Part shown: positions 1 through 64,000 of the stretch, piece after piece
How the letters are laid out: each line of letters starts with the position of its first letter
How positions within the stretch are numbered: the first letter of the stretch is position 1
From: Octopus vulgaris
Taxonomy: Eukaryota
Direction: 5' to 3'
Assembly (NCBI GenBank): GCA_951406725.2
Contig: OX597826.1
Span: 24,118,001 to 24,182,000, forward strand
DNA: 64,000 nt
Translations under genes and position numbers: made by a program
Notes under the pieces: model-generated
The model's input: the letters and a program-made list of their open reading frames with translations, nothing else
Databases searched by the model: none
What the model was told of the DNA's origin: nothing

Positions 1-458
1 AACCAAATCCAGTGGCTAGCCTTCTCCACTGTAGATTGGATATCAGTCATGGTGGTATTGACTTTACGATGAGTTAGGCCTAACGATAACAACAGTCGTC
101 TCACGCTGTGTCCTACAAACCCTCTACATCCGACTTCGATAGGAAAATGTTCTGCTTTCCAGCCTGTGTCTTCACATTCCTCGAGGAGGTTTTCATAACG
201 GTTTAATTTTCGAGCTCGAGCGGCGTCCATATTATCTTCGTGAGGAACCGTTAGCTCGACTATATTTACAATTTTCTTTCTTTCACACCACATCAAAATA
301 TCTGGTTTTTTCAAAACTGGGATGGGAAAGAAAACCTGGCACCCAGGTAAATCTGCAGTTACCTCCCAATAGCCGTTCCACTTTTCATTTTTCTCAGGAA
401 GTTTCTTGGTCTTCTTCTTGAAACGGATCTGCTGACCTGGTCGCACGAAGGTAATGAA
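1..458 (-). mobile_element. 5'-truncated non-LTR retrotransposon, C-terminal restriction-like endonuclease domain (HERO/NeSL/R2 group); runs off the window
   Basis: Stop-free frame 458->3 translated by hand: ...KKPDILMWCERKKIVNIVELTVPHEDNMDAARARKLNRYENL...GWKAEHFPIEVGCRGFVG...ASHWIW. It has the PD..ELTVP..K..RY..EVG.RG motifs of restriction-like endonucleases. Confidence 0.85.
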
Positions 459-459
459 C

Positions 460-614
460 TTGTGTGTGTATGTATATATACACACACACATATGCATATA
501 TATGTGTGCATACATACACATACACACATATATGTATATATACATGCATATACATACATATATATATGTACAAACATATATACATACATACATTCACACA
601 TATACACATCTGTA
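460..614. repeat. Compound (TA/CA/TACA) microsatellite block, near-identical direct copy at 1662-1815
   Basis: The same ordered interruptions (atgcatatatat, gtacaaacatatatac, tacacatctgta) occur at both sites. Confidence 0.8.
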
Positions 615-875
615 TGAACAGAACACAATTAGAGATTGACATGGACACACACACACACACGGACGCACACATGTGCACACACACACACACTGAGGCAAAA
701 ATCCTTCATAGTTTAAAGACATGAGTGGTAGTGGTATTTATCAGAAATAATTGATTTTATTGGTCAAGTATAAAGATTTCAAATTCAGATGCTCTGGAGA
801 GAAAGGTCCTCAAATTCTGGACCAGAATCTTCCATTGGAGGAAAAGATAGGTCTTCCAATTTCCTTAGTGTAGCT

Positions 876-1389
876 CAGTGGTTCTCAACCATTTTTTGCC
901 TACAGATCCCTGTAATTTCTGTTTTACTTCCCTGGAGCCCCATAGCCATTCAATATTTTAAAAAAGCCTATTATATTTTTTTGGAATTAAATATTATTAA
1001 GGATTGTATAAAAAATTGTTGAAATATTTTTGTGTATTATAGAAATTATAGAAATATAACCAATTTATTGCTTATGAATTTTAACAACAAAACCTTACAT
1101 AGACCCCTGTTGAGAAACACTCTAATACACTCTGTACAGTGTTTCTCAATGATTTTTTTAACTATGGACTTCTTTGTTTCTTATTTTATTTGGATTACCC
1201 CTCATAGTTATTCCATGTTTTAAAAAGCCTATTTTCTATAATTAAATATTATCAAGAATTGTATTATAAAATTTTTTAAATATTTTGTGTACTGTGGAAG
1301 AATGACCAATTTATTACACCTGAACTTTAATTACAAAATCTTCTATGGACCTCACTGAGAGTGATATGTACCCTGGTGGAGAACTACTG
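876..1389 (+). mobile_element. Two adjacent hAT/Charlie-like MITE copies (876-1122, 1137-1389)
   Basis: CAGTGGTTCTCAA...TTGAGAAACAC-type termini and mutually similar interiors. Related copies lie at 47166-47616, ~53820-53982 and ~56670-56796. Confidence 0.6.
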
Positions 1390-2211
1390 TTGTAGCTGAA
1401 TGTCTTATAATAGTTACAAATTAGTCTCTGCAAATGCATAGAAAGAAAAAGAAACATATTTTGGTGAGAGTAAGGCTGGAGATGGAGAAATAATGTGAAC
1501 AGAAAGAAAGAGGGGAGAAATATTAGCCAGTTTAAAGTGGGGAGAGCTTTTGTTTTTGTATTCTTCCATGATTTTTTTTTTGTTTTTTGGTCCATTCGAA
1601 GTCAGTGTTTTGTAAACAACTTGTCAATAACATTATACGCACACACACATATATGTGTATATTTGTGTGTGTATGTATATATACACACACACACACACAT
1701 ATGCATATATATATGTGCATACATACACATACACACATATATGTATATATACATGCATATACATACATATATATATGTACAAACATATATACATTCACAC
1801 ACATACACATCTGTACATATTTGTAGATATGAATAGTTGAAATTAACCAGGTACTTGCATATTTTCATAGACAGGTACAAATGCATATATTAAGCTACAT
1901 ATCCATGGGAGTAGCTGCAACTAAGCTAGTAGTTTGCATGTTCCCTTCCGACACGCAAACAAACACACACACACACTTATATATGTCCTCGCATGCATAG
2001 AACTGCATATTCTCACAGTAAACAACGATATGTATATAAATATTTGTGCATGATATTAAAAAGCATGTAATCTGTATACATGCAAGGATGTGCAAATGCA
2101 TTCATAAACATTCACATTCATAAGTGTACATATGCATGCACATACACACGTCCATCAATGCGTATTCATATGAAAATATTCATATATTCTTATAAACACA
2201 TTCTACTCTTA

Positions 2212-2280
<69 letters not shown>

Positions 2281-2386
2281 ATCTATATATATGTGTGTGT
2301 GTATGTATGTATGTACGTGTGTGTATGTATACACACACACACACATATATATACGTACGTGTGTGTATGTGTATATATATATAGAA

Positions 2387-2420
2387 GAGTTGGACAAAAT
2401 AATGGAAACACCTTAAAATT
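2387..2420. mobile_element. Isolated terminal fragment of the Tc1 element at 38073, fused to a SINE 3' end
   Basis: gttggacaaaataatggaaacaccttaaaatt matches the left terminus of the Tc1 copy (38078-38110). Confidence 0.7.
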
Positions 2421-3942
2421 ACAAAGAATAAATCCTGGGGTCAATTTGCTCAACTAAAGGCAATGCTCCAGCATGGCCGCAGTCAAATGACTGAAACAAG
2501 AATAAAAGAGTAAGTGAATCTAATGGTCTTTGTGTGTGTGTGTGTGTGTGTTTTTTTTTTTTCTTAAATGGCTTACAAACCCCTTCCATGCTTCAATTAT
2601 ATATATATATATAATCATCATCAAGTAGCATCTCTTTTCCATACTGGCATGGGTTAGACAGTTTGACTGAGGCTAGTAAACTAGAGAGCTGCATCAGGTT
2701 CCAGTCTGATTTGGCTTGGTTTCTATAATTGGATTCTCATCCTAACACCAGTCATTGCAAGAGTACAGTGGGTATCTTTTTTACATGTCACTGGCACTAT
2801 CTACAACTAAGATTTCACTTAGCTTGATGACACTTCTCAAGCACAGCAAATCTCCAAAGCTCTCAATCACTTGTCATTGCCCAACATTCATAGATCATGT
2901 CTCACCACTTCATCCCATGTCTTCCTCTTTTTACTAATGAAAGAATCCAGTACTTCTCATATACTCAAATTTATATATTTGGGGCTGTCTGGACTTCAAG
3001 TTTCATCTCATGCAGTTCATTCAACCATTCTGGTTCATTAACCCTTTTGGCATTCAGATTACTCTGTCAAATGTAATGCTTTTTGATTCATATTGTTTTG
3101 AATTAATCATGCATTGCCTCATAGCTTTAAGATTTTGACGATGTGATTGGTCATTTTAAGAATGACATTGTAGGGTAGGTGTGAGAGTCCACAATATATT
3201 TGGTGGCTACAGCTGGTTTAAATGCTAAGCAGTTAAGCTGCAAGAGAAAAATCTTGACATCTCAGCCAACCCAGTATCATCATCTTTTAACGTCTGGCAC
3301 CAGTCAAGTGGCACTGGTATCAATCACACTCGACTGGTGCTTTTTATGTGCCACCAGCACAGTTGCCAGTCAGGTAGCATTGGTATCAGTCATGCTCAAA
3401 TAGTGGATTTTTCATGCCACCGGTATGGGTGCTAGTCAGGTGGCACAAGCATCAGCCACATATACATATATTTAACAGTGTGTTTGTATATATAACAATG
3501 TTTCTATAATAAATAAATTTGTATACCATTGAATAGTGTTTAGCTCTATTTTAAATTTATTTCTCTCCTCCAACCATTTTCTAGATCTTAACATTCCATC
3601 ATCTGTGGCAAATGGTTAGTCCAAAGTTCAGTCTTGTCTGATTCTTTTTCTAAATTCTCACAAATTATTGTTCTCCCCACAACCACCAGCACCACTTTTA
3701 AACTGTCTATAATTTTCTATATTCTGTATGTTTATACTTCTGCCCCTTTCCACCCCACCACACCCCAACCTCCAAGCTTTATTTCTCCATTGTTTCCAAG
3801 GATTCTCTTTCTTCCATTATTCTGTTTATGTAAGTTTGCCAATTTCTCTGTTTATATAGACCACGTATGCTTTCTGTGTTATTGCATAATTTTGCATAAA
3901 CTTGCTTTATTTATCTTAAAATACTGAAAGGTAAAGTTGTAT

Positions 3943-4310
3943 CTGTGTGGTAAGAAGTTTGCTTCCGAACCACATGGTTCCAGGTTCAGTCCCACTCTGT
4001 GGCACCTTGGGCAAGTGTCTTCTACTTCAGCCTCAGGCTGACCAAAGCCTTGTGAGTGGATTTGATAGACGGAAGCTAAAAGAAGCCCATCATGTGTGTG
4101 TGAGTCTATTATCATGTTTATGTTTGTCCCCCACTGCTATTTGACAACTGGTGTTGGTGTGTTTACATCCTCATAACTAGCAGTTTGGCAAAAGGGACCA
4201 AGAGAAAAAGTACCAGGCTTGAAAAAAAGAAATGCGTACTGCGGTCAATTAGTTCAACTAAAAATTCTTCAAGGCAATGCCCCAGCATGGCCACAGATAA
4301 GTAAAAGATA
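3943..4310 (+). mobile_element. tRNA-derived SINE family A copy
   Basis: B box ggttcagtcc, CORE-like ccttgggcaagtgtctt, internal (TG)n and the shared 3' part. Confidence 0.8.
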
Positions 4311-4907
4311 AAAAATAGTACTTGTAGCAGCAGTATTTAGCCCCATCATCTATCTATCTGAATGTTTTAATGTCCTCTATTGCGTTCTTGTGCCGTGTGT
4401 GTGTGTGTGTATGTTTTTGTGTGTTTGTCCTTCCACCATCGCTTGACAACCAATGTTGGTGTGCTTATGTCCCCATAACTTAGTGGTTTGACAAAAGAGG
4501 CCGATAGAGTAAGTACTAGGCTTAAAGAATAAGTCCTGATGTCGATTTATTTGACTAAAAGTCAGTGCTCCAGCATGGTCGCAGTCAAATGACTGAAACA
4601 AGTAAAATAGATATCTTTTACTTGTTTCAGTCATTGTGCCTATACTAGGGTACCACCTTGAAGGTTTTGTCAAACAAATAGACTCCAGTGCTTTTTTTTA
4701 AGTCTCTTTTACCAAAATGCTAAATTACAAGTTCGTAAACAAAGCAACACTGGTTCTGAAGTAGTGGTGGGGGCACAGACAAAGACTCCTCACACACATA
4801 TGTGTGTGTATAATATACAGACACACACGCGTACACATAAGTAATGAACAATGAGAATGAGTGCTCAGCACCACATTGGTAGATAAAGATTCTTTATTTA
4901 TGTAATA

Positions 4908-5466
4908 CTAGCAGTATCGCCCAGCGTTGCTTGGGTTTGTAAGGGAAATAACTATATAAGCATTTTTAGAGAGTTATAGCCAAAAAATAGCAAAAAAAAT
5001 GCATTAAAAATGGAAAAAAAATTATGGTAAATTTTTTTTTAAATCGTTGACTCATCGTAGACATTTTCTGTTTTGGTGTCTTCAAGCCATGAAGTCGTTG
5101 TTCTAAAAGAACGCTGGTCTCCTTGACAACGCTTTACGACGTTGATTTCCTTACACTCCCTTCCCCACAGCTTCACGAGGGAGGGAAGAAGGGGGAGAAG
5201 CAACACAGGTGTGAGCGTGGACGCCAACTCCGCCGCCATCGACACACGAAAAATTATGCATTAAAATGGAATAAAAAATGATGTTAAATTATTTTTTAAA
5301 TCGTAGACTCATCGTAGACGCACGCTAATACCCAGACGGGCTCAATATGAATCACGACTATAAGATACCCGAATTTGGTTAAACTGCACCGCAAAATGTG
5401 GGAGGAGTTAGGAATCTAAATTGAAGGGGACAGACACTCACACAACTACAGTTTTATATATATAGA
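4908..5466 (-). mobile_element. Non-autonomous Helitron
   Basis: On the minus strand it starts TC (A|TCtatatatataaaac) and ends CTAG|T, with a GC-rich imperfect hairpin cccaagcaacgctggg just upstream of the end. It sits between A and T with no TSD. Confidence 0.8.
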
Positions 5467-5794
5467 TGTGATTGGCTTGAAGAAGTATTGCGATATTTTC
5501 TTAACATGAAACCACTGGCAACCTTCATACACAAAAGGAATGTATATACACACACACACAAACATATGACAGGCTTTCACACACTTCCCATCTACCAAAT
5601 TACTCACAAGGCATTGATCATTCCTGTTCTATAGTAAAAGACACACTTGCCCAAGGTGCCACATGCTGGGATTGAACTCAAAATCACGTGGTTGCAAAGT
5701 GAGCTTCTTAATCACACAGGCTTGCCTGAGCCTATATGCTATCAAAGTAATTTTTTTCTCCAGTTTTATATATATATATATATATATATATGTA

Positions 5795-5999
5795 CTTTAT
5801 TAAAAAGCAGCAAAAAATTGCAAAAACTGTTAGTTTCACGTTCCCATTTGTCAGACAGTTTTGTTTGACGAATGGGAACGTGAAACCCTCAGTAACAGTT
5901 TCTGTGATATTTTCTTGCTTTTTAATAAAGCATATTACTCTACTTCTTGTATTTGAGTACTATCTTTGTCACCTTGTTTCGCATTTATGTGCTTACTCT

Positions 6000-6001
<2 letters not shown>
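5795..6001. mobile_element. Fold-back insert in (TA)n with two decayed hammerhead motifs (Penelope-like/retrozyme type)
   Basis: Inverted arms 5795-5857 and 5862-5930 plus a tail. Plus strand reads tgt TTGACGA atg-ggaa-cgt GAAAC cctca GTA aca; the minus copy has CTGACAA. Confidence 0.6.
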
Positions 6002-6036
<35 letters not shown>

Positions 6037-6229
6037 TTGTTAATCGAAGTATACATTCACTCATATGTTAAATAGAGTGTGAAATCCATGTCATGATTTT
6101 GTCTAAACAGCTATTTTTATTGGACCTAAAATGAATTATGAAATACAATGAAGTAGGGTAACAGTGACCTAGTCATAAATTTAAGACAAACATCTTTGAT
6201 CATTATCGTCATCATCATCATCCTTGATG

Positions 6230-6260
<31 letters not shown>

Positions 6261-6312
6261 TAATACTCAGCATGTGATTGCAACAAACATACAACAAAAG
6301 TAAATAACTGAA

Positions 6313-6348
<36 letters not shown>

Positions 6349-6744
6349 CTGCTGCTGCTTTAGGGAGAAGGAATAAATAGAAGTGAATATCCCCCTCCCC
6401 CCCACTGGTGGTGCCCCAGCATGGCCACAGCATTAAGGTTGAAACATGTAAAAAGATAAAGAGTAGTAGAGTGTAAGTTTCAAATGACCTCTATGTAACT
6501 GCTTTAGTTTGAACATATGATCTCATTTCATGAATCTTGTCATACGAGTGGCATAAATAAATGACCAGGATAAATTAGCATACATTATAGGATAATATAA
6601 ACACTATGAAAATTTCAGATCATGTCCTTTAAAAAAAGCTAACTACATTAAGATTTGTAGCAGATCAACTAATGCCGTATGGTATGTTAAATTGAAGTCA
6701 TTTGTCAAACCTGCATTCAAAAAAATTTGGCAGTCTCTTTCACT

Positions 6745-6953
6745 CTTTTACTTGTTTCAGTCATTTGACTGTCGCCATGCTGCCGCACTGTCTTTAGTCA
6801 AACAATTCGACCCTGGGACTTATTCTTTGTAAGCCTAGTATTTATTCTATCTGTCTCTTTTGCCAGACCACTAAGTTACAGGGATATAAACAAACCAACA
6901 TTGGTTGTGAAGCTATGGCGAGGGTGACACAGTCACACAAATTCATACATATA

Positions 6954-7019
<66 letters not shown>

Positions 7020-7185
7020 TACACAATGGGCTTCTTTCAGTTTCTGTCTACCAAATTCACTAACAAGGCTTTGGTCAGCCCAAGGCTATAGTAGAAGACA
7101 TTGCTCAAGGTGCTATGCAGTGGGACTGAACCCAGAACCATGTATCTGGGAAACAAGCTTCTTGTCACATAGTCACTCCTGCATG
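6745..7185 (-). mobile_element. SINE family A, full length
   Basis: Reverse complement of the family consensus with an expanded internal (TA)n/(TG)n. Confidence 0.8.
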
Positions 7186-7685
7186 TATCTATAAAATAAT
7201 GCATACCAGTCATGTACTAGGGTTGATTAAATTATCAGTTTCCCTCTCCATTCTCTTTTATGTTCATTATTGTTGCGGCTTGTCTGCTAGTGATCATCAT
7301 TATAAACATCAATTTTTGTTTTAGCATCCACATTTCTGTGCTGGTATGGGTCAGAGTTTATTGGGATAGATTTTCTGTGGTGAGTTGTCCCTCCTGTCAC
7401 CAACCTTCACTTGTGTCTGTGCAAGGTAATGTTTCCCCATGACCAGACATGTTTTTGCATTTTGTTCAAAATGAACAACCCTGCTTGTATGACATTGATA
7501 CTCATTTACAACGATCATTTAACGTCAAGACAAGAAGACAGAAATATACATACACTTACATACATGCATACATAGATATATATATGAAGGTGTAGGGCTC
7601 AGTGGTTAGTTCGTCAGTCTCACAATCATGAGGTAGTGAGTTCAATTTCTGGACCAGGCTGTGTGTTGTGTTCTTGAGCAAGACA

Positions 7686-8076
7686 TCATCATCATCATCA
7701 TTGTTCGACTGTGGTCGAGACAATGGAATTTACTATGTTACGCCAGACTTCACGATCCATCATAGCATTACGGAGGTCCTGTTGCTGGATGCCTGTATCC
7801 CTGGAGATTACATCAGGGTAGGAGAGTGTGCGCCCTCTGGTATTGCGAGTAGATGGCTTCCAGAGGAGAAGAGTAGAAATTACTTCTTTTTCAGCTCTAC
7901 AACAATGTCCAGCAAACTGGACTCTCCTACCTTTCACAAGAGATGACACAGGTGGTAATTTCCCATATATTTGCATTTTGGTTGGATGGCGCTTCCACGA
8001 GAGATTTTGAGCTCTCATAAGGAGGCGAGTGTAGGTTCCATCCAACCGCCTCTCAAGCTTCTTTGATAACGTCCAG
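7686..8076 (-). mobile_element. 3' fragment of an RTE-group LINE with (TGA)n tail, inserted into a family B SINE
   Basis: ORF 7698-8081 (WTLSKKLERRLDGTYTRLL...RRVQFAGHCCR...MMDREVWR) is a typical RTE C-terminus. The host SINE gcaagaca|ctttatttca is split, with gaca on both sides. Confidence 0.85.
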
Positions 8077-8654
8077 GACACTTTATTTCATGTTGCTGAA
8101 GGCTGGCGAACCAGATGGCTGCACCAGGCTTCAATCATGATCTGGCAGAGTTTCTACAGCTGGATGCCCTTCCAAATGCCAACCACTCTGAGAGTGTAAT
8201 GGGTGCTTTTATGTGCCACAGGCGGTACTGGCAATGACCTCGCTCGAATCTTTTACAAATGCCACTGGCACAGGTGCCATATATATACACACACACACAC
8301 ATGCATATTCATTCAGTGAGCTTTTTTCAATCTCCATCTACTAAATCCACTTGTAAGGTTTTGGTCAACATGGAGCTGTAGTAGAAAACACTAACCAAGG
8401 TGGTACATGGTGAGACTGAACCTGAAATCATGAGGTTGAGAAGCAAACTTGACTACACAGACACACAGCCATGACTACACCTGTATTCTATAATCCCTTC
8501 CTTTATTTTACTTATCTTCTAGTTTCACTAAGCTGTGGGCCATGTCGGGGCACTGCCATTCTAAATGCTTTAACCCTTTTGTTACCAGTTTCCCTGACAC
8601 TGCCTCTGGTTCTATGATACAAATTCATGTTTTAAAGTTATCTACCATATTTGT

Positions 8655-11286
8655 TTGCTGGCCTATATAGACTCCTTCTATGATGCTTTACAGGCAGTTG
8701 TTGATCGCATACCCGCAAGTGACATTCTAATCGTTGCAGGCGATTGGAATGCCCGCACAGGACCAAGTAACACCACTAATGACCACATACTGGGACGGTT
8801 TGCGATTGGCAACCAATGCGCCAATGGTGAAAGACTTGTCAATTTCACTGCTGCAAATTATCTTACTGTTTCCAGCATGCGCTTTCAACATCCATGGCAT
8901 CATCTTCTTACATGGTACTCCAATGACAGTGTCACAGCAAACCAGATTGGCCATTTTCTCGTTAGAAGCCGCTGGTCGTCGAGCATCCTTGATTGTTGAA
9001 TGTTCAGAGGCGCAAAAACCGGCAGCGAACATGGTTCCAATCATATATTAGGACGGGCAAAACTACGTCTTCATCTCAAGGCCGTCAAGTCTCGCTCTAA
9101 GCCTTTAAGATACGATATCTTGAAGCTAAAAAGTAACCAGACCGAACATTTATTCCGTATTGAATTAACAAATCGGTTTAACGGGCTCGAAGTCCCTCAA
9201 TCTGCTTCCTCAGATGAAGTCTGGCAAATGGTCAAACACAATCTTCAATCCGTGATGTCCACAACACTCGGCACCACTAAGCGAAAAGACAAAGATTGGA
9301 TCTTGGGCCAAACAATCGAAATTGCTGAAAAAGCAAAACAAGCTCGATGCAACCAATCTGATACCTTCAGACAACTGTGCCGTGAAGCTGCCCGGTCTGC
9401 CCATGCTGATCCAAATAAATTCTAGAGGACAGTGGCTGAAGACATGGAATGCGCCACATCTACTGGGGACTCCCGTAAGCTCTACAGCCTCCTTCGATCG
9501 AGCACAAAGACAGGCTGGAGTGGTAATGAAACCATTTTGGACCAGAATGGCGATTCCATCACCAATCTCACTGAGCGCATCATCCGCTGGAGAGACCATT
9601 TCACCAATCTGCTGAACCATGACCACCAGCCCCCCTTATCTGCTCTTGCGCTCGATGCGACCCCAACCTTGTATAACTGCCGAACAGTTCCCCCTACGCT
9701 TGAAGAGGTCCTTGCTGTTATCAGAAAGCTCAAAAATAACAAAGCTGCCGGCAAAGATAACATTCCTGCTGAGATCCTCAAGCATAGTGCAAATATACTG
9801 GGGCCCGCAATTCATCAAGTTATCACCCGGGTTTGGGATACGGAAATCCTCCCCCAAGACTGGAGCAACACAACACTGGTACCTTTCTTTAAGAAAGGCG
9901 ATAAACGCTGCTGCAGCAACTACCGTGGCATCAGTCTGATTGACGTTTCTGCCAAAATATTTGCATCTATTCTTCTGAGACGATTCCAATCAGAACATGA
10001 CTCTAGAACAAGACCAAATCAGTGTAGTTTCCGTCCAAATCGAGACTGCACCGTTCAAATCTTCACCCTGAGACTAATCCTCGAACACCGTTGGTGCTTT
10101 CAGCCAAAAAACAGTCATCTGCTTTGTTGATTTTGCTGCTGCATTCGACTCCGTCGATCGTGACACCCTCTGGAAGGTCATGCAGGCAGATGGTATCCCA
10201 CCTAAACTTCTCAATCTTATCAAAGCTTATTACCGCTCAACAAGATCCTGCGTACGCGTGTATGGTGAAGTGTCGGAATGCTTCGAAATATGGTCTGGCG
10301 TTTGGCAAGGATGTGTTCTTTCGCCAACTCTTTTCAATTACGCCATCGACTGGATCACCACAAATGCATTAAGGGAGTTCCCTGGTATCACTGTTGGTCA
10401 CAACTTTTTCGTCAAGGATCTAGACTACGCAGATGACATTGCGATACTTGGCGAAACATTTGCTGATCTCCAGTTTGCTATCAATGAGCTCTAGCATGTT
10501 GCATCACAGATTGGTATGAAAGTCAATGCCTTGAAGACCAAAATCCTCAGAGCCGGCTTTGCCCCACCAGACAAAACACCCATTGTCCTCAATGGTGATA
10601 TTCTTGAAGAGGTTGAGAGTTTCAAATACCTTGGCGCCATCATTACAGCTACAGGTCAAGGTGAGGCTGACATTAAAACATGAATCGACCTCGCTTGCCT
10701 TCAACCGACTCAGTGCACGATTCTGGTCAAGATCTGAGATCCGACGCACCACCAAAGTATGGATCTACCAAGCACTAGTACGAACAATTCTTCTTTACGG
10801 CAGCGAGTCATGGCCAATGAGGGTGGAAGATATTAAGCGACTAGAATCCTTCGATCACCTCTGTCTACGGCCGCATCCTTCGTGTCCAATGGCATCACTT
10901 TGTCTCCAACAATTCAGTGTGGCACCAGTGCAGAATCACCTCCCTCCGACAAGTCATCCTAACGAGACATCTGCGTTGGCTGGGTCATGCCCTCCGTCGT
11001 CAACCAGAATTCATCTATGAAGCAATTGCCCCAGCTCCCCTTCAGGGTTGACGAAAGCGATGTGGTGGACAACGAAAAACCTGGCTGATGACAGTCAAGG
11101 CTGATCTGGAACCCAACCTAGGCCCCCATATCTACGGCATTTGCCGCTGGAATAAGGAGTGGTTGGAGATCACGTGGTTGTTAGCCTCAAATCGCCAGGC
11201 CTGGTCAGCGTTTGTGAGAGATGCAGCATTGAGGATGAATGAAGCCAGCTCAACCCACCCCGGGTGAATGCTGTCTCAAGCAAGTA
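8655..11286 (+). mobile_element. Decayed RTE-clade LINE (AP-endonuclease + reverse transcriptase pseudogene), 5'-truncated
   Basis: AGDWNARTG, NGERLVNF, LKNNKAAGKDNIPAE, NYRGISL, QGCVLSPTLFN, DLDYADDIA, LLYGSESW. In-frame stops at 8997, 9423, 10492 and 10681 plus frameshifts; short caag/caagta tail. Confidence 0.95.
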
Positions 11287-12744
11287 CAGCATGTTGTTTC
11301 CAAATTTCTGGTAGAGTGAATTGCATCATGGTGCTATTTTTCTCACAGATGGTTCCCAACTGACCCTACTATACTGTGTTGTTGACAAAATTAAAAACAA
11401 TGTGATTGCGCAAAATTAAAAGTATAAAATGGCAACAATTTACCCATCACACCCTGTATATTATACATATAAAAGTTTATAAATAAATAAATGTGTGCAT
11501 GCTTGTGTGTGTATGTGGATACATATGTGCATACTCACAGACATGCACTTGCTTTTTAGAAAAGAAATTAATAGAAAAGTACTCAATGCATGATGTAGAG
11601 TTTACATTTATTAAAAATCAGTTGACTCTTCACTCCATTGCTACTGAAGAGAAGTGTATTGACAGAGCACCTACTCAGCCACTTCTCATTGATCAAAGTT
11701 ATTCAGCTGATTGAGTATGTAGCTTCTTATGGACACCATTGTCACTTGCTGGATTCCTATGGTGCACAAGCACCCCCAGCTAAATTCATGCATTGGCCTT
11801 AGAATGTTTGGGTGTATGGAAGCTGTCCAGTAGGATTTTGTCTCTAATGTTAACAGCTAGATAATATTTATTACCTTTGGTTGTTTTTATATTAGAAAAA
11901 TTTTTCCATTAGGTACAGCCTGCAGTTTTAGGCTCCATCTAAACATGGAGTGGTTTTGTTGCCTATTTTCCATGTATGTTTCAACCTGTAGTTTTTGATC
12001 TTCCAAATGAATTAGGACAAGGGAGTAAAGTTTTCTTTCTTCTTTGATCTGATCCCTTACTAATAAATATATAATTCTATACTATGCCTTGAGTTTTTTT
12101 TTTGTACAAATGTATCCAGCTTGCCAGCCCTGGTCAGACCATCCAACCCATGCCAGCATGGACAATGGACACTAAATTATGATGATATATATATATATAT
12201 GTCAGTGCAGGCATAGCTGTTTGGATATGGAGAATGTGTTTGTAAGTCCATGTGTATGGTTTTATTCCATGTGTCTTTACAGTTTGAGCTAAAGTAATGT
12301 TTGTTTACATCCTCTGTAAATGTCCTGTAGCTCATTAGTTTTGGAATCTGAAAACCAAAGAAGGACATCTGGCCATAGTAAAACAATCTCAATAGGAATC
12401 TGTTATATGTAGTAGAAGCAGTATCAAATTAAATGTAAATACATTGTTAAAAGGCAAATTTACTGTGGTATCCATCCAAAGATAACTTGTTTTATGGACA
12501 TGCTGTATTGGGTTTTTAAACACATCAGGTCCATGAGAAATGTTATTTCTGGATGAATACCTCAGTAAATTTGCCTTGCAACAATGTATTTATAATATAA
12601 TAAGTATAATATAAAAAAGGCTCCCTCAGTAAGTCTTGCCCAACTTGTGCCAGTGTGAAATAAATGGGAGGTGGAGGGTTGATGGATATGCTATATTAAA
12701 ATGTAGGAACAAAAGATTTTAATTTCTTCTGATGAAACAAAAAG

Positions 12745-13085
12745 CTTGCTTCCCAACCACATGGCTCTGGGTTCAGTCCCATTGTGTGGAACCTTGGGCA
12801 AGTGTCTTCTGCAAAGCCTCAGGCTGACCAAAGCCTTGTGAGTGGCTTTGGTAGACGGAAACTGAGAGAAGCTCATCCTATGTATATGTCTATATATTCT
12901 CTGTGTGTGTCTTTATATGTGTTTGTCCCCCTATCACTGCTTGACAACCGGTGTTGGTGTGTTTATGTCCCCATAACTTACCAGTTTAGCCAGGCTTAAA
13001 AGAATAAGTCCTGGGGTCTATTTGTTCAGCTAAAAGGTGGTGCTCCAGCATAGCTAGTTACATGACTGAAGCAAGTAAAAGACTA
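12745..13085 (+). mobile_element. SINE family A copy
   Basis: Matches the family consensus. Confidence 0.75.
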
Positions 13086-13397
13086 AAAGTGAGTAAAAGA
13101 ATAATGGTAACTTCAACAAAAACAGAACCATATAAATTTCTGTGATACCTAGCCCCTAAAAATAGAAATATATTGAAGCTCAAATAAAGGATATGTCTAG
13201 GTTTGATCTCAGAACCTCAGCTTCCAAAATCAATATGTGCCTAGATTTGAACTATGTGTATTTAGTTTTAGAGTTATGGTCCCATTTCTCTTGATTCTGT
13301 CGAGGCAACACCTCTCTCCTTATAAGTACACACACACACACACACACGCTTTCACATACATTGTGTTAGAAATGAAATTTTTTATTCCATCTTTCCC

Positions 13398-13463
<66 letters not shown>

Positions 13464-13609
13464 AATAGGGCATAGCTATTGTCTTTTGATATTTTATACT
13501 TTGGGCTTCATATTCCAGGTCAACATATTTTAAAATCAATGTTGTACTTGGCAACCAGTGGAGTTTTTTTTTTTTTTTTGTCTGTTTACAAAGACAAAGT
13601 AAATTCTAA

Positions 13610-13647
<38 letters not shown>

Positions 13648-16112
13648 AGGAAAAAGAGAATGTAGAATAGAGTGAGTGAGAGGGCTTCCCAGTTAGTTTG
13701 AATCTTAGTTTCACTGTTCAGTGAAGTTAGGTAGAGCAATTAATGTTGCCACCTTGCTTCTGATTTGAATGCTGGTGAGGCAGAATAGTTAAGGATTTCT
13801 ACCACACAGTCATTGGGAACTTGGGTTCAATCCCACAGCATGGCATCTTGGGTCAATGTCTTTTACTGTAATTTTGGATCATCCCAAGTTTTTTGAATGA
13901 AACTGAATTGTGACTGAAACAGTTTGGAACCCACTTGTATAGATGATACTGGTACCTCTAAATTCAAAGAACTTGCTCTGGTACATACTACCATTCACTA
14001 ATTCATTGGGTTGGGTGTAGCTGTGTGGTTGGGAAATTTGCTTCCTAATTACATGGTTCCAGGTTCAGTCCACTCCACAACATCTTGGGCAAGTGTTTTC
14101 TGTTATAGACCTGAGCCAACCAAAGCCCTGGATTCGGTAGATGGAAACTGAAAGAAGTCTATCATGTGTGTCTGTGTGTGTCTGCCTTTGTGTGTGTGTG
14201 TGTGTGTGTGTATTTGTTTCTCTTTGTCTTGACAAGCATGATAGTTGTGAGTGTCACTGTCATTCAAGCAGTGTCGTTCATTCCGGATACTCTGCAATTA
14301 CCTTGCTTGGAAACAGATGAGGATTCAAGACAAGAATCCTGCTGTATTAAATCTGTCTCAATAAACCTCTTCTAATCCATGCTAGCATGGGAAAGTAGCT
14401 GTTAAGATGACAATTATGATGATAAGTCCATTGATGGAGCTTTGTTGGAACTAAAAGAAAACCATTTATATTATCAGTATAGAAATTGGTTAGAACCTGT
14501 ACACTAAATGTATCTAACCTGTCAATTTAACAAAACATGAGCCAACAACATAGGCTAGAAATAGCAACGAAACCTCTCTCAAATCATTCTCTCTTTGTTT
14601 GTTGTTGCTTTTGTTGTTGTTTGTTTATTTTTGTTTAATAGAAACAGAAGCACTGACCAATATACAGGATCTAAATTATATTGGCTGAAATAAACATGGA
14701 ATGTTCATTGAAGGAATGCCTTTGATGATAGGTTTACTCATTCAGAGCTTGCCTGGGGCTAAATAACAACTTAACTCACTGCTAAGTTAACATGACTTTA
14801 ATTATGAGAAATAGCAAAAAAAAAAAAAAAATCACAACAGAAAACAAAAGTCATTTTCTTGAAAAGTTAAAAAGAAAAAAATTATGATTAATTATATTTC
14901 TTCTTTAAGATGAAAATAAGAATTCTAGGAAGAATTGTGTTAGGTGAGGCTTTGAAAAAAATGTCTGATTACGAGAGGTAGCTGTTACATTTGTGTTGCA
15001 TCAAACTTCTAACCTGTGTAGCAACTCTGTACTTGAAAGAGCTGAGTAAAAATGATTTAGGTATAATAGGCATATTTATTACCTTTAACTAGTTGGATTT
15101 TTCCACCTTTATATCTCTGTCATGCTATGAAATCAGGTAACAATTAAAAATGAATGGATTTATTTAAAAAAAACACATCAAATGCATCTGTGTTGCTCTC
15201 ATATACACGTTAATTCTAAACTGTGCAGTGTTGGCTGAGGTAGTGAAAAGTGAGGCATGTCAGAGTGTTGTTTGATGAAGAAATAAATATCTTAATGTTT
15301 TGTGCAGCAAAGTTCTTCATTGGCGAGTAAATGAAAACTACCACTAATCTCTTTGATTTCAATTCATTATATTTGCATAACAAATAAAATAAAACTAGAA
15401 AAAAAGAAAAAACAGAATTGTTGGGAAAACTTGTGGTGGTATGCTTCAGCACAAATCTGTAAATAAAATTTGCAAATATGAATAAATTTGTATGCTGTGT
15501 TGAAGACATGATTTCTAATGTTTCTAGCAAGGTAATTTCATTGATGAACAAAAGAAAAAAAAATACTGAAATTCAAATATTAGATGTTGGCATAGTTGCA
15601 TGGTTAAGAACTTTGCTTTGCAACCATGTTATTTTAGGTTCAGTCCCACTGTGTGGCACCTTGAGCAAGTGTCTTCTACTATTGTCCCAGACTGACCAAT
15701 GCCTTTTGAGTGAATGTGGTAAACAGAAACTGTGTGGAAGCCTATCATATATATAAAGATGTATGTATTTGTGCATATATTTCTGTTTGTCTCCTCTCCC
15801 CTGCCACTGCTTGACAACCAGAGTTGGTTTGTTTACATCCCTGTAACTTATTCAATCAGTCTCTTTTGCTGAACTGCTAAGTACCAGATTTCAAAAAATA
15901 TATATAGAAATAAATATATATATACATATATATATAATACAAATAAGAAAATGGAGGAACAGATTCATTCCAATCAACGACTTACAGATATTACCAATTC
16001 ATATTATTTATTTATTAACTACATAAATAGGAACATCCAAATCCAACAAAACAAAACAATATACATCAATATGTAAGATAATAATACCATAAGAATAATA
16101 TACATAAAATGG

Positions 16113-16234
16113 ATCTTACAGCTGTTTCAGCCTGTAGATAAAGGTATCTCATTCTGCCTATATTAGTCAGATGTATTGAGGTAATATGCAGTTAAAAATG
16201 AGTTACTTATATATCTCAAGGCCTCGTCAGAGAT
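16113..16234 (-). ncRNA. Type I hammerhead ribozyme motif with 85-nt stem II extension
   Basis: atct CTGACGA ggcct-[85 nt]-aggct GAAA cagctg TA agat. Stem I atct/agat, stem II ggcct/aggct, palindromic stem III ACAGCTGT, GUA site. Confidence 0.7.
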
Positions 16235-16294
16235 TGTAAAGTACAATTATAAAAATGCAAATATAAATATGAAACAAAATACACATACACAAGA

Positions 16295-16325
<31 letters not shown>

Positions 16326-16918
16326 AGTGTATATTCATATATATATATACATATATATAAGTCTATATATAATAATATACATACACATAAGGTTACAGAT
16401 AATCAAATATACTGGAGTATACATATACATCTACATCAATGGGTACATATATAAAGTTCATTACATTACAAAAACTATTAATATTATTATTATTATTATT
16501 AATAATACCAATATTAGATTATGTGCATTCTGCTATCCACAATGCATAGTAGATGGAAAATACCACATAAAATATAGTATAATATAATATAGTACAATAT
16601 AATATAATAAATTATATATCACATATATAATATAGTATAACATAATATATAGACAGGTGCTTATGAAATATGAATAGCAGAATGCACATAATCTAATATT
16701 GGTATTATTAATAATAATAATAATATTAATAGTTTTGGTAATGTAATGAACTCCGTATATGTACCCATTGATGTGGATGTATATGTATACTCCAGTATAT
16801 TTGATTATATGTAACCTTATGTGTATGTATATTATTATATATATACTTATATATATGTATATATATATATGTATTTTGTTTCATATTTATATTTGCATTT
16901 TTATAATTGTACTTTACA

Positions 16919-17040
16919 ATCTCTGACGAGGCCTTGAGATATATAAGTAACTCATTTTTAACTGCATATTACCTCAATACATCTGACTAATATAGGCAGA
17001 ATGAGATACCTTTATCTACAGGCTGAAACAGCTGTAATAT
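16919..17040 (+). ncRNA. Inverted partner hammerhead motif (stem I weakened, agat>atat)
   Basis: atct CTGACGA ggcct...aggct GAAA cagctg TA atat. Confidence 0.6.
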
Positions 17041-17388
17041 TCATTTTATGTATATTATTCTTATGGTATTATTATCTTACATATTGATGTATATTGTTTT
17101 GTTTTGTTGGATTTGGATGTTCCTATTTATGTAGTTAAATAAATAATATGAATTGGTAATATCTGTAAGTCGTTGATTGGAATGAATCTGTTCCTCCATT
17201 TTCTTATTTGTATTATGAATTTGAGGTAAAATGTTTTACCTTTGCCCATCTAATACAATAAATGAATTAATTGCATTGCAATTATAAGCATTTATGTATT
17301 TGCCATTTGGGTGCTTCACCAGCAGTATTTTGGATAACTGATATCCTATAGTGGGTTACACTCATAACCCCTATCTCACTTTGTACTT

Positions 17389-17442
<54 letters not shown>

Positions 17443-17609
17443 GGTCGATTTGTTCATTTAAACCCTTCAAGTTAGTGCCCCAGCATGGTCACAGTCCAAT
17501 AATTGAAACAAGTGAAGGATAACAGATAAGAATTATATTCCATAAAGGCCAGGTTCTAACCCTAGCCAAATACACTGCTTGTTGGTTTGACCCTTTAGCA
17601 CTTAAACCA

Positions 17610-17830
17610 ATGTGGAGGCATGTGGCTTAGTGGTTAGGGCGTTGGACTCATGATTGTAAGATTGTGGTTTCAATTCCTGGACCAAGCGATGCGTTGTGGC
17701 TCCAGTCAACTCAGCTGGCAAAATGAGTAATCCTTGAATGGACTGGCGTCCCATTCAGGTGGGGAATTTATGTGACATGGAAACTAGGAGACCAACCCTT
17801 ATGAGTTAGTATGACTCAAGAAGATAACTT
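17610..17830 (+). mobile_element. tRNA-derived SINE family B copy
   Basis: A box tggcttagtggtt and B-box-like ggtttcaattcc. Related copies at ~7590, 20190-20510, 22680-23010, 25230-25460, 34858-35160 and 48720-49040. Confidence 0.7.
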
Positions 17831-17957
17831 TACCTTTACTTAACACTTTGAGTCCCATGTATACAGAATGTAAAGATAGAAGAAATGTCACTAAGCATTT
17901 TGCCTGGCGTGCTAATAATTCTGCCAGCTTACCACCTGAATAATAATAATAATAATC

Positions 17958-18295
17958 ATCATCATCATCATCGTCTAATGTCCGCTTTCCATGCTTGCAT
18001 GGGTTGGACGATTTGACTGAGGACTATGGAATCAGATGGCTGCACCAGGCTCCGATCTTGATCTGGCAGAGTTTCTACAGCTGTATGCCCTTCCAAATGC
18101 CAACCACTCCAAGAATGTAGTGGATTCTTTTACGTGCCACTGGCACGAGGGCCAGTCAGGCGATACTGGCAATGGCCATGCTCAAATGGTGTTTTTTACG
18201 TGCCACCTGCACGGGAGTCAGTAGAGTAGCACTGGCAACGACCTCGCTCGAATATTTTGTTCACGTGCCACCGGCACAAGTGTCAGTAAGGCGAA
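17958..18295 (-). mobile_element. Dispersed repeat family D (SINE-like, (GAT)n tail)
   Basis: Shared block ttctacagctggatgcccttcctaacgccaaccactcc and internal tgccaccggcac repeats. Copies at ~2615, 8100, 21100, 30260, 41315, 44200, 49085, 54690 and 62330. Confidence 0.7.
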
Positions 18296-18520
18296 TAATA
18301 ATACTTTCTACTATAGGCACAAGGCCTGAAATTGTGGGGAAGGGGTGCTAGTCAATTACATCAACCCCAGTGCTTAACTGGTACTTATTTCATCGACCCT
18401 GAAAGGATAAGTCGACCTCAGCAGAATTTGAACTCAGAACATGAACACAGATGACCTACCACTAAGCATTTTACCTGGTGTGCTAACAATTCTGCCAGCT
18501 CACCACCTTAATAATAATAA

Positions 18521-18880
18521 TAAGAGCACTCAGAGAGCGCAAACCTCAACCAAGGCAACACGAACATCCTTTCAACAATTAGCCAGAGATGATTTTTAAA
18601 ATGATAATATCTGAAATAAACTTGACTGCTCTCACTAACGAGAATACTAAAAACAAATCCAACTGCTCTCAAAAATTAAGTAAAAAACAGGAAAAATAAT
18701 CCAGAATCCTTGTCTGGTACCGGATCGATCCCAAAATCTAATCAGCTCATGCCAGTCATGAAGCCAAACATCTCTGAAAGTTTCATCCAAATCCATCCAG
18801 CAGTTCTTGTGATATTTTGCCCACGGACAAACAGACACGACTGAAAGCAATACCTCTGCCTTCACTAAGATGGAGGTAAT
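18521..18880 (+). mobile_element. Non-autonomous DNA element, Helentron/HINE-like; second copy 59065-59392 (-)
   Basis: Starts aagagcactcagagagcgcaaacctc, has an acaaac/agac repeat near the end, and ends in the hairpin tacctctgccttcactaagatggaggta. Confidence 0.5.
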
Positions 18881-19046
18881 AATAAGAAGAAGAAGAAGAT
18901 TAGCGCATGCAATATACTAATAATAATAATAACACATGTATCTTTACATCAATAATTATGTGTATGTTTTATTATCATTGCCATAATAACTCTTGCAAGA
19001 CATAGCTTTATCTCATATAGTAAAATAGCATAGAAATAAAATAGCA

Positions 19047-19440
19047 CAGGAGTGGGTGTGTGGTAAGTAGCTTGCTTACCAACCACATGGTTCCGGGTTC
19101 AGTCCCACTGCGTGGCACCTTAGGCAAGTCTCTTCTACTATAGCCTCGGGCCAACCAAAGCCTTGTGAGTGGATTTGGTAGACAGAAACTGAAAAGAAGC
19201 CCATCGTATATATGTATATGGATATATATATATATGTGTGTCTGTGTTTGTCCCCCCAACATCGCTTGACAACCGATGCTGGTGTGTTTACGTCCCTGTA
19301 ACTTAGCAGTTTGGCAAAAGAGACTGATAGAATAAGTACTAGGCTTCCAAAGAATAAGTCCTGGGAGCGATTTGCTCGACTAAAAGGTGGTACTCCAGCA
19401 TGGCCACAGTCAAATGACTGAAACAAGTAAAAGAATAAAA
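19047..19440 (+). mobile_element. SINE family A, full-length reference-like copy
   Basis: Pol III A/B boxes, CORE-like block, internal microsatellite and A-rich tail. Confidence 0.85.
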
Positions 19441-22400
19441 GAATATCTGTAGAATAAGTTAGGAATTGCTTTGAATATTTAGCTATCATTTCTGACCTTT
19501 TGAGTTAACCCCCTGCTACAATTGACTTTGTCTTTAATCTATCTAGGGGCAGTAAAATAAGAACTAAGAAAGAATTATCTGAAGGTGATATTTTCTGTAT
19601 ACTCCTTCAAAATGCATGACCTTGCACTTGCCTGTTTTAGAAACCAATGTATATTTAATCCTTGAAATGTATAGAATACAAAAAAAAAAAAAAGGACGAC
19701 ATCATCATGATGCATATTTGGTTCCATATTTCATTGCTCAGAAGTCTTGCTTGTCTGTGAGATAGACTGTAGCAACATGTAATCTCATGATACATAATCC
19801 AGCTCTGTTCTGTTTTCTAACCTAGCTAATTCTGTCTGGCTTTAATAGTATATCTTTCTCTTTGAACTAGACACTGGCTTAGCTTAGTTTTCACAAAAGA
19901 CCAATTGTAGTCAGGTTGAATTCATAAGAATTTTTCATGCTTAGCCATGCAAGCCATGGTTTTCATGCTTTCATTCAAATTTAGAATGTAGGCCATTTAT
20001 AAAGGCACTTCACCACTACCTACACGTGTGTATGTGTGTATGTGTATACATACATGTGCATACATACATATATAGGTATATACATATGTGTGTGTGTGTG
20101 TCAGTTATATCAAAAAACATTACACTCTACTTAGTTTTGCCTGAGAGCTGGCTGTTCATGTATGTAAAATGCAAGGCAAAAACAAAAAGAACTGGCACAC
20201 TGTCAGTTACAACAACAAGTATTCCAGTTGATCTGATCAACGGAACAGCCTGCTCATGAAATGAACTTGCAAGTGGCTGAGCACCCCACAGACATGTGTA
20301 TCCTTAACTTAGTTCTCAGGGAGATTCAGCATAACACAGAGTGTGACAAGGCTGGCCCTTTGAAATACAAGTACAACTAATTTTTGCCAGCTGAGTGAAC
20401 TGGAGCAATATGAAATAAAGTGTCTTGCTCAAGGACATAACATGCCACCAGAAATTGAACTCTTGAACTTATTATTGTGAGCCAAATACCCTAACCACTA
20501 AGCCATGCACCTTTGCTCCAATTCCAGACATATAAGCATAGACATAGCTGTGTGGTTAAGAAGTTTGTTTCTCAATTGCATGGTTTCAAGTTCAGTCCCA
20601 CTGTATGGCAACTTGGGAAAGTATCTTCTACTATAACCCCTGGCTGACCAAAGTGTTGTGAGTGGATTTGGTGGATGGAGACTGAAAGAAGCCCATCATC
20701 AACACTTTCCAGGTAAGGTTTTTTTCCTTTTTCCATTTAATATTTATTCATAGTTTTACCTATTTCATGTTCCAACATTAAAAGTGATTTATTTCACATT
20801 TTTCGAAGGTTCTAAATTTATATGATGCAACCTATACATATATATGTGGACTACCATGTAGGAGAACTGAAATCTACAAGTTGTTTTTCATTCTCACTCT
20901 CTTTATTTTATTCCTTTCTGTTGAAGAGCACAGGTTCAAAACATAAAAGACTTCATTTTTCCCGAGCATCAAACTATTACACTTGCTTGTTGTTCATACA
21001 TCTGTCTTCATCTTTTGTTTTTCTAAATTTCAACTGTGTATGTATATATATAGAGAGAGAGAGGGGGGAGAGAGAGAGAAGCCTTGTTAAGCCAAGAGAA
21101 ATCATAGTTGTGGCTGATGCCGGTGTCATATGGTGAGTACCTGTGCTGGTGGAACATAAGAACACCTGTATTGATGTCATGTAAAAAGCACCCATTACAG
21201 CCTTGGAGTGGTTGGTGTTAAGAAGAGCATCCAGTTGTAGAAACCATGCCAAATCAGTCTGAAACTTGGTGCAGCTTTCCGGCTTATGAGTTCCAGTCAA
21301 ACCATTTGATACATGCCAACATGGAAAGTAAACGCTAAACAATGATGATGATGAAATGTGAGAAGAAGTTTGCCTCCCGACAACATGGTTTTGGGTTCAG
21401 CCCCATTGCATCACACCTTGTGGAAGTGTCTTCTGCTGTAGCCTCATGCTGACCAAAGCCTTCTGTGGATTTGGTAGATGGAAAATTAAAGAAACCTGTC
21501 GTGTGTGTGGTTATGTCTTTGTGTTTCATCCTCCAAGAAGAGCCTAGCCATTTCGCCATAGAAAATCTGCTGCTGTGAATTCCTTTTGAAGCATGGAAAA
21601 ATGGATATTGACCCTTTAGCATTTAAACCAACTATATCCAACCAAAATATTCTACCCTTTTTTTTATGCTCAACCTGGCCAGATGTGGTTTCTGACACTA
21701 GCCTTTCAATATCATTCTAAAAATAAATTGTTACCTTATGAAAATCTCAAAGCTATGAGATAATGCTTGATTAATTCAAAACTATGTGAATAAATAAGTA
21801 TTACTTTGACAGATAATGGGTTAAATTGATAATGATGATGATATGTATCTTGATGCCTAATAAATTTACAATGCCAAAGAACAGCATAAGAAGGTCCACA
21901 GAAACTGTAGCACTGGCAGGCAGATAGCTACACTTTGAGACAACTGTAGGAGATCTTTTATTGGTACTCTATGCCCCACATGGAGTTAAAGGATTAAAAA
22001 GAAGACTAAGTTACAGTTGATATAGCTTTGGTACTAAAGTGTTAAGTGTCTTGGTCATGAACAGAACAAGATGTCAATAGCCAGTAGTGAACCATGAAAT
22101 AATTCAGTAGTTGTCTGCTTTATAGCTTATTCAGTCAGACATGACTCTCTTCACTCAAAGTGATTTAAATAGAATTCATTAGAGGTACTGGTTCTTTATC
22201 CCCTTCTACTGCTCTGCTTTTGTTGTATAGGATATAGTAATACCAACTCAATTATATACTTGTAATAGATTATTTGAATGCTCACTGAATTTTCACTTTT
22301 CCATGCTTGCTTGCCTCAGACAAAACTACATTGGATGACTGATGTATGTCCTTTATGATGCTGCCAATTCTTACTAGTTTCCAAGCAAAGTAATAATTTC

Positions 22401-23539
22401 TCCATCCCACCCCCCACTTCCATCTATTGAACAATGATCAGCCCAGACATGCTTTTACATGGGCTGCAAGCAAAGGACACCATTTGTATGAAGAGTGAGG
22501 CTTTTGTTTACAGTCAGTGAACACACATGATGACAAGGGGAAATATGAACTCAATCACACACACATGTAAATACAGTGGTCTTCTTCAGTTTCTGTCTAC
22601 TGCTTTGTTTCCTCATTTCCTCATCACATTCTTGAAATTAGTAATGTTAATAAATATTTTCTGCATTGGGTATATTAAAGGGTAAAAACCCACTTCGTTT
22701 ATGAATGATCATGAGATAGCACCTAGAAAGTTCCCCTCTGAAGCACAAGTCCAGGCAAGGTTGTTTATGGAAGACCAGCAGTCACCCATGCATACCAGAC
22801 TCCTCTCTCGACACCACCGATGTTATCCAAGGGAAAAGCAAAAACCTATACAGCCTGGCACCAGTGACATTGCACCTCATTACTACAGCTGAGTGAACTG
22901 AAGCAACATGAAATAAAGTGTCTTGCTGAAGAACACAAACACACGTTCTGGTCTGGGAATTGAATTCACAGTCTCACGATTGTGAGCCCAGCACTATAAC
23001 CACTGAGCCATACGAACACTGACTTATTCATTACTCCGTAGTCTGAAATATACTATTGAGAGTAAGACTGTGTGCTGCAACCCTGCTACAGTGTCACAAG
23101 TTTAAGTACAAGTGAAAACTCAAATTTCTTTAAATCAGAAACCGACAGAAACTTTTGTTGCTGTGGTTTGGGGATGTTGTGTGCATCTGTGACAATGAAA
23201 TATGAGCACTTCTGCAATTTCTTTATGTGAAAGGTTTAATATTGGTGGTGGAAGCTGTCAGGAATTTCCTGTAACCAACACACTTGTGTTCAGTGTTTGA
23301 TAGGCTGAGTCCTGGTTATCTTCAAAAGCAAAGGACAAGCGACAATCTGAAACAGACATATTGTATTAGGTTCACTGTTCAAGTATGTTATTCAGTCCCA
23401 AATCAACTCGAAATGAGCCAAACCTATAGCATGTAGATCAAGGGGTCTCACATTGTCTTCTACCTATCTTCTCTCCTTGCCCAAAATATATTTCTTTTAT
23501 ATGTATCAGCCCAGTTTGTGATTGGCCTTTGGTGAAAGA

Positions 23540-23825
23540 GGGAGTTCAACACAGCTGCCCTCTTTTTAGTTTTTTGCCATGATGTAGATCCATCTAGGAC
23601 CTTGGACAGCAAGAAATTAAATTGTTTCTTGAAAATATCTACTTCTACTCCATGAACATCCCTCAGACATTTTGGCAAGGCATTAAATAGCTGGGTGCCC
23701 TTGAATCCCAAGCTACTGCAGTACTTGCTCCTCACTCTGGACAGGATACCTGGGACCTTTGGAACAGTACAGTGATGTCCAGTTCAGTGATTAGTATAGC
23801 CCTTGATGTCCAAGTTTGGTGCATC
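23540..23825 (-). mobile_element. 3' fragment of a CR1/L2-group LINE
   Basis: SLGFKGTQLFNALPKCLRDVHGVEVDIFKKQFNFLLSKVLD resembles the LFNxLP...FKxxLD C-terminus of CR1/L2-type ORF2. Confidence 0.6.
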
Positions 23826-24427
23826 GGTGAATTATCTTTTACTTGTCTCACTCATATTGCCTTGAAAAATTTTAACTGAATGAATCAACTCTGGTACTTA
23901 TTTTTTGTAGAGCTTAGTACTTATTTTGTCTGTTTCTTTTTGTCAAACCACTAAGTTACAGAGATGTAAACACTCCAACATTGGTTTTCAGTGATAGGAG
24001 ACAAACACATACACATGGACATACACATGCACACAGATATATATATATATAAAGGGCTTCTTTCAGTTTCCATCTACCAAATCCACCCACAAGGCTTTGG
24101 TCAGTCCAAAGATTGTTCTCTAATAAATGCTAAGTTACTAGGATGTAAACACACCAACACCAGTTGTCAAGCTATGGTGGGGGACAAACACAGACAGAAA
24201 GATACACACACACATGATGGGCTTCTTTCAGTTTCCATCTACCAAATCCACTTTCAAGGCTTTGGTCAGCCTGAGGTTATAATAGAAGATACCCTTGGCA
24301 CCACTCAGTGAGACTGAACCTAAAAGCAAATTTTTTTTTTTTTTACTTCTTCCTCTCTTCATTAATTGGAAGACAAAATAGAGTTTGCATCTCCATAATC
24401 CTTCTTTATTAACCATGGTGTTGGTCA

Positions 24428-24647
24428 ACTCTTTTACTTGTTTCAGTCATTTGACTGTGGCCATGCTGGAGTAGCGCCTTTAGCCGAGCAAATTGACCCC
24501 AGGACCTATTCTTTGTAAGCCTAGTACTTATTCTATCAGTCTCTTTTGCTGAACCGCTAAGTTACGGGGACGTAAACACACCAGCATTGGTTGTCAAGTG
24601 ATGTTGGGGTGACAAACACAGACACACAAACATATACACACTCATAC

Positions 24648-24678
<31 letters not shown>

Positions 24679-24850
24679 TATATACAACGGGCTTCTTTCA
24701 GTTTCCGTCTATCGAATTCACTCACAAGGCTTTGGTCAGCCTGAGGCTATAGTAGAAGACACTTGTCCTAGGTGCCATGCAGTGGGACTGAACCCGGGAC
24801 CATGTGGTTCGTAAGCAAGCTACTTACCACACAGCCACTCTTACGCCTAC
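24428..24850 (-). mobile_element. SINE family A, full length
   Basis: Matches the family consensus. Confidence 0.85.
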
Positions 24851-27800
24851 TACTTGTAACTAGGGCTGAAACATATAAAAGAAATATATTGTCTCCTATC
24901 AGTGTTGGTGTGTTTACATCTCTGTAACTTAGTGGTTTGGCAAAAAGATACTGACAAAATAAGTACTAAGCTCTACAAAAAATAAGTTAATAACTTTTAA
25001 AAGCCAGTTCAGTTTTATTTAACCTTTTCGTTACCGTATTTCTGTTGAATTATGTTCTGCCATTAATTTTAATTCAAAATGAATTGTTTGTTTTTAGAAC
25101 GACAGTGTTGAGGATGTGTGAGAGACTAGATCTGGGCAGTTTGAACAACAATTCTTTGTTGTTATAATCAAAATGATTATAACAACAAAGAATTTAGTAA
25201 AATAACTTTGTCGTTATTAAATTAGTAGCAAAGGTGCATGGTCTACTGGTAAAGGTGTTGCAATCACAATCACAAGGTTGTGGTTTCAATTCCTGGACTA
25301 GGTAGTGCATTGAATTACTGAGCAAAATACTTCATTTCCTATTGCTTCAGTGCACTCAGCTGTAAATGAGGAACCATGTGACAGACTGGCATCTCATGCA
25401 GAGGGAAATGTTTTTGGTCACTTATGCTCCATCTGACTGACCTTGTGAGTTCTAAGGTTCAAGATAGTAATGACCATTTGGAACGTAAAATGAACTTTTG
25501 GAGAAAAGTTTTAATTTAACCTTCAGCATTCAAACTGGTCATATCCAGCCAAAATATTCTACTTGGTTTATGTTCAAACTGCCCAGATCTAGTCTCTCAC
25601 ACTTCCTCAACACTGTCGTTCTAAAAACAAACAATCACATCATTGATAACTCAAGGCTATGAGATTAAGCATGGTTAATTACTAACAATATCAATAAATA
25701 AGCATTGCATCTGATACAGTAATCTGAATGCTAAAGGGTTAAACCAGCCATATCTGGCCAAAATATCCTAAAATATCATTCTAAAAATAAAACTATCATA
25801 TCATTGAAAGCTCAAGGCTATAAGATAATGCAAAATTAATTGAAAACTGTAAATAAATAAGTGTTATATTTGATAATGTAATCTGAATGTTAAAGGGTTC
25901 AATCATTTTATGACATGAAGTTTGTATCATAGAACCAAGGGCTATCCTCAACCCCTTTTCCCCAAGGTGTCTATCCCCTATCCTCATGAACAACTAAAGT
26001 AGATGTGATCCACAGTTCACTCCATCATTTAACCTGCATTTCCAGCTGTTTCCATCCTATTTCATTTTCACAGTGTAGGCAAAACAACACTGTCCTTCTT
26101 TGTTTTTACAACAGAAGAGTGTGACTTGAGAAAAATTCGGTTGCTGTTTCTTTCAGGTTGAAGTAACTATGTAGAAATTGCCTCATTGGCAGTCTACCCA
26201 ATTCATCCTCCCACATGTTCAGATACAGTGTATCTAGGCCTACATTATCCAATGTGTCTTTATTTATTTATTTTTTTGAAGACAGATTTGATTGCTATAT
26301 TTAGCAGATCATGCAACCATGTCAAAACTCCTTCATTGGGTCACATAAAAACCCCGATTGTTGTGATGATTGTGGTGGTCTTGATATTGGTGATGGTGTA
26401 GTGGTGGTGGTGGTGGTGACAATAGTGAGGTTGCTTCTGCTGCTGGTTACTGCAATTAATGCAGTGAATTAACGAGGAAAGCTACCAAACTTTGGAAAGT
26501 TTTAATTATTTTTATTTATTATTTTAAAGTAAATGTTTTTTACTGTTCCATTCATTACAACCATATAATTTATGTAGCGTTTTTTTTTTTTTGTTGTTTT
26601 TATTCTTTCTTTCTTCTCTTAGTTTATGTCAAATTCAATCTTTGCACTCTAAACCACTTAACGGCTTTATTAATTACTTATCTGATTCAGTACAGCTGAC
26701 ATCCACAACTTTCCACCCCTTACACTCCACCACCACCACCATCATCATCTCTTTTTGGCTCCTTTCCTCCTCTTCCTCTCTTTGCATATGTTGAGCCAAA
26801 AAAATGGTCTTGGTATGCAAGCAGACAAGCTTGTCTAGTACCTTGTCCAAAGAGCAAACAACATAATAACAAATGCAAAAGAACAGCAGTTTTGTGTGCA
26901 GAGTAGATACCGTGTCCAAAGACATCTGTAACTAAAATACAAGACAGAACTATTGTGTTCCTGTTTGCATTGGAGGTCAACATCTGAGCCATTCAGGTTA
27001 ATTGTATCTCATCCTAATTTAGCTATCTTTATCATTGTCACATCACCAAATGCTTAGTTTTCAGATTCTTACTTGTCCTACATTCCTAAAAAATGAATTG
27101 CTTGTTGTTCTTTAACTCTAAAATTCCTTTCATGCTTTCTCTGTAAATCTTCCATCTTTGTAGAAACGACAGATTTTATTTTTATGAAAATGTTGTTCCA
27201 TATAAAATTTTAAAAATACAATTATTGCATGAATTTCAATGAAATTTGATGATAAAATATAATGAATATTTATGTCCATTGTCTATGTGGTTTTTTAGGT
27301 TAATGATTCATACCTGTTGTCATGTCACTATCACCTGCCCAGGTAGGTTAAATACAGGCAGGTTGATTACAGTTTGGTGTTTTCACATACAAGATTTTGA
27401 TTCCCAGGTATCAATTCTCTGTCTCAGAACCGAATTCCTGCTCCCATGTGTAACTTGGGAAGTTGCACAGCTCAAATCAGAATAACTATTCTGAGGTATG
27501 CCTTCTTCTTGTCTGTTGATGTCATGAGGTTGGTTTAGGTTATTATGATCAACATGCTTTATGATCTCATTACTTTCTGTTCTCATCACTTTGTGTCATG
27601 AATACTTCTTCAGGAATCCTCATCATTATTTAACATCCAGTTTTCCATGCTTGCATGGAGAAGAGAGAATTTGCTGAGGCAAATTTTTTTTATGACCAGA
27701 TGCTCTTCCTATCACCAACCTTCACCTGTTTCCAAGCAAAGTAGCATTTCCCCATGGCCAGACATGTGGTTTACAGAAGACTGGAGACTAACAACCTCAC

Positions 27801-28077
27801 TTTTTAACAATGATACTCATTTATATTTATCATGTGATTCCTAGACAAGGGTACACATAAATATACACAGACACATATACATATATGTATTAAGCTTCTT
27901 TCAGTTTCTGTCTACCAAATTCACTCATGAGGCTTTGATCAGTACACGGCTACAGTAGAAGACACTTGCCCAAGCAGTTATGCAGTGGGACTGACCCTTT
28001 GAGACCATATGGTTGGGAAGCAAGCTTCTTAACCATACAACAATGTCTGTTGAAGAAAATACTTAACAGACATTGCT

Positions 28078-28295
28078 TTAACCCTTTAGGGTTTAGATTA
28101 CTCTGTCAAATGTAATGCATATTTATTCACATTGTTTTGAATTAATTGTGCCTTATGTCATAGCTTCAAGATTTTGATGATGTGATTGGTTATCTTTAGA
28201 ATGACATTGTAGGATAGGTGTGAGAGGCTGAATCTCACAACTTTGAACATAAAACAAATGGCCAGATATGGCCGGTTTAAACACTAAAGGGTTAA
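28078..28295 (+). mobile_element. piggyBac-like MITE
   Basis: ttaa-CCCTTTAG...CTAAAGGG-ttaa termini. Copies at ~3038-3236, 21610-21825, 25516-25900, 28647-29264 (SINE-interrupted), 36220-36440 and 47645-47853. Confidence 0.7.
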
Positions 28296-28395
28296 TCATA
28301 TTAACCAATCATCCTCAAATTGGTACTGCTGTTTTGGAAATCTTTTGTTTTGTTTTTTAGACTAATTAGTAACAGAAATATTTGTTTTTCTCATA

Positions 28396-28580
28396 TACGA
28401 TGAGCTACTGAAAAGTTCCTGGCTTTGGTTAAATAAAATACAAGGAGGATCAGTTAATTATGATTTTATTCAATTCACACACTTATTGCAATGGTCTTTC
28501 AGTTTTTCTAAGCCCTGTAAAAGAACTCAGAAGGTTAGATGATACCCTTAAAGCCAGGAACTTTTCAGCATCCCCTTGTA
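28396..28580. mobile_element. mariner-type MITE
   Basis: TA-flanked TIRs ctgaaaagttcctggcttt / aaagccaggaacttttcag; TIR remnant also at ~54885-54913. Confidence 0.7.
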
Positions 28581-28719
28581 TCTTGTTTCTACAGCATTTC
28601 ACATTGAAAGAACAGATTTCTAAAGCATGGTGTAGCATGTACTCATTTAACCTTTTAACACTTAAACAGGCCGTATCTGACCCAAATAAATATTCTGCCT
28701 GCTTTAGTTTTTTTTTTTT

Positions 28720-29095
28720 TTTTACTTCTTTCAGTTATTTGACTGCGGCCATGCTGGAGCACCGCCTTTAGTCGAACAAATCGACCCCAGGACTTACTCT
28801 TTGTAAGCCTAGTACTTATTCTATCATTCTATTTTGCCGAACTGCTAAGTTACAGGGACGTAAACACACCAGCATCGGTTGTCAAACAATATTGGGGGGA
28901 CAAACACATGTATATACATATACATATATATGACGGGCTTCTTTCAGTTTCCGTCTACCAAATCCACTCACAAGGCTTTGGTCGGCCTGAGGCTATGGTA
29001 GAAGACACTTGCCCAAAGTGCCATGCAGTGGGACTGAACCCGGAACCATGTGGTTGGTAAGCAAGCTACTTACCACACAGCCACTCCTGTGCCTA
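28720..29095 (-). mobile_element. SINE family A inside a piggyBac-like MITE
   Basis: Matches the consensus; MITE sequence resumes at ~29100. Confidence 0.8.
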
Positions 29096-30789
29096 GTGTT
29101 CATATTTTGCCAAATCTGGCCTCTCACACCTACCCTACATTGTCCTTCTAAAGCTAAACAATCACATAATTGAAACTCTGGGATAATGGATGATTAATTC
29201 AAAACAATGTGAATAAATAAACATTACATTTTTTTCTGAGTAATCTGAATACTGAAGAGTTAAGAGTTAGTCAAAAACATGAATTCAAGATGTATATCAG
29301 GGATTAGTCATAAATAGATCTCAGATGGAAGATTATCATTCGGGCAGTTAAACTGATCTTCAGCGATGGGAGATTCGTCAATATTTACAGCCCCAAAATT
29401 TGAACAATTATACCAATTAACAACTATTCCTCTCAAACATTCAGACATTAGATGTGTACGAAGTTTTGGTCATAAAGAGATTAGACAAGACATTTATCAA
29501 AAATCAATCATATGTAGACTACAGTTGCCATCAGACGTTTGTAGAAATCATTGTTAGAGATGGCAGCTATAAATTACAGACCTACATGGGTTTTTGTTGT
29601 TGATGTTATTAACCCAACTACTACAGCTATGGTGGAACTTATTATTCTATTATATCTCAACAAAATCCAATCATATTTGTTCTCCAGTTCGTCTAAACCA
29701 TAAGTGACCAAGGCTACTTATATACGACATCACCAGTGGCAAGGACTAGTTTTTACAATATATAGTTAGTTTGCCCTTTACTTATCCAAAGAATTTTCAT
29801 AAGTTTATCCTAAACATCCCTGCTTGTCTTCAAAGTTTTAGTTACAATAAGGCCAACCATGACATTTACATGTGGCCAATGTAGTCACATGTTCCATGCA
29901 AGGATTGGCTTCATTAGTCACATTCACCACCAATATCAATGGCCAAAATATTCATCCAGGAGCAGAAATCAATCCTCACATTCGAGAGACAAGCCAACAA
30001 TTTTCCAGCAGTGAAGTCAAATTTTTCAGACTACAATTTACCAATTTACACCCAAAAGAAGTAGGTTGACTTATGCACCAAGATGTGTTTGGAGGACCAA
30101 GAATTCTTTGTGAAATGCAGCAGGATTTGAATGATACTATTAATGTTTGAATGGTTATGCTACATGTTTACACTATACACTACGTTGACTTGTATGCCAG
30201 AAAATGTGGTAGCCTTTGTTTTCTAAATTCTGAGTAATATAAAGATTTCCTTTCATAAGTCTTGACTGGCTTCTGTGCCGGTGGCACGTAAAAAGCACCA
30301 ACCGATCGTGGATGCTGCAGCCTCCCCTGGCACCTGTGCCAGTGGCATGTAAAAAGTACCCACTACACTCACGGAGTGGTTGGCGTTAGGAAGGGCATCC
30401 AGCTGTAGAAACACTGCCAGGTCAGACTGGAGCCTGGTGCAGCCTCCGGGCTTCCCAGACCCCGGTCGAACTGTCCATCCCATGCTAGCACAGAATATGG
30501 ACGTTAAACGATGATGATGATGATGATGATGATAATGAAGTCCCAAGTTGCTCTGGTTGTTGCAAAAATCTTGGGAGTGTATGGGCACCAGAGAAATATG
30601 TCCTATGTACTACATCTGATACACAGCACAGGCAAAGGGTTAAATTAGCATAAATGGAATAAAGGGAACAAAAAAATGGACAGGTGGACAACATGTGAGG
30701 TTACAAATTTCAAAAAGTGACAAATTTATTGAAAAGTGATAAATTAATTGGAAATTGGAAATCAAAAACAAATAATAAAGATGTGCATA

Positions 30790-31508
30790 GGTGCAGGAGT
30801 GGCTGTGTGGTAAGTAGCTTGCTTCCCAATGACATGGTTCCAGGGTCAGTCCTACTGCGTGGCACCTTGTGCAAGTGTCTTCTATTATAGCCTCGGGCCT
30901 ACCAATGCCTTATGAGTGGATTCGGTAGACGGAAACTGAAAGAAGCCTGTTGTATATACATATGTGTGTATGCATATGTGCTTGTCCCCTCATCTCCACC
31001 ATCACTTGACAACTGATGCTGGTGTGTTTACGCCCCTGTAATTTAGCAGTTTGGCAAGAGAGATTGATAGAATAAGTACTAGGCTTACAAAGAATAAGTC
31101 CTGGGGTTGATTTGTTCAACTAAAGGTGGTGCTCCTGCATGGCTGCAGTCAAATGACTGAAACAAATAAAAGAATAGTGAATTGCATGTTGAGAAAAGAA
31201 AAAGGAGCAGACTGATGCTTTTTCCGAGTGAACCCCTTATCAATGTAGAATAAGAAACAAGAGAAAAGAAATAAGAAAAGAAACAATACTTGTTTGAAGC
31301 ACATTCTCCCTTTTACTTGTTTCAGTCATTTGACTGTGGCCATGCTGGAGTAGCGCCTTTAGTCAAGCGAATTGACTCCAGGACTTATTCTTTGTAAGCC
31401 TAGTACTTATTCTATCAGTCTCTTTGGCTGAACCGCTAATTTACGGGGACGTAAACACACCAGCTTCAGTTGTCAAGTGATGTTGTGGGGGACAAACACA
31501 GACACACA

Positions 31509-31553
<45 letters not shown>

Positions 31554-31715
31554 CGGGCTTCTTTCAGTTTCCGTCTACTGAATCCACTCACAAGGCTTTG
31601 GTCGGCCTGAGGCTATAGTAGAAGACACTTGCCCAAGGTGCCACACAGTGGGGACTGAACCCAGAACGATGTTGTTCGTAAGCAAGCTACTTACCACACA
31701 GCCACTCTTGTGCCT
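30790..31715. mobile_element. Two oppositely oriented SINE family A copies (30790-31175 +, 31310-31715 -)
   Basis: Both match the consensus and are arranged tail to tail. Confidence 0.8.
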
Positions 31716-32022
31716 ATGTGTATCTTTCAGCAGCATGCTGTAGAATGTTAATATTTATCTTTTATAAGGTGGTGAGCTGGCCGAATCATTAGCATGCCGG
31801 ACAAAATGCTTAGCAGTATTCTGTCTGTCTTTATGTTCTACGTTCAAATTCCGCCAAGGTCAACTTTGCCTTTCAACCTTCGGAGTTGATTTCCCCAAAA
31901 ATTTCAGGCCTTGTGCCTAGAGTACAAAAGAATATATATATATCTTTTATCTTGGGTCTTTTACTTGTTTCAGTCATTAGAGTGTGGCCATGCTGGGGCA
32001 CCACCTTGAAGAATCTTTTTAG

Positions 32023-32150
32023 TCAGGAACACTGGGACCAGTGTATTGCTGTGCAAGGTGACTATTTCGAAGGAGATGATGTTAAAACTTAGGTAAATAA
32101 GTTACTTTTTATTAAACATAACTAGCTCAGGAACCTCTTGATGTTGCCTC
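32023..32150 (+). mobile_element. mariner transposase 3' end fragment inside a SINE
   Basis: QEHWDQCIAVQGDYFEGD matches the RWxxCxxxxGxYFE C-terminus of mariner transposases. Confidence 0.7.
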
Positions 32151-32797
32151 ATTTTCTGTAGATCTCTTTTGCTGAACCACTAAGTTAGAGGGACATAAAC
32201 ACACCAACACCTGGTGTCATGTGGTGGTGGAAGACAGACACAAAGACACACACACAGTAGGCTTCTTTCACCAAATCCATTCACAAAGCTTTGATTGGCC
32301 TGAGGCTCCAGTAGAAGACATTTGCCCAAGGTGGCATGTAGTGGGACTGAACCCAGATCCTTGTGGCTGGGAAGCAAGCTTCTTACCACACAGCCAAGAT
32401 AATGATTATGAAAGAAACAAAAGGTGGGTAACATACTTTTAGATGTAATAGAAAGAAGTAGGTCAACAATTTTATTTCTTTATTTGTTTTATGTTTTCGA
32501 ACAGTGGTGGATGGCGGCAGTGATGATGTTCGTTTGACAGGGAGAGAAAAATCTTTCAGAGAGGATGTGGCCAGGTGTGGTTGGTGGCGGTGTTAGTGGT
32601 GGTGGTGAGGAGGGTAAGTGAAGTAGTGTGAGTAGGAGATAGGATTATCCAATAAGGTGTGTGGTGGGAAGGGATTTGGCTAGGTGGTGCATTTCAGCTT
32701 TTTATATAATTTTCTTTACTATTCCATCCTCCTTCCTTACACAGCTTAGTAAAATTACCCTGCTTTTGTATGTGTGTATTATATATGTCCATCTATA

Positions 32798-32837
<40 letters not shown>

Positions 32838-34464
32838 ATGCATCTATATATATGATGTATGTGTCTATATATATTCAGAGTATTTCTGTATTTTTATTTT
32901 GGTTGATAATCTCTCTTCCATCTATTTTCTTCTTCTTCCTCCTTCTCCTATCTTTCTCTTTTTCTTTTTTCCACTTTTACATCATTGTCATCATGTCCCC
33001 TAGTTCCTTTCTACTCCTTGTTTCTTCCCCCCTTGTCAATTTTCATTGTCATTTTGCTATCATTCTCTCCTCCTCCTCCTCCTCCTACTACTAATAATAA
33101 TAACAATGATAATAATAATAACAACATCCCTATTCCTCTTTCTCTTGATGTGTTTTTTTAATTTTTAGTAGCTGAATATATTACATAAAAAAGAAAAAGT
33201 TGCAGATGGTATAACAAAGGTCACTGTTTCATTTCTTACCTTTGGCATGGAGGGAGGTGATAAAAAATAGTTCTTTTCTCTTTTTTTTACCCTCAACCTT
33301 TTACTTCCTGTGAAAAAAAAGATAAATAAAGATAATTAGTAGTAATTAAAATTCTAATAATATTAATTTCTCTTATTGGCCACATGGGCTAAAGAAGACT
33401 TTGGCGGGTATACAAAGGTGAATTACAAGAAGAAACCAGAAACGGTGCAGAATTTTCATTGGGTGTAATAACAGTCATAAAGTCACATTAAAAAATTGAT
33501 TTTAACTGTTTCTGATCTTGACTCAAGGCCCAGTAATTTTGAGGGGAGGGTGTGTAAATTAATAACATTAAATTCAGTGCTTGACTGGTGTTATATTTTA
33601 TCAACTCCAGGGGGCTGAAAGGCAAAGTTGACCGTGGCAAGATTTGAACTCAGGACCTTATTTATCAGAATTTTTTTTTTTAATAAAAAGTCCCAAATGT
33701 TAGAGACATATACTTAAATACACAAATATACATACATGCACAAAACATTATAGACATATACTTACATTACACAAATATGCGTACATATACACACTTAAAT
33801 ATTTACATTCATATACAGAAAATATATAAACAAGTAATTCCGTGGAAAAAAAAACCCACAAATATGCATACATGCATATAAATGCATATATACATATACT
33901 TACATTCACAAGTAAACATACACACACATAAACACATACACAAAAATATATAAATATAAGTCACTATCGTACGTTAAATTCAACTTAAGTTGAAAGACAA
34001 CAAACAAAGTTTGCTTTAGAAGCGTTAAGATGTATTGAAAAGATACAGATAAGGAAATAATTTTATTCTCAAATGCAGGATAATGCTAATAATATAGCAT
34101 GAACCGGATAAAGTATCAATATTTTGAAGAAAAATCTGTCGGCGGCCAGCCAGTATCTTATAAACATAAGTGATTCAGCTGAGAAAAATCTCTTAATTTA
34201 AAAAAAATTATGAAACTTGAACAAACACTTTCACTTCTCATATACTTTCTCCAAAAGATTGCCAATTTTCAATTAGGTAGAGTAATTATTATGAGTCTGT
34301 GAGAACTGTAATTTCAAAAACTGGGTAGAAAATTACTGGACTACACTTCCTTTTGGCCACATGCATGTATGCACACACACACACATACACAACTGGCTGA
34401 AATCAAAATCTTTTCATGAAATTCCTGTAACTTCAATGTGAAAGTGGATTGACCATATTCCTTT

Positions 34465-34835
34465 ATTCTTTTGCTTGTTTCAGTCATTTGACTGGAGCCA
34501 TGCTGGAGCACCACCTTTAGTCGAACAAATCGACCCCAGGACTTATTCTTTGTAAGCCTAGGACTTATTCTATCGAACTCTTTTGCTGAACCGCTAAGTT
34601 ACAGGGATGTAAAAGTACCACCATCGATTGTTCAGCGATGTTGGGGGAGACAAACACACACACACACATGCATGATGGGCTTCTTTCAGTTTCCATCTAC
34701 GAAATCCACTCACAAGGCTTTGGTTGGCCTGATGCTATAGCAGAAGACACTTGTCCAAGGTGTCACACAGTGGGACTGAACCCGGAACCATGTGGTTGGT
34801 AAGCAAGCTACTTACCACACAGCCACTCCTGCACC
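34465..34835 (-). mobile_element. SINE family A copy
   Basis: Matches the family consensus. Confidence 0.8.
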
Positions 34836-35664
34836 TATATATATATACACACACACAATGTGGAGGCACAGTGGCCCGGTGGTTAGGGCAGTGGACTCGC
34901 GGTCAGAGGATCATGGTTTTGATTACCAGACTGGGCGTTGTGTGTGTTTATTGAGCAAAAACACCTAAGAGCTCCACGAGGCTCCGGCAGCAGGTGGTGG
35001 CGACCCCTGTTGTACTCTTTAGCCTCAACTTTTTCTCACTCTTTCTTCCTGTTTCTTGAGTAACGCTGCGATGGACTGGCGTCCTGTCCAGCTGGGGGAA
35101 ACACATATGTCATAGAAACCAAGAAACCAGGCCCATGAGCCTGGCTAGGCTGAAAAAAGGGCACATAAATAAAATAAAAATATACACAATAGGCTTCTTT
35201 CAGTTTCTGCCTACAAAATCCATTCACAAGGCTTTGGTTAGCCCAAGGCTATAGTAGAAAACACTTGCCCAAGGTGCCACGCAGTGGGACTGAACCAAGA
35301 ACCATGTGGTTGGGAAGCAAGCTTCTTACCACACAGTCATGCCTGCACCTATATGTTGAAATACACTGACTTTCAATTAAGTTTAAAAATAATGATGAAT
35401 TTGTTGTAGTGAAAATGGTACACACCTTCCCATGTGACAAAGTGGTATGACAGGCCACTATAAAGTCAGACAGTCAGTCGTAGGGAGTTAGTAGTAGTAG
35501 AGTCGTTGTAGGAGTTCTCAGCTGGAGTCAATGTCAGTTACGTGATACATACAAGTTTGAATTACCATCAAGGTAGACATTTCAAAGTCATCATCTTGTG
35601 GAGCTCTTAGTGATAGCATGATACACGAGTCAAAGATGATAAGACGTGGAATACCGCCACAACA

Positions 35665-36060
35665 TAATCTTTTCTACTCTAGGCACAAGGTACAAAATTT
35701 TGGGGGAGAGGGCCAGTCGATTAGATCGACCCGAGTATGCAACTGGTACTTAATTTATCGACCCCGAAAGGATGAAAGGCGAAGTCGACCTCAGCAAAAT
35801 TTGAACACAGAACATAAAGACAGATGAAATACCTATTTCTTTACTACCTACAAGGGGCTAAACATGGAGGGGACAAACAAGGATAGACAAACGGATTAAG
35901 TTGAGTACATCGACCCCAGTGCGTAACTGGTACTTATTTAATCGACCCCAAAAGGATGAAAGGCAAAGTCGACCTCAGCAGAATTTGAACTCACACCATA
36001 ACGACAGATGAAATACGGCTACGCATTTTGCCCGGCGTGCTAACGCTTCTGCCAGCTCAA
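35665..36060 (-). mobile_element. SINE family C (internally dimeric copy)
   Basis: gagctggcaga...gagttcaaattc head and repeated aggatgaaaggcaaagtcgacctc block. Copies at ~18300, 31765, 33520, 47310, 50275, 51190-51595, 58830 and 59518. Confidence 0.7.
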
Positions 36061-36687
36061 ATAGTGGCAACAAGAATGTTACAGTGTGGACGACAACATA
36101 CAAGTGGACGAGGATCCATATTATAACAGAATTTAGTCAAATAACTTTGTCATTATTAATCTGATGTTTGGGATGTAAATTAATATGAAATTTTGTTGGA
36201 CGGTTTTAATTTAGATTCTTTAACCCTTTGGCATTCAGATTACTCTGTGGACTGTAATACTTATTTATTCACATTGTTTTGAATTTGTCATGCATTATCT
36301 CATAGCTTCAAGATTTCGATGTGATTGTTTATTTTTAGAATGACATAGAATAAGTCTGAGAGGTCAGATATGGCTCGTTTAAATATAAAACAGGTAGAAT
36401 ATTTGAGCCAGGTATGGCTGGTTTCAATGCTAAAGGGTAAAAATTTGAAGTTGATGTCCTGGAACCATGAGCAGTCTTAGGCTGTCTAGTGTCAAAAGGG
36501 TTAATGGAATTTCATGGGAAATGCAGCATTTGAATAGAGTTACTCAACTCTGCTTTTTTTATATTGAGTTCTCTATTGTTTGGTGTTATTAACCACTTTT
36601 AATATATCATCTTCATTTCCCATACAAGCAGGTTTGGATAAGAATTGATTTTCTGACACAATGCACTTCCTTTCTTTTATTGTCAAC

Positions 36688-37090
36688 AAGGCGTAGGAGT
36701 GGCTGTGTGGTAAGTAGCTTGCTTATGAACCACATGGTTCCGGGTTCAGTCCCACTGTGTGGCACCTTGGGCAAGTGTCTTCTACTATAGCCTTGGGTCA
36801 ACCAAAGCCATGTGAGTGGATTTGGTAGACGGAAACTGAAAGAAGCCTGTCGTATAAATGTATATGCATATTTATGTATGTGTGTGTATGTGTTTGTGTG
36901 TCTGTGTTTTCCCCCCCAACATCGTTTGACAACCAATGCTGGTGTGTTTACGTCCCTGTAACTTAGCAGTTCGGCAAAAGAGAATGATAGAATAAGTACT
37001 AGGCTTACAAAGAATAAGTCCTGGGGTCAATTTGCTCGGCTAAAGGCGGTGCTCCAGCATGGCCGCAGTCAAATGACTGAAACAAGTAAA
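36688..37090 (+). mobile_element. SINE family A, full length
   Basis: Matches the family consensus. Confidence 0.85.
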
Positions 37091-37344
37091 TATATTAACC
37101 ATTTCACTCAAATGGAAATGGTTACAAGTGAAATATCAGCATTCACACACATATACATGCACACACACACACTCTCATATGTACACACACACACACGTAA
37201 ACAACAGGCTTCAAATTAGGAAAGGTTACAAGAAACTGTAAAACATTTTAATGTCAGAACAAGTATAAGACACAATGAAAAAGAGCAGAACAGGATGTTC
37301 AATGAGTTCAAAACACACATATTGTAACATTATAGAAACAATGC

Positions 37345-37653
37345 AAAAAAGATTTTGGATAGAAGACAAAACCCAAGAGGGATTTCCTGACAGCTTTGCT
37401 ATAAAGCAAAAACCATTCAATTTTTATTCATATAAACATTGCAAATGAAGCATCTTTATAATTACATCTGTATTTTCAAGCAGTAAGGGATGAGTTTAAA
37501 AATTTTGAAGTCGGAACTTTTTGTTTAATATTGAAGTGTATCATGAAAGTAGATTAAGCAAGAAGAAAATTGCTGAAGAATTTGTGCCATAGTTAGCTAA
37601 GATAATTGAAGAAGGTTCCTGTTCTTCAAAGCAAATATTTGATGCTGATGAAA

Positions 37654-37655
<2 letters not shown>
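37345..37655 (+). pseudogene. Tigger/pogo transposase fragment
   Basis: Hand translation gives IAEEFVP*LAKIIEEGSCSSKQIFDADE (cf. Tigger QIFNxDET), with upstream WIED and ASKGW-like remnants. Confidence 0.65.
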
Positions 37656-37702
<47 letters not shown>

Positions 37703-37806
37703 GATATAGATAGATAGATATGTGTGTGTATGTATATATATAAAGGTGGTGTTCCAGCATGGCTGCAGTCAAATGAATGAAGCAAGTAAAAGAATATATA
37801 TATATA

Positions 37807-38045
37807 ATATCAAATTAGAGACAAAACCACTATTATGCAAATCAAACAAAGAAAGACTTAAGCCAATACATAAAATAATTTATATAAATTATTTTATGTA
37901 TTAACTTAAGTCTTTCTTTGTTTGATTTGCATAATAGTGGTTTTGTCTCTAATTTGATATAATATATTTTACTATAAAATTGGATTCAATCTTAAATCTG
38001 ATTTTTCCTTGTAAATTTGGATTTATTCCCTAATATTTATTATTA
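37807..38045. repeat. Loopless 154-bp palindrome (37807-37960) plus tail, between (TA)n runs
   Basis: 77-bp arms centred on 37883/37884 with 2 mismatches seen. Confidence 0.85.
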
Positions 38046-38072
38046 TATATATATATATATATTATATATATA

Positions 38073-39309
38073 CAGGGGTTGGACAAAATAATGGAAATAC
38101 CTTAAAATTTCAAACAAATTTATTGTAATATGGAGTAGGACTGCTTTTGGCAGTAATTACAGCTTGAATTCTATGAATTATGGACTTGTACAAAGTTTGA
38201 ATTGTCTCCAAAGAAATTTTTGACCATTCTTCAGCTAAAACAGTCTCTAGTTCTTGTAGTGATGATCATGGAGGATATTGACTCCTTACTGGTTTTTCAA
38301 AAATGCACCATAAATGTTCAATAATATTGAGATATGGGGACTGTGGTGGCCAGATAAGATGTTCAACTTCATTAGAATGTTCCTCGTGCCATTCAGTAAC
38401 AACTTTAGCTGTGTGAATTGGTGCATTATCATCCTGAAAGATTGTTTCTTTCTGGAAACAGTTCCACAATCATAGGATGAATTTGATCAGATAAAATGCT
38501 TAAATAGTCTTGACTATTAATTCTGCCATGAAGGGAAACCATTGGGCTGGCAGATTTCCAAGATATATCCCCCCACCCAGATCATCACAGATCCTCCATG
38601 TTTAACAATTGGAAGAAGGCAGTCTGGGTCAAATGCTTCTTTTTAGCTGTCTCTGGACGTATACTCGGCCGGTGGTCAGAAATAAGTCAACGGATGACTC
38701 ATCCAAGAAAATATTCTTCCACTGCTCTAGAGACCAATTCTGTAGGTTTTTACTCTACTTTGAATACTTTGCAATGTTTGTTTTTGAAAGTAGTGGTTTT
38801 CTGACTGCAGCTCTCCTGTGAAATCTGGCTTTGTGCAGCTCCTGGCGAACAGTTTTTGTGGAAACTGGGTTCTTGAGGTGGTCATTAAACTCTGCAGTAA
38901 TTTTGTGATCCTTTCTCACAATTTGCGTAAGAGCCTGATGGTTCTTATCTGAAAGTTTTTGTTTTCTTCTGAAGTTTTGTTTCGATGAGGAGGTTTTTCC
39001 CTCTTTCTTAAAGGCTGTCATTACTTTCGAGGCAGTACTTCTTGATACATCAAACATTTCAGCTGTTTTCATTACACTAGTGCCTGCCATATGAGCACCA
39101 ACAATTTGACCTCTTTGAAAGTTCGATAGATCTGTCATTTTAATAAATTTTAATTACCTTTTATCTGAAAAGAAACAGCAATTTTAGCAAAACATATTAA
39201 GCAACACTAATAGCAAATCAAAAACCATAAAAATAAACAAGCTTTTGGCGGTTTTATAGATATTTCAAAATTATGATGCTAGGTGTTTCCATTATTTGTC
39301 CAACCCCTG
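38073..39309 (-). mobile_element. Full-length decayed Tc1-family DNA transposon
   Basis: ~30-bp TIRs caggggttggacaaaataatggaaatacct with TA on both sides. ORF pieces MTDLSNFQRGQIVGA...RKPLLS and FQDDNAPIHTAK...WPPQSPYLNIIEHLW. Confidence 0.95.
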
Positions 39310-39518
39310 TATGTGTGTGTGTATCTATACACACACATACATACACTTGTTTCAGTCATTGGAGTGTGGCCATGCTGGGGCACTGCCTTGAAGGGGTTTA
39401 GTCACAGAAATCGCCCCCAGTACTTATGTTTTTTTTTTTATTTTGTTTTATTTTTGTAAGCCTGCTATTGATTTCTTATTTGCAATTTTACAACCAAAAG
39501 GCAGAAATATATACATCG

Positions 39519-39749
39519 CTAAAATGACTAAGGGCGCTCATCAGTACCAGTATTGCTAGAAATAGTAGTTAAACAACACCTAGCCACAAGAAAGCACTTA
39601 CCTTATTGACTGATAAGGGAGGTAAGCTATGCCTGGATGCTGTAGGGAGCTTGTCACTCATTAACATAAGTGCTTTCTTGTGACTATGAATTGTTTTAAC
39701 TCTTATTTCTAGCAATACTGGTACTGAATAGCGTCCTTAGTCACTTTAG
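39519..39749. repeat. Fold-back/MITE-like insert with ~82-bp imperfect arms (39519-39600 / 39667-39749)
   Basis: Reverse-complement arms, TA-rich flanks. Confidence 0.7.
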
Positions 39750-39779
39750 TGTCATATATATATATATATATATATATAT

Positions 39780-40454
39780 GGGTTGACCAAAGTCTTGTGA
39801 GTGGATTTGGTAGACGGAAACTGAAAGAAGCCCATCGTATATAAATGTGTGTGTCTCCCCCCCCCCCCAGCATCGCTTGACAACCTATGCTGGTGTATTT
39901 ATGTCCCCGTAACTTAATGGTTTGGCAAATGAGACCAATAGAATAAGTACTATGCTTACAAAGAATAAGTCTTGGGGTCGATTTGTTCAACTAAAGGTGA
40001 TGCTCCAGCATGGCCGCAATCAAATGACTGAAATGAGTAAAAGAGAGTATATATATATATGCATAGGAGCAGCTGTGTGGTAAGTAGCTTGCTTATGAAC
40101 CACATGGTTCCGGGTTCAGTCCCACTGCATGGCACCTTGGGCAAGTGTCTTCTACCATAGCCTCTGGACGACCAAAGCCTTGTGAGTGGATTTGGTAGAC
40201 GGAAACTGAAAGAAGCCCATCGTATATGTATGTATGTGTGTGTATATGTTTGTATGTCTGCGTTTGTCCCCCCCCCCCCCAACATCGCTTGACAAGCGAT
40301 GCTGGTGTGTTTACGTCTCCATAACTTAGCAGTTCGGCAAAATAGACCAATAGAATAAGTAATAGACTTACAGAGAATAAGTCCTGGGGTCGATTTGCTT
40401 GACTAAAGGTGGTGCTCCAGTATGGGTGCAATCAAATTACTGAAATGAGTAAAA

Positions 40455-40460
<6 letters not shown>
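39780..40460 (+). mobile_element. Two tandem SINE family A copies
   Basis: 5'-truncated copy 39780-40045 and full copy 40063-40460. Confidence 0.8.
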
Positions 40461-40488
<28 letters not shown>

Positions 40489-40534
40489 TTATCTATATTG
40501 AACTTAGAACTTATTTTACTTTCACCTCCTCACT

Positions 40535-40565
<31 letters not shown>

Positions 40566-41712
40566 TATATACATATATATGTGGTGGTGGGAAGTATAAG
40601 AAATAGCTATGTTACTTTGTTACATAGATTGAAACGAGAACCCAGGGATGTGTGATTGTTATTCATTTTATCCCAATGAGATAACAAAAATTGCACAAAA
40701 TCCCTCCAAATTTAAAGGTGTGCTTTCTTTTCTTCTTCCTTCTTTTGACCCCATTTTTATTTATTTATATATTTATTTGTTCATGTAGGTCAAGGATACA
40801 TCTGTTTTGTTAATATAACAACCCTCCTTCCTCCCACCCTCTCTCTCTCTTGCCCTAAACCCCTAAATATTTTGTTTCATAACAATTGCCATTTCGTAAA
40901 CTTGTGTTACTTCGTTAAGCTCCTTTCACTCGACCTAGTCATCAACAGCAGCAGTAGGGGCAATGATTGCATCACCACTATCACCATCATCATGATCACT
41001 GTCATCAGCTACAACATAGTTGCTGATGAGCAGAAATCAAGCTGTAAAATCTGGCAGGCACTTAGGTATGATTTCTCGATGGGGTGGGTGGTGGTGGTGG
41101 TTCTCCTATTCTTTTACTTATGGCCATGCTGAAGTACTGCCTTGAAGGGTTTTAGTCAAACAATTTGACCCCTGGACTTTTTGTTTTTTAAAGCCTAGTA
41201 TTTATTCTATCAGCCTCTTTTGCTGAACTGCTAAATTGTGGGAATGTAAACGTGCCAACACCAGTTATGATGAGGTGGGGGACAAACACAGGCACAGACA
41301 CTCAAATATATATCATTATCATCATCATCATCGTTTAACTTCTGCTTTCCATGCTAGCATGAGTTGGACATATGACTGAGGGCTTCACCAGGCTCCAATC
41401 TTGATCTGGCAGAGTTTCTACAGCTTGATGCCCTTCCTAACACCAACCACTCCAAGAGTGTAATGGGTGCTTTTACATGCCACCGGCACGGGGCCAGTCA
41501 GGTGGCACTGGCAACGACCTCGCTCAAATCTTTACACATGCCACCGGCACGGGTGCCAGTAAGGCGATTCTGGTAATGATCACACTCGAATGGTGTCTTT
41601 TACGTGCCACCGGCACGGAGGCCAGATAGCCGCTCTGGCAACGACCACGCTCAGGTGGTGCTCTTCATGCTTGATATATATATATATATATATATATTTA
41701 TTATATAGAAGG

Positions 41713-41763
41713 AGCTTCTACAGGACTAGAACTGTTTCATTCAAGAGAAATCTTCAGGAAGCT
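41713..41763 (-). ncRNA. Type I hammerhead ribozyme motif
   Basis: Identical reverse complement of 44004-44054. Confidence 0.65.
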
Positions 41764-42349
41764 AGTTAACAAGAATTGTATTGGCATTTATACATTTAGG
41801 CAGGTTTAAAGGGGTGTTGGTGGGGGACTTTTTGGGGGTAGGCATAGCGCAAAATATCATACTTGGGGAAGTGGTCAAGGAGTCAGTGTTAAATTAGATA
41901 GAAGAATAAATAAAAAAATAAATAAAAAAATATATATATAAAAAAAAGGGGAATAGAGTTTTAGGTAAATAAGGAGATTCTCACTTATACCTATGCACAT
42001 ATGTATACATATATACACACACATACAAACATATATACATATACATACACACATACATACACACACATATATATACATATATATACACTTACACATACAT
42101 ATACATATCTACACATACACATATATGTATACATACACACACTCACATGCATACACGTATACACACATGTATGTATACACACACACGACCACACATACAT
42201 ATACACACAGAAAGATATATATACACATACACACACATACTCACATACACGCATACACACACATATCCACACACACACATGCACACACAGCACACTAGTC
42301 CCTATATACACATATATACACATACACACATATATACACACACATACAT

Positions 42350-42391
<42 letters not shown>

Positions 42392-42828
42392 GTGTACCTA
42401 TGCATACCTACACATACACACATATATATACACATACAAATACAGACCCATTCCCTAATTTTAATTTTATTATCTTCATTTATTACTTTTGTTATCTTTG
42501 GCTGCTTGGTCACAAACATCTTGGCTATGACAGCCAGTCCATTTATCTGTCTACTGGAAAACAAGCACTCATTCACTCACGCACACTCTTTAGCACGTAC
42601 ACTCACTCATTCATACACTCATACACATACACGCACGCACGCGTTATATTCATACATACATACATCTACATACATTCACGTATATACACATACATCTACA
42701 TACATTCACGTATATACACATACGTACGCGTACCTACAGATTCATGTCTACACTCTTAGAAGGCTAGTCTATACATATACACCAATAAATATAAATACAC
42801 ACACATACATATACACCTACATACAAAT

Positions 42829-42869
<41 letters not shown>

Positions 42870-43084
42870 TATTCACATATATATACACATATATATATAT
42901 ACATACATACATATACATACACATATACACACACGTACATATATATACACACATACACATACATACATATACACACATACACATACATACGTATACATAC
43001 ATACATACATCCATACATCCATACATACATTTATACACATACACACACCCACACGTATACATATACATACATATATATACGCGC

Positions 43085-43125
<41 letters not shown>

Positions 43126-43779
43126 TACACACACATACATATACATACATACATATACAAATATACGCACACACATACATACATACTCATATACACATAC
43201 ACGCACATACACATGTACATGCGTACCCATACACACACACACACACGCGCGCATCCATATATACACATAAGTACACACATGCGTAAAAGTATACATATAT
43301 CTATGCTTACACATACACACACACGCGCCTCCTTATATTCATACTTACATGCATACTCAAAAAATAAGTAAATAGTAAAATATATATACGCGCAGTTATT
43401 CATACATGCATACTCAAAAAATAAAATAAATATTAAGTATATGTACGTGCAGTTACCTATTATATAGACGGATACATACATATAAACTTACACACATATA
43501 TATATATATACATATATATACATACATATATACACATATATATACATATACATATATATACATATATATATGTATACACACACACACATACACATATATA
43601 TATATATACATACTTACACACATGTACAAATATATACACACATAGATAACTCTACGTACATACATATACATAAACACACGAGCGTACGCGTATATGTACA
43701 TATACACATACACATACACACGCATATATATACATACATACATACACATACACACATATATACACACACACACATATAC

Positions 43780-43842
<63 letters not shown>

Positions 43843-44003
43843 TATTTATTTTTTTATTTATTCTTCTATCTAATTTAACACTGACTCCTTGACCACTCCC
43901 CCAAGTATGATATTTTGCGCTATGCCTACCCCCAAAAAGTCCCCCACCAACACCCCTTTAAACCTGCCTAAATGTATAAATGCCAATACAATTCTTGTTA
44001 ACT

Positions 44004-44054
44004 AGCTTCCTGAAGATTTCTCTTGAATGAAACAGTTCTAGTCCTGTAGAAGCT
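44004..44054 (+). ncRNA. Type I hammerhead ribozyme motif
   Basis: agcttc CTGAAGA t-ttc-tctt-gaa-t GAA acag-ttctagtc-ctgt A gaagct. Perfect 6-bp stem I, 4-bp stem III and GUA site; first stem II pair is U.U. Confidence 0.7.
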
Positions 44055-44193
44055 CCTTCTATATAATAAATTAATTTTACTCTGCTATGTATTGAGTACC
44101 TTATTTACTGTGGTTAACCCCGAATCAACCCGGGACCTACATATATATATATATATATATATATATGCTTGATATATATATATATATATATAT

Positions 44194-44508
44194 ATATATC
44201 AAGCATTAAGAGCACCATCTGAGCGTGGTCGTTGCCAGAGCGGCTATCTGGCCTCCGTGCCGGTGGCACGTAAAAGACACCATTCGAGTGTGATCATTAC
44301 CAGAATCGCCTTACTGGCACCCGTGCCGGTGGCATGTGTAAAGATTTGAGCGAGGTCGTTGCCAGTGCCACCTGACTGGCCCCGTGCCGGTGGCATGTAA
44401 AAGCACCCATTACACTCTTGGAGTGGTTGGTGTTAGGAAGGGCATCAAGCTGTAGAAACTCTGCCAGATCAAGATTGGAGCCTGGTGAAGCCCTCAGTCA
44501 TATGTCCA
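44194..44508. repeat. Inverted near-identical copy of 41365-41680 (family D fragment)
   Basis: Reverse-complement match with 2 differences seen; a further partial copy follows at 44509-44628. Confidence 0.85.
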
Positions 44509-45420
44509 TGCTCAGATGGTGCTCTTAATGCTTGATATATATATATATATATATATGAAGCATTAAGAGCACCACCTGAGCGTGGTCGTTGCCAGAGCGG
44601 CTATCTGGCCTCCGTGCCGGTAGCACGTATATATATATATATATATATATTTATGGGTCTAGTTTGTGTGGTTTCAAAAATTAAAATTTATCGGAAATTT
44701 TAAAATCTGGCTGAATAATATATTTTTTCCAAGCAGAATTGCTGGAAATATTTCACTTCTTCCAGAAAAATGTTTTTAAAAAGTTATAGCGGTTTAAAGT
44801 CTGATCATTTTCACCAAGGAAACAGGATTTGGAAGCTGTCATTTTATGTGTCATTGCACATTTTGTCACAAACACCCACAAAATAGCATGTGTTGTCAAG
44901 AAAAAGTAAACAACGCATATTTTTGTTTAAAGCATTGCGGGCGATGCAGTACCTTGCCCCACTTGGTTCCAGGTTCCAGGTGTGACACCTTGGGCAAGTG
45001 TACTTATACCTCAGGTCAACCAAAGCCTTGTGAGTGGATTTGGTAGATGGAAACTGAAAGAAGCCTATATATGTGTGTGCTTGTGTGTATGTTTGCATGC
45101 CTATGTTTGTCCCCCCACCATTGCTTCACAACTGATGTTGGTGTGTTTACGTCCCCGTAACTTAGCAGTTCAGCAAAAAAGATACTGATAGAATAAGTAC
45201 TAGGCTTATAAAGAATAAGCCCTGGGATCGATTTGATTGACTAAAGGCGGTGCTCCAGCATGTTGCAGTCAAATGAGTGAAACACATAAAAGAATATATA
45301 TATATAAAATATACACGAATATATATATTATATACACGATATATAGTATATACACGAAAGAGAAAGAAATGGGCTTCTTTCAATTTCCGTTTATCAAAAT
45401 ATATATATATATATATATAT

Positions 45421-45664
45421 ACAGCTAGAAGAAAATAGAGGGGATCCAGAGGTAGTATACATCAACTGTTAGACATTATATTATGTCTAACAGTTGATGC
45501 TTACTACCTCTGGATACCCTACAATTTTTTACCCTCGCCATTTATTACGCTCCGTAGTATAATTACCATGCAATAATCAACACTTGGATATTCTACCAGC
45601 AGTATATTGGATAGATATTATCCCTTAGTTGGTTGGATTCACATCCTCTAACTCTCTTTGAATG

Positions 45665-45668
<4 letters not shown>
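45421..45668. repeat. Short fold-back (45439-45520) plus tail related to the 17217-17390 tail
   Basis: Inverted arms; shared accagcagtat(a/t)ttggata block; (TA)n flanks. Confidence 0.7.
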
Positions 45669-45694
<26 letters not shown>

Positions 45695-45695
<1 letters not shown>

Positions 45696-45857
45696 ATGAA
45701 AATAGTAATGCAATACGAGAGTATTGCTTTCCAGTAAAGGATAGCCCGTAAGGGTAAAATTATACATATAAAAGTAAATAAATGGCACAACGAAGCACCG
45801 ATATTTTCAGTAAATATCAGTGTTTCGTTGTGCCATTTATTTACTTTTATATGTATA
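45695..45857. repeat. Short fold-back (45761-45806 / 45812-45857) with tail on the left
   Basis: 46-bp inverted arms between (TA)n runs. Confidence 0.75.
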
Positions 45858-46243
45858 TATATATATATATATTGAAAGTAGTTTGTCATGTGTATATATA
45901 TATATCATGATGATGATGATGATATATATATATACACATGACAACTTCTTTCAGTTTCTGTCTAACAAATGCATTCACATGGCTTTGGTCAGCCTGAAGT
46001 ATGGCACCTTGGGCAAGTGTCTTCTATCACAGCCTCAGACCAACGAAAGCTTGTGTGACACTTGCCCATGGTGCCACGCATAGGGACTGAACCTGGAACC
46101 ATGTGTTTGGGAAGCAAACTTCTTACCACACAGCCACACTTGCACCTATTAGATTTTTTTAACTGTTATTTTATTAGTTTCAGTACTATAAAATAACCAC
46201 AAATCTCACCTCAAATTCTATCTCAAGCTTAACATTTTGATAG

Positions 46244-46296
<53 letters not shown>

Positions 46297-48124
46297 TGTA
46301 GAAAATGGGAAACAGAGGTGGAATGGACCACTGATGATATTTTGGGTGGTGAGGGCAGGATGTTTGTTGTGTTTCTCTTATAGAATCTTCTAAGAATTGT
46401 ATTCATTCATTCTCCCCTCTTCTATTATGTCTTTTCAAGCACACACACACACTAATCACATTACTACACATTTTGGGGAAAGAGCAATAATTGAAATGAA
46501 ATAGATGGGAAGGAAGGGTCTCTGGGTGACAGAGAGAGTGTGTGTGTGAGTTTCTGATGCTTGCCATATCCTCTCACTGCCTACTCTGCCTGAAGCAACT
46601 TTTCCTCCTCCTCTCCTCCCATCTTCCCACCCCAACTACTACTACCACCACCACTGCCGCTACTGCTGTTTAAGTACCAATGACAGAACCTGTTAGAAAT
46701 AGCTGCCAGTCCTCCCTCAAACCATATCCCCTTGTTTCAGAATAAAGCACAATGTATTGGACAATGAGTTGGTCTCAGATCAATATTCAAAATAAAACAG
46801 AATGGTCATGGCTGGAACACTTCTGATCACAGTTTGGATCAGTCAAGACTGACCTCAAGCTAATTTCCTCCTCCTCCTCCTATCACTACTACTATACCCA
46901 CCTTCTGTGTCATTTCCTTTGTCCAGCATAGTCCTGTCATTCACCTCCTACCACCTATAAACTTCTCCCATCCATCTTCTGCATCCTCCTGTTTTTCTAT
47001 TTGCCTTTGTCCAGTGTCCCTTTCTATTAACATAATCTACCACCATCACCAGCCTTTTCTTTGTCCTCTGACTCCTACCAGTGAAAGCTTTTCCTCCTCC
47101 TTCAACCTCATCTACCTTGTTCCAGTGGCTCAACACTGATGATTAAGACTTTGATTGGTCAAATCCAGTGGTTCTCAAGTGGGGGTTCACATAAGATTTT
47201 GTTGTTAAAATCTATGTGCAACAAACTGGTTACACTTCTCTAGTACACAAAATATTTTAACAATTTTTTTCTATACAATTTCTAGTAATATTTAATCATA
47301 AAGATTATTCTTTTCTACTCTAGGCACAAGGCCTGAATTTTTTTTTTTTTTTTTTTTGGTGGGGAGGGCAATCAATTAGATCGACCCCGAAAGGTTGAAA
47401 GGCAAAGTCAACCTCAGTGGAATTTGAACTCAGAATGTAAAGACAGACGAAATACTGCTAAGCATTTCACCCGGTGTGCTAACGTTTCTGCCAGCTCACC
47501 ACTTTAAAAATACAATAAGGTTATTGAAACAACAAATGGCTACAAGGATTCCCCCTGAGTAAAATAGGTACCAAAGGGGTCCAGAGGTAAAAAAAAAAAA
47601 AGGTTAAGAAACACTGTGCTAGACATAGCAGCCAAATATACCTCAGATTACTCTGTCAATGGTAATGTTTATTTATTCTCATTCTTTTGAATTAATCATG
47701 CATTATCTTGTAACTTTGAAATTTAAATGATGTTATTGTTTGTTTTTAGAAAGACAGTGTAAGTTAGGTGTGAGAGGCTAGATCTGGCTGGTTTGAGCAT
47801 AAAACACACAATATTTTGGCTGGACATGGATGGTTTAAATGCTAACAGGTCAAATAAGATGCACCAAAATCAGGAATGAAATAGCATGAAATTTTGAAGA
47901 TAAGCATGGCTGTGTGGTGAGAAGTTTTCTTTCCCAACCACGTGGTTCTGAGTTCAGTCCCACTGTGTGTCACCTTGCACAAGTGTCTTCTACTATAGCC
48001 TCAGGTCAGTTAAAACCTTGTATATGTATTTGGTAGATAGAAACTGAAAGAAACCCCTTGCGAGTGTGCGTCTTTGTGTCTGTATTTGTCCCCCAGTACC
48101 AACAGCAACTGAAAGAAGCCTGTC

Positions 48125-48163
<39 letters not shown>

Positions 48164-48166
<3 letters not shown>

Positions 48167-48505
48167 ATTATAATTTAGGGTATCTAAGAGATACCACCAT
48201 GCTGGAAATAGCAGCCAAAACTTGACTAAACCACATTAAATGTTCATAGAGTACCAGGAGAGAAGACAAAAGGACAAAATAAACTAGCAAAAGAATAGTT
48301 TATTTTGCCTCTTTGTCTTCTCTCTTGGTGCTGTATGAATATTTAATGTGGTTTTAGAGTCAAGTTTTGGCTATTTCCAGCATGGTGTTATCTCTTAGAT
48401 ACCTTAAATTATAATTTTAATAATTATTAGCCTGTGAAGGTTTATATTCCCATGCTGGCCAGCTGATAAGATCGGTATTTAAATGCCGATCTTATCCTTA
48501 TTTAT
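48164..48505. repeat. Fold-back insert (arms 48164-48286 / 48296-48418) with tail containing a 32-bp hairpin
   Basis: ~120-bp imperfect inverted arms; gataagatcggtattt/aaatgccgatcttatc at 48465-48496. Confidence 0.8.
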
Positions 48506-49885
48506 ATAAATACACACACACATATATACACACACACACATATGGTGGGCTTCTTACTCATTGCTGCAGTCACTCACAAGACATATAGTGAAAGTCACTT
48601 GTCCAAGGTAAGGTACTGTGCATTGGAATTGAACCCAAAACCACATGGCTACAAAGCAGGTTTCTTAACCACAAAGCTATGATGTCTTTGAAAAAAATTG
48701 AAATTAAACCTTGGGATAACTGGTATTGTCAGTTATGACAATGAGGGTTCCAGTTGATCCAATCAACGGAACAGCCTGCTTATGAAATTAGTGTGCAAGT
48801 GGCCGAGTACTCCATAGACACACATACCTTTAATGTAGTTCAGAAGGAGATTCAGTATGACACAGATTGTGTCAATGCTGGGTCTTTGAATTATAGGTGC
48901 TACTTTCTTTTGCCAGCTGAGTGGACTGGAGCAAAGTGAAATAAAGTGTCTTGCTCAAGAGCACAATGTGCCACTAGGAATTGAACTCACGACCTTACAA
49001 CCATGAGCTGAATACCCTAACCACTAAGGCACATGCTTTCACATTTTGGATCAACATCAAAATAAAAATCAAATGGAAATTGTAGTTGTGATACCTGTGC
49101 CAGTGGCACGTAAAAAACACCATCCAGACGTGGCTGATGCCAGCACCGCCTTGACTGGTGTCTGTGCCAGTAGCACGTAAAAAGCACCAACTGATCGTGT
49201 ATGTTGCCAGCCTCCTCTGGCCCCTGTGCCGGTGGCATGTAAAAAATACCTACTACATTCACGGAGTGGTTGGCGTTAGGAAGGGCATCCAGCTGTAGAA
49301 ACACTGCCAGATCAGACTGGAGCCTGGTGCAGCCTCCTGACTTCCCAGATCTTGGTCAAACCGTCCAACCCATGCTAGCATGGAAAACGGACGTTAAATG
49401 ATAATGATGATGGTGATCTCCTGGATACTTTTTCTGAAAATAAATAGAGATGATCATGGTTGGAACACTTTAATTGAGGTCTTCTTGATCAGAGCTGATC
49501 TGAAGTTAAACAATAACCCCAGCTGCTGCTGCTGCTGTTACCCAGTGTGATAGCATCACAGCAGGAGTTGGGACCTCTTTAGTACCAAGAGTGAACTACA
49601 AGTACATATGAACTTTTGGGGGTGCATCTGTACCAAGGAAAAATAATGAATCTTTTAACTTTACAATGTCACTTGAAATTGTCCCTTATATTTTTATGGC
49701 TTCATTGGGTCTTTGTAAGTGGGGACATTTTCAAACATGAATGTGGATGCAATTTCACTCAGTAGTAAAAGGGCTCCTCTACACCTGCTCAATGCAATCG
49801 CTTGACATGCTAGAAACAGCAGCTAAATTAAAACAAAAAAGGACACATCAAACAGTATAATCTCAGATATGCTATGCTTTGAAAA

Positions 49886-50263
49886 AATGTAAATGAGTAG
49901 AATGCATTTTGATTATAGGTCTTTCAAGTAAAGCCGATAAGGGGTTTAAATCTTTTAATACCAATCCATCTGAGCCAGCCCCGTGGTTCTAGTATGCAAA
50001 TTTTTTTTTTTAAATGATCTAAAATTCAAATCTTCCATCAAAATTTCCTGTTAATTTATGTTCCAAGCACCAGAATGTAAATGAATAGAATGCATTTTGA
50101 TTATAGGTCTTTTAATTAAGGCTGATCAGGGGTTTAAATTTTTTAATACCAATCCATTTGAGCCAGCCCTGTGATTCTAGGACACAAATTTTTTTGTTTT
50201 AAAATGATTTCAAATTCAAATCTTCCATCAAAATTTCCTGGTAATTTATGTTCCAAACACCAG
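49886..50263. repeat. Diverged tandem duplication, 2 x ~188 bp
   Basis: Units 49886-50073 and 50074-50263 align end to end. Confidence 0.85.
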
Positions 50264-52992
50264 ATTAATAATCCTTTCTACTATAGACAGAAGGTGTGAA
50301 ATTTTGTGGGAGGGTCTAGTTGATTACATCAATCCCACTGTTTCACTGGTACTTAATTTATCGACCCCTAATTGATGAAAAGCAAAGTCGACCTCGACGG
50401 AATTAGAACTCAAAATATAACAAACACCTGATGGCTGGTATATTTTTAATAAATTTTGAAAATGAATTGAAACAAGGCAAAGGTGAGTGTATGCCAACAG
50501 AAATATTATAACTAAAGGTTTAAATCACTGCAACTACTATCACTGATACCACCACCACTACTACTATGACTAGAGCACCACCATCTACTTCTACTACTAC
50601 TACTACTACTACAACCACCACTACCACTACTATTACTGCTACTACAACTACTGCTGCTACTTTCTACCCACCCCTATTTTACAATGAATCTCTGTTAGTT
50701 TCAGTTATGGGTATTCAACTGTTTGATAACCTTAATTACAAAGCTTATTCAGCTGAAGTGTGGCTGAGTATTCCACAAACATGTGTGTCCCCACTCCCTT
50801 AATGTTATTTTCAGGCTGACTCAGTGTGACAGTTTACAAAGGCTGGACCTTTGAAATTGTTGTCAAACAGTGGTGGGGGACAAACACATACATGGACACA
50901 TACATAGATATATACGTGCATATATGACAGGCTTCTTTCAGTTTCCATCTACCAAATCCACTGACAAGGCTTTGGTCGACCCGAGACTATACTAGAAGAC
51001 ACTAGCCCATGGTGCCATGCTGTGGGACTCTTACCGCATAGCTATGCCTCTGTGTGTGTGTGTGTGTGGTGCCTCTTCATATGTTGTTTTAATGTGGCAC
51101 TGTTTGACAAGCAGAGTTATTGACTTATGTCCTCATGACTTAGCAGTCTGATACAAACTGATAAAATAAATAGCAGACTTCAAAGAAAAGGTTCTTATTT
51201 CTTTATTGCCCACAAGGGGGACAAAGAAGGACAGACAAAGGGATTTAGTCGATTATATCGACCCCTGTGCATAACTGGTACTTAATTTATCAATCCCGAA
51301 AGGATGAAAGGCAAAGTTGACCTCGGCGGAATTTGAACTCAGAACGTAACAGCAGACAAAATACCTATTTCTTTACTACCCACAAGGGGCTAAACATAGA
51401 GTGGACAAACAAGGACAGACAAAGGGATTAAGTTGATTACATTGACACCAGTGCTAACTGGTATTTAATTTATCGACCCCGAAAGGATGAAAGGCAGAGT
51501 CAACCTCGGCGGAATTTGAACTCATAACGTAATGGCAGACGAAATACCGCTAAGCATTTCGCCTGGTGTGCCAATGTTTCTGTCAGCTCGCCTTCAAAGA
51601 AAAGCTTCTGGGGTCATTTTGATTGACTAAACCTTACGCAGTTTAGGCCACAGCACGGCCACAGTTCCAAGCTAACATACAGAGCAATGAAAGCATCAAC
51701 TGAAATATGACTACTAAAAAAACAAACAAACAGCATAATGCAAACATCAATATGAAAAGAAGAAAAATAAACAACTAAAAAAAAACACTATGAAATATGA
51801 ATGTATATTATCTTACTCATTTCTGCATCATCATCATTGCTTTGTTTGTTTTTCTATGCTTGTATTGGTTGAGTGAATTTGTTGCATTGCTGTGTTAAAA
51901 ACTACCGCCTTTATTGTTGTATATTCTTTTGTTCTTTGAGTCAGCTGACTGCAGCCATGCTTGATGGGTTTTAGTCAAACAAACCGACCCTGGGACTTGC
52001 TTTTTCCTTTTTAAGCCTAGTACTTATTTTATTGGACTCTTTTTCTGAACTGCTAAGTTATGGGGAAGTGAACACCAACGTTAGTTGTCAAGTGGTGTTG
52101 GTGGGTAAAAGTGCCGACACAAAGACACACACACATAAGTATATATACGTATATACATACATACATGGCAGGCTTCTTTCAGTTTCTGTCTACCGAATCC
52201 ACTCACAAGACTTTGGTTAGCCTGAGGCTATAGTAGAAGTTACTTGCCCAAGGTGTCACACAGTGGGACTGAAACTGAAATCTTGTGGTTGGGAAGTCAG
52301 CTTCTTACCACACAACCACACCTTTCATTTTTTTCTTTACATTTTCACCTGGATGCGTTCCTAAATGGCCAGTCTCTTTACAGCATAGCCTGGGTCCATT
52401 CTCAGGTAAAATCCTTTGTATCAGTGGTTCCCAACCATCTTTTAATCCATCAACCCTATTGATTCCTGTTTTTCTTGGGAAGGTGCGGTGGGGTGGGGGC
52501 TCATACCCATTCAATTCTTTTTACTCGTTTACTTGTTTCAGTCATTTGACTGCGGCCATGCTGGAGCACTGCCTTAAAGAATTTTTTAGTCAAAGAAATT
52601 GACCCCAGGACTTATATTTTGTAAGCTTAATACTTATTGTATCAATCGCTTTTGCCAAACCGCTGAATTATGGGGACAAAAACACACCAACATTGGCTGT
52701 GAAGTGATGGCAGTGTTGGGGAGGCAAACACATACACTGCCAGATCTGACTGGGCCTGACGAAGCCTTCCAGCTTCACAGACCCCAGTTGAACCGTCCAA
52801 CCCATGCTAGCATGGAAAGTGGACGCTAAATGATGATGATGATGATGATGATGATATATAAGTTCAGCAGAATTTAGATTCAAATGAATATGGTACTTAA
52901 GTTAGATACACCAGAATTTTGTATGGTATTATCCATATAAATCTATGGGGTGATTATAATCAAAATAAGCAACAAGAATAACTTCGGTAATT

Positions 52993-53076
52993 TGGTACAA
53001 TCGTTTCACGCTACATCATTTTATTAAATATTGTAAGTATTACAACAGTTTTAAAATGTTGAGCAATCATCAGCCA
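52993..53076 (-). ncRNA. Hammerhead motif with extended stem II (element ~52860-53128, same family as 61.3 kb)
   Basis: tgg CTGATGA ttgct-[49 nt]-agcgt GAAA cgattg TA cca; the downstream tail aligns with 61875-61960. Confidence 0.6.
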
Positions 53077-53538
53077 TTTATAGAGATTTTCTATTAATAC
53101 ATAATTTTCATATTAATTGATAACATTATATATATATATATCCTTCTCCTCCCCTTCCTTCTTCTCCTCTCCTTCTTTCTCCTCTCCCTCCTCCTCCTCC
53201 CCCTCCCCCTCTCCCCTCCTCTCTTTTATCTCCCCCTCTCTCCCCCACACCACACTACACTACACCATACGACATTACACATCACATCATACATACATAC
53301 ACACGTCCAAACCACCAGCCCTCTTCCACATGCACATACATACTCTCTTATGCACACACGCACCTTCAGGTTGGAGTGAGGTCACTTGACCCTGTTATCT
53401 CCCCTACTATCCCTCTAGCGTCTAACGTCTGACCTCTAACGTTTGACCTCCGATCTCTGACTTCTGAAATCAGAACGCCATGTTGGATCGTTAGCCCCTA
53501 CACGCAATTTTTTTCTCTCCTTGTTTCTTTTCTGTGTA

Positions 53539-53576
53539 TCTTTCTGTCGAAGAGCGTAGGCTCGAAACGTAAAAGA
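53539..53576 (+). ncRNA. Minimal hammerhead-like motif with variant core
   Basis: tcttt CTGTCGA a gagc-gtag-gctc GAAA cg TA aaaga. Stem I tcttt/aaaga, stem II gagc/gctc, palindromic ACGT stem III. Confidence 0.55.
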
Positions 53577-53701
53577 CTTGTTTTATTTCTATTCCTGAGC
53601 GCCATACTAATACATTATTTGTTTGTACTCCACCTGCCTTCGTCTTTTGTTTATTTTCGTAAACCTGCCTTCGTCTTTTGTTTGTTTTCGTAAACCTTCC
53701 G

Positions 53702-53739
<38 letters not shown>

Positions 53740-54211
53740 GACAGGCTTCTTTCAGTTTTTATTTATCAAATCCACTCACTTGGTTGGTCCAAGGCAACAG
53801 TAGAAGATATTTGCCCAAGATGCTACTTATATTTTTATGATGAAATATTATTAGGAATTGTATAAAAATTTGTTGCAATATTTTGTGTATTGTACAAGTA
53901 TAATCCGTTTATTGCACGTAAATTTTAACAAAATCTTAAATGGGCCCCTAAGGGCCATATGAACCATGGTTGAGGACCACTGTTTTATATTCTGTATCAG
54001 TTTCTCTTCGGAGTAGACATTGGGTGTGTCACTGAGAAACTTGCTTCTCCACCATTTAGTTTCAAGTTCAGTCCTACTGTGCAACACTTTGGGGCAAGTG
54101 TCTCTTAACTATAGCTCTGGGCTGACCAAAGCCTAGTAAGTGAATTTGGCAGAAGGAGACCGTGTGATAGTCTGATGTGTGTGTGTATATATATATATAT
54201 ATGTGTGTGTG

Positions 54212-54681
54212 TTTAAATAGAGGTTGAAATAACTACCTTAAGGGATAGAAAGTATCCAATGAATTACTGGTTTGTTACCTATTATTTTGTTGTGAATAAT
54301 AATGTCCTATAGTAATAGATTTAAGTATAAAACTTTGTTCATAAATATTCAAATTAAAATCTAGAATAAGGAGAAGGAGTGTTAGTATAATTTATTAACT
54401 GCAAAAATTCAACATGTTCCTTTACATCTGTTTCAATATTGCCTTAATGAATTAAATTCCAGTAATTAAATCTTTTTTGGGGGGGGTGGGGGAATCTTGT
54501 TATTGGGGTAAAAGTAAAAAAGATATATTGTTAGGTTATTAACATGTAATTTTTCCAAACATCTCAAAAAACTCCTCTGAATAGATTTCCCCCGCAAAAT
54601 GTTTTAATTACTGGAATTTAATTAATTTGGGCAATATTGAAACAACTGTAAGGGAACATGTTGAATTTGTTCAGTTAATAA
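54212..54681. repeat. Older fold-back (arms ~54392-54497 / ~54583-54681) with decayed hammerhead remnant
   Basis: Imperfect inverted arms; GAAAC-aact-GTA and GAAAC-agat-GTA halves present, CUGANGA half degenerate. Confidence 0.55.
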
Positions 54682-55485
54682 GGCGCAGTCTGATCTGGCA
54701 GTGTTTCTACAGCTGGATGCCCTTCCTAATGCCAACCACTCCGTGAGTGTAGTGGGTGCTTTTTACGTGCCACCTGCATAGGTGCCAGATGAGGCTGGCA
54801 AACAGCCACGATCGGATGGTGCTTTTTACATGCCACCGGCATGGGGGCCAGGGACACACGCACGCACACACACACATATATATCTGAGGGGGCACTGAAA
54901 AGTTCCTGGTTTTTTTCCTAGACATGTTGCTTTCATTATACTGAGAAAACATGCTTAGCTTCCAAAGGAGGTTTGTAGTAGCAAACTAAGGCAACTGGAG
55001 CTTCCAACGGAGGCTTGTAGTGACAATCTAAGGTAACTGAAGATAAATATTATCATTGAAGAGCTTTAATTACTAAGGAAGCTCATGATGAAATCCAGAA
55101 AGGCTGGACATGAAGCTTATCATCAGTTTTGTAGGTAGGAGGGAGAGAGCTTAGAGTGATGGAATGAGGTAGTATCTATCAAGTAGGTGGAAGAGGAGGG
55201 TGTTTAGCTGGCAAAGGAAATTGTCTGCATTGGATATAAATTATGCTTTCCGTTTGTTACATGAAGAACTTTCGAAAAGGTTTTTACATATATATATGTG
55301 TTTACGTTCCTGCATTTGTACATGAGTCTCTTTCTGTCAGTTTCTATCTATCTGTCTCCTCCAACACTCTCTTTCTCGCTACATATGTGTGTGTATGTGT
55401 ATCTGTGGGTGCATATAAATGTTTATATATATGTGTATACATACACACACTCACACAATTGAAACCTTTCTGTATGTATATATGT

Positions 55486-55564
<79 letters not shown>

Positions 55565-55678
55565 CATGTATGTATACATATGTATATATTTGTGTCTTTT
55601 AAAAACATGTTTATTATGCGTATGTATGTGTGTATATGTATGTATACAGACATTACATATAATTATGGATGCTCACAT

Positions 55679-55715
<37 letters not shown>

Positions 55716-58125
55716 TCTGCTTCGCTTTTGCCATTTTCGACACAAACAGATGATGATGACAACAACAACAACAAAAACAGTAACGGCAACAACAACAGCA
55801 GCAACTACGAGAGCTGATGTAGGATCTAAACAAACTGTGTGGGTTTACTACAATTGATATCAGTGAGAGGAAGGGAGAGGGAAAGGGTGAGAGAGACAGA
55901 GAAATCAATGAGAAAGTTTCATCAAGAATGTGAGATATTGTTATATGTGGTAATTATGGTGGACCAGATATAGAAACATTGATATGTCCGGAAACCAACT
56001 CTGGAATAAACAGCTATAATAATTAAGGATATTTTTAACCATGTCGCCTGCACGTAGGGCTGGTGTACTTTTGTTATTATGTATTTGGAAATGCCTAACT
56101 TGTTATTCTTTCACCGCTTTCAGTTGTCAATCGTTGGGCTTGTGGCCATGCTGGGGCACCACCTGTAATTATATCAAACCAAGTATTTTCTCCGGTATTA
56201 CATTATATTTTACCTTAGCGATCGTTTTGTTTATCTTCTGTCTTTTACTTGTTGCAGTCATTGGACTGCGACCATGCTGGAGCACCTCCTTCAAGAGTTT
56301 AGTCGAACAAATTGACCCCAGTAGTACTTTTTTTTTTAATCTGGTACTTTTTCTATTACCTTTTATGCCTAACAACCATGTTACAGGATGTAAACAAATG
56401 AACACTGGTTGCCAACCATAAACCCAAAACACATACATACTCACATGTATATATCAATATATACATATGTAAAACAAAATATGTATGTACACACACACAC
56501 ACACACACACAGTAGGTTTCCACAAAGTATTTATCTCCCAAATTCACTCACAAGGCATTGGTTAGCCCTGGGTTAGAATCTTCTTTCAAAATTGCTATTT
56601 TGCATTTCACACATTAACTTGTTTAGGTTGAACTATGTAAAATGTTAGAGAAAGAAACCTGGCCCTTTCTTGCAAAGTTTTTTCATGGACCTATAAGATA
56701 CTATTGTGGATCCCCAATTAACTATTTTGTCGTGTGGACCCCAAATTCTTATATGGACACTCAAGAGCCATATGGGACCCTGGTTGAAAACCGCTGATTT
56801 AATCTGTTACTCAGGCTCTCAACTATGACACTCAACAGACATATGCATTACTGTATCACCTATTTTAACCAAACTATTGGATGTTGTTATACCCCGCTGA
56901 TCACAATATACTTCCAATTTTTTCTCGATTGTACCTTTTCTTTCTCATCTTGGCCGCTATTGTCATGCAGGCCTTCCAAGTGGCCATTTCTGATCCCTTT
57001 TATTCATGAATGTTATACAAACCCTGAATAGAAGGACAACCATTGTTAGTTTCAAATCCAAGTGAAAGAATGGATTATTTTCAGGTTGCATGGGTGCCAT
57101 CCATGGTTTAAAGCAATTAAAAAAACAAGGACTAACTGATCTGGTGTCTATCTATCTATCTCTCTATTTACTTGTCTATTATTTATCCATCCATCTAATA
57201 TTACATGATCAACAAGACTATCAGATGTTGTTACACATCACTGATCACAATGTGCTTTGCATCATTTTAGTTTTGAAATGATGCCACTTTGCTGTACTCA
57301 TACACACACATATGCATACATATTAATATTTTGATATGTTATTCTTTTACTAGTTTCAGCTCAAGATCTGTGGCTATGCTAGGGCACCCCTATTATGAGG
57401 CATTTCATTGTAAGATTTTGTGAATCAAGTATCTTGTTTTGGGGGGTTTTTTCTTTCAGTTTTTCAGTGTCATTTTACAGAAGTAAAAAAAAAAACATCA
57501 TAAAACACAAACATCTAACAACTACAAATAACATACAAGAATAGTGGAACCTAGAAACTATGTAGGTGGTGATGGTAGGGGGAAATGAGGTAGCAACCAC
57601 CCACCCGGCATCCATCCTTCCTGTACACACACACACACACACCCATTTGATACTAACTACAATTTAAAAACAGGGAAATTGTGTCAAGTTTGTGTGTGTG
57701 TGTATCTATGTCAAATGATAATAAATAACATTAACCAAATAGGTGCTTTGAACTAGAATGAGCAGGTGTTACCAGTGCCATTGTTCTTTGCCACCTTCTA
57801 TTTCACTTTAATTCATTCAGTGGGTGGGGATGATGATGATGGGTGTTGTTGTGGTCCTTATTATGGTAATGGGCGAGGTTTCATTCATTCATTCATACCT
57901 CTATAAAGAGAATGACTGAAACATTTACCCCACATTTTGGCTTATTTATTTAGGTTTTTAACAACTCAAGACCCATTATAAAATAAATAAGCAAACCAGA
58001 AAAAATAATAATGTTTCGGCGGGGGGGGGGGGGCGGTCAAGGGAGAAGTTATTAATTGTTGCTTGTACATTGTTGTGTTTCAGCAAATTCTATTTTTTCT
58101 TTATAAATGAGGAAAAAAATACAAC

Positions 58126-58640
58126 CGCAGGAGTGGCTGTGTGGTAAGTAGCTTGCTAACCAACCACATGGTTCCGGGTTCAGTCCCACTGCGTGGCATC
58201 TTGGGCAAGTGTCTTCTGCTATAGCCCCGGGCCGACCAATGCCTTGTGAGTGGATTTGGTAGACGGAATCTGAAAGAAGCCTGTCGTATATATGTATATA
58301 TATATATATATATGTGTTTGTTTGTGTGTCTGTGTTTGTTCCCCTAGCATTGCTTGACAACCGATGCTTACCACACAGCCACTCCTGCGCCATTCGTTGT
58401 ATTTTTTTCCTCATTTATAAAGAAAAAATAGAATTTGCTGAAACACAACAATGTACAAGCAACAATTAATAACTTCTCCCCTGACCGCCCCCCCCCCCGC
58501 CGAACTTAGCGGTTCGGCAAAAAAGAGACCGATAGAATAAGTACTGGGCTTACAAAGAATAAGTCCCGGGGTCGAGTTGCTCGATTAAAGGCAGTGCTCC
58601 AGCATGGCCGCAGTCAAATGACTGAAACAAGTAAAAGAGA
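58126..58640 (+). mobile_element. Young SINE family A copy carrying an inverted 138-bp templated insertion
   Basis: CpG-retaining consensus match; 58367-58504 is the reverse complement of 58015-58148. Confidence 0.85.
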
Positions 58641-59025
58641 AAAAGAGAGAAAAAAAGAGAATAATAATAATAAAAGCGAAAATGTAGCAGTCCTTAGGGG
58701 TTTCTGGGTCTGTTCCTTTATCTAATTTTTTTTTTAAACAGTTCTAAATTTGGCCATGTAAAACATTTTACAAGCATTCAAGTGAACAAAATAAATCCAT
58801 TTGTTTATTATTATTATTATTATTATTATTAAAGGCAGCGAGCTTGCAGAATTGTTAACATGCTGGGTGAAATGCTTAGCAGTATTTCATCTGCCACTAT
58901 GTTCAAGTTCAAATTCTGCTTGAGGTTGACTTTGCCTTTCATCCTTTCAGGGTCAATAAATTAAGTACCAGTGAAACACTGGGGTTGATGTAATTTCAAG
59001 CCTTGTGCCTAAAATAGAAAGGCTA

Positions 59026-59068
<43 letters not shown>

Positions 59069-61197
59069 CCTCAACCTTAGCAAAGGTGGAGGTATTGTTT
59101 TCAGTCATATTTGTTTGTTTGTTTGTTTGTTTGTTTGTCCATGGACAAGATATCTCAAGAACCACATGACTAGCATGAACTGATTAGATTTGGGGATTGA
59201 TCCAGTACCAAATTATTTTTGGTTTTTTTCTTTTATTTAATTTCTGAGAATGGTTCGTTTCATTTTTAGTATTCTCATTTGTGAGAGCAGTCGAGTTTAT
59301 TTCAGATATTCTCATTTTAAAAATCATCTCTGGCTAATCATTGAGAGGACATTGGTGTTGCCTTGGTGGAGGTTTGTGCTCACTGAGCACAAACGTCTTA
59401 TTATTAAGTACTATTGAAACACTGGGGTTGATAAAATCAACTAGTTCCCTCCTCAAAAATTTCAGGCCTTGTGCCTATAGTAGAAAGGATTATTATTATT
59501 ATTATTATTATCATTATAAGGCAGTGAGCTGGTAGAACCATTAGCATGCTAGTCAAAATGCTAAGTGGCATTTTGTCCGCCTTAACGTTGTTCAAATGCT
59601 GCCGAAATTGACTTTGCCTTATATCCTTTCTGGGTCAATACAATTAGTCCCAGTTGAGTCCTGTAGTTAGTTGATGTTATCAACTTACCCTTAAAAAACT
59701 GCTGGCCTTGTGCCAAAATTTGAAATTATTAAGGCAGTGAGCTGGCAGGATTGTTAGCACATTGTGCCAAATGCTTAGTGGCATTTCATCTGTCTTTTCG
59801 TTCCGAGTTCAAATTCCGTCAAGGTCGACTTTGTCATTCTTTCTTTTTAGTATCAATAAATTAAGTACCAGTGAAACACTGAGGTTGATGTAATCTCCAA
59901 AATTTCAAGTCTTTTGCATTTAGTAGAAAGGATTATTATTAAATTCTTGTTACTAAACCCTTTCGTCTCAGTTCATTTTCCCATCTGATCATCCGATCCA
60001 CTGTCTAATCATGACGAACTTGCTTCACACTGTCCCACTCCACAACAACCTCTTTCATAGCGTCCTCCTTCCACTTCTATGTCTCAAGTCTTGATTTAAT
60101 GACCAGAAGCACAATCACAACTTGAACCTGCTGACATTACAGATGTATACCCCACCGATTTTGCATCCTCATAACTGTTTGAAACTTGGATATTAAAAAA
60201 TAAAATTTTCAACAAATACGTTTCGGATACTGCATTATTTATTATTATTATTATTAGTAGTAGTAGTAGTAGTAGTAGTGGTAGTGGTAGTAGTGTGGGC
60301 ATGCAGTGTAGCAGCGCATCGCTGCATCCACCATTTGTTGGTGATATCCTATGCCTGGCAGATGACATCTTTGCACCACTCAGGTGACAACCGTCCAACC
60401 CATGGGTCTGTTTTGGGGTCGTTGCTGTTGAGTCGAGGGTTTTAAAAGATCGGAGTGCAAATCTTATCTCAACTTCTTTTAAGTCGCTATTTACGACATA
60501 CAACACTAGAGCAATGTGAAATTAATTATTTTGCCGAAGACACCACCCAGTCAAGAAATCGAACCCACCATCTGGCGATCGTGAGTGTAATACCCTAACC
60601 ACTAGGCCACGCACTTAATGGTTAGGATCATACACTAACATAATCTACAGATGTTGTATCAGAATTTGAAGGGGCAAAAACATTGGGTGAGAGGGGCGGA
60701 TAATTCACCTACCTCGTCAAAACGTATGAGGAAACAAAAGTCAAGCTGAGTGATTTAACCCAACCCAACCCCATTTTTTTTCTTTATTTTAATCACATCA
60801 GATTCTGACATAATCGCAATCGACACCATCTGAAATGTATTTGTATTAAATCTTATTAAAAATTATCCAGTTTTCGGAAAGTTGTGGGGAAACAAACCAT
60901 GGCGTGGGAATTCTGAAACTTTTTTTTATAATAAATTCTGATATGACCCTTACGTACGCCATCTAAAATGTATTTAACGTTTACCGTTTGTTTCAGTCAT
61001 TTGACTGTGGCCATGCTGGGGCACAGCCTTAAAGGGTTTTAGTCGAATGAATCGACCCCAGGACTTACTGTTTTTCAACCTGTTACTTGTTCTATCGGTC
61101 TCTTTTGCTGAACCGCTAAGGTACGGAGACATAAACCCATCAGTACCTGTTGTCAAGCGGTGGTAAACACTGACACAAAGACACACACATAGATATC

Positions 61198-61282
<85 letters not shown>

Positions 61283-61283
<1 letters not shown>

Positions 61284-61988
61284 CAAGAAAAAAGCAACAA
61301 GAATGGATTAGTTTTTCAGTACAATTGTTTCATACGAAGAACAGCTTTATTAAAAGCTGCAAATATTGCAGCAAATACAAGTGTCCCGTACTCATCAGCC
61401 AAAACACATATGAGTTCTCCAAGCATCCTAGGGGGGTGAGGCTACAGTTATGAAGTATCGAAGATAGTTCTATAAAAAGCAAATTTAGATTGTAAGCAGA
61501 CTTCCAAAGTTCTCTAATGATCCACAGTCTTATAACAAGCTTTAAAAAAGCTTGTTAGCTTCACAGAAAAGGTAAATCCATCCATAATGTAGGTGCAATT
61601 ACCGGAGATATGAGGAGATATTTCATACTCACAGACGATGAATCCATCCATGATTAATCCATAATAAGGTGGGTATAATTTCCTGATATATGATAAGATA
61701 CTTGTCACACTTCTGTTCAATTCACAAAACTGCTATGTTAGAATTATAATGGCTGAAGGAATTATGTGGAGCATTGAAAAACCGCCCGCAATATTTGCAG
61801 CTTTTAATAAAGCTGTTCTTCGTATGAAACAATTGTACTGAAAAACTAATCCATTCTTGTTGCTTTTTTCTTGTCACCCCACATTATTTTATGGTTAATA
61901 CCATATAGATTTCTGGTGCATCTAAGTTAAGTACCGCATTCATGTGAATTCAATAGAACTCACTTGAATCTTAATTGCTTTTACTACA
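61283..61988. mobile_element. Fold-back element (arms 61283-61369 / 61788-61874, tail to 61988) with hammerhead
   Basis: 87-bp inverted arms with no mismatch seen; (TA)n flanks. Confidence 0.85.
61313..61404 (-). ncRNA. Type I hammerhead ribozyme motif with 50-nt branched stem II extension
   Basis: ttttgg CTGATGA gtacg-[50 nt]-cgtat GAAA caattg TA ctgaaa. Perfect core, palindromic ACAATTGT stem III, GUA site. Confidence 0.75.
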
Positions 61989-62858
61989 TATATATATATT
62001 TTTATATATATATATACTTGACGGGCTTCTTTCAGTTTCCGTCTACTGAATCCACTCACAAGGCTTTGGTTGGCCCAGTGCTATAGTAGAAGACACTTGT
62101 TCAAGGTGCCACACAGTGGAACTGAATCCAGAACCATGTGGTTGAGGAGCAAGCTTCTTACCACAGAGCCACGCCAGCGCCTTCTGGAAAACACTAGCAA
62201 AATATGTGCAATTTTCAGAAAGTTATAAAGAAACAAAGTTGGTGAGAGGCTTCTATTCTAACCCATATCTATACAACCATGAAGTATATATACCCCATGG
62301 CTTAGGATATATATATATATATATATATCATCATCATCATCATCATCATCATCGTTTAACGTCCGTTTTCCGCGCTAGCACGGGTTGGACGGTTTCGACT
62401 GGGGTCTGGGGAGCTCGGGACTGCCCCAGGCTCCAGTCTAGTCTGGCAGTGTTTCTACAGCTGGATGCCCTTCCTAACGCCAACCACTCCGCGAGTGTAG
62501 TGGGTGTTTTTTACGTGCCACCTGCACAGGTGCCAGAGGGGTCTGGCATCGGCCACGTTCGGATGGTGCTTTTTATGTGGGGGGGGTGCAGAAATATAGG
62601 GGAGCACCAGTGGGGAGGGGTGGTTCAGAGAAATGATGACAGGTTCTAGGCAAGTAGAACGTAGGATATCGAGAGAGGGGTAATGCATGGTGAAATAGCG
62701 TATTGAAGAGGGGGGTTCGAAGAGTAGACACCTATAATGGTGGTGGGAGAAGCGACATCCGGTATAGATGGAGCAAAATATAGAGATATCCGGTATTGGT
62801 GGTGGGCAGGGCGGGTGCACCGCGAAGATACGAAGTTTGATTTTAGACGAATGAAGAT

Positions 62859-62901
<43 letters not shown>

Positions 62902-63332
62902 CTGTCGATCTTGCCTTTCTGTACATAAACAACTTGACTGGTTGTCACTTTTAATTGTATGCAAAACCATACAAAAATGATAACGATCTTCACTCCTCAT
63001 TAACTTTTCCCACTCAGCTGAGATACTTCACACCACACTTTCATTTGAGATCCTATCTAATTGTTTCGGAAACTTTCACCCACCCAATATGTAGCAATTA
63101 TGTGCTGTGTCCGCTCTCATTTTCTCTCGCAATCATTGACTAAAATCGTTCATTCACCTTTCGGCTTACTGATAGCCTGTCTTTATGAATTGTAGTGGTT
63201 CCCCCATCGCTATTGACTATCAGTATTTTCAGTCGTTCTCGCTGTACTTCTTTGAATCACAACATGGCAAACAAAGTATTGCTGTGCGTATCTATATGCA
63301 TGGATATGTATACACATATATACAGATAATAA

Positions 63333-63362
63333 CTAGCAGAGATACCCGGCCTTGCTCGGGGT
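63333..63362 (-). mobile_element. Helitron 3'-end remnant
   Basis: cccgagcaaggccggg hairpin followed by tatctctgCTAG|T on the minus strand, similar to 4908-4935. Confidence 0.55.
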
Positions 63363-63384
63363 TAAAATGGCATAGATTTTTATT

Positions 63385-63666
63385 GCTTTACTTGTTTCTG
63401 TCATGTGATTGAGGCCATGCTGGAGCACCGCTGTTGGTCAAAGAAATCAACCACAGGATTTATTCTTTGTAAGCCTAGTACTGATTCTGTCAGAGTCTTT
63501 TTACCAAACCGCTTAAGTTACAGGAATGTAAACACATTAGTTGTCAAGCAGTGGTGGGGGTACAAGCACAAGACACAGGCACACACATACACTTATATAC
63601 GACAGTCTTCTTTCAGTTTCCGAGTACGAAATCCACTCGCAAGGTTTTGGTCGGCCTGAGGCTATA
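63385..63666 (-). mobile_element. SINE family A, cut at a TA run by the right-edge fold-back
   Basis: Matches the consensus up to ggctata. Confidence 0.75.
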
Positions 63667-63773
63667 TATATATATATATGCTTTCGGTGCGAATAGCTTA
63701 ATTATACGGTGCTGTATTTTACAATCCTATAAATAATAATAATGGTATTTTTATACAAACTTAAAGCTTATGC

Positions 63774-64000
63774 CGTTCACCATGCAATGACTAAGGAAAA
63801 TAGTCTAATAACGGGGCATATAAGCCCTCGACAGAAAAAAAGAAGGCTTTTCCATCCGCGTAGGGCGCGAACCCACACCCCTTTGTTAACATGACTAAGT
63901 GTGTTACCTTTACACACGGATGGGAAAGCCTTCTTTTTTCTGTCGAGGGCTTATATGCCCCGTTATTAGACTATTTTCCTTAGTCATTGCAAGGTGAACG
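63774..64000. repeat. Long hairpin element, ~78-bp outer arms (may extend beyond the window)
   Basis: 63774-63851 is the near-perfect reverse complement of 63924-64000. Confidence 0.85.
63852..63923 (-). pseudogene. 72-nt tRNA-like cloverleaf (non-canonical) forming the cap of the hairpin
   Basis: Acceptor ccatccg/cggatgg, D arm gtgt-aaaggta-acac, T arm gtggg-ttcgcgc-cctac; T7 run 10 nt downstream. Confidence 0.5.

Follow-up and report, generated by a model that had tools for sequence, protein, structure and literature searches.

A 64-kb stretch of Octopus vulgaris DNA, hereafter the window, contains a series of inserts that are pieces of hammerhead-bearing retroelements, related to Penelope-like elements (PLEs) and with a preference for TA repeats. 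The class itself is known, and the layout is familiar to a PLE specialist. The inserts are very probably the 3′ stumps of several families of endonuclease-bearing PLEs, chiefly from the Hydra clade, which remain from insertions into (TA)n with heavy 5′ truncation. The published anatomy of PLEs includes an inverted, 5′-truncated copy, a tail at either end and a (TA)n bias (PMC8557442), and minimal hammerheads on opposite strands, 100-700 bp apart, have been described as truncated PLEs (PMC4209133). The kinship to PLEs, proposed in the original prediction, is borne out by this anatomy, by model matches of the inserts at 5.8 and 41.7 kb and by an endonuclease remnant at 11.6 kb. The new details are a conserved tail hairpin, a few nucleotides short of which the tail-less copies end, and hammerheads with a helix II extension of 50-87 nt or with U at core position 6 (U6).

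Layout, targets and kinship of the inserts

Arm pairs were taken from self-BLAST, and the arm identities exclude gaps. There are 11 fold-backs and two single arms (Table 1) behind the approximately 13 fold-back inserts first reported, of which those at 52.9 and 53.2-53.7 kb had been correctly described as single-armed; two further inserts, at 20.9 and 11.6-12.05 kb, had been overlooked. The predicted order of TA tract, truncated inverted arm, full arm with tail and TA tract is seen in most cases. The inserts at 39.5, 54.2 and 48.2 kb deviate from it, and in some inserts the tail-less arm is not the one that falls short at the 5′ end. As in PLEs, the 11 head-to-head fold-backs consist of inverted 5′-truncated pLTR copies with a tail on one end. 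A one-sided tail is found in nine inserts and measures 65-175 nt (66-176 nt for tails bounded by (TA)≥4), compared with the 30-40 nt usually quoted for PLEs. The exceptions are the tail-less insert at 39.5 kb, that at 54.2 kb, whose right side adjoins a SINE, and that at 48.2 kb, whose tail leads into a degenerate TA run.

Table 1 Inserts in the 64-kb window, with their strand and main features.
Insert	Position	Strand	Features
5.8 kb	5792..6001	+	Fold-back between (TA)n tracts; self-BLAST 5788-5935, arms 88% identical: tail-less ~5794-5860 (sense on -), tailed 5861-5930; tail to 6001. Hydra-type hammerhead, core 5865-5871 with C3U decay, cleavage site after 5894; AATAAA 5924-5929; tail hairpin 5937-5960
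11.6 kb	11545..12065 (ends approximate)	-	Overlooked single arm (tblastn, HMM); decayed Hydra-clade GIY-YIG C-terminus 12053-11838, several stops; downstream AATAAA, then tail hairpin 11601-11579
15.9 kb	15937..17391		Large fold-back; arms ~15934-16535 (-) and 16675-17216 (+), 98%; tail 17217-17391. Hammerhead cores 16230 (-, all three stems) and 16923 (+, stem I mutated); core-to-GAAA distance 95 nt; palindromic stem III
20.9 kb	20874..21028	+	Overlooked decayed copy of 53.5 kb family; core at 20918, U at position 6
37.8 kb	37800..38043	+	Spacerless fold-back 37800-37967 (96%); tail 37968-38043; no hammerhead
39.5 kb	39507..39755		Symmetrical fold-back 39507-39763 (88%), candidate member; no tail; hammerhead 5′ half core alone, 39544 (-)
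41.7 kb	41696..44140		Fold-back; arms 41696-41940 (-) and 43827-44071 (+), 99%; interior 1.9 kb, CA/TA-rich; tail 44072-44140, tail hairpin 44079-44099. Two intact Hydra-type hammerheads, cores 41757 (-) and 44010 (+), cleavage nt 41719 and 44048
45.4 kb	45422..45667	+	Short fold-back 45432-45528 (89%); tail 45529-45667; no hammerhead
45.7 kb	45696..45853	-	Short fold-back 45761-45857 (94%); tail 45696-45760; no hammerhead
48.2 kb	48163..48503	+	Fold-back 48160-48422 (92%), candidate member; tail 48423-48503 with hairpin and decayed hammerhead 5′ half core
52.9 kb	52856..53126	-	Single tailed arm, family of 61.3 kb; core 53073, cleavage nt 52996; AATAAA inside extended helix II
53.5 kb	53142..53702	+	Single arm; minimal hammerhead, core 53544-53550, cleavage site after 53571; U at core position 6, extra A ahead of 4-bp stem II, 2-bp palindromic stem III
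54.2 kb	54203..54681		Weakest member; arms 54392-54477 and 54596-54681 (88%); possible left tail; SINE adjoins right end; no hammerhead
61.3 kb	61284..61987		Fold-back; arms 61283-61369 (-) and 61788-61874 (+), 100%; tail 61875-61987. Complete hammerhead confined to tail-less copy, core 61398 (-), cleavage nt 61320; AATAAA inside extended helix II
63.7 kb	63680..64000		Fold-back 63774-64000 (97%), interrupted by window end; tail 63680-63773; U6-type 5′ core and stem II, no GAAA

The preference for TA repeats, a feature of the Hydra clade, is upheld. In 9 of the 11 fold-backs, an arm end set by the alignment falls no more than 11 nt from a (TA)≥4 tract, against a background of 5.8% of window bases that are inside such a tract or equally near to one, and self-complementary TA may draw the alignment end into the tract. 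At the tail end TA adjacency is circular, because tail ends were placed at the next TA tract. The density of about one insert per 5 kb, which had been singled out, is ordinary for octopus, since PLEs represent 6.83% of the O. vulgaris genome, in 190 families (PMC13282606 supplement). Hydra and Naiad families of octopus target (TA)n, and recent, near-full-length copies exist there for 30 Penelope families.

The description of the inserts as several unrelated families was overstated. Those at 52.9 and 61.3 kb are 70% alike, the tails at 15.9 and 45.4 kb are 64% alike, and the 53.5 kb arm is 69% alike to the unlisted 20.9 kb copy. Furthermore, the tails at 5.8 and 41.7 kb are related, with a score reached by none of 1000 shuffles. 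The window also has a LINE, whose closest protein is from O. vulgaris (84% over 41% of the query).

Hammerhead ribozymes

A strict hammerhead descriptor has two matches, 16230- and 61398-, compared with a shuffle mean of 0.05, and none of 60 shuffles reached two. A relaxed core adds 5865+ and 53544+, making four matches versus a mean of 0.18 (0/60); when the stems are loosened as well, the shuffle mean is 1.08 and 1 of 60 shuffles reached four. The adjusted descriptor, which is post hoc, being tuned after the published Hydra hammerhead table, has five matches (16230-, 41757-, 44010+, 53073- and 61398-), versus 0.005 in shuffles (0/200). All descriptor matches fall within listed inserts. Based on these strict, relaxed and adjusted matches, 6 of the 13 listed inserts have a complete core, namely those at 5.8 (decayed), 15.9, 41.7, 52.9, 53.5 (variant) and 61.3 kb. 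The type I hammerhead of the PLE pLTR is absent or partial in the other seven, the partial cores being a 5′ half at 39.5 kb, a decayed 5′ half at 48.2 kb and a core without GAAA at 63.7 kb. Seven inserts with a core had been counted; six are complete, and the seventh has only half a core. Rfam gave no hammerhead among the matches listed for the window (150 of 272) or in five rescanned stretches. For the hammerhead-bearing inserts, all three checks that accompanied the original prediction came out in its favour: the hammerheads exceed those of shuffled sequence, stem II covaries between the 52.9 and 61.3 kb inserts, and the arms do not have the terminal, symmetrical layout of TIRs.

Compared by eye, the cores at 5.8, 15.9, 41.7, 52.9 and 61.3 kb agree with the published Hydra hammerhead table. 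Between them, the inserts share with Hydra-type PLEs (PMC8557442; Hydra-2_Amil, Penelope-1_NV, Penelope-13_HM, Hydra-1_Obim) the (TA)n preference, the 5′-truncated inverted copy, the endonuclease C-terminus, and a hammerhead near the 3′ end whose stem II is flanked by an extra nucleotide and whose 4-bp stem III is near-palindromic. The hammerhead row of Hydra-1_Obim differs from the window families, and six words from the window have no relevant match in the PMC8557442 supplement. Published Hydra rows have a loop II of 3-10 nt, whereas at 15.9, 52.9 and 61.3 kb it is extended to ~50-87 nt, and the AAUAAA of the 52.9/61.3 kb family is placed within the extended helix II, 24-26 nt ahead of the cleavage site. 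The 53.5 kb hammerhead resembles the minimal hammerheads of Poseidon, Neptune and Cercyon PLEs (Cervera and de la Pena 2014, PMC4209133), with an extra nucleotide between 9 and 10.1, G10.1-C11.1 and a palindromic 2-bp stem III. Dispersed single and opposite-strand-pair minimal hammerheads are described there as well. Unlike these, both window copies, at 53.5 and 20.9 kb, have U at core position 6. A natural A6C variant has low activity (PMC3088659), and the term A6U does not occur in the text of that paper.

Endonuclease remnant and tail hairpin

The Hydra HMM, built on Hydra proteins only, aligns its positions 551-630 of 636 to segment 12053-11838 (iE 4.9e-7; best reversed-sequence control 3.2). 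This insert alone has the Hydra-clade CxxC and CxH motifs around conserved E and N, partly decayed, and no CCHH; no recognisable hammerhead is left in it. Over the whole window the HMM matched 11.6-12.05 kb alone, and no listed insert keeps an ORF. An RT remnant was not found in the window; Pfam fails to match RT or GIY-YIG even in intact Hydra ORFs.

The tail hairpin is common to the inserts at 5.8, 11.6 and 41.7 kb and to nine families in metagenome contigs. It lies ~45-55 nt past the hammerhead GAAAC and is composed of an outer stem RCUC/GAGY, a short inner stem and a 2-3 nt bulge, followed by AC. When 22 of the 64 metagenome parts were scanned with a pattern of GAAAC and tail hairpin, which did not include CUGANGA, at least 120 loci matched. 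CUGANGA is located exactly 12 nt ahead of GAAAC in 66 of the 98 matches with at least 30 nt upstream. The loci form 18 clusters, and the core is present in nine of them (107 loci, representing nine families). The hairpin is conserved with base-pair changes, its core letters being preset by the scan pattern, and, by eye, the 3′ ends of Hydra-2_Amil and Hydra-2_Ajap have it too. A tail-less inverted copy is present in 40 of 71 loci with at least 150 nt upstream; in 39 of these 40 it ends 2-8 nt before the hairpin CTCT, and the tail-less arms of the window stop 2-7 nt (5.8 kb) and 8 nt (41.7 kb) before it. Judging from these sequences, the hairpin seems to mark where copying starts and to be common to related elements of marine animals. 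AATAAA precedes the hairpin in all three window copies versus none of the 107 metagenome loci. In the metagenome, (TA)≥4 occurs within 120 nt downstream in 10 of 122 matches, and the flanks are more often ATT/TAA-rich.

An ORF with Hydra motifs is found in 4 of the 107 loci, two of them within the two largest short-copy families. ORFs L006 and L010 carry the RWK, DKT and CxCX5C motifs of the Hydra clade, and at three loci the ORF stops 114-217 nt before GAAAC. A model made from 11 Hydra-clade metagenome loci of other animals, and from no window sequence, ranks window inserts in the top 9 of its 20 matches. Homology to Hydra 3′ ends is significant for 5.8 kb (E 1.9e-6, the top match) and 41.7 kb (E 1.2e-5); the inserts at 15.9, 53.5, 61.3 and 11.6 kb have E values of 0.08-1.8, and that at 52.9 kb is absent from the 20 matches. 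The suggestion of a distinct non-autonomous system finds no support here, as the 11.6 kb insert keeps a Hydra endonuclease remnant and the same short fold-backs in other animals are truncated copies of ORF-bearing families.

The seven inserts without a complete hammerhead were assigned by layout alone, apart from that at 45.4 kb, for which the tail also counts. Naiad elements have an N-terminal endonuclease and lack a canonical hammerhead. A Naiad origin is possible for the hammerhead-less inserts; by eye, no likeness to octopus Naiad 3′ ends was noticed.

Origin of the inserts and of their inverted copies

At 15.9, 53.5 and 61.3 kb, ~400 nt ahead of the core are preserved, and no Hydra endonuclease is found in them. 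These families therefore have long 3′ UTRs, belong to another PLE clade or are non-coding. It is possible, though on balance unlikely, that at least one of the families 15.9/45.4, 52.9/61.3 and 53.5/20.9 kb is a non-autonomous PLE derivative, a non-coding RNA that retains pLTR, hammerhead and tail and is mobilised in trans by the enzyme of an autonomous PLE, which would be compatible with the stump reading. Besides these upstream segments, no protein related to the 61.3 kb spacer was found, and a portion of this spacer is similar to the opposite strand of the sequence upstream at 52.9 kb (5/1000 shuffles). Moreover, pLTRs alone can mobilise unrelated sequence in trans (PMC3846280), and retrozymes originate from pLTRs (preprint 10.64898/2026.07.22.740005). 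However, autonomous PLEs normally leave short truncated copies, the 5′ ends are ragged and not fixed, octopus Naiad consensus 3′ UTRs are, by eye, AT-rich and near 1 kb, and the HMM is limited to Hydra proteins.

In the 61.3 kb insert, the 5′ half of the ribozyme is in the tail-less copy alone and the tail in the other copy alone. Because each copy holds sequence lacking in the other, two RNA-templated cDNAs are proposed. In vitro, the RT-GIY-YIG protein of an anole PLE nicks AT-rich DNA on both strands and extends each of them, and reverse transcription begins at two internal positions within a stem-loop, between which the tail lies (PMC11167929). In the stump reading, the enzyme would nick both strands of a TA tract and make two cDNAs, the distal start giving the tailed arm and the proximal start, at the hairpin foot, the tail-less arm. 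Both cDNAs would stall early, often close to the 5′ edge of the hammerhead, and would be joined via short self-complementary AT-rich ends. The hammerhead, carried in the pLTR, would probably act as a dimer, or with the help of protein, to process the parent's tandem transcripts; it would not be required for insertion, and the stumps themselves would for the most part be dead. It is probably not the driver of insertion, because hammerhead mutants of the anole PLE had no effect on insertion in vitro (PMC11167929). The two internal RT starts that bound the tail, the stem-loop start, and the nicking and extension of both strands at an AT-rich target, as proposed here, are those of PAc (Poseidon, Anolis; Frangieh et al. 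2024, PMC11167929). PAc differs in belonging to another clade, and PMC11167929 discusses no inverted insertion product and no cross-phylum conserved hairpin.

A single cDNA that snaps back, or self-priming on an antisense template, could also make a fold-back, as proposed in PMC3846280, and is a rather improbable substitute for two priming events. Spacerless palindromic junctions, seen or nearly so at 5.8, 37.8, 45.4 and 45.7 kb, are compatible with self-priming as well (PMC3846280), and of 34 metagenome fold-backs the arms have equal 5′ reach in 19 and the tailed arm is longer in 10. In the remaining five, however, the tail-less arm reaches further, once by 228 nt; snap-back cannot yield a tail-less arm with 5′ sequence missing from the tailed one, as at 61.3 kb, and the anole enzyme extends both strands.

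Non-LTR retrozymes (PMC7229834; preprint 10.64898/2026.07.22.740005) have a type I hammerhead in non-coding, PLE-related sequence too, and dispersed monomers exist in their families, but they are head-to-tail tandem units, with a hammerhead in each, that self-cut to monomers, circularise and reinsert. This reading, for which the original prediction had cited retrozymes as a known class, is very improbable and largely refuted in the window: the inserts are not retrozymes because head-to-tail hammerhead repeats are absent, all four pairs of cores within 3 kb are on opposite strands, and head-to-head geometry with a one-sided tail is the signature of PLE insertion. There is next to no likelihood that the arms come from DNA transposons (MITEs) inserted at TA, as their terminal inverted repeats, despite the inversion of the arms, their TA context and a genuine Tc1/mariner within a TA tract at 38070-39312, since one arm lies 65-175 nt inside the end in nine inserts, arm lengths range from 48 to 600 nt, the arms of hammerhead-bearing inserts are neither terminal nor symmetrical and carry strand-specific, outward-pointing hammerheads, and the same ends sit behind RT-endonuclease ORFs in other animals. 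Such an origin is plausible, if improbable, just for the symmetrical, tail-less 39.5 kb insert, the only one with inverted repeats at both termini, and perhaps for those at 48.2 and 54.2 kb.

The mechanism behind inverted PLE copies and tails has been named an open question (Craig et al. 2021, PMC8557442). The hairpin predicts the end of the tail-less copy within a few bases (39/40), beside the intact Hydra ORFs L006 and L010; with hairpin and ORFs, the mechanism is testable by the published anole-type assay. As a joint proposition, which we advance tentatively and consider slightly more doubtful than probable, the hairpin would be a cis-acting signal, retained in Hydra elements from those of cnidarian type to those of octopus, that sets the proximal RT start; each fold-back would preserve what a dimeric enzyme made when it primed both strands of the target, using two start sites; and hammerheads with a helix II extension of 50-87 nt, and those with a natural U6 core, would still be functional in octopus families and are missed by standard descriptors and Rfam. 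In annotation, the stumps mimic miRNA hairpins and MITEs. If active, the long-helix-II and U6 hammerheads would broaden the natural hammerhead consensus, and descriptor counts would undercount the ribozymes of cephalopod genomes.

The inserts as insertions of Penelope-like elements

The fold-back inserts of the window, which are named here by their position in kb, work like, and on the tested features are, insertions of EN+ Penelope-like elements (PLEs). In the accessible text of PMC8557442, PLE insertions are described as having lost much of their 5' part, as often lying next to an inverted copy that is itself truncated, and as having a tail at either end; PLEs are also biased towards (TA)n, which is listed as the target of octopus families of the Naiad and Hydra clades. 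Arkhipova et al. 2013 (PMC3846280, in part) reported inverted pseudo-LTRs (pLTRs) whose junctions are palindromic and of which one bears a tail, and minimal hammerheads on opposite strands, 100-700 bp apart, are known from PMC4209133, whose available sections interpret the majority of motifs as PLEs that were truncated.

The window is 37% GC animal DNA with many SINEs and microsatellites. At the places given in the original prediction, self-alignment recovered eleven fold-backs and two inserts with a single arm. The inserts were also predicted to lie in TA microsatellites, which is true of most but not all of them: in nine of the eleven fold-backs one arm end is within 11 nt of a (TA)n tract of at least four units, and 5.8% of the bases of the window are in or within 11 nt of such a tract. 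A one-sided tail of 65-175 nt continues the other arm in nine inserts; the 39.5 kb insert is without a tail, and the 54.2 kb insert adjoins a SINE. Arm-to-arm identity ranges from 88% to 100%, which suggests insertions of differing ages. Four unlisted fold-backs were also seen, of which those at 12.4, 25.1 and 58.0 kb are away from TA tracts, so that TA adjacency is no general trait of hairpins. The 58.0 kb fold-back is a flank duplicated in inverted orientation around a SINE. The 13 listed inserts total 7,668 nt, or 12% of the window (about 9% without the interior of the 41.7 kb insert). They are real, but their density is ordinary for an octopus; the PLE share of the O. vulgaris genome is given as 6.83% in the available text of PMC13282606.

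Several features were noticed next to single inserts. The SINE flank on the left of the 41.7 kb insert recurs inverted on its right at 99.4%; the duplicate has the same youth as the arms of this insert, and beyond it a short stretch around a further TA tract is inverted once more. This arrangement suggests that two chromatids were primed from the same flank or that the template was switched at TA hairpins, and it is possibly an assembly artefact. At 61.3 kb, the spacer beside the tailed arm is closer to the sequence upstream of the 52.9 kb arm than to that upstream of its partner arm. This likeness includes a degenerate 5' core (5 of 1000 shuffles), and it is seen although the two arms are 100% identical; two subfamilies may have been joined in a chimera here, or the element may have brought along an older inverted copy. 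For the frame at 61.4-61.8 kb, Atlas scores stay below 0.8, and the one match in a set of 1.84 billion proteins, to a HYR-repeat protein, was taken as spurious. The related tails at 15.9 and 45.4 kb have several synonymous-looking third-position differences in one frame, as would be expected if the tail were the start of an ORF; this frame has no protein relative among 43 candidates. A Tc1/mariner element has inserted into the TA tract at the end of the 37.8 kb tail. The protein nearest to a LINE reverse-transcriptase frame of the window bears the label Octopus vulgaris (84% identity across 41% of the query), and the other 46 matches of this frame have 61% identity or less; the window was therefore taken to be octopus DNA.

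Features of the window and of two metagenome loci
Feature	Position	Remark
Unlisted fold-backs	12436-12592, 25083-25635, 58015-58504, 45873-45953	
SINE flank, 41.7 kb insert	41365-41673	inverted at 44200-44508
Re-inversion	44506-44650	
Spacer, 61.3 kb insert	61717-61787 (+)	
Related tails, 15.9 and 45.4 kb	17296-17383, 45585-45660	
Loop II words, 15.9 kb	16930-17025 (+)	also in inverted copy
AATAAA in extended helix II	52996-53073 and 61320-61398 (-)	24-26 nt before cleavage site
U6-type 5' core	63774-64000	4-bp stem II in both arms; no GAAA
Covariance-model matches	5854-5966, 43999-44105	
Endonuclease remnant	12053-11838 (-)	
Tc1/mariner	38070-39312	33-nt TIRs; transposase HTH remnant 38755-39153
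Decayed non-LTR retrotransposons	8.6-11.3 kb (+), 7.7-8.1 kb (-)	RVT_1 match 10078-10491
ORF, locus L006	647-2770	707 aa stop to stop; stop 114 nt before GAAAC
ORF, locus L010	169-2424	751 aa stop to stop; downstream of hammerhead and tail, partial tandem

Hammerheads and clade membership

Hammerheads were predicted in seven inserts, six of which have a complete core, while the seventh has a half core only. With a strict descriptor the window has two matches, where shuffles average 0.05 (0 of 60 shuffles reached two); a relaxed one found four against 0.18 (0 of 60; 1 of 60 with looser stems), and one tuned post hoc to the published Hydra layout found five against 0.005 (0 of 200). The 52.9 and 61.3 kb inserts are 70% alike, and comparison of their stem II by eye gives two double changes in four pairs, G-C to A-U and U-A to G-C. 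This covarying stem encloses a long insert. Long hammerhead loops have precedent in the accessible text of Craig et al. (PMC8557442), in 'half cores' 35-50 nt apart and in two motifs of plant PLEs, the loops of which are 28-34 nt long. Rfam gave no hammerhead and no twister among the matches listed for the window or in five stretches rescanned separately outside the 39.5, 37.8, 54.2, 5.8, 15.9 and 61.3 kb inserts; the hairpin matches listed are of miRNA type and due to chance. Dimer cleavage by hammerheads has been summarised by Weinberg et al. 2019 (PMC6765202, in part).

A pattern for the family with U at core position 6 (U6) had no matches in metagenome and viral contigs, so that U6 as the family consensus has the support of two copies only. 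The available sections of PMC3088659 report a natural A6C core with weak activity and do not report A6U. The terminal stretch of the window, with its U6-type core, is either a second U6-core family or a degenerate ribozyme. AATAAA is found within extended helix II of two hammerheads, and directly ahead of the tail hairpin at 5.8, 11.6 and 41.7 kb. Loop II at 15.9 kb, which folds as an extended helix, has a donor-like and an acceptor-like word, seen by eye at a distance of about 75 nt, and possibly represents a retained intron inside the ribozyme.

The cores at 5.8, 15.9, 41.7, 52.9 and 61.3 kb match by eye the available Hydra hammerhead table (PMC8557442). A covariance model made from 11 metagenome loci, with no window sequence, ranks two stretches first (E 1.9e-6 and 1.2e-5, in the order of the table), with E-values that are rough and loci chosen by a pattern partly taken from the 41.7 kb insert. 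The next seven of its 20 matches are also inserts, most of them short of significance; the 52.9 kb insert is not among the 20. A profile HMM built from 124 Hydra-type proteins, with which the six reading frames of the window were searched, has a single match in the window (iE 4.9e-7; best reversed control 3.2), a decayed endonuclease C-terminus that is followed after 237 nt by AATAAA and the tail hairpin. The tail hairpin is thus linked to a PLE of this genome that had coding capacity. This remnant was recovered by tblastn and the HMM but missed by a scan for short protein motifs. Two points weigh against the PLE reading: none of the listed inserts has an ORF, despite about 400 nt upstream at 15.9, 53.5 and 61.3 kb, and seven of them were assigned by layout. 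The lack of Pfam matches in 18 read-through frames is uninformative, since Pfam also misses intact Hydra ORFs. Hydra membership is well supported for the 5.8, 41.7 and 11.6 kb inserts and likely for those at 15.9, 52.9 and 61.3 kb. The 53.5/20.9 kb family, whose hammerhead has a minimal fold, as in Poseidon/Neptune-type elements, is unlikely to belong to this clade. Retrozymes, to which the inserts had been related, are defined by head-to-tail units (PMC7229834; preprint 10.64898/2026.07.22.740005; both in part), a trait that these inserts lack, as the window has no head-to-tail hammerhead units. The original prediction is partly confirmed in its observations and partly supported in its interpretation.

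The tail hairpin and its metagenome counterparts

Comparison of tails revealed a hairpin common to those at 5.8 and 41.7 kb, and the same hairpin, by eye, ends two published Hydra consensus sequences in the accessible part of PMC8557442. Over their first 36 nt, the nine window tails have better folds than shuffled sequence (0 of 500) and than stretches drawn at random from the copies themselves (10 of 500), a signal that is weak per single tail and comes from hairpins that differ between tails. The word TTTTAC, which overlaps the hairpin foot in part, is present with one mismatch at six of nine tail starts (0 of 300 in both controls), a post hoc result. TT(A/G)AGTAC was discarded as a specific marker (14 window matches, some of them within another repeat, where shuffles average 5).

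A metagenome scan of 22 of 64 parts for GAAAC followed by the tail hairpin, a pattern that does not contain CUGANGA, yielded 120 loci. CUGANGA stands exactly 12 nt before GAAAC in 66 of the 98 matches with enough upstream DNA, and nine of 18 clusters (107 loci) have a hammerhead core; the 13 loci outside these clusters look like chance matches. The hairpin pairs left free by the pattern are intact in 105 and 101 of the 107 core-bearing loci, which belong to few families that are not independent, and in 6 and 3 of 12 non-core matches (one of 13 was not parsed). Among 12 representatives, 93.6% of cells are paired, compared with at most 55% in slid controls, six of the eight pairs being largely fixed by the search pattern. 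The outer pair is A-U in three window copies and G-C in nine metagenome families.

A tail-less inverted copy, with the same anatomy as in the window, is found in 40 of the 71 loci with at least 150 nt upstream, and stops 2-8 nt before the CTCT of the hairpin in 39 of these 40. A TA tract lies downstream in 10 of 122 matches, the flanks being mostly ATT/TAA-rich, not pure TA, which also weighs against the PLE reading of the window. Four of the 107 loci (L006, L010, L020 and L060) have an ORF with Hydra motifs. L020 and L060 belong to the two largest short-copy families, so the short fold-backs of the metagenomes are truncated copies of ORF-bearing families. Judged by sequence, the ORFs of L006 and L010 are apparently intact Hydra-clade ORFs, which Pfam does not recognise. 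They have 640 relatives at E<=1e-10; one is labelled as a pipefish genus, which suggests that the Hydra host range may be wider than published. A protein closely related to that of L006 bears the label Oculina patagonica, and the L010 hammerhead is identical to the Penelope-1_NV row.

Possible origin of the fold-backs

In the anole PLE, both target strands are cut and extended, reverse transcription begins at two internal stem-loop sites, the tail being the stretch between, the protein is a predicted dimer, and hammerhead mutants still insert (Frangieh et al. 2024, PMC11167929, in part). By extension, two cDNAs could be primed on opposite strands of one TA tract, the first beginning at the distal start and the second at the proximal one. 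Both would stall early and then anneal via short palindromic ends, giving the order TA, tail-less arm, junction, arm, tail, TA, and the single arms (52.9, 53.5, 11.6 and 20.9 kb) would come from one priming event. We consider such two-site priming the probable origin of the fold-backs. Origin from a single snap-back cDNA would account for arms of equal reach or for longer tailed arms, but it fails for the 61.3 kb insert, where each copy holds sequence absent from the other, and for 5 of 34 metagenome fold-backs; we regard it as rather unlikely, and both routes may occur. Most metagenome fold-back junctions are 15-35 nt before GAAAC, around the 5' edge of the ribozyme, and in the two largest families (loci L003-L119) they cluster close to a TTAA-type palindrome. 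This clustering suggests a stall or annealing site at the ribozyme edge.

The class, the layout and the target are already published. In a literature search that rests mainly on open papers, we found no account of the tail hairpin or of the constant spacing between it and the end of the tail-less copy, no proposal that PLE fold-backs arise by twin priming, and no account of these octopus families or of hammerheads with extended helix II and U6; Repbase/Dfam, subscription papers and some supplements may hold variants. The combined reading, in which the hairpin, two starts and working variant hammerheads go together, is tentative. As far as sequence can tell, what is new here is a set of members of a known PLE class, with a useful cis feature, the hairpin, and candidate ribozyme variants.

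Follow-up and report, generated by a model that had tools for sequence, protein, structure and literature searches.

The 64,000-nucleotide, repeat-rich stretch of Octopus vulgaris DNA analyzed here, referred to as the window, harbors a pair of inverted arms that read outward from a common spacer in a head-to-head arrangement. The left arm (15934-16536, minus strand, 603 nt) corresponds to an inverted, 5′-truncated copy of the pLTR-like 3′-end of an element, and the right arm (16674-17216, plus strand, 543 nt) to a direct copy of the same end. The AT-rich spacer of 137 nt (16537-16673) contains an (ATATA)n tract and holds the 5′ truncation points of both copies. When aligned, the two arms matched at 534 positions and differed by 9 substitutions and three indels (3, 54, and 3 nt), which corresponds to 98% identity. 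The initial annotation had described the entire span 15934..17390 as inverted arms of ~550-600 bp; two arms of this size are indeed present, but positions 17217-17391 lie outside the inverted repeat and constitute a one-sided 3′ tail of 175 nt, found on the right arm only (plus strand) and homologous to positions 45520-45661 of the window.

The element is bordered by (TA)n at both ends, a degenerate tract at the left junction (15898-15936) and a (TA)24 tract at the right junction (17392-17439), so that a target-site duplication, if there is any, would be hidden. Beyond these tracts lie the two parts of an interrupted SINE-like repeat on the plus strand. The 5′ part (15590-15900) and the 3′ part (17440-17520) were delineated by BLAST to many copies in the window in combination with a comparison of the junctions. 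Removal of the element in silico restores a single older SINE-like copy from the flanks, short of 5 nt at the junction. Moreover, all intact copies of this repeat that span the site (18/18) are devoid of (TA)n there; from the 26 pattern matches underlying this comparison, five of another repeat family, two truncated or diverged copies, and one representing the inverted piece of the focal locus itself were left out. The 5′ part of the SINE-like repeat includes a 37-nt local inversion at 15846-15882.

Both arms contain a hammerhead motif with the CUGANGA, GAAA, and NUH core elements in type I order. The left copy (16113-16234, minus strand) is intact. Its stem I is formed by 16231-16234 and 16113-16116 (AUCU:AGAU, 4/4 pairs), the core halves CUGACGA and GAAA are located at 16224-16230 and 16125-16128, respectively, and the basal stem II consists of GGCCU:AGGCU (16219-16223 and 16129-16133). 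Stem III is provided by the palindrome ACAGCUGU (16118-16125), and the GUA of the putative cleavage site occupies 16117-16119. The right copy (16919-17040, plus strand) comprises the same core (CUGACGA at 16923-16929, GAAA at 17025-17028) and an insert identical to that of the left copy. However, its stem I reads AUCU:AUAU and forms three of the four pairs, with a C-U mismatch adjoining the first pair and a T at 17038 where the aligned contigs have G. At positions 17038 and 17041, contigs on the right arm carry the left-arm letters at 99-100% depth in four of four sequencing runs, indicating that the right copy has decayed.

Thus, the perfect CTGACGA/GAAA/GTA core that had been noted before is found in both arms, whereas the stem I pairing atct:agat holds for the left arm and is reduced to three pairs in the right. 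The palindromic nature of stem III was likewise borne out, as ACAGCUGU is a perfect palindrome of the kind required by the minimal hammerheads of Penelope-like elements (PLEs; positions 15.2-16.2 plus loop 3). Stem III comprises 2 bp closed by an AGCU loop in the monomer and 8 bp in a dimer. In addition, the motif follows the register of the PLE minimal type, CUGACGA-G-[GCCU..AGGC]-U-GAAA, with a G10.1-C11.1 pair and an extra base before stem II. This anatomy supports the proposed assignment to the Penelope-type hammerheads.

The feature that sets the motif apart is the distance of 95 nt between CUGACGA and GAAA in each arm. When a relaxed type I descriptor with a spacer of up to 150 nt was employed, 3 motifs were obtained in the window, whereas 100 windows shuffled locally averaged 0.05; a strict descriptor yielded 2 motifs versus 0 in shuffled windows, both descriptors having been written after the motif was already known. 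Rfam reported no hammerhead family at the gathering score, nor among the 23 matches up to an E value of 10, as is to be expected because of the 85-nt extension described below. Applying the descriptor limits of Cervera 2014 to the window, only a short-stem pair at 41757 and 44010 matched, loop 2 of the focal motif being 85-87 nt in length. As the published descriptor for minimal hammerheads limits loop 2 to 10 nt and Rfam remained blank, the expectation that standard searches with short loops miss this motif was right.

The extension is located at 16134-16218 (minus strand) in the left arm and at 16935-17019 (plus strand) in the right arm; both stretches are identical, and related copies carry the same stretch. 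It is predicted to form a long imperfect hairpin, with a z score of -2.9 for a stretch of 93 nt and 2 of 200 shuffles folding equally well. The initial annotation had considered it an 85-nt insert in a stem II that extends from ggcct:aggct via agata:tatct. The length was confirmed, but agata:tatct is just the first of several further predicted helices, and the stretch does not represent a private insertion, as it occurs family-wide. Given its predicted hairpin fold, it is better named an extended stem II.

To follow the extension in related copies, we made use of sequencing runs in which the arm sequence occurs. It is partly present in 20 of the 24 runs listed, covering 4 organisms and 10 studies; none of these runs is recorded as RNA. 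Four runs, the DNA or RNA nature of which is presumed, were aligned to positions 16875-17385 at 80% likeness, resulting in 1603 and 1183 contigs for the two presumed DNA runs and in 109 and 52 contigs for the two presumed RNA runs. Every bin of the extension was covered in all four runs. Diverged contigs link the 5′ core half to the extension (X3 record 17, X8 record 25, and X11 record 9) as well as the extension to the 3′ core half (X8 record 26 and X11 record 10). Among the joints listed for the four runs, none skips the extension. Likewise, none of the 40 variable places inspected out of 100 falls within CUGACGA, GAAAC, stem III, or the five basal pairs of stem II. The other 60 variable places, together with 247 loose ends, may conceal a short-stem subfamily or variants of the core.

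Seven of the 40 places are located in the extension, where three affect unpaired bases, one keeps a pair, and three break a pair. The common variant 17010 C>T at an unpaired base would add a pair. The only common pair-breaker listed is found at 16999, where a helix-end pair is broken in 21-27% of the DNA depth. Moreover, an (AT)n tract behind 16938, inside the extension, differs in length among the contigs. The extension is carried widely by the family; given the pair broken at 16999 and the length-variable (AT)n tract, this is to be distinguished from selection acting on it.

A second hammerhead family with a long stem II is represented in the window by two motifs at 53073 and 61398, both on the minus strand, which are related to each other and contain a stem II of 59-60 nt with a z score of -3.3 each. 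RNAalifold analysis of the two sequences indicated that 14 of 14 pairs are kept, five of them by double-sided compensatory changes. A covariation as high as this was reached in 15 of 500 shuffles, and slid controls gave 0-2, for a comparison that comprises two sequences only and a structure derived from the same two. Upon addition of a third, more decayed copy at 61.75 kb, 6 of 19 predicted pairs were broken in one sequence. Neither the focal extension nor the part downstream of it displays similarity to this family above the level of shuffles. The two families are thus unrelated outside the core, yet the core is perfect in both. The 61-kb element also forms an inverted pair, and the same holds true for the short-stem hammerheads at 41757 and 44010. 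Finally, the window contains at 45.4-45.7 kb a distant relative of the focal family with arms of 50 nt that end at approximately the same place and with the same one-sided tail (~140 nt), which fits arms that are built anew with each insertion.

The arrangement of the focal locus corresponds to known PLE insertions. Endonuclease-bearing PLEs have been described to insert with a bias for (TA)n, with an inverted 5′-truncated copy and a one-sided tail of 30-40 bp (PMC8557442). An inverted 5′-truncated copy placed head-to-head with a direct copy is present here as well, with one-sided tails of ~175 nt at the focal locus and ~140 nt at the 45.5-kb relative versus the 30-40 bp published. In addition, PLE pLTRs have been found in head-to-head inverted arrangement (PMC3846280), and dual hammerheads of PLEs reside on opposite strands 100-700 bp apart (PMC4209133). 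The hammerheads of the two arms are likewise located on opposite strands, at a distance of 693 bp. The inverted arms are thus an ordinary, already published PLE-type structure, and the focal locus is in itself no more than a common truncated insertion.

As neither an RT nor an endonuclease is tied to the focal family, its membership is deduced from the architecture and the anatomy of the motif, both of which suggest by analogy that it likely belongs to the PLEs. GIY-YIG gave 0 matches among the 202 ORFs of the window, and neither RT nor GIY-YIG was found in 12 read-through frames at two loci, the focal locus being a truncated copy. RT pieces at 8.6-11.0 kb of the window were considered as the RT of the focal element and rejected, given that they are located 5 kb away, adjoin an Exo_endo_phos_2 match, and are LINE-like. 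A decayed GIY-YIG end suspected at 61400-61730 was dismissed as well, as Pfam did not support it and phmmer returned two repeat-driven chance matches. In the supplement of Craig et al. (PMC8557442), five short motifs derived from the long-stem hammerheads and the tail in the window had no relevant match. A 19-nt motif matched 11 loci in metagenomes, which were discarded as chance matches: CUGANGA was located within 200 nt upstream in 0/11, and BLAST gave no match. Gapped patterns of the two halves had 0 matches in viral contigs and in prokaryotic genomes, and a bacterial promoter scan of the spacer, a scan type unsuited to animal DNA, remained at chance level. Taken together, the two arms probably represent nearly identical head-to-head ends, likely from one PLE insertion. 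Each bears a type I hammerhead motif, with a stem II that is predicted to continue as an 85-nt hairpin shared by related copies.

By analogy to published PLE biology, the RT/GIY-YIG protein of the parent element would copy the RNA of that element into a TA-rich site. After an early halt, an inverted second copy would be added at the 5′-end, leaving two outward arms, one of them with the extra tail. The extension is predicted to fold back on itself within the parent RNA, bring CUGACGA beside GAAA, and in this way assemble the core. On its own, a stem III of 2 bp with an AGCU loop is too weak, and cleavage behind GUA would depend on two copies of the same sense paired via the 8-nt palindrome, provided either by tandem pLTRs or by two RNAs. 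The long stem II would be tolerated and kept paired, and it would likely serve as a structural or protein-binding arm.

For the left monomer, the hammerhead fold was calculated at -21.5 kcal/mol compared with an MFE of -27.0 kcal/mol, which places the active fold 5.5 kcal/mol above a rod wherein the core CUG is predicted to pair with the stem III CAG at a probability >0.9. The double hammerhead of the left copy amounts to -58.9 kcal/mol versus -54.0 kcal/mol for two times the MFE, a gain of 4.9 kcal/mol over two rods; the best dimer fold, at -62.7 kcal/mol, is non-active and exceeds the active double hammerhead in stability by 3.8 kcal/mol. For the right copy, the double hammerhead is unfavorable (-46.1 versus -52.4 kcal/mol). 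PLE hammerheads have been reported to form palindrome-mediated dimers and to cut slowly in a dimer-dependent manner (PMC4209133), and the predicted folding energies agree with such dimer-dependent, slow cutting. With the two arm hammerheads on opposite strands, dimerization within one transcript is impossible. In any arrangement, catalysis by the focal hammerheads is a prediction of these folding models.

The rod would also be compatible with a hammerhead that is catalytically dead in this family. In this case, the long stem II would be a neutral outgrowth generated by fold-back duplication and microsatellite slippage, for which the length-variable (AT)n in the extension could speak, and the ribozyme would not be needed, in keeping with the hammerhead mutants of an Anolis element that insert unimpaired in vitro (PMC11167929) and with the Naiads, which thrive without canonical hammerheads (PMC8557442). 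We nevertheless consider this explanation unlikely, as it leaves unaccounted for that the core is free of variants at the 40 places inspected out of 100, that compensatory changes are found in the extension of the second family, and that two families with dissimilar extensions both retain a perfect core.

The focal locus, in contrast to the parent RNA, would be an inert remnant. On either strand, the antisense arm would be transcribed first and pair with the ribozyme, and stem I of the right copy is broken. For a transcript across the locus, ~560 inter-arm pairs are predicted, in agreement with the suggestion that such an RNA would form more than 500 bp of dsRNA, and on either strand the antisense arm is predicted to engage 121 of the 122 bases of the ribozyme. 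Buried in this predicted duplex of ~560 bp, the ribozyme would be silenced in a read-through RNA. The accompanying proposal of ADAR editing did not gain support, as the excess of A>G and T>C was not significant: 51 of 144 variable places in the two presumed RNA runs versus 31 of 124 in the two presumed DNA runs (p 0.08-0.09), in a comparison of different individuals with many copies pooled.

Within stem II of the right copy, we further observed intron-like signals at 16947-17021 (plus strand, 75 nt), consisting of AA/GUAACU, the branch-point-like CUGACUAAU, and CUUUAUCUACAG/G. The extension could thus be a retained spliceosomal intron of 75 nt, the removal of which would leave a 20-nt spacer and a weak 3-bp stem II and thereby switch the ribozyme. 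The stretch has GU-AG ends, CUGACUAAU is located 31-35 nt ahead of a pyrimidine-rich CAG, and the common variant 17010 C>T preserves the pyrimidine tract; this pyrimidine run is, however, also explained by pairing with GAGAUA. The set of signals occurred in 0.8% of 5000 shuffles and in 0.8% of 1346 window tiles, at thresholds set post hoc. Retention of introns is known for PLEs, and an intron end reshapes a hammerhead in Drosophila virilis (PMC4209133). In the two presumed RNA runs (109 and 52 contigs, shallow), no spliced joint over 16947-17021 was detected among the joints listed, and contigs of these runs read through the 5′ splice site in unspliced form (X8 record 25 and X11 record 9). Moreover, the spliced spacer is devoid of a predicted fold, and in the second long-stem family at most ~35 nt separate GU and AG. 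With no room for an intron in this family, a long stem II evidently arises intron-free. We therefore regard an intron as improbable.

The same low probability applies to a broader version of this idea, in which the unspliced RNA, the form copied by PLEs, would hold the core together via the hairpin and splicing would retune or stop cutting, and in which, more widely, a hidden class with a long stem II would account for PLE families scored as ribozyme-free. We give least credence to a DNA transposon of the fold-back or MITE-like type, having terminal inverted repeats of 540 bp, and to an artefactual fold-back in the assembly. These readings would fit the long, 98%-identical inverted arms, the lack of a coding frame, and the fact that no listed contig spans the entire aligned arm, but not the 175-nt extension on one arm only or the relative whose 50-nt arms terminate at nearly the same position. 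Nor would a folded-back read yield arms differing by 9 substitutions and 3 indels or flanks that rejoin into one SINE-like copy missing 5 nt.

With a PLE-derived hammerhead with an extended stem II as the preferred reading, the motif can be compared with known systems. Judged by hammerhead anatomy alone, as the focal family offers no coding frame for comparison, it is similar to the pLTR hammerheads of the Hydra clade (PMC8557442, File S2), which are of type I with a short stem I, a stem II flanked by one additional base on either side, a near-palindromic stem III (ACAG...CUGU in several), and a GUA site in 12 of the 26 Hydra rows. The same clade displays (TA)n-associated insertions and inverted 5′-truncated copies (PMC8557442). 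However, loop 2 comprises 3-10 nt in all 26 rows compared with 85 nt here, and the hammerhead of Hydra-1_oBim has another sequence and a loop of 8 nt (PMC8557442). The metazoan PLE minimal hammerheads (Cervera and de la Pena 2014; PMC4209133) share the core, the dimer-suited palindromic stem III, and the AU-rich flanks. In contrast, their descriptor requires a stem II of 3-7 bp and a loop 2 of 3-10 nt, far from the focal motif, and their stem III lacks a loop, whereas the focal stem III has one of 4 nt (AGCU).

Core halves beyond the range of the descriptor are also known from spike-moss PLE-X1, with a loop 2 of 35 nt in PLE-X1_sMoe and 29 nt in PLE-X1_sTam (PMC8557442); 35 nt is the longest loop 2 among the 34 rows of File S2 (PMC8557442). 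In the "HHR_half_core" Naiads, the halves are 35-50 nt apart in eight Naiads, two of them from cephalopods (PMC8557442). The focal motif differs from both groups by its spacer of 95 nt with one long predicted hairpin and by keeping stems I and III. As far as the available sequence of the 3′-end of Naiad_Obim allows a comparison by eye, it does not resemble the focal element. Like the discontinuous hammerheads of mammalian Clec2 (Martick et al. 2008, as cited in the review PMC2950038), the focal motif is hidden from pattern searches by a large natural insertion. The search behind the Clec2 finding, however, admitted insertions into loop 1 or 3 of hammerheads in mRNAs (PMC2950038), whereas the extension resides in stem II of a repeat here. 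The animal non-LTR retrozymes are likewise non-coding, hammerhead-bearing, and related to PLE pLTRs (bioRxiv 10.64898/2026.07.22.740005), but they occur in tandem arrays, whereas the focal locus is a single inverted pair, and no tandem unit containing the hammerhead was found in the region from 13 to 21 kb of the window.

In the literature covered, which included few subscription papers and was searched for a long stem II in hammerheads of PLEs or cephalopods, we found no description of a stem II of 60-95 nt in a PLE hammerhead. The long form is thus apparently an undescribed hammerhead variant that is recurrent in this genome: the 64-kb window contains two unrelated families with stem IIs of 59-95 nt alongside one with a short stem, and the focal family abounds in four organisms. 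The catalogues of PLE hammerheads are confined to a loop 2 of up to 10 nt (PMC4209133) or a core spacer of up to 17 nt (PMC8557442). Consequently, the notions of a "short loop" and of "no hammerhead" in a clade are in part products of the searches, and a re-scan with an open loop limit could alter the set of PLE clades regarded as ribozyme-free. Moreover, with natural variants so abundant, the control of the slow ribozymes of PLEs by a peripheral arm or by dimer formation can be tested directly.

Type I hammerheads of a second long-stem family, at 52992-53079 (−) and 61313-61404 (−), the latter with a partner at 61742-61874 (+), possess a stem II of 59-60 nt in which compensatory changes are present. 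The members of the 61-kb pair share 87 identical bases and differ in their 5′ halves, as if they had undergone partial homogenisation. A degenerate inverted pair at 54400-54680, which carries the 3′ halves of hammerheads and on the + strand a damaged core approximately 50 nt upstream, possibly represents a third long-stem family.

Short-stem motifs were likewise observed. A head-to-head inverted pair (41696-41940 and 43827-44071) with a short-stem-II hammerhead (cores at 41757, −, and 44010, +) is located within a larger nested inverted duplication (41365-44629) with an identity of 99%. In addition, a compact hammerhead-like motif at 53543-53575 (+) contains the variant first box CUGUCGA and a stem II of 4 bp.

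Protein-coding remnants comprise a decayed LINE-like element (8598-11017, +; matches to Exo_endo_phos_2 and RVT_1) and a Tc1/mariner-type transposase remnant (38269-39153, −; HTH_Tnp_Tc3_2 and DDE_3). Moreover, 61560-61730 (+) harbors one stretch in two diverged tandem copies, reminiscent of the C-terminus of Penelope-like element proteins; searches did not support this resemblance.

A small palindromic insertion at 45405-45661 is a far relative of the 3′ end of the focal family, the likely Penelope-type repeat; its arms terminate at a comparable position, and it likewise has a one-sided tail. Several short, near-perfect palindromes (37800-37967, 45761-45857, 48160-48422 and 63774-64000), most of which adjoin (TA)n, resemble stump insertions.

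The host repeat, an older SINE-like copy interrupted by the focal insertion, contains just left of it a 37-nt inversion (15846-15882) flanked by a short inverted repeat of its own. Today, (TA)n is found at both ends of the focal insertion (15890-15936 and 17392-17445), yet it is absent from the insertion site in all 18 intact host-repeat copies. Thus, the tracts may have been made at or after insertion, rather than representing a pre-existing target.

What the first reader, a model, noticed from the sequence alone, without database searches (positions are those of the whole stretch)
52860..61988. Two diverged relatives keep hammerhead structure while changing sequence
The 52.9-kb and 61.3-kb elements have alignable tails (caccccat...taatacca...ttctggtg.atctaa.ttaagtacc). 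Both have CTGATGA, GAAAC(a/g)ATTGTA and a ~50-nt loop II with internal hairpins. Their stems differ yet still pair: stem II gtacg:cgtat vs tgct:agcg, stem I tgg:ctg vs tgg:cca. This in-window structure conservation is the best evidence that the extended-stem-II fold was under selection.
Basis: partly seen in the sequence, partly recalled or inferred. Interest (0 to 1): 0.75.

Follow-up and report, generated by a model that had tools for sequence, protein, structure and literature searches.

The report
Long-armed hammerhead ribozymes in animal repeats
Two diverged copies of a repeated DNA element in this animal genome carry a hammerhead self-cutting RNA motif whose second arm is a 60-base hairpin kept by paired base changes; it likely belongs to a Penelope-type jumping gene, is predicted to cut only as a pair, and is too long for the standard search patterns tried here.

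Summary
The motifs are real and homologous. A (52990-53079, -) and B (61314-61404, -) have complete type I hammerhead cores, a 2-bp helix III with a self-complementary tetraloop, and 59-60 nt between the core halves that fold as one rod. The alignable tail is not behind B but behind a third, inverted copy C (61746-61985, +) with a broken core. The locus is a high-copy repeat ending in (TA)n, with inverted arms. [quoted passage not shown] An unrelated family at 16-17 kb has the same design with a 95-nt rod. Rfam finds none of them, and a published PLE descriptor allows at most 24 nt there. Verdict: a new variant of a known kind; cleavage untested; a monomer assay would mislead.

The parts
52990..53079 (-). 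Hammerhead A (type I): stem I 3 bp, CUGAUGA 53073-53067, rod-like stem II 53066-53008 (59 nt, U.U at base), GAAAC from 53007, loop III GAUU, GUA with A17 at 52996
52860..52995 (-). 3' tail of copy A, ending at a short TA run and an (ATG)n repeat
   Evidence: (100 of 144 columns identical to tail of C)
61314..61404 (-). Hammerhead B (type I): stem I 6 bp, CUGAUGA 61398-61392, rod-like stem II 61391-61332 (60 nt, G.U at base), GAAAC from 61331, palindromic helix III segment ACAAUUGU, A17 at 61320
   Evidence: bridged to its upstream flank by contigs of other copies (table 8)
61283..61319 (-). Short tail stub of B, cut off by (TA)n(TG)n microsatellite
61405..61745 (-). Repeat body upstream of B; repeated in other copies; no coding signal; holds a diverged two-unit tandem repeat (61552-61693)
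61746..61787 (+). Degenerate 5' half of a hammerhead (TGGCTGAAGGA at 61750; core broken by extra letters), facing away from B; also seen in at least one other copy
   Evidence: chance of TGGCTGA within 21 places 0.0006; loose end at 61745; whole-half alignment to A or B not significant
61788..61985 (+). Inverted copy C: 87 nt identical to 61283-61369 (3' half of the hammerhead, A17 at 61837), then the full tail, ending in (TA)n
16109..16238 (-). Hammerhead D1 of a sequence-unrelated family, same design: 95-nt rod, G.U at base, palindromic ACAGCUGU helix III segment
16917..17046 (+). Hammerhead D2, mirror copy of D1 in a 1.28-kb inverted repeat (15934-17216), stem I damaged

Best explanation
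A and B are diverged copies of a type I hammerhead motif with an unusually long rod-shaped stem II, lying near the 3' end of a high-copy repeat that is likely a Penelope-like retroelement or its non-coding derivative, and they are predicted to self-cleave after GUA only when two copies pair through their palindromic helix III. Shown: cores, stems, homology, pair-preserving changes, high copy, inverted arms, (TA)n ends. Inferred: in tandem or multimeric transcripts of the active parent element two motifs swap helix III (8-bp intermolecular helix) and cut out unit-length RNA for reverse transcription; purifying selection on that RNA in the active lineages kept the rod while the sequence drifted; the single genomic copies here are most likely passive, truncated insertions. 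The job of the rod is not shown; the likeliest is to nucleate stem II, whose base pair next to the core is weak (G.U or U.U), or to serve as a binding site for the element's protein.
For: Complete cores and three helices in fixed register; 3 hits versus mean 0.007 in 150 resamplings. 16 of 17 pairs kept in both copies, 4 two-sided changes; slid controls pair 24-61% of cells versus 97%; neutral P 6e-5 to 0.011 for 15 pairs. Helix III segments self-pair over all 8 nt (-5.8, -6.4, -11.1 kcal/mol) whereas the monomeric 2-bp helix costs 0.4-1.2 kcal/mol. Published PLE hammerheads have short palindromic helix III, longer helix II, U-rich 5' and AU-rich 3' flanks, occur as opposite-strand pairs 100-700 bp apart and act as weak dimers (PMC4209133); G.U at the base of helix II occurs in Lottia motifs, U.U in an axolotl motif (PMC7229834). 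PLE insertions show inverted 5'-truncated copies, a one-sided tail and microsatellite targets (PMC8557442); B/C and D1/D2 both show this. High copy: 1028 and 1099 contigs of two runs lay on the 703 bases, all 30 bins covered, summed depth highest over the 5' half of B; of the 40 best-supported variant places shown (127 in all) none lies in 61320-61404 and 33 lie in 61405-61745; a common 1-nt deletion at 61317 keeps stem I paired; another copy also ends in (TA)n at 61982.
Against: No reverse transcriptase or GIY-YIG remnant next to any copy: Pfam on six frames, phmmer of one frame against 1.84 billion proteins gave 2 unrelated hits, a 72-aa open stretch had no homologue, and variant letters show no synonymous bias in any frame (7-10 of 33). 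Only one independent comparison; helices chosen after folding; one search's own shuffle control is reached by 33 of 500. Middle part of the rod aligns only with gaps (57% identity). The hammerhead fold is not the predicted minimum for A, B or D1 (2.1, 4.2, 5.6 kcal/mol above), and B has a competing hairpin over CUGAUGA. The canonical G10.1-C11.1 pair is absent. A common variant at 61314 breaks the sixth stem I pair. Copy C carries a broken core that seems to have been copied in that state. 87 variant rows were not shown. No cleavage or expression data.
Confidence: 0.62

Rival explanations
1. A true hammerhead, but in a non-autonomous repeat of another kind (dispersed retrozyme-like or SINE-like element) that no longer shares an end with any autonomous PLE; the rod is part of a small structured or circular RNA.
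For: No coding remnant; 2-bp helix III with tetraloop is also the form in animal retrozymes (PMC7229834); solo retrozyme copies exist and are argued to derive from PLEs (bioRxiv 10.64898/2026.07.22.740005).
Against: No head-to-tail tandem units here; arms are inverted with a one-sided tail, the PLE signature; no sign of canonical short loops I/II.
Confidence: 0.2
2. The hammerhead core is real and inherited, but the long rod is not under RNA-level selection: it is an AT-rich insertion whose hairpin is kept symmetrical by DNA-level palindrome correction or gene conversion, and the motif may be inactive.
For: The locus is prone to inverted-repeat homogenisation (87 nt identical arms; 1.28-kb palindrome at 16-17 kb). 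The two apical two-sided changes lie in a near-perfect 17-nt palindrome. Competing folds. In one PLE, cleavage was not needed for insertion in vitro (PMC11167929).
Against: Two two-sided changes lie at the base of the rod, about 50 nt apart, in register with the core; G.U pairs and bulges are kept, as in RNA helices; an unrelated family has an independent 95-nt rod in the same place.
Confidence: 0.16
3. Chance arrangement of CTGATGA and GAAAC in an ordinary repeat.
For: Rfam gives no hammerhead match; the same letter pattern occurs in 27 metagenome loci mostly without stems.
Against: Descriptor null, pair conservation, a second family of the same design.
Confidence: 0.02

Closest known systems
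Type I hammerheads in the pseudo-LTRs of metazoan Penelope-like elements (Cervera and de la Pena 2014, PMC4209133)
   Same: Type I topology, CUGANGA and GAAA cores, very short helix III with palindromic loop (dimer type), short helix I, U-rich and AU-rich flanks, opposite-strand pairs a few hundred bp apart, many diverged solo copies, G.U at the base of helix II in some mollusc motifs.
   Different: 59-95 nt between the core halves, against at most 24 nt in that paper's descriptor and 7-8 bp helices in its text; no extra nucleotide after A9; no PLE ORF found next to these copies.
Animal non-LTR retrozymes (PMC7229834; bioRxiv 10.64898/2026.07.22.740005)
   Same: Non-coding, AT-rich, type I hammerhead with 2-bp helix III and tetraloop; a U.U at the base of helix II occurs in axolotl HHR_Amex2.
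   Different: No tandem 150-450 bp units; inverted rather than direct arrangement; long rod instead of a short loop II.
Naiad PLE 'HHR_half_core' cases (Craig et al. 2021, PMC8557442)
   Same: Core halves 35-50 nt apart that fail the standard descriptors; (TA)n insertion preference; inverted copies.
   Different: No fold was assigned there; the Octopus Naiad 3' ends read in the supplement do not resemble this family by eye and have GAAAC upstream of CTGATGA; four short motifs of this family were absent from that supplement.

Membership tests
Type I hammerhead ribozyme | Core CUGANGA, GAAA and NUH in order | tested here: met
   A, B, D1, D2; not met in copy C
Type I hammerhead ribozyme | Helices I, II, III can form in register with the core | tested here: met
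   helix III only 2 bp as a monomer
Type I hammerhead ribozyme | Canonical G10.1-C11.1 pair | tested here: not met
   G.U in B and D, U.U in A; both have natural precedents
Type I hammerhead ribozyme | Match to an Rfam hammerhead model | tested here: not met
   none among 150 of 179 rows shown nor in 3 local scans at E up to 10; expected with a 60-95 nt stem II
Type I hammerhead ribozyme | Mg-dependent self-cleavage after NUH | not testable with these tools
   needs an in vitro assay; only contigs were available
PLE-associated hammerhead | Short helix III with palindromic loop allowing dimers | tested here: met
   8-nt segments self-pair in A, B, D
PLE-associated hammerhead | Helix II plus loop at most 24 nt (published descriptor) | tested here: not met
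   59, 60, 95 nt
Penelope-like element | ORF with PLE-type RT and GIY-YIG endonuclease | tested here: inconclusive
   none in the 340 nt upstream of B, but the copies are too short to include it and no whole genome was held
Penelope-like element | Inverted 5'-truncated copy and one-sided tail | tested here: met
   B/C and D1/D2; the one-sided extensions (about 110 and 200 nt) are longer than the 30-40 bp in PMC8557442
Penelope-like element | Dispersed high-copy repeat with microsatellite insertion bias | tested here: met
   the window is microsatellite-rich throughout, so the bias is weak evidence
Animal non-LTR retrozyme | Head-to-tail tandem units each with a hammerhead | tested here: not met
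Animal non-LTR retrozyme | Abundant small circular RNA | not testable with these tools
   no run on record as RNA, contigs only

The most novel reading that the evidence does not exclude
A hidden class of dimer-type hammerheads with a 60-95 nt rod in stem II, used by at least two unrelated high-copy retroelement families in one genome and invisible to Rfam and to published PLE descriptors; the rod is a selected functional domain (protein-binding or folding switch), so ribozyme counts in such genomes are far too low and some PLE families scored as lacking a hammerhead in fact carry one.
Probability: 0.35. Interest if true: 0.6.

Novelty: new variant of a known kind. Interest (0 to 1): 0.4.

Why it matters
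Hammerheads in Penelope-like elements are well known, so the ribozyme itself is no surprise. If confirmed, genome-wide ribozyme surveys of such animals undercount, the 'half-core' PLEs deserve a second look, and the many diverged copies give a natural covariation set for asking what PLE hammerheads do, which is still open.

Tried and rejected
No whole genome held, so no family-wide alignment. Rfam: no hammerhead row. More family copies in the window: only A, B, C by blastn and nhmmer. Relatives elsewhere: 27 metagenome pattern matches and 59 prokaryote-genome matches are not homologues (0 blastn hits on the 27; 0 nhmmer hits on all 86); viral contigs 0 and 0. A fancied likeness of one + frame of 61380-61760 to a GIY-YIG C-terminus (recalled motif) was not supported. 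Naiad of Octopus as parent: rejected by eye and by motif search. Family motifs absent from the supplements of two cephalopod repeat papers, which hold no sequence library. Expression: no RNA holder on record; contigs from two runs guessed to be RNA cover the motif and bridge the cleavage site, which tells nothing on transcription or cleavage. Whether the 87-nt identical arm is a true insertion-time inversion, gene conversion or an assembly collapse was not resolved: none of the 32 pieces shown (of 2346) spans 61787/61788, and one 415-nt contig leaves the stretch at 61787. Earlier scan notes held nothing on this genome or sequence; one search listed 8 of 358 notes from other genomes. Paper searches for long or extended stem II in type I or PLE hammerheads, for U11.1/G10.1 and for octopus hammerheads found no description; Lunse et al. 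(PMC5785218) is not held and the Terminon paper of 2017 was not seen, and either may describe such variants.

Full report
Setting. The window is AT-rich (GC 0.28-0.46), full of microsatellites, with a decayed LINE-type RT and a Tc1 transposase piece. It is animal-like DNA; the abundant short repeats resemble octopus repeats from my recall only, which I did not test. No whole genome is held.

What is in the sequence. A descriptor scan of both strands found three complete type I hammerhead arrangements: A (core 53073, A17 52996), B (61398, 61320) and D1 (16230, 16117), all on the - strand with a 4-nt loop III. In 150 Markov resamplings of the window the same descriptor gives a mean of 0.45 hits (maximum 3), and 0.007 (maximum 1) when the self-complementary tetraloop, which all three real hits have, is required. 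A and B are homologous (57 of 89 aligned columns identical). The long tail follows A and a third copy C on the + strand (61838-61985; 100 of 144 columns identical), not B, which ends in a microsatellite at 61283. C shares 87 identical nt with B in inverted orientation but has its own 5' half with a broken core, CTGAAGGA. The first stem II pair is G.U in B and U.U in A.

Is structure conserved beyond chance? On the two-row alignment, 16 of 17 gap-free pairs form in both copies; stem I varies on one side only (2 of 3 pairs); the base of stem II has 2 two-sided changes, 1 one-sided, 1 unpaired; a 7-bp apical hairpin that both copies fold on their own has 2 two-sided and 1 one-sided change; sliding the partners drops pairing from 97% to 24-61%, while the column shuffle is reached by 33 of 500. 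The signal is therefore real but rests on one comparison and on helices chosen after folding, and the middle of the rod aligns only with gaps. The inserts fold better than shuffles (z -3.8, -3.3, and -4.2 for D1); with dinucleotide shuffles of the whole motifs z is -1.2 (A), -2.2 (B), -2.5 (D1).

The repeat. Four public runs (coded ids, contigs only) were laid on 61283-61985 at 80% likeness (4 of the 24 runs listed). 1028 and 1099 contigs of the two DNA-guessed runs lay on 703 bases, all 30 bins were covered, and summed depth ran from about 1e3 (61763-61786) to 7e5 (61379-61402) in X1, against 3-50 for most long single contigs listed. This shows a many-copy family, not a copy number. Contigs bridge B to its upstream flank (for example 61315-61462, 61370-61634), so B is the family's regular motif and not a junction accident. 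Among the 40 best-supported variant places shown (of 127), none falls in 61320-61404 and 33 fall in the 341 nt upstream. A frequent 1-nt deletion at 61317 keeps stem I paired; a frequent change at 61314 breaks its sixth pair. Loose ends show another copy with C's broken core, a B-like copy with A's loop III letter, and a copy ending in (TA)n at 61982. The upstream body shows no coding signal. How C's 87 identical nt arose (inversion at insertion, conversion, or assembly) is open.

A second family. D1 lies in a 1.28-kb inverted repeat (15934-17216, 85% identity between arms) with a mirror copy D2 whose stem I is damaged; the right arm runs on about 200 nt to a (TA)n tract. D is not alignable to A or B (z 1.4-1.5), yet has the same design: G.U at the base of stem II, a 95-nt rod, a palindromic helix III segment.

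How it most likely works. The monomeric helix III has 2 bp and is predicted to be unfavourable by 0.4-1.2 kcal/mol, whereas the 8-nt segments pair fully between two molecules (-5.8 to -11.1 kcal/mol). The hammerhead fold is 2.1-5.6 kcal/mol above the predicted minimum, and B can bury CUGAUGA in another hairpin. This is the pattern of PLE hammerheads: short palindromic helix III, dimer action, weak cleavage in vitro, many diverged solo copies and opposite-strand pairs 100-700 bp apart (PMC4209133, parts 1-2 of 4 of the text; review passages PMC6765202). Inverted 5'-truncated copies, a one-sided tail and microsatellite targets are PLE hallmarks (PMC8557442, passages and section 15). I infer that the motif processed multimeric transcripts of an active PLE-type parent and that A, B, C, D are passive truncated insertions. 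That step is not shown: no RT or endonuclease remnant was found, and in one PLE cleavage was dispensable for insertion in vitro (PMC11167929, passages).

Comparison with what is known. The consensus and descriptor in the supplement of PMC4209133 (passages of file 2; file 1 not searched) match in flanks, cores and palindromic loop, and list Lottia motifs with G.U at the base of helix II; the descriptor caps helix II at 7 bp and loop 2 at 10 nt, 24 nt in all. U.U at that place is reported for a weakly cleaving axolotl motif (PMC7229834, passages). Craig et al. noted eight Naiad cases with core halves 35-50 nt apart without assigning a fold; the Octopus Naiad sequences in their supplement (part 24 of 59) are not this family. 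Rfam has no hammerhead match. Retrozyme membership fails on tandem structure (bioRxiv 10.64898/2026.07.22.740005, part 1 of 5). An Octopus repeat paper gives PLEs 6.8% of that genome and does not mention ribozymes (PMC13282606, passages and supplement). Eight searches of the paper library showed no account of 60-95 nt stem II rods in animal type I hammerheads, but two key papers were not seen (PMC5785218 not held; the 2017 Terminon paper, which is said to use relaxed loop lengths), nor any figure, nor bioRxiv supplements.

Verdict. Observation partly confirmed; interpretation partly supported. It works like a PLE hammerhead (likely); it is not shown to be a PLE member; the long conserved rod is a new variant as far as these searches reach. 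Interest 0.4.

Noticed in passing
window 15934-17400: 1.28-kb inverted repeat with a hammerhead of a second family in each arm (95-nt stem II rod), one-sided 200-nt extension and (TA)n end; cleaner than the two copies in the finding.
   Followed up: partly
window 61552-61693: Diverged two-unit tandem repeat (about 70 nt) inside the repeat body upstream of hammerhead B (46 of 81 columns, z 4.5).
   Followed up: partly
window 61392-61398 and 53067-53073 (-): The ATG inside CTGATGA opens only short frames of about 20 codons through the rod in A and B (read by eye); in the anole PLE the ORF starts at stem II.
   Followed up: no
window 8598-11020 (+) and 7698-8087 (-): Decayed LINE-type reverse transcriptase remnants (weak RVT_1 match for 9426-10127).
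   Followed up: partly
window 38755-39153 (-): Tc1/mariner transposase N-terminal fragment.
   Followed up: partly
window 37814-37953, 44510-44581, 45765-45853, 48107-48430, 54392-54681, 63774-64000: Several near-perfect short foldback elements (long inverted repeats, often with a TA centre) that give sub-threshold microRNA matches.
   Followed up: no
L001:680-760 and 12 similar loci: A recurring stretch in metagenome contigs carries both hammerhead core words at the same spacing with only a 3-bp stem II and no stem I; probably coding sequence, not pursued.
   Followed up: partly
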